20,000 bases of DNA from the IMG/VR virus record IMGVR_UViG_3300035670_009001, one strand, 5' to 3'. The translations under genes and the position numbers were made by a program. A model generated the notes under the pieces. That model worked only from the letters and a program-made list of their open reading frames with translations, was not told the DNA's origin and did no database searches. This stretch comes from an uncultured virus (IMG/VR IMGVR_UViG_3300035670_009001). Lineage: Duplodnaviria; Heunggongvirae; Uroviricota; Caudoviricetes. Within the stretch, counting starts at the first letter, position 1. Each line of letters starts with the position of its first letter. Shown here piece after piece: positions 1-20,000 of the stretch.

Positions 1-698
1 CGTAATAATGCAATTGTTGAATCTATGTGGATATAAGAATATACGTTTTCGATTGTATGTACCCTATATTCTTTACCTAGAAAATTTTGTAACCATTTGG
101 CACCCTTTAAATTACCAGTATTAGAAACCAAATACAATATATCATTATTACATCTAAGTATATTAGCTGCATCAAAAACAGGCTCATCATTATTCAATGT
201 AATTTTAGTTAAATCATCTCTTTGATACATTGAATCTAACAATCTTGGTTTAGGAGCACTAACCCAATTTGCACCTTCTTCCATTTTTTTTATAAAAATA
301 TCCTTAAAAGAATCGGTTTCAAATTGTCTAGATCTGAGAGACATGGGAGATTCTAAAATATTATTCCCGATTACAGTTACGGTATCTCGTGGACAAAATG
401 TATAATACTGTGTTGTTTCCCAATAACCATTGGAGACTACTTTTTGTGTATCAATTGGAGATGGTCTGTGTACCTTCACCCCAATGTTAGTCAATAAATT
501 AGAAAGATTTTCTAAATCTTCTTGTGTCTCATCATAAACCTGTTTATCCCAAAAACCAATTTCATTTTTTGGTATCTCAGTTTCAGTCGCATAGTTAATA
601 CAGTGTAAATCTTTACCGTGAGTAGGCATGTTGGCATTATCAATTGTACCAACAATTATTTCCTTTAATTTACCCCATTCATTATTAACTGAAACCAT
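1..698 (-). CDS. Amidinotransferase (glycine / inosamine-phosphate amidinotransferase family), partial, runs off the left edge
   Basis: Not in the ORF track. Manual translation from ATG at 698 gives MVSVNNEWGKLKEIIVGTIDNANMP...YYTFCPRDTVTVIGNNILESPMSLRSRQFE...NWVSAPKPRL...EPVFDAANILRCNNDILYLVSNTGNLKGAKWLQNFLG...HIDSTIALLR, open to the edge. The NEWxxLxEIIVG, PRD, EPxFDAA, GxxWL and HIDST motifs match AGAT/StrB1-type enzymes. The start overlaps the end of the upstream gene by 14 nt. Confidence 0.9.
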   Translation of the reverse strand, partial: MVSVNNEWGKLKEIIVGTIDNANMPTHGKDLHCINYATETEIPKNEIGFWDKQVYDETQEDLENLSNLLTNIGVKVHRPSPIDTQKVVSNGYWETTQYYTFCPRDTVTVIGNNILESPMSLRSRQFETDSFKDIFIKKMEEGANWVSAPKPRLLDSMYQRDDLTKITLNNDEPVFDAANILRCNNDILYLVSNTGNLKGAKWLQNFLGKEYRVHTIENVYSYIHIDSTIALL

Positions 699-1539
699 TT
701 GAATTTAACTTTTTAATCAAATATTTTATTACTATATCTTGCGAATCTTTACCATTGTGCCCACAATCTCGGGCTTTACTTTGACTATCGTCAATTACAT
801 TTATCAAATCAACATTATTAGAAATAAATGATTCTTTATACATCATTTCGAAATCAGTAGAATAACTCCAATGTAGAACTTCGACTCCCGCAGATTTCCA
901 AATTGAATCTACGGTCATTGGGTTAAAATTACTATTTTTTATCAATTCTCCGCAATTTTCTAAATAACTATGGTGATACCATTTACCATATTGTAATGGG
1001 CTTTCAGGATAATATTCTTCAATTCTAGCTCCCGAAAATGTTTCGAATTCCATCCCATCATATCCATCTGTCTTGAATGCATATACTGTTCTGTATGTTG
1101 CAGGCCATTGATAAACCACCAGCTTAGGTAATTTTTTTAATTTTAAAATATGGTTAAAAAATAAAATTGTGTTATACATTTGAAAATCAGAACTTGTCCC
1201 TCCGGCCCCCAAATTAAAAATATCTAAATCTAAAGACTTAGATAACTTAGTGGACCACATATCGTCATAATGTAACCCAACTCCTTCAGTATATGAACAC
1301 CCAAATGTTAATAGATAATCTTCATCTAAATCATCGAATTCTTTTGTCCTGTATCCCCATGAATTGTATTTATATTCAATTTCATTATCATAATAATACC
1401 AATCGGAGCCTTTTTCTTTCTTGTTTTTAAGATAAAGTTCTTCATAATCCGTAGAATGAAAGTATAATTTTTTGTTAATTAATCCATAATTTATTATTAT
1501 AGGGCATTCATTTGTAATTCTGAAAGTTGACATTTCCAA
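685..1539 (-). CDS. SGNH/GDSL-fold protein (putative O-acyl esterase or transferase)
   Basis: Block I-like TFGCSYTEG, block II-like NLGAGGTS and C-terminal DxxH (RDCGH). The start is uncertain because of a 43-nt overlap with the upstream gene. Confidence 0.65.
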   Translation of the reverse strand: MEMSTFRITNECPIIINYGLINKKLYFHSTDYEELYLKNKKEKGSDWYYYDNEIEYKYNSWGYRTKEFDDLDEDYLLTFGCSYTEGVGLHYDDMWSTKLSKSLDLDIFNLGAGGTSSDFQMYNTILFFNHILKLKKLPKLVVYQWPATYRTVYAFKTDGYDGMEFETFSGARIEEYYPESPLQYGKWYHHSYLENCGELIKNSNFNPMTVDSIWKSAGVEVLHWSYSTDFEMMYKESFISNNVDLINVIDDSQSKARDCGHNGKDSQDIVIKYLIKKLNSNGFS

Positions 1540-3416
1540 TATCTATTTTTTCTCTGATAATGATATGATGTATGATAAAAAGTTTTTTCGTCAAATTTTA
1601 CCCCACTATCATAGTGATTCAAATATAACAAAGTTTCTCCTGAATTTAAACAATACTTTAAAGTATCTTTTGAATACTTTTTAGTTATAGGATATGAAAT
1701 TCTATAGTCAAAACACATGTCCATGTTTAATTGGACTACGTCTTCCAAATCCATATTAAACTCTTCATTGACAAATTTTAAAAATTCTTGACGTAAAGTT
1801 TCTCTGTTTTGATGGAAAACAATACTTGTAGCACTTTTGTACTCCCAAAATATGTCATTTTCACCCAATACTTGTCTACCCCAAAACCCATTATTATAAA
1901 ATACAGACTTCAAAGATTCATCCGTTTTTTTTATTTCAGACCCTATCAAAGTTTCGGGATTATTAGTAAAATACCACAACATTTTTTCAATTACATCAAC
2001 ATGTTTGTATCCATGTTTATTAAAAAGGTATTCTAAAAGATAATGGCCCCACCCATAGTAATATAAAACAATCAATAAATGTGAAAATGAATGCCCTTTG
2101 AAAACGTCCTCTTCACTTGCAGTGTTTGTTTCCTTAACCCCCCAAGTATGTTCCACAATATAGTTTTCCAAATCCTCAACACTTAAATAAAACGTATCTA
2201 AAGGGACGGTTTCATATTTTAAACCATGTTTTTCCATATACCATGGTTGACCCATAGTGGCATTGTAGGTTAAAACTAGTGGATGAACCATCAAAAAATC
2301 TTTTTGTCCTAAATCAATTAATTTTTGGATTCCAATTTTTAATGTATCATAGGTTTCATTTGGCATTGGCCAAATTAATTCACTATAAGTAGAAATATTT
2401 TGTTCCCTATATTTTTGTAAATAAGAATATACTTTATCTTGTTTTAAATTAAATCTATTGGTCGCTAGTAATGTATCAGTGTTGAAACTTTGCATTGCAA
2501 ACGTAATCCCCTTAAAAAGTCTACTTTTAGCCTCATTGTCCATGACAGCAATTTCATATATTTGTTCAACATTTGATTTAGCCCACGTTACATCCCAAAA
2601 TTTGGGGTATCCTGTCTCTAACTTTTTTTGAATGACGTACCTCGTAATGTCTTTGTCTCTTTCCATCATACCCCAGTTTGAGTCACAAACACTAACATAT
2701 TCAATTTTTTTATCGGACATCCAATCTATTTCACTATACACTCTTTCTAAATCAAATGTTTTAATTTTTTGCCAATATTCATCACCAATATCACAAAAAG
2801 CACATTTATATGGGCACCCTCTCAGGGTTTCATATGTCACCTGCCATATTTGGGGTCCAATCTCTTTTTCAACTTTTTCAATAATCCAATCATAAAATCC
2901 GGAAAGTATTGGGCTTGGTATTATTTCTAAATTATTTAATCTTGATGGTAGATCACATAATTTTCCACTTTTTGGAAACACATGTGGTATGTTATCATAA
3001 TTTTCATTTTTTAGATACCTTTCTAAAATTTCTTTAAATGCAATTTCACCCTCTCCAAGAACCGCGATATCGAACATTTCATTTTTCTTAAAGAAGTCCA
3101 CGTCTCTTTTATCAACATTTGGTCCTCCAGTAATAATTAAACAATTAGGATATTTCTTCTTTATTTCTTTAGATAATTCTCGATTGTAATTCCAATTCCA
3201 TACATAACTACTTAGGGCTACAACATGCGGTTCGAAATCAATACTTTCAACGTATTTTTTTGGTGATTTTTTTTCAATGATTACATCCGAAACCCTGAAA
3301 TTTTTTTTTACCATTTCACTTGTCTGCGCGTACATCCATTGATAACTGATAGCAAGTGGTAAAAAACTATTAGGTCCGTATTTATCAACGACCTGCACCA
3401 ATAGTAAATTATTCAT
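1497..3416 (-). CDS. Cobalamin (B12)-dependent radical SAM protein, putative class B methyltransferase
   Basis: 639 aa. N-terminal B12-binding-like domain (VVALSSYVWN, IITGGPN, DIAVLGEGE) followed by IPSP...ETLRGCPYKCAFC (CxxxCxxC). Confidence 0.9.
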   Translation of the reverse strand: MNNLLLVQVVDKYGPNSFLPLAISYQWMYAQTSEMVKKNFRVSDVIIEKKSPKKYVESIDFEPHVVALSSYVWNWNYNRELSKEIKKKYPNCLIITGGPNVDKRDVDFFKKNEMFDIAVLGEGEIAFKEILERYLKNENYDNIPHVFPKSGKLCDLPSRLNNLEIIPSPILSGFYDWIIEKVEKEIGPQIWQVTYETLRGCPYKCAFCDIGDEYWQKIKTFDLERVYSEIDWMSDKKIEYVSVCDSNWGMMERDKDITRYVIQKKLETGYPKFWDVTWAKSNVEQIYEIAVMDNEAKSRLFKGITFAMQSFNTDTLLATNRFNLKQDKVYSYLQKYREQNISTYSELIWPMPNETYDTLKIGIQKLIDLGQKDFLMVHPLVLTYNATMGQPWYMEKHGLKYETVPLDTFYLSVEDLENYIVEHTWGVKETNTASEEDVFKGHSFSHLLIVLYYYGWGHYLLEYLFNKHGYKHVDVIEKMLWYFTNNPETLIGSEIKKTDESLKSVFYNNGFWGRQVLGENDIFWEYKSATSIVFHQNRETLRQEFLKFVNEEFNMDLEDVVQLNMDMCFDYRISYPITKKYSKDTLKYCLNSGETLLYLNHYDSGVKFDEKTFYHTSYHYQRKNRYWKCQLSELQMNAL

Positions 3417-4095
3417 TTATAAAAACAGTATTCAATCTTAAATCTTTATAACTTTTATGACTGTGGGAGTCATCATTAATTTCAGATATTTTACTCATAA
3501 GAATTAGACCCCTCGCAGCGTCCTCTGGTGTCATATACATGTGCCAACCACAAAATTCAATATCATCATTCATATAGTTTTTTTCTAAATTACGTCCATC
3601 ATAACAAGCTTTTTTGAACCATTTATACGCTTCATAATCATCACATAAAATCGCGCCTCCTCTTCCAATCGGTAGTCTTTTTTTCATTTGAAATGACAAT
3701 GCTTGAAATCCACCTTGGTACATTCCTTTTGTCCACCTTCCCGCTCCGTCCCAAACGTCAAGCGGGTTTAATTTATAAACTCCTGACCATTCACTTTCGA
3801 TGAATTCAAATTCATAACCCGCATGTAAAATTTGCATCGGTACTGATGCATATGTATGATATGGTATTTTTAATTTTTGTGGTTTATTTATATATTTTAA
3901 AATAAGAAAAAGAGCATTACTACAACAATCAACCGCAACCGCGTATTTAGATCCACAAAAATTAGCGATCTTAGATTCAAAAATAGAAACTATCTCATTT
4001 GGATTATTCCAACAATATCCCATTTTTAAAATTTCTTTTAATTCTGGTCTTTCTAGCTCTTCTGGTAATTGCCCTAATGGCCACTCTTTGTACAT
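3409..4095 (-). CDS. Short DegT/DnrJ/EryC1/StrS-family PLP-dependent aminotransferase
   Basis: FESKIANFCGSKYAVAVDCCSNAL, IPYHTYASV, WDGA (PLP Asp) and SFQMKKRLPIGRGGAIL (PLP Lys motif). Only 228 aa. Confidence 0.85.
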   Translation of the reverse strand: MYKEWPLGQLPEELERPELKEILKMGYCWNNPNEIVSIFESKIANFCGSKYAVAVDCCSNALFLILKYINKPQKLKIPYHTYASVPMQILHAGYEFEFIESEWSGVYKLNPLDVWDGAGRWTKGMYQGGFQALSFQMKKRLPIGRGGAILCDDYEAYKWFKKACYDGRNLEKNYMNDDIEFCGWHMYMTPEDAARGLILMSKISEINDDSHSHKSYKDLRLNTVFINE

Positions 4096-4096
4096 T

Positions 4097-5143
4097 TCAA
4101 ATCATTGTTTCTAATACTTTTAGGTATTTGTCCTTGATTGTTTTTCGCCAATCATCAGTAACGAATACACTTTCTTTTTTTGTATAATTTTCAGCGAAAT
4201 TTGACCAAGTCGATGTGGGTACCTTTACCAAAAAAGAAGTATATGATAGTGAAAATAAATCGACTAAATTTTCAATAACATTACCGTAAACAAAATCACT
4301 TTTTTTGAATCCTGAATTCAAAATATAGTCGTAAACAACATTTAAAATGAAAGTCTTATCTACTAGATTATTTTTATATTTTTTGTAAAAATAATCCATA
4401 ATTTCATCTGGTACATCCGTACTAATATAAAATTTTTGATTTGGATTTATTTTCAACATATTATCCATAATGTTAAAATATAAAATGTCTCTATGAAATG
4501 AGTATGTTGAATTTGATTGTTCCGTTATTACTCTTTTAATTAAACTAAATTTATCTCTTTTATTTTCAGGAAGACTATTTAAATCATCTGTAGTATATGG
4601 TATCCCATTACCTCTTCTTATATGAATACCAACAACATTTTTCATTTCATTAATAATGGACTCTTCAACACTCTTATGTTTTAGTTTTATTTTGGACAAA
4701 GGCCTTTCTATTTTTTCAAAGTCTTTTTTAGTATATAAATTTGTTAATTCTCTATACCCAAAATTACTATAATAATGACCTTTATCTTCGAGTTTAAATT
4801 CATTATTTTTAAACATTTTTTCTATGTCATTGGTATATAATGGAGTTGCGGTATTTATCTTTTTATTAATTGTATCGTACACCGCAATGAATTTTAATTT
4901 TTCAACTTCATGTGGGTCTCCCTCAATATTTGTTATTGTTTTTGTTGTTGGTAAATCCAATAATTTATTTTCAGGCCAATATTTTTCTTCTAATAAAATA
5001 TAGTATTTAAAATCATTTTTTCGATTGATTTCATACGCCACCTCCCAATGTAATATTCTATTACAGAGTCCCGTATCTGTTGTAAATCCGTTCCAACCTC
5101 CAAATGGCTCTGGCCATCGTAATGTTCTTTCGTATTCCGCCAC
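4097..5143 (-). CDS. Fucosyltransferase-like glycosyltransferase (GT11/GT23/NodZ-type GT-B), paralog 2
   Basis: GTG start. Motifs GLCNR, VGIHIRRGN (GDP-sugar motif I), FYISTD (motif II) and DLFSLS...STWS (motif III). Confidence 0.75.
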   Translation of the reverse strand: MAEYERTLRWPEPFGGWNGFTTDTGLCNRILHWEVAYEINRKNDFKYYILLEEKYWPENKLLDLPTTKTITNIEGDPHEVEKLKFIAVYDTINKKINTATPLYTNDIEKMFKNNEFKLEDKGHYYSNFGYRELTNLYTKKDFEKIERPLSKIKLKHKSVEESIINEMKNVVGIHIRRGNGIPYTTDDLNSLPENKRDKFSLIKRVITEQSNSTYSFHRDILYFNIMDNMLKINPNQKFYISTDVPDEIMDYFYKKYKNNLVDKTFILNVVYDYILNSGFKKSDFVYGNVIENLVDLFSLSYTSFLVKVPTSTWSNFAENYTKKESVFVTDDWRKTIKDKYLKVLETMI

Positions 5144-5147
5144 CTAA

Positions 5148-6200
5148 TTATTTTTTTATAAATTGATTATACTTTTTCTTTATTTGAGTTTCCCATAATT
5201 CATCTACACGGGATGAAAGATTATTTTCTTTCCAATCCGCAAAATCGGACCATGTAGAATGTGGTACTTTGATAAGATACCCACAATAAACCAATGAGAA
5301 TAAATCAGAAACAGTTTGCACAATACTCCCATTTAAAATTTCGTGTTTTCGATAACCCGCATTGTGTAAAAATGTTTGAACCGTATTGTAAATGTGTAAA
5401 TTATCTATTAAATTATAACCATATTTTGTTCTATAATATTGCATAATTTCATGAGGTAAATCACTACTAATATAAAACTTTTGATTTGGATTTATTTTTA
5501 ACATATTATCCATGATATCAAAATAAAAACTATCATCATAAAAAAAACAATTATCACAAGTATCAACCGTATATTGATTTTTGAATAATCTAACCTTTTC
5601 CCTTACCTCTCTTGGAAAAGTTTCATAATTTTTTTCATTCAGGTATATACCATTTCCTCTCCTAATATGTACCCCAACTACATCTTTTAATTCATTTTTT
5701 AAATAGTATTCAATACTTTTATGTCTCAAATTTATATAATTAATTGGCCTAACTTCAGGTAAATCGTCAATTTTGTATTTATTAGCTAGCTCATTCAGTG
5801 TCCTGAACCCGAAATCAGAATAATAATGATTTTCAAATTTATTTAAAACAAAATTATTTTTTGAAAATAAAGATTCAATGGTGTCAGTATCTATTGGTGA
5901 TGATAATCTAACGATACCATTTTGAACGTCATATACAGTTTTGAATTTAAAAGAACTAAGTTCGTCAGAATCCATTTCATCAGTATCAACAATTACGGTA
6001 TTAGGTAATTCAATGAGCGGTATTTCAGGCCAATATTTTTTTTCTAAAAGTATTGTGTATTCGTAATTATTATAGCGGTTTATATGTTGAGCAATTTCCC
6101 AGTGAAATATTCTATTACATAAACCAGTGTCGTAGTTATTGCTTTTATCCCACCCATTCCAAGGCTCCAACCATCTTAATGTTTTTTTATATTGAGTCAT
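5148..6200 (-). CDS. Fucosyltransferase-like glycosyltransferase (GT11/GT23/NodZ-type GT-B), paralog 1
   Basis: GLCNR, VGVHIRRGN, FYISSD, DLFSLV...STWS. Co-linear with 4097..5143 and shares IMDNMLKINPNQKFYIS exactly. Confidence 0.75.
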   Translation of the reverse strand: MTQYKKTLRWLEPWNGWDKSNNYDTGLCNRIFHWEIAQHINRYNNYEYTILLEKKYWPEIPLIELPNTVIVDTDEMDSDELSSFKFKTVYDVQNGIVRLSSPIDTDTIESLFSKNNFVLNKFENHYYSDFGFRTLNELANKYKIDDLPEVRPINYINLRHKSIEYYLKNELKDVVGVHIRRGNGIYLNEKNYETFPREVREKVRLFKNQYTVDTCDNCFFYDDSFYFDIMDNMLKINPNQKFYISSDLPHEIMQYYRTKYGYNLIDNLHIYNTVQTFLHNAGYRKHEILNGSIVQTVSDLFSLVYCGYLIKVPHSTWSDFADWKENNLSSRVDELWETQIKKKYNQFIKK

Positions 6201-6203
6201 TTA

Positions 6204-7649
6204 TTAGTTATAATTTTCCTTATCTGAGATGTATTCCCCTGGTTCATAATGTGTTATTCGTCCATCGGTTACTTTTACATTAGGTATTGTTTCATCAACC
6301 ACAATTGAGTTGTACCAATCTTCTATTTCAGGAAAAGTTTCAACAAAACTTTTTTTCCTTCGTTTATCATATTGAGTATAAAAACTTTTAAAGTCGTGAA
6401 ATTGCATTTCCATATCCATTTCAGTTGTGTTGTGTCCTCGATTAACAACCTCAATATAATCAATTAACCTTTGAATTTGAGCCCCCTCATGCATATTAAT
6501 CAATGGATTTTTTTTGTTTTTTCTCCACCACATAGATAATTTACCATGCAATTCGTGTTTAATATCATCGGGTAATGTTAATGGTGACATGAATGCGGGC
6601 CACCTAAGAATATTAAAATCAACAATTGGTTTATTTGACCCATATTTAGACTTTAATATTAACATATCATCTAAAAACTCAGTAATACTAAATAGACATA
6701 AACTATTAATTGTCATCATTATAACGACTTGTCTAATATTTGCACTTTCAATAACTTGTACCAAGTTTTTTCTCCAAACTTTGTAATCCAATCCATCTCT
6801 TATGTACTCTGCTTGAGCTCCATAAGCTTCACAACTGGTATATATATCAAATTCTTTGACATCAATTTCCTGAGTTACATTGATTAACTTATCAATAATT
6901 TCTTGATTTACCCCTAAATTAGAATTAATCGCAACTCTCAAATTAGGTGATGGATATTTTTTAACTTCCTCCATAAATTGCCAAAAATTATGACTCAAGG
7001 TAGGCTCACCCCCTGTCACTCTAATTTCTTGTAATGTTTTCGTTATATCCGGCCACCACTCTAAAAATGCGTCGACATATGGGTTATTTTCGTTGTGTTT
7101 ACCATAGATTTCAGACCAAGACCCATCAGCATAATATGCCCCCGCACTTGTTGTTTTAAACTTTTGATAAGCTCCGTTCTTTTTGATGTCTTTTCCCCAA
7201 GTTGTAGAATAACCCGAATTACAATATGAACACGCAAAATTACAAGTACGATCAAAACTGACCTCAATTGTCTTTGGTGTAATGTCCGCATCCCAAGGAA
7301 GATGTTTGAGTTCTTCAATTTCTTCCTCCGTGTAAATTTGACTTTTATAAACACGATCAGAAATATTATTCCTCCCAATATCTTCTATCTTCCAACAGTA
7401 TGAACATTCTGCAGGTTTAGTCCCCTCCAACATCATTTTTCTGATTTCTTTTTTAAAATCAGTATTATGTAATGCGGATGGATTTGTTTTAATTTTTTCT
7501 AAGTCAATCGGATGTGGTAACGGAAGATGACATGAATTTGTAAATCCGTGACCCAAATGTAAACTAACGTTATACCATTTCGCAGCACAAAAACTACAAC
7601 TCACGGAATTTAAATGTTTATCTCTCCAATTTGCTAACTGCTCTGACAT
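6204..7649 (-). CDS. Radical SAM protein with N-terminal twitch-like Cys cluster
   Basis: CNFACSYC radical SAM motif, TGGEP and INSNL. N-terminal CSFCAAKW...SCH...ECSYCW auxiliary Cys pattern. Confidence 0.88.
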   Translation of the reverse strand: MSEQLANWRDKHLNSVSCSFCAAKWYNVSLHLGHGFTNSCHLPLPHPIDLEKIKTNPSALHNTDFKKEIRKMMLEGTKPAECSYCWKIEDIGRNNISDRVYKSQIYTEEEIEELKHLPWDADITPKTIEVSFDRTCNFACSYCNSGYSTTWGKDIKKNGAYQKFKTTSAGAYYADGSWSEIYGKHNENNPYVDAFLEWWPDITKTLQEIRVTGGEPTLSHNFWQFMEEVKKYPSPNLRVAINSNLGVNQEIIDKLINVTQEIDVKEFDIYTSCEAYGAQAEYIRDGLDYKVWRKNLVQVIESANIRQVVIMMTINSLCLFSITEFLDDMLILKSKYGSNKPIVDFNILRWPAFMSPLTLPDDIKHELHGKLSMWWRKNKKNPLINMHEGAQIQRLIDYIEVVNRGHNTTEMDMEMQFHDFKSFYTQYDKRRKKSFVETFPEIEDWYNSIVVDETIPNVKVTDGRITHYEPGEYISDKENYN

Positions 7650-7684
7650 TTTTTAATTTTTTTAAAATATACATTATTTTTTAA

Positions 7685-8425
7685 CTATAATACAAATTCA
7701 TTCGGAACTTTTTCCAAAAAATTTGTATTACTTGACTCATCGTAAACTATCCCAATATTATTAATGATTTTAAAATCATATAAACAAAGAATATTGTTAT
7801 AATTTTTTTTATTAATTAATTTTTCATTTTTCGAATTGTGAATATCCTTAACTTCTTCAATATCACTTACATTTTTAATTATTGAAAAAAATTCATAGTC
7901 AACTTCACAATGATACCTATGTTTTTTCTCGTATGATTGAGGACTAGCACATCCTAAGAATAATTCAGGAGTTTTATAGTCTTCCACAAACTCTCCCCCC
8001 ATATCCATTCTGTTGATTTCAACAAAATTTTTATATGCTATTAAAATGTCTTGATCTCTAACAATTGTAATTGTCACCCCATTTTCAATATCATCAACAT
8101 TCACACCCGTCATGTGCAAATATCTGAATTCATCTATACCATCGACCGTGGTGACCCAATATTCAAATGCTACAGACTGCGCCAATGTATTATAAGAAAG
8201 CCCAATGGGTTTTCCAGGTTTTCCATAGACCATCGACACATCATCTCTTTCAAATATTTTTTCAATTTTGAATGTAGAACTGATTACAAATTTTTTATTA
8301 TACAAAAAATTTGTGAACTCGTTATTAGTATTTTTATTGAATTCTGTCACATATTGATTATCAGGATGTTCTTTAATATCCCACTCAAATTTTATCCAGT
8401 AAGGTTGTCTATATTGTATTTTCAT
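7685..8425 (-). CDS. Stand-alone LamG/concanavalin-like beta-sandwich protein
   Basis: 246 aa. Aligns by eye along its length with residues 1-220 of 8409..10505 and shares DYxxxx(F/Y)(L/I)GC with the LamG-like insert of 11923..13368. Confidence 0.6.
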   Translation of the reverse strand: MKIQYRQPYWIKFEWDIKEHPDNQYVTEFNKNTNNEFTNFLYNKKFVISSTFKIEKIFERDDVSMVYGKPGKPIGLSYNTLAQSVAFEYWVTTVDGIDEFRYLHMTGVNVDDIENGVTITIVRDQDILIAYKNFVEINRMDMGGEFVEDYKTPELFLGCASPQSYEKKHRYHCEVDYEFFSIIKNVSDIEEVKDIHNSKNEKLINKKNYNNILCLYDFKIINNIGIVYDESSNTNFLEKVPNEFVL

Positions 8426-10505
8426 TATCTATTTTTTCAAAAAAAGATTCCAATTCAGGATAAATTTCTAAAACTTTTAACCCTCTTCGAGATTCGTATT
8501 GTTTAACAAAAGTGTTTAAATCTATTTTATGTTGTAAAAGAGTTGAGTCATCCAAGTTTTTGTCCGAAATAAAAATGTCTTTTAGTCTCGAAATTTTTTC
8601 TATTTCTTGAGTAGAAAACCCAACATCTCCAACATTTTGCATTTGAAGAAAATTTAAACTTCGATAAGTGGAATTAAACTTCATATATTTAATCCACCTG
8701 TCAAAAAAATCTTCTTCGATATATCCCTTTAACAACCTAAAACTCATAAATGAAGGTTGTCTTAAATAAGATGTATCCAATATAATCGCTGAGCTCCAAT
8801 ATCGGTGTGGATTAAAATGTTTAATTTTTAGCTCATGTATTTTTCTAATTAAATCCTCATAAGAAAACACACTAAAAATATTGAAAGTTGACATTACGAC
8901 CACCGTAATTTTTGGCAAACTGGTTAATACTTTATCTATATTATTGAATAATTTTTCAAAATTCATTCCGTATCTTGTATATTCAGACTGAATTCCATAT
9001 CCATCACAAGAAGTAAATATTATTATTTCTTTAACCAAATTATTTCTGATTATATCATCTAATTTTTCTATCAGTCGATCTATTAAATAATCAGGAACTC
9101 CCAAATTACTATTTATGGAAAGTTTTAAGTTTCTATTTGGCTCATTGGTTTCTAAAATAAAATCTAACACTTTCCATGTGTCTTTGGACAAAAGCGGTTC
9201 TCCTCCAGTAATTCTGAATGTATCCATACTATTATAAAGGTCAGGAAACCATTCCCAAAAACTATTCACATAAGGATTATCATCAGAATGTTTATATGGT
9301 TTTGTATTACGTTCTTCCATTCTTCTTGTTCCATTGTATTCAAACGAAAGTTGGTATGGACCATGGTCATTTATCTCTTCCATCCATTTTGAAGAATATT
9401 CTGGCCCACAGTATGCACACTTGAAATTGCAAGTGTTTGAAAAACTTACCTCAACATATTTCGGATTATAATTATCTCTCCAATCAGACTTGGAAATTTC
9501 ATCAAAAAAAGGCTCAGACCATGGTTCAGATGATTTAAAAACTCTATCAGAAAACGAATTCGAGTTGTCTTCAACATTCCAACAATAAGAACATTCACTT
9601 GGTCGTTTGTTTTCCAACATTTCTTTTCGAGCCATTTTTTTTACTTTACTATTATGTAATGCGGTTGGATTACGAGATAATTCTTCCAAACTAACCTTAT
9701 GTGGCTCAGGATGGTGACAAGAATGGGTTGTACCGTTATGTAAATGCATAGTCACCTGTGTCCATTTTGCCAAACAAAATCCACAACCAACATCATCCAA
9801 TTTCTTTTTTGCAATTTCAAATCCAATACTAGAATTTTTATTCTTCTTCTTTAAAAAATACTTGTCTTTGTACTCGTCCAAAATAATAAATTCATCACCA
9901 TTTTGAGATTCAAAATCAAAAACACATAAAAGATTATCACTAAATTTATCTAAATTACGGTTTGTTTTTTTAACAAACATTTTAACTTCGTTAATTGGTA
10001 AGGATGTTTTGAAAATTGAAAAATGAAATACATCCATTTCAGTCAAATTTCTATGTGATTGATTTATACTATCTATATTATGGCATCCAATGTAAATTGG
10101 TTCATTAATATAATCATCAATTAATACGGAGTTAGATTCTATCAAATCTAATAATTTGAAATCAAAAAATACCTTATATTCTGACCCATTATAAGTCAGT
10201 GTTATATTAGTTTTTTTGTCATACATTTTATCAGTAATTGACTCGTATGTATAACAATTGAATATGGGGTCTCCATTCAAATCTTTAGTCCAAAATTCAA
10301 AAACGAATAATTTTTTTAGATAATCATAACTTATACCAAAGTTTTTACCAGGAACCCCAAAAAAACCTATTTTATCATCTCTTTTATAATTTTGACCTAT
10401 ACTAAAAGATAAACTAATAGTATAAGAAGAATTCATTATAATATTTTTCTGGTCTTCCCCCAACTTTGGTTTTACAAACCATGGTTTTTCATACTCTACT
10501 TTCAT
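8409..10505 (-). CDS. LamG-like domain fused to an N-terminal-twitch radical SAM protein
   Basis: About 220-aa beta-rich N-terminus, then CGFCLAKW...SCH...ECSYCW, CNFKCAYC, TGGEP and INSNLGVP. The C-terminal part is paralogous to 6204..7649. Confidence 0.85.
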   Translation of the reverse strand: MKVEYEKPWFVKPKLGEDQKNIIMNSSYTISLSFSIGQNYKRDDKIGFFGVPGKNFGISYDYLKKLFVFEFWTKDLNGDPIFNCYTYESITDKMYDKKTNITLTYNGSEYKVFFDFKLLDLIESNSVLIDDYINEPIYIGCHNIDSINQSHRNLTEMDVFHFSIFKTSLPINEVKMFVKKTNRNLDKFSDNLLCVFDFESQNGDEFIILDEYKDKYFLKKKNKNSSIGFEIAKKKLDDVGCGFCLAKWTQVTMHLHNGTTHSCHHPEPHKVSLEELSRNPTALHNSKVKKMARKEMLENKRPSECSYCWNVEDNSNSFSDRVFKSSEPWSEPFFDEISKSDWRDNYNPKYVEVSFSNTCNFKCAYCGPEYSSKWMEEINDHGPYQLSFEYNGTRRMEERNTKPYKHSDDNPYVNSFWEWFPDLYNSMDTFRITGGEPLLSKDTWKVLDFILETNEPNRNLKLSINSNLGVPDYLIDRLIEKLDDIIRNNLVKEIIIFTSCDGYGIQSEYTRYGMNFEKLFNNIDKVLTSLPKITVVVMSTFNIFSVFSYEDLIRKIHELKIKHFNPHRYWSSAIILDTSYLRQPSFMSFRLLKGYIEEDFFDRWIKYMKFNSTYRSLNFLQMQNVGDVGFSTQEIEKISRLKDIFISDKNLDDSTLLQHKIDLNTFVKQYESRRGLKVLEIYPELESFFEKIDNENTI

Positions 10506-11926
10506 TACTTCATTTTAACATTTATAAACCTTGTATTTAGATATAATGTTTCATCAATATCAACTAACTCAGTCACATCCAATATTTTATTATACCCCTC
10601 TTCTTTGTAATTGATTTTATTCTGTTGCATTTCTGTAACAAATCGTTTCTCATTTCTTGCCGTAGTCTCACCTTTCACCCATTTTCCATTTACAAATCCT
10701 TCATCTTTGTGGTAAATGCAATCAAAAGACCCCTCTCTTCTATATGGTAAAATCAAATCTTTCACTTCAATATCTTCATTTACAAAGATAGTATTATTAT
10801 TGTAAAACTCATAATCATTAACAATATCTTTTTCTGAAACATTGAAGTTATAATGAAGTACTAATCCACTTTTATCCTCAAAAATTGTATTAATGTCTTT
10901 TGTAAATTTATCATAAATCTTAACTTCAGCAATTTTACCTTTAAGAAAAACTGCGGTGTGGGTACACAATCCTATAAGAATGGGTTTAATGGAATCGTGG
11001 CTTTTTAACTTTTCAATATGTGATGGTATATGTTCTTTAACCCCATTCATATTGAAGTTCAATTCATCATTGATATAAAGATAATAATTTCCATTTTCGG
11101 AGTCGTAGGTTACTGTAACCCAAGTCCATTCATTCTCAAATCTTTTTGCATAATTGTAATGATGATTACTGTCCTTATCATAAACTATTGAAGAAATGGC
11201 TCTTGAATTATTAAAAGAAATCCCCCAATTAAAACTACCATCTTTTCTTATTAATGGATATTCGATAAATTTTCGTTCTTCGTCACCCACCAACCAAATT
11301 GGTACTTTATCAGGTTGTTGGTCTGCGCTAAATAATATTGATATGGTATGGTCTTGATGTAGACAAGAACTTATTTCTCTATTAACTTTGAAGGCTAAAT
11401 ATGAATCGTTTCCATTAAATTGAGCAACCTTTCTGTTTTGATGTTTTTCGAAAACTTTGTAAGTAGTTAATCCTTCGAAATAAGTTCTCCAAAACAAATC
11501 ATCGTCTTCTTGCCCCCAATCCCAATAGTCATTTGAATACCCATTTGTTTTCAACACTTGGTCTTTGGTGAAAAGTACAACACCTCCAAAATATTGTTCA
11601 TACCCTAACTTATATTCATATTTAGATAGTTTGGTTGCAATATGAACAGGGAATTCATCAGGATAAGAATAGTCACATTTATCATCATGAGGAACCATGT
11701 CAACATCATGCCAAGCAATGTAATCACACCCATCTTCAAATGCATGATATGCTGCAATATTTTTCATAGCCCCTCGATTAAAAAGTTTATCATCAACTTG
11801 ATGACCTACATAAAATTTATGAGGAATCCCTAAATTATTTAAATGTTCTGTTAAACTTGGAATTAATTTTTCAATATGTTCTTTTCTATTTCTGTATGGA
11901 ATACAGATTCCTAATTTTGGTTTCAT
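10505..11926 (-). CDS. GT7 (beta-1,4-galactosyltransferase-like) glycosyltransferase with inserted LamG-like domain, paralog 2
   Basis: IPYRNR, FNRG, HDVD, YFGGV and GYSNDYWDWGQEDDD GT7 motifs. Insert FNGNDSY...WTWVTVTYD...LYIND...LKGKIAEVKIYD...LVLHYNF. Confidence 0.88.
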   Translation of the reverse strand: MKPKLGICIPYRNRKEHIEKLIPSLTEHLNNLGIPHKFYVGHQVDDKLFNRGAMKNIAAYHAFEDGCDYIAWHDVDMVPHDDKCDYSYPDEFPVHIATKLSKYEYKLGYEQYFGGVVLFTKDQVLKTNGYSNDYWDWGQEDDDLFWRTYFEGLTTYKVFEKHQNRKVAQFNGNDSYLAFKVNREISSCLHQDHTISILFSADQQPDKVPIWLVGDEERKFIEYPLIRKDGSFNWGISFNNSRAISSIVYDKDSNHHYNYAKRFENEWTWVTVTYDSENGNYYLYINDELNFNMNGVKEHIPSHIEKLKSHDSIKPILIGLCTHTAVFLKGKIAEVKIYDKFTKDINTIFEDKSGLVLHYNFNVSEKDIVNDYEFYNNNTIFVNEDIEVKDLILPYRREGSFDCIYHKDEGFVNGKWVKGETTARNEKRFVTEMQQNKINYKEEGYNKILDVTELVDIDETLYLNTRFINVKMK

Positions 11927-13368
11927 ATACCTACGTTTACTTGTATAATGTTATCGACAGTATTTTTTCCATATTCTCGGAATGTACATGTTGAAATCCC
12001 GTCATCTTTGAAATTAACACTATTTGTTAAAACTTCGTTATGATATCTTAATTGATTGTATCTTGTTGTTTGATTTTTCCACCCTCCATTTTCATATCCA
12101 TTCTCTTCATGCGATATTAATTTGAATGTCGATTCTCTTCGATAAGGTACTTTAATTTCTTTATAATTCTCAAATGTATGTCCGACAATTTCACAATTAA
12201 TTATGACTCCATTATTTTTATTTTCACTCAAGTCAATTAATTGATATCCTTTAATAAATTTAGCATCATAATACATCATTAATTTATAATCTGATTTATA
12301 TTCACCAAAGTTTTGGGTAAGCCCAAAAAATTGATTTTTTGATATCTCTAAAATTTCACTGTCATTTAAAATGTCGTTATAAACTGCGAATGAATTTATA
12401 GTCCCCTTAAAAAAATTATTTTCATTTTTTCTTTCAGGATTTCCACATCCAAGATAAAAATAAGGCTCTTGTGAATAATCATAAAATGATGTTATCCTTT
12501 TGTTATCTACTAATACACCATTTTGATACAACGAAATTTCCTTGTTATCTCTATCAATTGTGACCGTCAAATTTGTTTTGAAGTTAGGTAAAATGTCGCT
12601 GTGAATAAACGCAACTTTTTTCTGGTCAGTAAAGATTTGAAATGTATATCTTCTGTAAGAATTATAGGTGATTGTACAGTCATATCCAGGTATCGTGAAT
12701 ATTGACATTATATCCTCTTTTTTATCAACATTTAATTCTAGCTCATCAGGGCTGAATGAAACAAATATTGTAACTTTACCATTTGGATTATATGTAGTTT
12801 TGTTGTTAAAATCGAAAATATTTTTAGATTTAACATATGCATTTTTTCCATTAAAGTTCAAAGCCGCGGTATTCCCACCATCAATCGTGATTTTTTTAGT
12901 GTTTAATGGAATGTTATAATAATCACACCTGTAAAATAAGTCATCATCTTCATATCCCCATCCCCAATAATTGTTAGAATACCCATTTATTTCCTCAAAT
13001 GTTTTTATTGGAAATAATGTTACTCCACCAAAATATTGATCGAATACAATTCTTTTGAAATCTTTAGTTCCTATCAGATTGGTTGCCAAATGAAGTGGAA
13101 TATCACTGTAGGAATAATCCACTTCTTCAGGCAACATATCCAAGTCGTGAAAAACAACATAGTCACATCCAAGTTTCTTTGCATAAATGACACCAATGTT
13201 CAATAATTTACCACGATTGAAACTTTTTGCGTCATCTTGTTCAACAATAATTAGAGTATAATTAATATCTGAATCCGATAGATATTTAGTTATATGACTT
13301 TTGAATTTAATCAAGTCAAAATATCTATCCCGATAGGGTACAATTATTCCTAATTTATGTCCATTCAT
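11923..13368 (-). CDS. GT7 (beta-1,4-galactosyltransferase-like) glycosyltransferase with inserted LamG-like domain, paralog 1
   Basis: VPYRDR, FNRGKLLNIG, FHDLD, YFGGV and NGYSNNYWGWGYEDDD. Insert ALNFNGKNAYV...LYQNGVL...FKGTINSFAVYNDILNDSEI...DLSENKNNG. Confidence 0.88.
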   Translation of the reverse strand: MNGHKLGIIVPYRDRYFDLIKFKSHITKYLSDSDINYTLIIVEQDDAKSFNRGKLLNIGVIYAKKLGCDYVVFHDLDMLPEEVDYSYSDIPLHLATNLIGTKDFKRIVFDQYFGGVTLFPIKTFEEINGYSNNYWGWGYEDDDLFYRCDYYNIPLNTKKITIDGGNTAALNFNGKNAYVKSKNIFDFNNKTTYNPNGKVTIFVSFSPDELELNVDKKEDIMSIFTIPGYDCTITYNSYRRYTFQIFTDQKKVAFIHSDILPNFKTNLTVTIDRDNKEISLYQNGVLVDNKRITSFYDYSQEPYFYLGCGNPERKNENNFFKGTINSFAVYNDILNDSEILEISKNQFFGLTQNFGEYKSDYKLMMYYDAKFIKGYQLIDLSENKNNGVIINCEIVGHTFENYKEIKVPYRRESTFKLISHEENGYENGGWKNQTTRYNQLRYHNEVLTNSVNFKDDGISTCTFREYGKNTVDNIIQVNVGI

Positions 13369-13376
13369 CTATAGTT

Positions 13377-13565
13377 TTATTTTTTTGGATTTATTGTATT
13401 ATGCCACTCCGAAAGATAATATTGAATTCTATCACTCCATTCTTGTTTTTCAATTTCTTCAACCCAAACTGTAAGAGCGTCCAACGTGTTTGCAATTTTT
13501 TCTAAGGCTTTAACTTTTCGTTGCTCAAGCAACATTTTTTCTTTTTCTTTATCTGATTCTGTCAT
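13377..13565 (-). CDS. Small hypothetical protein (62 aa, predicted helical)
   Basis: Fills the gap between two genes and has an ATGA overlap with the upstream stop. No recognised motif. Confidence 0.7.
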   Translation of the reverse strand: MTESDKEKEKMLLEQRKVKALEKIANTLDALTVWVEEIEKQEWSDRIQYYLSEWHNTINPKK

Positions 13566-14419
13566 ATCAAAATTATTTTTTTAATTAAATTATTCCATTT
13601 TCTATATCTTTTGAATTCACCAATTCCTGAGGATTCTTCTATCATAAATTCTTCGTTATTCAAATCTATTAAAAATTTTGATTTTTCCAACTCTTTATAC
13701 ATTTTCATGTACTCATCTGAATATGAATAATCTTTATTGGTATCGGCAACTTTTTTTATTCTCTCGATTGAGGTTTCATCCCACTTAAAATGATGAACTT
13801 GCACGGAATGGGTGTTAATTGGCGCAATCAAAGGATGCCCCCATCCTTGCCATTTCCAAGTCGTATGACCATCAATATTTGCATAATGTTGGCCGTTAGT
13901 TATCGTCACCCACCCTTTTGTAACACAAATTTTATTTGGACACGCTTGACTCATCGGGTATCTAAAAAATCCCATGACAGGAAATTGATTCCAAATACTT
14001 TCATTATCTCTAATTTTTGGGAAAGTTCCTCCTTCACCTATTCTGTCAATAAATCCTCCTCTAACTATATCCCATCCATTTAATTCACAATCCAATATAA
14101 GTCTGTGTATATCGTCTTTGGGATACAAATGAAATTCATCAATATCTGCCACAACCCACCAATCATTTTTATATGTTGATTTAACTTCATTGTATAGGTT
14201 GGTGACCATTTCCCAATCGAAATTATGGTGGATGACTTCTTTAACTACACGAACATTATCATATTCAGATATAATACTTTTTACTTGGTCACTTATATTT
14301 GGATGTAAATCTGAATTATAACACACAATGTTAATTTCATTAACATATTTTTGATAATGTTTTATAAAATGTGGTAATAAATTAACACCATGGCCAATGA
14401 CAGTAACTAATCTTATCAT
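13562..14419 (-). CDS. GT-A fold glycosyltransferase (GT2/GT92-like)
   Basis: LLPHFIKHY, WWVVADIDEF (DxD), K...GQH and VHHFKW. Start moved from 14428 to the ATG at 14419, which gives an ATGA overlap with the upstream stop. Confidence 0.75.
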   Translation of the reverse strand: MIRLVTVIGHGVNLLPHFIKHYQKYVNEINIVCYNSDLHPNISDQVKSIISEYDNVRVVKEVIHHNFDWEMVTNLYNEVKSTYKNDWWVVADIDEFHLYPKDDIHRLILDCELNGWDIVRGGFIDRIGEGGTFPKIRDNESIWNQFPVMGFFRYPMSQACPNKICVTKGWVTITNGQHYANIDGHTTWKWQGWGHPLIAPINTHSVQVHHFKWDETSIERIKKVADTNKDYSYSDEYMKMYKELEKSKFLIDLNNEEFMIEESSGIGEFKRYRKWNNLIKKIILI

Positions 14420-15405
14420 TTCTTCCAAAAACTATAAATCCCTTTATCTAATTCATAATCACTCCATACAAATCTTTCTCTAATTGGTTGTTTCTTAGCC
14501 CATTCCCACATTCGACTCAACCCATCATATAATGTGGTTTTATCTGAAAACCCCAAAAGGTCGATAGATTTTTGATAGGTTGGGTGAGCGTTTTTTACTT
14601 CATGTCTTTTTTCTTTATAAACCACTTCACCATCTTTAATAACTTCTCTTAAAATTTTGTTAGCGTCATTGATAGTATAGTATTTAGTTCCTCCCAAATT
14701 AATAATTTCTTTAGAACAATTTTCTTGTTGTGATGACTTCCATAATCCTTCCAAACAATCATCAATGTAACTGAACGCTCTTTTTTGTTCACCGTCTCCA
14801 AAAATTGTCATTGGCTCCCCATTCAAATGTTGATACATCCAAATACCTAATACGTTTCTGTATTTGTCCCAAATATTTTGTTTGATACCGTAAAAATTGT
14901 GAGGACGAATTATACACCAATCCAAGCCATGTTGTTCACCGGCAACCTTAATATCCATTTCACATGCATACTTTGCGATTCCGTAAGGGTCGATGGGATT
15001 TTGTTGGTCATCTTCATGAAATGGAGGAGCACCGTGCCCATAAACTGCCATAGTTGATGAAAAAACAAGTCGTTTTACATTGTGTTTAATACACTCATTT
15101 ACTATGTTTGCAGTTGATATAAGGTTGTTTTCATAATTGTATTTTCTAATAAACGGGGATAATCCTTCGGCAGCATAAGCCGCAAAATGATATACATAAT
15201 CAGGTTTAGTTTGTTGAAACACATCTGATAATTTATCAGATTTACAATCAACATTAAAAAATTTAACATCAGGATGAACATTTTCAATGTACCCTCCACT
15301 CAAATTATCAACACCTATTATCTCAACATTAAGCTTGTTTTCAATTACCCAATCAGCAAGTCGTGACCCCAAAAGACCAGCAACTCCTGTTATTAATACT
15401 TTCAT
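14416..15405 (-). CDS. NAD-dependent NDP-sugar epimerase/dehydratase (extended SDR)
   Basis: VLITGVAGLLG (GxxGxxG), DNLS, HFAA, FSSTMAVYG, YGIAK (YxxxK), RPHNFYG and FGDGEQKRAFSYIDD. Confidence 0.93.
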   Translation of the reverse strand: MKVLITGVAGLLGSRLADWVIENKLNVEIIGVDNLSGGYIENVHPDVKFFNVDCKSDKLSDVFQQTKPDYVYHFAAYAAEGLSPFIRKYNYENNLISTANIVNECIKHNVKRLVFSSTMAVYGHGAPPFHEDDQQNPIDPYGIAKYACEMDIKVAGEQHGLDWCIIRPHNFYGIKQNIWDKYRNVLGIWMYQHLNGEPMTIFGDGEQKRAFSYIDDCLEGLWKSSQQENCSKEIINLGGTKYYTINDANKILREVIKDGEVVYKEKRHEVKNAHPTYQKSIDLLGFSDKTTLYDGLSRMWEWAKKQPIRERFVWSDYELDKGIYSFWKK

Positions 15406-16130
15406 ATTTTTTTATTTATTATTGTTATTCCACTTGATGAAGGTTTATCTTTTAATATACGGAAATTATGTAACTTAATCAAGTTCCATTCTTGAGTTTC
15501 TTGTAACTCGGCAACTAACTTGCACGGTCCATCGAATCTATGGTAATCTTCTTTTGCATCTTCAGAAACAATCAAAGTTTTTTCATATTCTTCATCTGTA
15601 TCATGTAACACAATAATTCCATTTTCAGATAATAATTTAGAATACAATTCAAAATCTTTTTTTACCCCTTCATAAGAATGGTCACCATCTATAAATAAAA
15701 AATCTATTTTAATATCTTGACGAACAAAAAAATCATAATATGCATCAACAGAAGTTGACTTTATTAATCGTGGATAAAATACCTGTCTAAAAAATGAATT
15801 TTCATCTTCTATGTTAGTTGGTCCTCCGACACCATTACAGGCATCTACCAAATAAGTAACCCCAATATCACCCCAATTATAATCAGGATTTCCCTCAAAT
15901 ATTTTTTGATTGTATAAATCAATTCTTGCTTGAGTCATTATTCTTGGGATAAACCCTCCACCTGACCCAATACAGACACAAACTTTTGACCTCATTTGTT
16001 GAATGAGGGAATACACCATGATACCATCTCCCAAATGTGATTCCGTAGCTCCGTGAGTCCAAAGATACGGAATTTGTTGTCCATCATTTGTAGTAATAAA
16101 TTCTTTAATATATTTTTGATTGGTTATCAT
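15402..16130 (-). CDS. Class I SAM-dependent methyltransferase (Methyltransf_24-like)
   Basis: CIGSGGG, FLFIDGDHSYEGVKKDF and IVLHDT. Start moved to the ATG at 16130 (MITNQK) to remove a 100-nt overlap with the upstream gene. Confidence 0.85.
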   Translation of the reverse strand: MITNQKYIKEFITTNDGQQIPYLWTHGATESHLGDGIMVYSLIQQMRSKVCVCIGSGGGFIPRIMTQARIDLYNQKIFEGNPDYNWGDIGVTYLVDACNGVGGPTNIEDENSFFRQVFYPRLIKSTSVDAYYDFFVRQDIKIDFLFIDGDHSYEGVKKDFELYSKLLSENGIIVLHDTDEEYEKTLIVSEDAKEDYHRFDGPCKLVAELQETQEWNLIKLHNFRILKDKPSSSGITIINKKI

Positions 16131-16143
16131 TTTAGAAACTGAA

Positions 16144-16839
16144 TTATTTTGTTTTTTTTCTTTTGTATTCCCACTCTGATTTCTTTTGAGTATTAGCCGA
16201 TAAACTTTTTCCATACGCAAAAGTTCCAATATGATAAATCTCATTACTAAGATTCATATCAATTTTTAATTGGTACCCTAAACTATTCAATTTTTTGAAT
16301 AGCGTAAAATCTTCACCTAACCAATCTTTTGTTGTTGGTTGAAAGGTGTATTCAAAATATGGCTTATTTAAGTTTTGAAATATTGATGTCCTCATTAATA
16401 AACATCCCATACCAGTGGCTTCAACAGTTAGTAATTCATTTTCAGATTGTACAGGGACCCAACTTTCCCAATCATTCGTATCCATAAACGTTACTGACTT
16501 AAATGGATGTGATCGCTTCATATAATTACAAGCCACAATATCTTGATTGTGAGATAACAATCTTAATAAAGTTGTTGATGGAAACATCATATCACTATCT
16601 AACCACAATACCCATTCCGACTTAACTTTAATTGCCTGTTCTATAAGACGTTCTCTTTGATTAATTAATATAGTTGAAGCATCAAAAAAAAGATGGGTAT
16701 TAATACCCATCTGTGTGGTAGTTTTTATCAAATTTGATAATGAATATGAAAAATGAGAATAAACTGTATCTCTTGTAGGAACGAGTATTGAAACCGAAGT
16801 TGGTACTCCGTGCCAAATTGTATTTTTAAATACGTTCAT
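16144..16839 (-). CDS. GT-A fold glycosyltransferase-like protein (GT2-like, phage type)
   Basis: SILVPTRD, LINQRERL, LWLDSDMMF (DxD), TGMGCLLM, GEDFTLF and HIG. Confidence 0.75.
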   Translation of the reverse strand: MNVFKNTIWHGVPTSVSILVPTRDTVYSHFSYSLSNLIKTTTQMGINTHLFFDASTILINQRERLIEQAIKVKSEWVLWLDSDMMFPSTTLLRLLSHNQDIVACNYMKRSHPFKSVTFMDTNDWESWVPVQSENELLTVEATGMGCLLMRTSIFQNLNKPYFEYTFQPTTKDWLGEDFTLFKKLNSLGYQLKIDMNLSNEIYHIGTFAYGKSLSANTQKKSEWEYKRKKTK

Positions 16840-17282
16840 TTTACACCAGGAATTGTTGAAGTGTCCACATCCGACTCAGTTATTGTATCGTTAATAATTC
16901 TGATAAGTTCTTTAGTTCTCTTCATTATTAATTTAAAATCATTAACAGGTAAATTACTAACAGTTGTAAAAGTTTCTTTAGAATATCTTCCGTCTAATAG
17001 AATCTCTACCGCAGCCGTTCTGGATAATTTTTCAATAGTTGCCCATCTACAATATTCAAAATCGTTTTTTTGTAATTTTTGTAAATTATCGGTATTGTGG
17101 GTTTTTAAAATATTTTCCATGATTTCCAATTCTTCTTGAGAATCATGGGTTTTTGGTATTAATTTGAGTTGTTGGTATCTATCAAAAAAATTTATTAACT
17201 TTTCTTTGTCATATTCAATTCCAACCCATACAATATTTTTGAGTTCGTACTCAGATAAAAAATTTTTGTAATCAAACTTCAT
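16836..17282 (-). CDS. Hypothetical protein (148 aa), first gene of the coupled run
   Basis: ATG start after an 81-nt intergenic region and ATGA overlap with the next gene. No confidently recognised motif. Confidence 0.75.
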   Translation of the reverse strand: MKFDYKNFLSEYELKNIVWVGIEYDKEKLINFFDRYQQLKLIPKTHDSQEELEIMENILKTHNTDNLQKLQKNDFEYCRWATIEKLSRTAAVEILLDGRYSKETFTTVSNLPVNDFKLIMKRTKELIRIINDTITESDVDTSTIPGVK

Positions 17283-17363
17283 AATTATATTTTTATAAAA
17301 ATATAGAAATATAATTACTTTTCTGAAGATTAGCGGAATTAATATAATAAAAATTTCAAATTA

Positions 17364-18185
17364 TTAAGGACATCCACTTTGGCCTGAAACAATTTGTAGT
17401 GAGCTGTTAACCGTTTGTTGAGGTGAAGACGTACCAGGCGCATTGTCCCAAACCCAAAAAGTTCCTGATACTGGGTCAACATATCTTTGACTACTTAATA
17501 TTGGAGTAATAGTGGTGTCATATAACGGTTGTCCAGTGCATCCATTTAGAGTATAATATAGAGGAGGGGTCACCGAAGGAGTTGGAGTATTAGTCGGGGT
17601 TACAGGTGGTGTTGGAGTATTTGAAGGTGTTACAGGTGGTGTTGGAGTATTAGTCGGAGTTGGAGTAGGTGAAGGACAAACACCAAATAAGGACATACCT
17701 CCATCCGCATCAACTTGGAATACTTCACCCGATACTGACTTAAACCACTTGGAGTTTCCATCAAACTCGTTAGCAGGTATGAATGTTGTACCACTATATA
17801 GAGATAATCCAAAAGTTATTGCAGCTTGTTGAAATGAAGTTATACCCGACTGTGAGACATAAACTGTTCGTTGATTACAAATTCCTTCGCAGGCAGCACT
17901 ATCACTATTCCATCCAACACTTCCTGAATCAGTACAAAGTATTAGTGCGGTAAAATTAACAGCACAATTATATTCATTAGGTGTGTCCAAACCTCCCATG
18001 TCAACAGATAACTCTGTTTCAACACCAGCAGGAATTGCTGTAACTCCAGCAGCTTGGGGAGGTTGTCTGTTAACCCCCAAAACTGAATTTAGTCCTATGT
18101 TTGCACCAGGAAATGGAACTAACCCAAATGCCCCATAGACACACCCTATAGATATTTCGTTTCCTGTTGCCGGTGTAAAACCCAT
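17364..18185 (-). CDS. Putative virion/fibre-associated protein with Pro-Thr linker and Cys-containing domains
   Basis: 273 aa, Gly/Ser/Thr-rich, with PSPTPTPTNTPTPPVTPSNTPTPPVTPTNTPTPSVTPP. Lies directly downstream of the S74 fibre gene. Confidence 0.7.
   Translation of the reverse strand: MGFTPATGNEISIGCVYGAFGLVPFPGANIGLNSVLGVNRQPPQAAGVTAIPAGVETELSVDMGGLDTPNEYNCAVNFTALILCTDSGSVGWNSDSAACEGICNQRTVYVSQSGITSFQQAAITFGLSLYSGTTFIPANEFDGNSKWFKSVSGEVFQVDADGGMSLFGVCPSPTPTPTNTPTPPVTPSNTPTPPVTPTNTPTPSVTPPLYYTLNGCTGQPLYDTTITPILSSQRYVDPVSGTFWVWDNAPGTSSPQQTVNSSLQIVSGQSGCP
17581..17670. repeat. About 3 x 30-nt imperfect tandem repeat encoding the Pro-Thr linker
   Basis: gttggagtat occurs at 17581, 17611 and 17641. 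Confidence 0.8.
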
Positions 18186-18212
18186 TAGTTACTGTCGATT
18201 TTATTTACCATT

Positions 18213-18260
18213 CCTCCAAATCATATTTATTTAATAAGAAATATAAATATGATTTGGAGG
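18213..18260. promoter_or_regulatory. Perfect 18-bp inverted repeat with 12-nt spacer (hairpin, terminator or operator)
   Basis: cctccaaatcatatttat (18213-18230) pairs with ataaatatgatttggagg (18243-18260). It is intergenic and begins 12 nt after the fibre stop codon. Confidence 0.7.
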
Positions 18261-18272
18261 TTAAGGGTTTTA

Positions 18273-20000
18273 TTATTCAATATTATTGTTTATTTCTTTT
18301 TTAAGTTTGTTAATTTGAACTTGTTGTTCTTTCACACATTCAATTAGAAGAGCAACAATTCTTTCATATTTAACCGCTAAGTATCCATTCTCTCTTCTTG
18401 TTACAATTTCAGGTAATACTTTTTGTATTTCTTGAGCAATTACCCCAACATCATGACCTTCATTTTCATGTATTCCTTCCATCGGAATCCAATCATATTC
18501 GTATCCACCAATTTGTGTAATTTTTTCGATTGGATTTTCGATAGGTATAATATTTTCTTTTAATCTTCTATCTGAACCATAGTACGCCACGACATCATTA
18601 GTCGCCCTAATTAACCCTGTCGTAACTGGTGACGCAGTTCCAACTCCTAATGCTCCGTTTATATATGCAGTTGTTCCATCGAATTGAAAATTAACTTCTC
18701 CATTAATAGTTCCAGCAGTTCCTGTGGCAGTTAGAACATAATTGTTCGTATTATTGTTAATTGTCCCTAAACCTGATGACCCACTAGAACCTGAAGTTCC
18801 ACTAGATCCTGATGTACCATTTGTACCAGAAGTTCCGTTTGTCCCTGAAGTACCGTTTGTACCAGAAGTTCCGTTTGTTCCTGATGAACCACTAGATCCT
18901 GATGTACCATTTGTACCAGAAGTTCCGTTTGTCCCTGAAGTTCCATTTGTACCCGAAGTTCCGTTTGTTCCTGAAGTTCCACTAGACCCTGATGTACCAT
19001 TTGTTCCTGAGGTTCCACTAGATCCTGATGTACCATTTGTACCCGAAGTTCCGTTTGTTCCTGATGAACCACTAGATCCTGATGTACCATTTGTACCAGA
19101 AGTTCCGTTTGTCCCTGATGTACCATTTGTTCCTGAAGTTCCACTAGACCCTGAAGTACCATTTGTTCCTGAAGTTCCACTAGACCCTGATGTACCATTT
19201 GTTCCTGAGGTTCCACTAGACCCTGATGTACCATTTGTTCCTGAAGTTCCACTAGATCCTGAAGTACCATTTGTTCCTGAGGTTCCACTAGACCCTGATG
19301 TACCATTTGTTCCTGAAGTTCCACTAGACCCTGATGTACCATTTGTTCCTGAGGTTCCACTAGACCCTGATGTACCATTTGTTCCTGAGGTTCCACTAGA
19401 CCCTGATGTACCATTTGTTCCTGAAGTTCCACTAGACCCTGATGTACCATTTGTCCCTGAAGTTCCACTAGACCCTGATGTACCATTTGTTCCTGAAGTT
19501 CCACTAGATCCTGAAGTACCATTTGTCCCTGAAGTTCCACTAGACCCCGATGTACCATTTGTTCCTGAAGTTCCACTAGATCCTGAAGTACCACTCGATC
19601 CAGATGTTCCCGATGTACCACTCGATCCAGATGTTCCTGATGTACCAGAAGTTCCATTAGTTCCACTTGTTCCTGAAGAACCTGATGTACCACTAGTTCC
19701 CGAAGATCCTGATGTACCACTAGTGCCTGAAGATCCTGATGTACCACTAGTTCCACTTGTTCCCGAAGTACCACTGGTACCTGATGTACCACTAGTTCCT
19801 GAAGAACCTGATGTACCAGATGTTCCTGAAGTCCCTGAAGTGCCACTTGTACCACTTGTTCCCGAAGTACCATTAGTTCCTGAAGTTCCGCTTGTACCTG
19901 AAGTACCGCTTGTACCTGATGTACCAGATGTTCCTGAAGTCCCTGAAGTACCACTTGTACCACTTGTTCCCGAAGTACCACTAGTTCCTGAAGTTCCGCT
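18273..20000 (-). CDS. Tail fibre-like protein: Gly-X-Y (GTS/GSS/GTN) repeat shaft plus C-terminal peptidase S74-type intramolecular chaperone; partial, start lies beyond the right edge
   Basis: The frame of track ORF 18273..18590 stays open to 20000 (575 aa): (GTS/GSS/GTN)n-GLGTINNNTNNYVLTATG...GALGVGT...IRATNDVVAYYGSDRRLKENI...GVIAQEIQKVLPEIV...LAVKYERIVALLIECVKE. SDxRLK and GxIAQE are S74 hallmarks. Confidence 0.9.
   Translation of the reverse strand, partial: SGTSGTSGTSGTSGTSGTSGTSGTSGTSGTSGTSGTSGTSGTNGTSGTSGTSGTSGTSGTSGTSGSSGTSGTSGTSGTSGTSGTSGTSGSSGTSGTSGSSGTSGTSGSSGTSGTNGTSGTSGTSGSSGTSGTSGSSGTSGSSGTSGTNGTSGSSGTSGTNGTSGSSGTSGTNGTSGSSGTSGTNGTSGSSGTSGTNGTSGSSGTSGTNGTSGSSGTSGTNGTSGSSGTSGTNGTSGSSGTSGTNGTSGSSGTSGTNGTSGSSGTSGTNGTSGSSGTSGTNGTSGSSGTSGTNGTSGTNGTSGTNGTSGSSGSSGTNGTSGTNGTSGSSGTSGTNGTSGSSGTSGTNGTSGTNGTSGTNGTSGTNGTSGSSGSSGTNGTSGTNGTSGTNGTSGTNGTSGSSGTSGSSGSSGLGTINNNTNNYVLTATGTAGTINGEVNFQFDGTTAYINGALGVGTASPVTTGLIRATNDVVAYYGSDRRLKENIIPIENPIEKITQIGGYEYDWIPMEGIHENEGHDVGVIAQEIQKVLPEIVTRRENGYLAVKYERIVALLIECVKEQQVQINKLKKEINNNIE
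18770..20000. repeat. Hierarchical coding tandem repeat (9-nt base unit, 13 x 36-nt array, 108-nt period duplication)
   Basis: ccactaga recurs every 36 nt from 19141 to 19573 (unit GTNGTSGSSGTS). 19807-19892 is repeated at 19915-20000 with 2 mismatches. Confidence 0.95.

Follow-up and report, generated by a model that had tools for sequence, protein, structure and literature searches.

The window analysed here, a 20,000 nt stretch of DNA from an uncultured virus, raises the question of what a phage would build with a packed set of sugar-modifying enzymes encoded directly after a tail fibre, and on which acceptor. The long ORFs are all read from the minus strand, most of them overlap or touch the next, and they follow in the order fibre, Pro/Thr-linker protein and then 17 packed genes (Table 1). 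The preliminary description had counted 17 such same-strand genes, a number borne out by the ORF layout when a 62-aa ORF is included. The best overall explanation, to which we would give a little less than an even chance, is cytoplasmic assembly of a glycan chain, at a late stage of infection, on Ser/Thr residues of virion proteins, with the collagen-like fibre as best candidate.

Table 1. Features of the window and the basis on which each was assigned
Feature	Position	Strand	Basis
Collagen-like tail fibre, C-terminal 575 aa; N-terminus outside the window	18273..20000	-	Pfam Collagen, Peptidase_S74
18-bp perfect inverted repeat between fibre stop and next gene	18207..18254	-	Sequence read
273-aa protein with ~45-aa Pro/Thr linker (PTPTPTNTPTPPVTPSNTP...), no family found	17364..18185	-	ORF, composition
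148-aa protein, function not assigned, conserved beside Anp1-like GT	16836..17282	-	Relatives
Anp1-like GT-A glycosyltransferase	16144..16839	-	PF03452 2e-9; phrog_1574
Class I SAM methyltransferase, Methyltransf_24	15402..16244	-	Pfam 5.5e-12
NAD-dependent nucleotide-sugar epimerase/dehydratase (SDR)	14416..15405	-	Pfam Epimerase 1.4e-47
Glycosyltransferase, Glyco_tranf_2_4	13562..14428	-	Pfam 3.3e-6, barely past cut-off
62-aa ORF, ATG overlapping TGA of the gene before	13377..13565	-	Sequence read; G002 counterpart 67 aa
GT7 (beta-1,4-galactosyltransferase-like) + Laminin_G_3 lectin-like fusion	11923..13368	-	Pfam GT7N/GT7C, Laminin_G_3
Second GT7 + Laminin_G_3 fusion	10505..11926	-	Pfam GT7N/GT7C, Laminin_G_3
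LamG-like N-terminal domain (~235 aa) + N-twitch radical SAM (NF033640)	8409..10505	-	9.6e-90, residues 243-689
Stand-alone LamG/ConA-like jelly-roll protein	7685..8425	-	Structure model pLDDT 86, fold matches
N-terminal-twitch radical SAM (NF033640)	6204..7649	-	5.6e-93
Two fucosyltransferase-superfamily (GT-B variant) paralogues, 348 + 350 aa	4097..6200	-	Model, fold matches
Short DegT/DnrJ/EryC1-family sugar aminotransferase, 228 aa	3409..4095	-	Pfam DegT 6.5e-15
B12-binding radical SAM, KedN5-family C-methyltransferase-like	1497..3416	-	3.7e-60
284-aa protein, possible SGNH-type esterase/acyltransferase	685..1539	-	Motif level only
StrB1-type arginine:amine amidinotransferase, N-terminal 232 aa	3..698	-	Profile of full-length relatives

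Genomic context of the island

The IMG/VR contigs L001 and L003 are syntenic with the window at 82-90% nucleotide identity, as is genome G002 at ~81% over positions 8319-17563. G002, G003 and G004 are 316-336 kb long and 95-100% complete (CheckV), and each encodes a T4 Gp23 capsid protein (about 1e-63); a search of the three for an NCLDV capsid found none. The syntenic relatives of this size also encode sheath and baseplate genes, and the window is therefore not a bacterial O-antigen or EPS locus, the reading against which the preliminary description had set its own and which we rejected. Synteny with the IMG/VR contigs, together with Gp23 in the near-complete relatives, supports a phage origin, and the window is best explained as part of an uncultured aquatic jumbo phage (~320 kb, T4-type capsid), at the end of its late structural genes where the tail fibre is encoded, with 17 genes of probably soluble products behind it.

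G002 carries, on a single strand, gp25, baseplate J, large structural ORFs, a 1706-aa collagen/S74 fibre and then the island, which spans 27 kb in that genome; an Ig/SprB-repeat protein is encoded upstream of it. Cassettes are swapped between the islands of close relatives. Additional genes, for UDP-glucose dehydrogenase, GT25, GDP-mannose dehydratase and carbamoyltransferase, are found in relatives.

Enzymes of the island and the missing membrane parts

Family matches confirmed the epimerase, methyltransferase, three radical SAM enzymes, aminotransferase and amidinotransferase of the preliminary description, and its six GT-like proteins were upheld, four by Pfam and two by fucosyltransferase fold: two GT7-Laminin_G_3 proteins, one Glyco_tranf_2_4 protein (gene kept in 39 of 80 loci), one Anp1-like protein and two fucosyltransferase-like paralogues. 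The closest solved relative of the first GT7 (11923..13368) is B4GalT7 (3lw6, 7.9e-29), with the HD(L/V)D(M/L)LP and WGWG-EDD stretches aligned. B4GalT7 extends protein-linked Xyl-O-Ser. The catalytic domain aligns with animal B4GalT7 and B4GalT1 (3lw6, 1nf5) over ~150 residues and keeps the DxD and WGWG-EDD motifs, whereas the phage GT7s are soluble, without stem and transmembrane region, and have an added C-terminal LamG-like domain. The fucosyltransferase-like paralogues are without a Pfam match and share an invariant H-x-R-R-x-x-G; the top fold matches of the structure model (pLDDT 82.6) are all fucosyltransferases, namely NodZ, FUT8 and POFUT1/2 (E 3e-6 to 1e-3).

One radical SAM is of the B12 type (KedN5 family) and two are N_Twi_rSAM proteins, and a sequence search with the shorter of these (6204..7649) found no solved relative. 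The LamG protein encoded at 7685..8425 is paralogous to the N-terminal domain found in the longer N-twitch protein; the fold matches of its model are LamG and carbohydrate-binding domains, and hhalign pairs it with the GT7 C-terminal domain at 93.5%. LamG modules are thus carried by four enzymes or partners (the two GT7s, one radical SAM and one free protein).

The DegT protein has a Lys at the place of the SF..K..G.GG motif in a weak collinear alignment, and its short 228-aa form is conserved among relatives. The amidinotransferase, cut by the window edge, has 336 aa in relatives, and the family profile built from full-length relatives matches the inosamine-phosphate amidinotransferase StrB1 (1bwd) at 3e-108. 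StrB1 serves a cyclitol pathway, in contrast to the glycan island here, where an amino sugar is the probable substrate. The true start of the methyltransferase probably lies further downstream, because its relatives are 241 aa long. For the 284-aa protein, previously described as SGNH, invariant S82, G113, D258 and H261 and an Atlas lead (Lipase_GDSL in 15% of one cluster) agree with that label, but Pfam and PDB gave no match, and we retain an SGNH-type esterase/acyltransferase only as a weak call.

The reported absence of a flippase, polymerase, ABC exporter or membrane protein from the window was upheld by a hydrophobicity scan, in which 17 of the 18 window proteins had no hydrophobic 19-mer reaching Kyte-Doolittle 1.6; in the remaining one, a radical SAM, the stretch is internal. 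Neither the window nor G002 was found to encode an initiating transferase, flippase, polymerase or ABC permease; in G002 a single ORF of 404 has at least three TM-like segments and a flippase-sized membrane protein is absent. Bac_transf (PF02397) initiating transferases occurred in none of five near-complete relatives, as against 9 of 14 control genomes, which further supports the earlier claim that a lipid-carrier pathway is missing. Glycosyltransferases working on lipid-linked intermediates are likewise soluble or peripheral, and the missing membrane parts are therefore compatible with use of a host carrier and exporter.

The collagen-like fibre and its expression signals

The fibre (Collagen 3.9e-59, Peptidase_S74 5e-18) consists of collagen triplets, a short globular part and a C-terminal Peptidase_S74 intramolecular chaperone. 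The preliminary description had estimated roughly 135 G-(S/T)-(S/N) triplets, and we counted 136 without interruption (GTS 80, GTN 28, GSS 28); the full-length G002 fibre has 404. Ser and Thr fill ~90% of the X and Y positions and Asn the rest, with no Pro and no charged residue, and related fibres are similar (Ser/Thr 0.93-1.00, Pro 0, charged at most 0.06). Viral collagens are described as usually depending on KGD/KGE salt bridges, and folding of (Gly-Pro-Thr)10 as requiring galactosylated Thr (PMC11923368). A collagen fibre free of both Pro and charge would need some stabiliser, and this is one of our arguments for glycosylation. The Pro-Thr-rich protein noted earlier after the fibre was also recovered, its Pro/Thr richness lying in the linker; homologues occupy the same position in relatives, the linker differs in length among related lake-water contigs, and the protein is a possible second glycan acceptor or a fibre-associated protein.

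A GT-rich cluster, of one of four compositions, adjoins each of the 12 evaluable Ser/Thr-dense collagen S74 fibres, as against 3 of 25 control S74 loci with a GT within 6 kb. The C-termini of these fibres are 63-92% identical, and they are therefore one fibre family in related phages, so that their co-occurrence with GT clusters is not independent; one of the cluster types has its GT genes pointing towards the fibre gene, convergent and not co-transcribed with it. The core set, which we define as the methyltransferase, GT2_4, both GT7-LamG proteins and the N-twitch radical SAM, also directly follows eight S74 fibres without collagen repeat and with an ordinary Ser+Thr share (0.21-0.24). The complete genomes G006, G007 and G008 all carry the core set yet have no (G-[ST]-[ST])x5 stretch, of which G002 has 245. 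Its place next to an S74-ended fibre is kept across S74 parts that are only 40-51% identical. The co-occurrence test proposed in the preliminary description thus gave a split outcome: the association holds when followed from the Ser/Thr-dense fibres, but not when followed from the core set, either by locus or in complete genomes.

A late-type promoter motif, [AG]TATTTAT, was counted 69 times in the 100 nt preceding G002 ORFs, for the most part at -12 to -28, and 8-mers that contain it (e.g. ATATTTAT and TATTTATA) show 14-15x enrichment in the 60 nt before ORFs. Among 44 motif-bearing ORFs scanned, 13 match a PHROG family: ten with virion or lysis functions (sheath, tube, adaptor, prohead protease, a fibre, endolysins and peptidases), one homing endonuclease and two families of unknown function. 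The motif lies at -13 of the G002 fibre gene, and none was found upstream of ORFs in the 27-kb G002 island. The sole minus-strand copy in the window starts at 18250, inside the inverted repeat after the fibre; this element may be an attenuator or stabiliser, a promoter, or both. A strong hairpin after the fibre gene could end transcription, which we counted against the favoured explanation.

Candidate acceptors of the glycan

In the most likely course of the pathway, host nucleotide sugars would be tailored by 4-keto/epimer chemistry, amination and C- and O-methylation, an amine of the tailored sugar would be converted to a guanidino group, the two N-twitch radical SAMs would add further steps, and the six glycosyltransferases would join the products into a chain; all of this chemistry is deduced from the gene families. 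Acceptor and timing are deductions too, whereas the families themselves, the phage setting, the lack of membrane parts and the position of the promoter motif were observed. The absence of a lipid-carrier start and of membrane-crossing parts from the window and complete relatives argues that the chain is most likely assembled in the cytoplasm directly on Ser/Thr of virion proteins, the best acceptors in this lineage being the (G-T-S)n fibre and perhaps the Pro/Thr-linker protein. Glycosylation would substitute for hydroxyproline or salt bridges in stabilizing the triple helix and would determine the surface chemistry of the fibre, and the LamG-like modules would hold the enzymes to the fibre or to the glycan as it grows.

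Glycosylation of the fibre is plausible from its composition and gene neighbourhood. The late-type motif before the fibre and not inside the island, the record of Ser/Thr-dense fibres beside GT clusters, the kinship of GT7 with B4GalT7 and the LamG modules all count for it, as does an analogy with SgtA, encoded beside bclA3, which is described as O-glycosylating Thr, and accepting Ser, in collagen-repeat peptides (PMC7157674). Against it count the core set without a collagen fibre, an adjacency that position alone could explain, and the fact that no initiating protein O-glycosyltransferase was identified. Unlikely, though the most probable of the rivals, is that the enzymes instead extend or decorate host lipid-linked LPS, capsule or envelope glycan by way of a host carrier, initiating transferase and exporters, altering the infected cell surface, for example to block other phages, with the fibre neighbourhood as a permissive cargo site. 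Passages of PMC7029224 and PMC12801897 read similar islands in this way, and the core set occurs regardless of fibre type. The additional sugar genes of the relatives are typical of O-antigen or capsule loci, and in two of six Bdellovibrionota loci scanned N-twitch radical SAMs lie beside ABC-2 exporter, GT1 and DegT genes. However, the carrier and export parts are absent from the window and G002, motif placement argues for expression alongside virion genes, a surface change late in the lytic cycle would have scant time to act, and lectin-like modules fused to GTs and a radical SAM are, to our knowledge, not a usual feature of O-antigen GTs.

Rather improbable is another phage-made acceptor (a different part of the S74 fibre, capsid decoration proteins or a free polymer), with the Ser/Thr collagen an unrelated, lineage-specific trait; the eight non-collagen loci, the S74 neighbourhood kept at low identity and the Ig/SprB-repeat protein of G002 would suit this, but the Pro-free, charge-free collagen would still require a stabiliser and no alternative acceptor was identified. 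Aminoglycoside pathways contain counterparts of DegT, B12 and twitch radical SAMs and the G002 carbamoyltransferase, and StrB1 of streptomycin synthesis is the nearest match of the amidinotransferase, yet we find it quite improbable that the product is a soluble aminoglycoside-like or other small glycoside serving as weapon or signal: six GTs, two with lectin modules, exceed the need, cassette exchange between close relatives is a habit of glycan loci, and no cyclitol synthase, resistance or export gene was seen in the window. Many SPASM/twitch enzymes act on peptides, and two Bdellovibrionota loci encode SPASM radical SAMs and a small protein with an S74 domain in addition to N-twitch enzymes, one of them with PqqD as well; that the N-twitch enzymes and LamG partners modify the fibre polypeptide (cross-links, epimerisation or methylation) alongside glycosylation is nevertheless very improbable, as the phage N-twitch family accompanies sugar genes, in arrays beside epimerases and carbamoyltransferases, and the window holds no precursor peptide or RRE. 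Sugar hypermodification of phage DNA seems the remotest case. A thymidylate-synthase-family gene, possibly a hydroxymethylase, is present in four of five relatives, but it lies ~155 kb from the island in G002 and is missing from complete G003, which has the N-twitch, both GT7, GT2_4 and methyltransferase genes, and GT7, fucosyltransferase-like and Anp1-like proteins are not among the DNA glucosyltransferase families known to us.

The proposed glycosylation of virion proteins has partial precedents. Mycobacteriophages are reported to encode GTs that glycosylate, in the cytoplasm, capsid and tail proteins of the same phage (Freeman et al. 2023, via PMC12619734). That system is experimentally proven; it is described as having few GTs, acceptor sites at the C-terminus and an actinobacterial host, and as lacking a set for sugar tailoring or with radical SAMs. 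Viruses of the Mimivirus group coat virion fibrils in the cytoplasm using virus-encoded sugar synthesis and GTs, bypassing the host secretory pathway, but these are eukaryotic viruses of another capsid lineage with non-collagen-like carrier proteins (PMC9614988). BclA of Bacillus and BclA3/SgtA of C. difficile resemble the window in their G-X-Thr repeats and a soluble GT gene adjoining the structural gene, and differ in GPT repeats with Pro, a single initiating GT-A/TPR enzyme and a bacterial spore surface in place of a virion (PMC7157674); the BclA glycan is described as ending in a heavily tailored amino sugar, to which we liken the island sugars.

The claim that the set is more elaborate than known phage GT sets stands in part, as many-GT and radical SAM tail-fibre cassettes of aquatic T4-like phages are published (PMC7029224, PMC12801897). 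The tail-fibre region of these phages is a known hypervariable, cargo-collecting site (PMC7029224), and the host recognition clusters ('LPS gene' islands) of pelagimyophages and of cyanomyophages such as P-SSM2, S-SCSM1 and S-SCSM2R likewise form a large variable block in the structural region adjoining tail fibres, with GTs, nucleotide-sugar enzymes and radical SAM cassettes, and with collagen-repeat and ConA-domain proteins nearby (PMC7029224, PMC12801897). The passages concerned assign these genes to modification of the host O-chain, cell wall or DNA and draw no link between cluster and fibre composition. Unlike those clusters, the window derives from a larger phage (~320 kb) with a Pro-free Ser/Thr collagen fibre, and it encodes fusions of LamG with GT7 and with a radical SAM, as well as a StrB1-type amidinotransferase.

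A jumbo phage with a T4-type virion

The minus strand carries every long ORF of the window, and the G+C content is approximately 30%. In the order of transcription, the open 3′ part of a fibre gene is followed by a Pro/Thr-linker protein and then by 17 tightly packed genes, a 62-aa ORF among them, that extend to the window start. The window is collinear with two IMG/VR contigs, L001 and L003, over positions 1-17368 (82-90% nucleotide identity), and with G002, a syntenic and near-complete relative represented by a 326-kb IMG/VR record, over 8319-17563 (approximately 81% nucleotide identity). The first radical SAM protein has 310 relatives in IMG/VR. Four lake-water runs that are labelled RNA-Seq, but may be DNA, contain 90-97% relatives on contigs of up to 51 kb, and related lake-water contigs carry a 30-base insertion at window position 17622, within the Pro/Thr linker region, so that linker length differs between strains. 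Megablast against GenBank phages matched nothing except the collagen repeat, which two uncultured phages of 735 kb share at 72% identity, and IMG/VR gave no exact match to a 40-mer taken from the window start.

Features of the window with their coordinates
Feature	Position	Strand	Remarks
Paralogous GT-like proteins	4097-6200	minus	
GT7-LamG protein	11923-13368	minus	
62-aa ORF	13377-13565	minus	ATG overlaps TGA of the gene before
Methyltransferase	15402-16244	minus	Methyltransf_24
Anp1-like GT	16144-16839	minus	GT-A
Pro/Thr-linker protein, 273 aa	17364-18185	minus	ORF reading
18-bp perfect inverted repeat	18207-18254		Right after fibre stop codon; motif [AG]TATTTAT on both strands
Fibre gene, open 3′ part	18273-20000	minus	Collagen PF01391 3.9e-59; Peptidase_S74 PF13884 5e-18

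All three near-complete relatives (316-336 kb, CheckV 95-100% complete) encode a Gp23-type capsid protein (PF07068, approximately 1e-63), and no NCLDV capsid was found in any of them. PHROG searches identified the contractile sheath, tube, prohead protease and major head protein in G002, where gp25 and baseplate J are followed on a single strand by several large structural ORFs, an Ig/SprB-repeat protein, a collagen/S74 fibre of 1706 aa and, last, the island. Terminase_6C gave no match in the relatives. A search with the capsid for related genomes yielded mainly fragments of 4-15 kb and was set aside as a source of a negative set. The preliminary description had left room for a bacterial O-antigen locus. 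The capsid and the order of baseplate and structural genes, T4-like virion markers that are seen in syntenic relatives and outside the window's own sequence, therefore identify the contig as a jumbo phage with a T4-type virion and dispose of that concern.

The G002 island additionally encodes a full DegT protein, DUF5672, a GDSL protein, a UDP-glucose dehydrogenase, a GT25 and a second epimerase. L281, a 248-kb contig binned as Flavobacteriaceae, contains the syntenic island in its entirety (Pro/Thr protein to UDP-glucose dehydrogenase). The contig probably comes from a jumbo phage and ended up in a MAG through binning, which makes it at most a weak hint to the host.

The collagen-like fibre and the clusters beside it

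The fibre combines the C-terminal chaperone domain of S74-ended phage fibres with the long Gly-X-Y run of collagen repeats. Its 136 unbroken triplets (80 GTS, 28 GTN and 28 GSS) are followed by a short globular part and then by the Peptidase_S74 domain (residues 476-533 of the open frame), and PHROG tail-fibre families match the protein down to 1e-48. The X and Y positions are approximately 90% Ser/Thr, the remainder being Asn. The window repeats contain no Pro and no charged residue, and with these no known collagen stabiliser, be it Pro/Hyp or Lys-Asp/Glu pairs; related fibres are similar in composition (Ser/Thr 0.93-1.00, Pro 0.00, charged residues at most 0.06). The (GTS)n shaft is therefore without both usual stabilisers. 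PMC11923368 describes viral collagen-like proteins as unusually rich in KGD salt-bridge triplets, names Thr glycosylation as an alternative stabiliser, and reports that (Gly-Pro-Thr)10 leaves the random-coil state only with all of its Thr residues galactosylated. The missing stabilisers are the strongest mechanistic reason to expect that the fibre is glycosylated.

A link between such fibres and glycosyltransferase (GT) clusters, as the preliminary description proposed, was examined in 80 loci fetched around relatives of the S74 end of the fibre. A Ser/Thr-dense collagen is present in 13 of the 80, and 12 of these have at least 7 kb downstream, L181 being dropped with 583 bases after the fibre. 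A GT-rich cluster adjoins the fibre in all 12 evaluable loci. The clusters are of four types: the window-type core, which comprises the methyltransferase, GT2_4, both GT7-LamG proteins and the N-twitch radical SAM (six loci, by blastp); a GT2/GT1/methyltransferase cluster convergent with the fibre (L184 and L185 by Pfam, L187 and L188 by homology); an FkbM/GT9/GT4 cluster (L186, by Pfam); and an Anp1-GT with GT2/GNAT/KASIII/DegT (L189, by Pfam). Among control S74 loci, 3 of 25 have a GT within 6 kb downstream, in a scan of ORFs other than the three largest that set aside approximately 35 loci with short flanks or as duplicates. Two of these three GT-positive controls have collagen fibres of moderate Ser/Thr content, one of them beside a 2OG oxygenase, and the third has a truncated fibre.

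The outcome of this comparison was split. Every evaluable dense fibre has a GT cluster, but eight S74 fibres without a collagen repeat, of ordinary Ser+Thr content (0.21-0.24), are likewise followed directly by the core set. Similarly, no run of five G-[ST]-[ST] triplets was found in three complete genomes with the core set (198, 245 and 288 kb), against 245 in G002. The C-termini of the Ser/Thr-dense fibres are 63-92% identical, and the 12 of 12 therefore represents one fibre family in related phages rather than 12 independent events.

Further enzymes were seen behind other S74 fibres. A 2OG-Fe(II) oxygenase and a GT1 come after a Pro-containing collagen/S74 fibre in L229 (10469-12203), and resemble a pair of hydroxylase and glycosyltransferase that serves a collagen of the more usual kind. 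In L239, L248 and L250, a tryptophan-halogenase-family gene lies between two 2OG oxygenases, directly downstream of the S74 fibre.

Enzymes of the island

Pfam identified a Glyco_tranf_2_4 protein, an Anp1-like GT-A and two GT7 domains, each of the latter fused to Laminin_G_3. The presence of GT7N/GT7C in both proteins, and the DxD and WGWG-EDD alignment of the one listed in the table, place them in CAZy family GT7. The paralogues that the preliminary description called GT-like have no Pfam match. A model built on ten relatives (pLDDT 82.6) found only fucosyltransferases as its top PDB fold matches (NodZ, FUT8, AtFUT1 and POFUT1/2; E 3e-6 to 1e-3), although at TM-scores of 0.40-0.47, and the family has an invariant H-x-R-R-x-x-G (H174, R176, R177 and G180), which may correspond to the HxRRxD-type nucleotide-binding motif of the fucosyltransferase superfamily (GT23/GT65/GT68/GT37 fold). 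Predicted fold and motif together make the label a reasonable one. Matches of the paralogue profile to MAP kinases among PDB sequences were rejected as chance (E of at least 0.02).

A lectin-like module recurs beside these enzymes. One family unites the stand-alone protein of 246 aa with the first 235 aa of the second radical SAM; it is modelled as a ConA/LamG jelly roll (pLDDT 86) with nearest folds in the PAPP-A LamG domain, a Bacteroides carbohydrate-binding protein, collagen IX NC4, sialidase CBM40 and neurexin LNS. By hhalign, the LamG profile matched the C-terminal domain of one GT7 protein with 93.5% probability, and gave no match to the C-terminal part of the first GT7 protein, in which Pfam places Laminin_G_3. 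Thus, four consecutive gene products carry or adjoin a LamG-like module. Polypeptide GalNAc-transferases dock on mucins through a lectin domain and, by analogy, a shared docking handle would make most sense for a polymeric target.

The sugar-tailoring enzymes include an SDR epimerase/dehydratase (1.4e-47) and the Methyltransf_24 protein (both by Pfam). The 101-base overlap of the methyltransferase gene with that of the Anp1-like GT is probably an artefact of choosing the longest ORF, the methyltransferase of a relative having 241 aa and not 280. The first gene is cut by the window edge, with the C-terminal third of its product lying outside; its reading as an amidinotransferase proved sound, as the family profile matches StrB1 amidinotransferase (1bwd) at 3e-108 over 335 positions, in keeping with full-length StrB1/AGAT homology. 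C328, H224 and D226 are invariant among the relatives, and are presumably the catalytic Cys-His-Asp of arginine amidinotransferase. The protein previously described as SGNH fared less clearly: S82 (in GCSYTEG), G113 and D258-x-x-H261 are invariant, but Pfam and PDB searches gave no match and the Atlas lead is weak (15%). The DegT-family protein has 228 aa (Pfam), and phmmer found no solved relative of it. In the full-length DegT of G002 (L081:566-1753), a His-His (SFYFGHH) occupies the place of the PLP-lysine in a weak alignment, and this protein may be a dehydratase-type member rather than an aminotransferase.

Two of the three radical SAM proteins belong to the N_Twi_rSAM family (NCBIfam NF033640), with 312.2 and 301.5 bits over the full model against a family cut-off of 170; our literature search found no published study of this family. 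The third has the B12-binding (PF02310, 3.9e-9) and radical SAM (PF04055, 1.1e-7) domains of a class B (B12-dependent) radical SAM methyltransferase. It scored 203.8 bits with NF033712, far below the 700-bit cut-off, and is therefore not a KedN5 equivalog.

Cellular N-twitch radical SAMs (30-52% identity) occur at 70 loci in bacterial assemblies, nearly all of them Bdellovibrionota, with contigs of Mb size and a chromosome of 3.7 Mb among them, and the genes often form arrays of as many as nine members. Neighbours at the six Bdellovibrionota loci scanned include a carbamoyltransferase, DegT, GT1, a GDSL protein and further SPASM radical SAMs. Two of the six, both chromosomal (L292:11341-16214 and L300:14985-18808), also encode an ABC-2 permease, the ATPase that belongs to it and a small S74-domain protein (149-159 aa) that stands alone, together with an N-twitch radical SAM, DegT, carbamoyltransferase, GT1 and SPASM radical SAM, and in L292 only, PqqD. 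So the cellular family sits in sugar contexts with an exporter, and the phage version does so without one. Of 52 bacterial loci of at least 9 kb, 6 have an S74 protein no more than 10 kb away from an N-twitch radical SAM, a proximity that may be due to chance. Arrays of four to nine consecutive N-twitch paralogues were seen in L258, L263 and L265, from Bdellovibrionota and an unclassified bacterial MAG; the L263 array adjoins an integrase and conjugation genes (TrbI, CagX and TraG).

Export, timing and the likely acceptor

The preliminary description had noted that no flippase, polymerase, ABC exporter or membrane protein was evident, and hydropathy and Pfam searches bore this out. The window proteins have no membrane-type hydrophobic segment other than a single stretch in the interior of a radical SAM, and just 1 of 404 ORFs in G002 (236 aa) has three or more TM-like segments. 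The initiating transferase Bac_transf (PF02397) was found in none of five near-complete relatives and in 9 of 14 control genomes. No part of a Wzx/Wzy-dependent locus (initiating transferase, flippase or polymerase) was found in the window or in G002, WecA/MraY-type and Wzx/Wzy proteins being judged by hydropathy alone. An ABC-2 permease and ATPase are absent from the window and the G002 stretches scanned.

The motif [AG]TATTTAT occurs in 69 copies within 100 nt upstream of G002 ORFs, mostly at -12 to -28 from the start codons, and 8-mers with that motif, for example ATATTTAT and TATTTATA, are 14-15-fold enriched in the 60 nt upstream of ORFs. Thirteen of the 44 motif-bearing ORFs scanned match a PHROG family: ten are virion or lysis genes (sheath, tube, adaptor, prohead protease, a second collagen fibre and five endolysin/peptidase genes), one is a homing endonuclease and two belong to families without known function; none of the 13 is a replication gene. 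The G002 fibre gene has the motif at -13, and no copy was found upstream of ORFs in the 27-kb island. The single minus-strand copy in the window lies within the hairpin that separates the fibre gene from the gene after it. This hairpin could act as a terminator or attenuator, keeping the expression of the enzymes below that of the fibre, or as a promoter for the gene that follows. Judged from motif placement, the island would be expressed late, together with the fibre, perhaps at a level that the hairpin reduces. The T4 late box TATAAATA is not enriched in G002 and has four sites in the window against 4.7 expected, none of them in a minus-strand intergenic place; sigma-70-like and terminator-like sites in the window are at chance level.

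The account that our data support best is a model, quite possible although a little short of probable, in which a late, cytoplasmic and carrier-free glycan pathway is aimed at virion proteins, with the Pro-free collagen fibre as the likeliest acceptor in this lineage. The split result of the co-occurrence test keeps three rivals alive. The glycan could remodel the host envelope with the carrier and exporters of the host, which is the reading that PMC7029224 and PMC12801897 give to such islands; it could be attached to a different virion acceptor; or the product could be a soluble glycoside. Sugar hypermodification of phage DNA is unlikely: a thymidylate-synthase-family gene is present in four of five relatives, but lies approximately 155 kb from the island in G002 and is absent from the complete relative G003, which has the N-twitch radical SAM, both GT7 proteins, GT2_4 and the methyltransferase. 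A bolder form of the fibre model is possible but rather less likely. It holds that the Pro-free and charge-pair-free fibre folds and works only through a phage-encoded, lipid-free, cytoplasmic Ser/Thr glycan coat, probably guanidino-bearing and C-methylated; lectin-tagged GT7 and N-twitch enzymes would ride the fibre to build and edit the coat, and cassette swaps would alter its surface, and so the host range, with the protein unchanged.

That aquatic T4-like phages carry cassettes of GTs and radical SAMs in their tail-fibre region is already in print (PMC7029224; PMC12801897), including one cyanophage with 13 GTs (PMC12801897). A 2025 paper on large aquatic 'moraphages' lists core GTs and counts virion glycosylation among the possibilities (PMC12619734). 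Our literature search found no published work that joins a glycosylated, collagen-like phage tail fiber with glycosyltransferases. New here are the two-way co-occurrence test, the stabiliser argument, the map of late motifs and the contrast with exporter-bearing cellular loci. Were the glycan on the fibre, this would be the first tailed-phage collagen shaft that is stabilised and functionalised by its own glycosylation machinery, and a virion-glycosylation pathway far larger than that of mycobacteriophages. Abundant aquatic phages could then change host recognition through sugar chemistry, and the printed assumption that such islands are host-LPS genes would be overturned.

Regardless of the acceptor, the compact and soluble island lends itself to testing three things that are, to our knowledge, unstudied: the N-twitch radical SAM family, GT7 enzymes fused to lectins, and the pairing of a sugar amidinotransferase with an aminotransferase of half size. 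The other end of the G002 contig, at 311-326 kb (L096:12820-17461 and L097:368-10172), encodes five 2OG-Fe(II) oxygenases, a radical SAM, a methyltransferase, a carbamoyltransferase, split E1/transketolase-like genes, a GDP-mannose dehydratase-type SDR and more SDRs. Were the G002 record circularly permuted, its sugar island would extend over approximately 40-50 kb.
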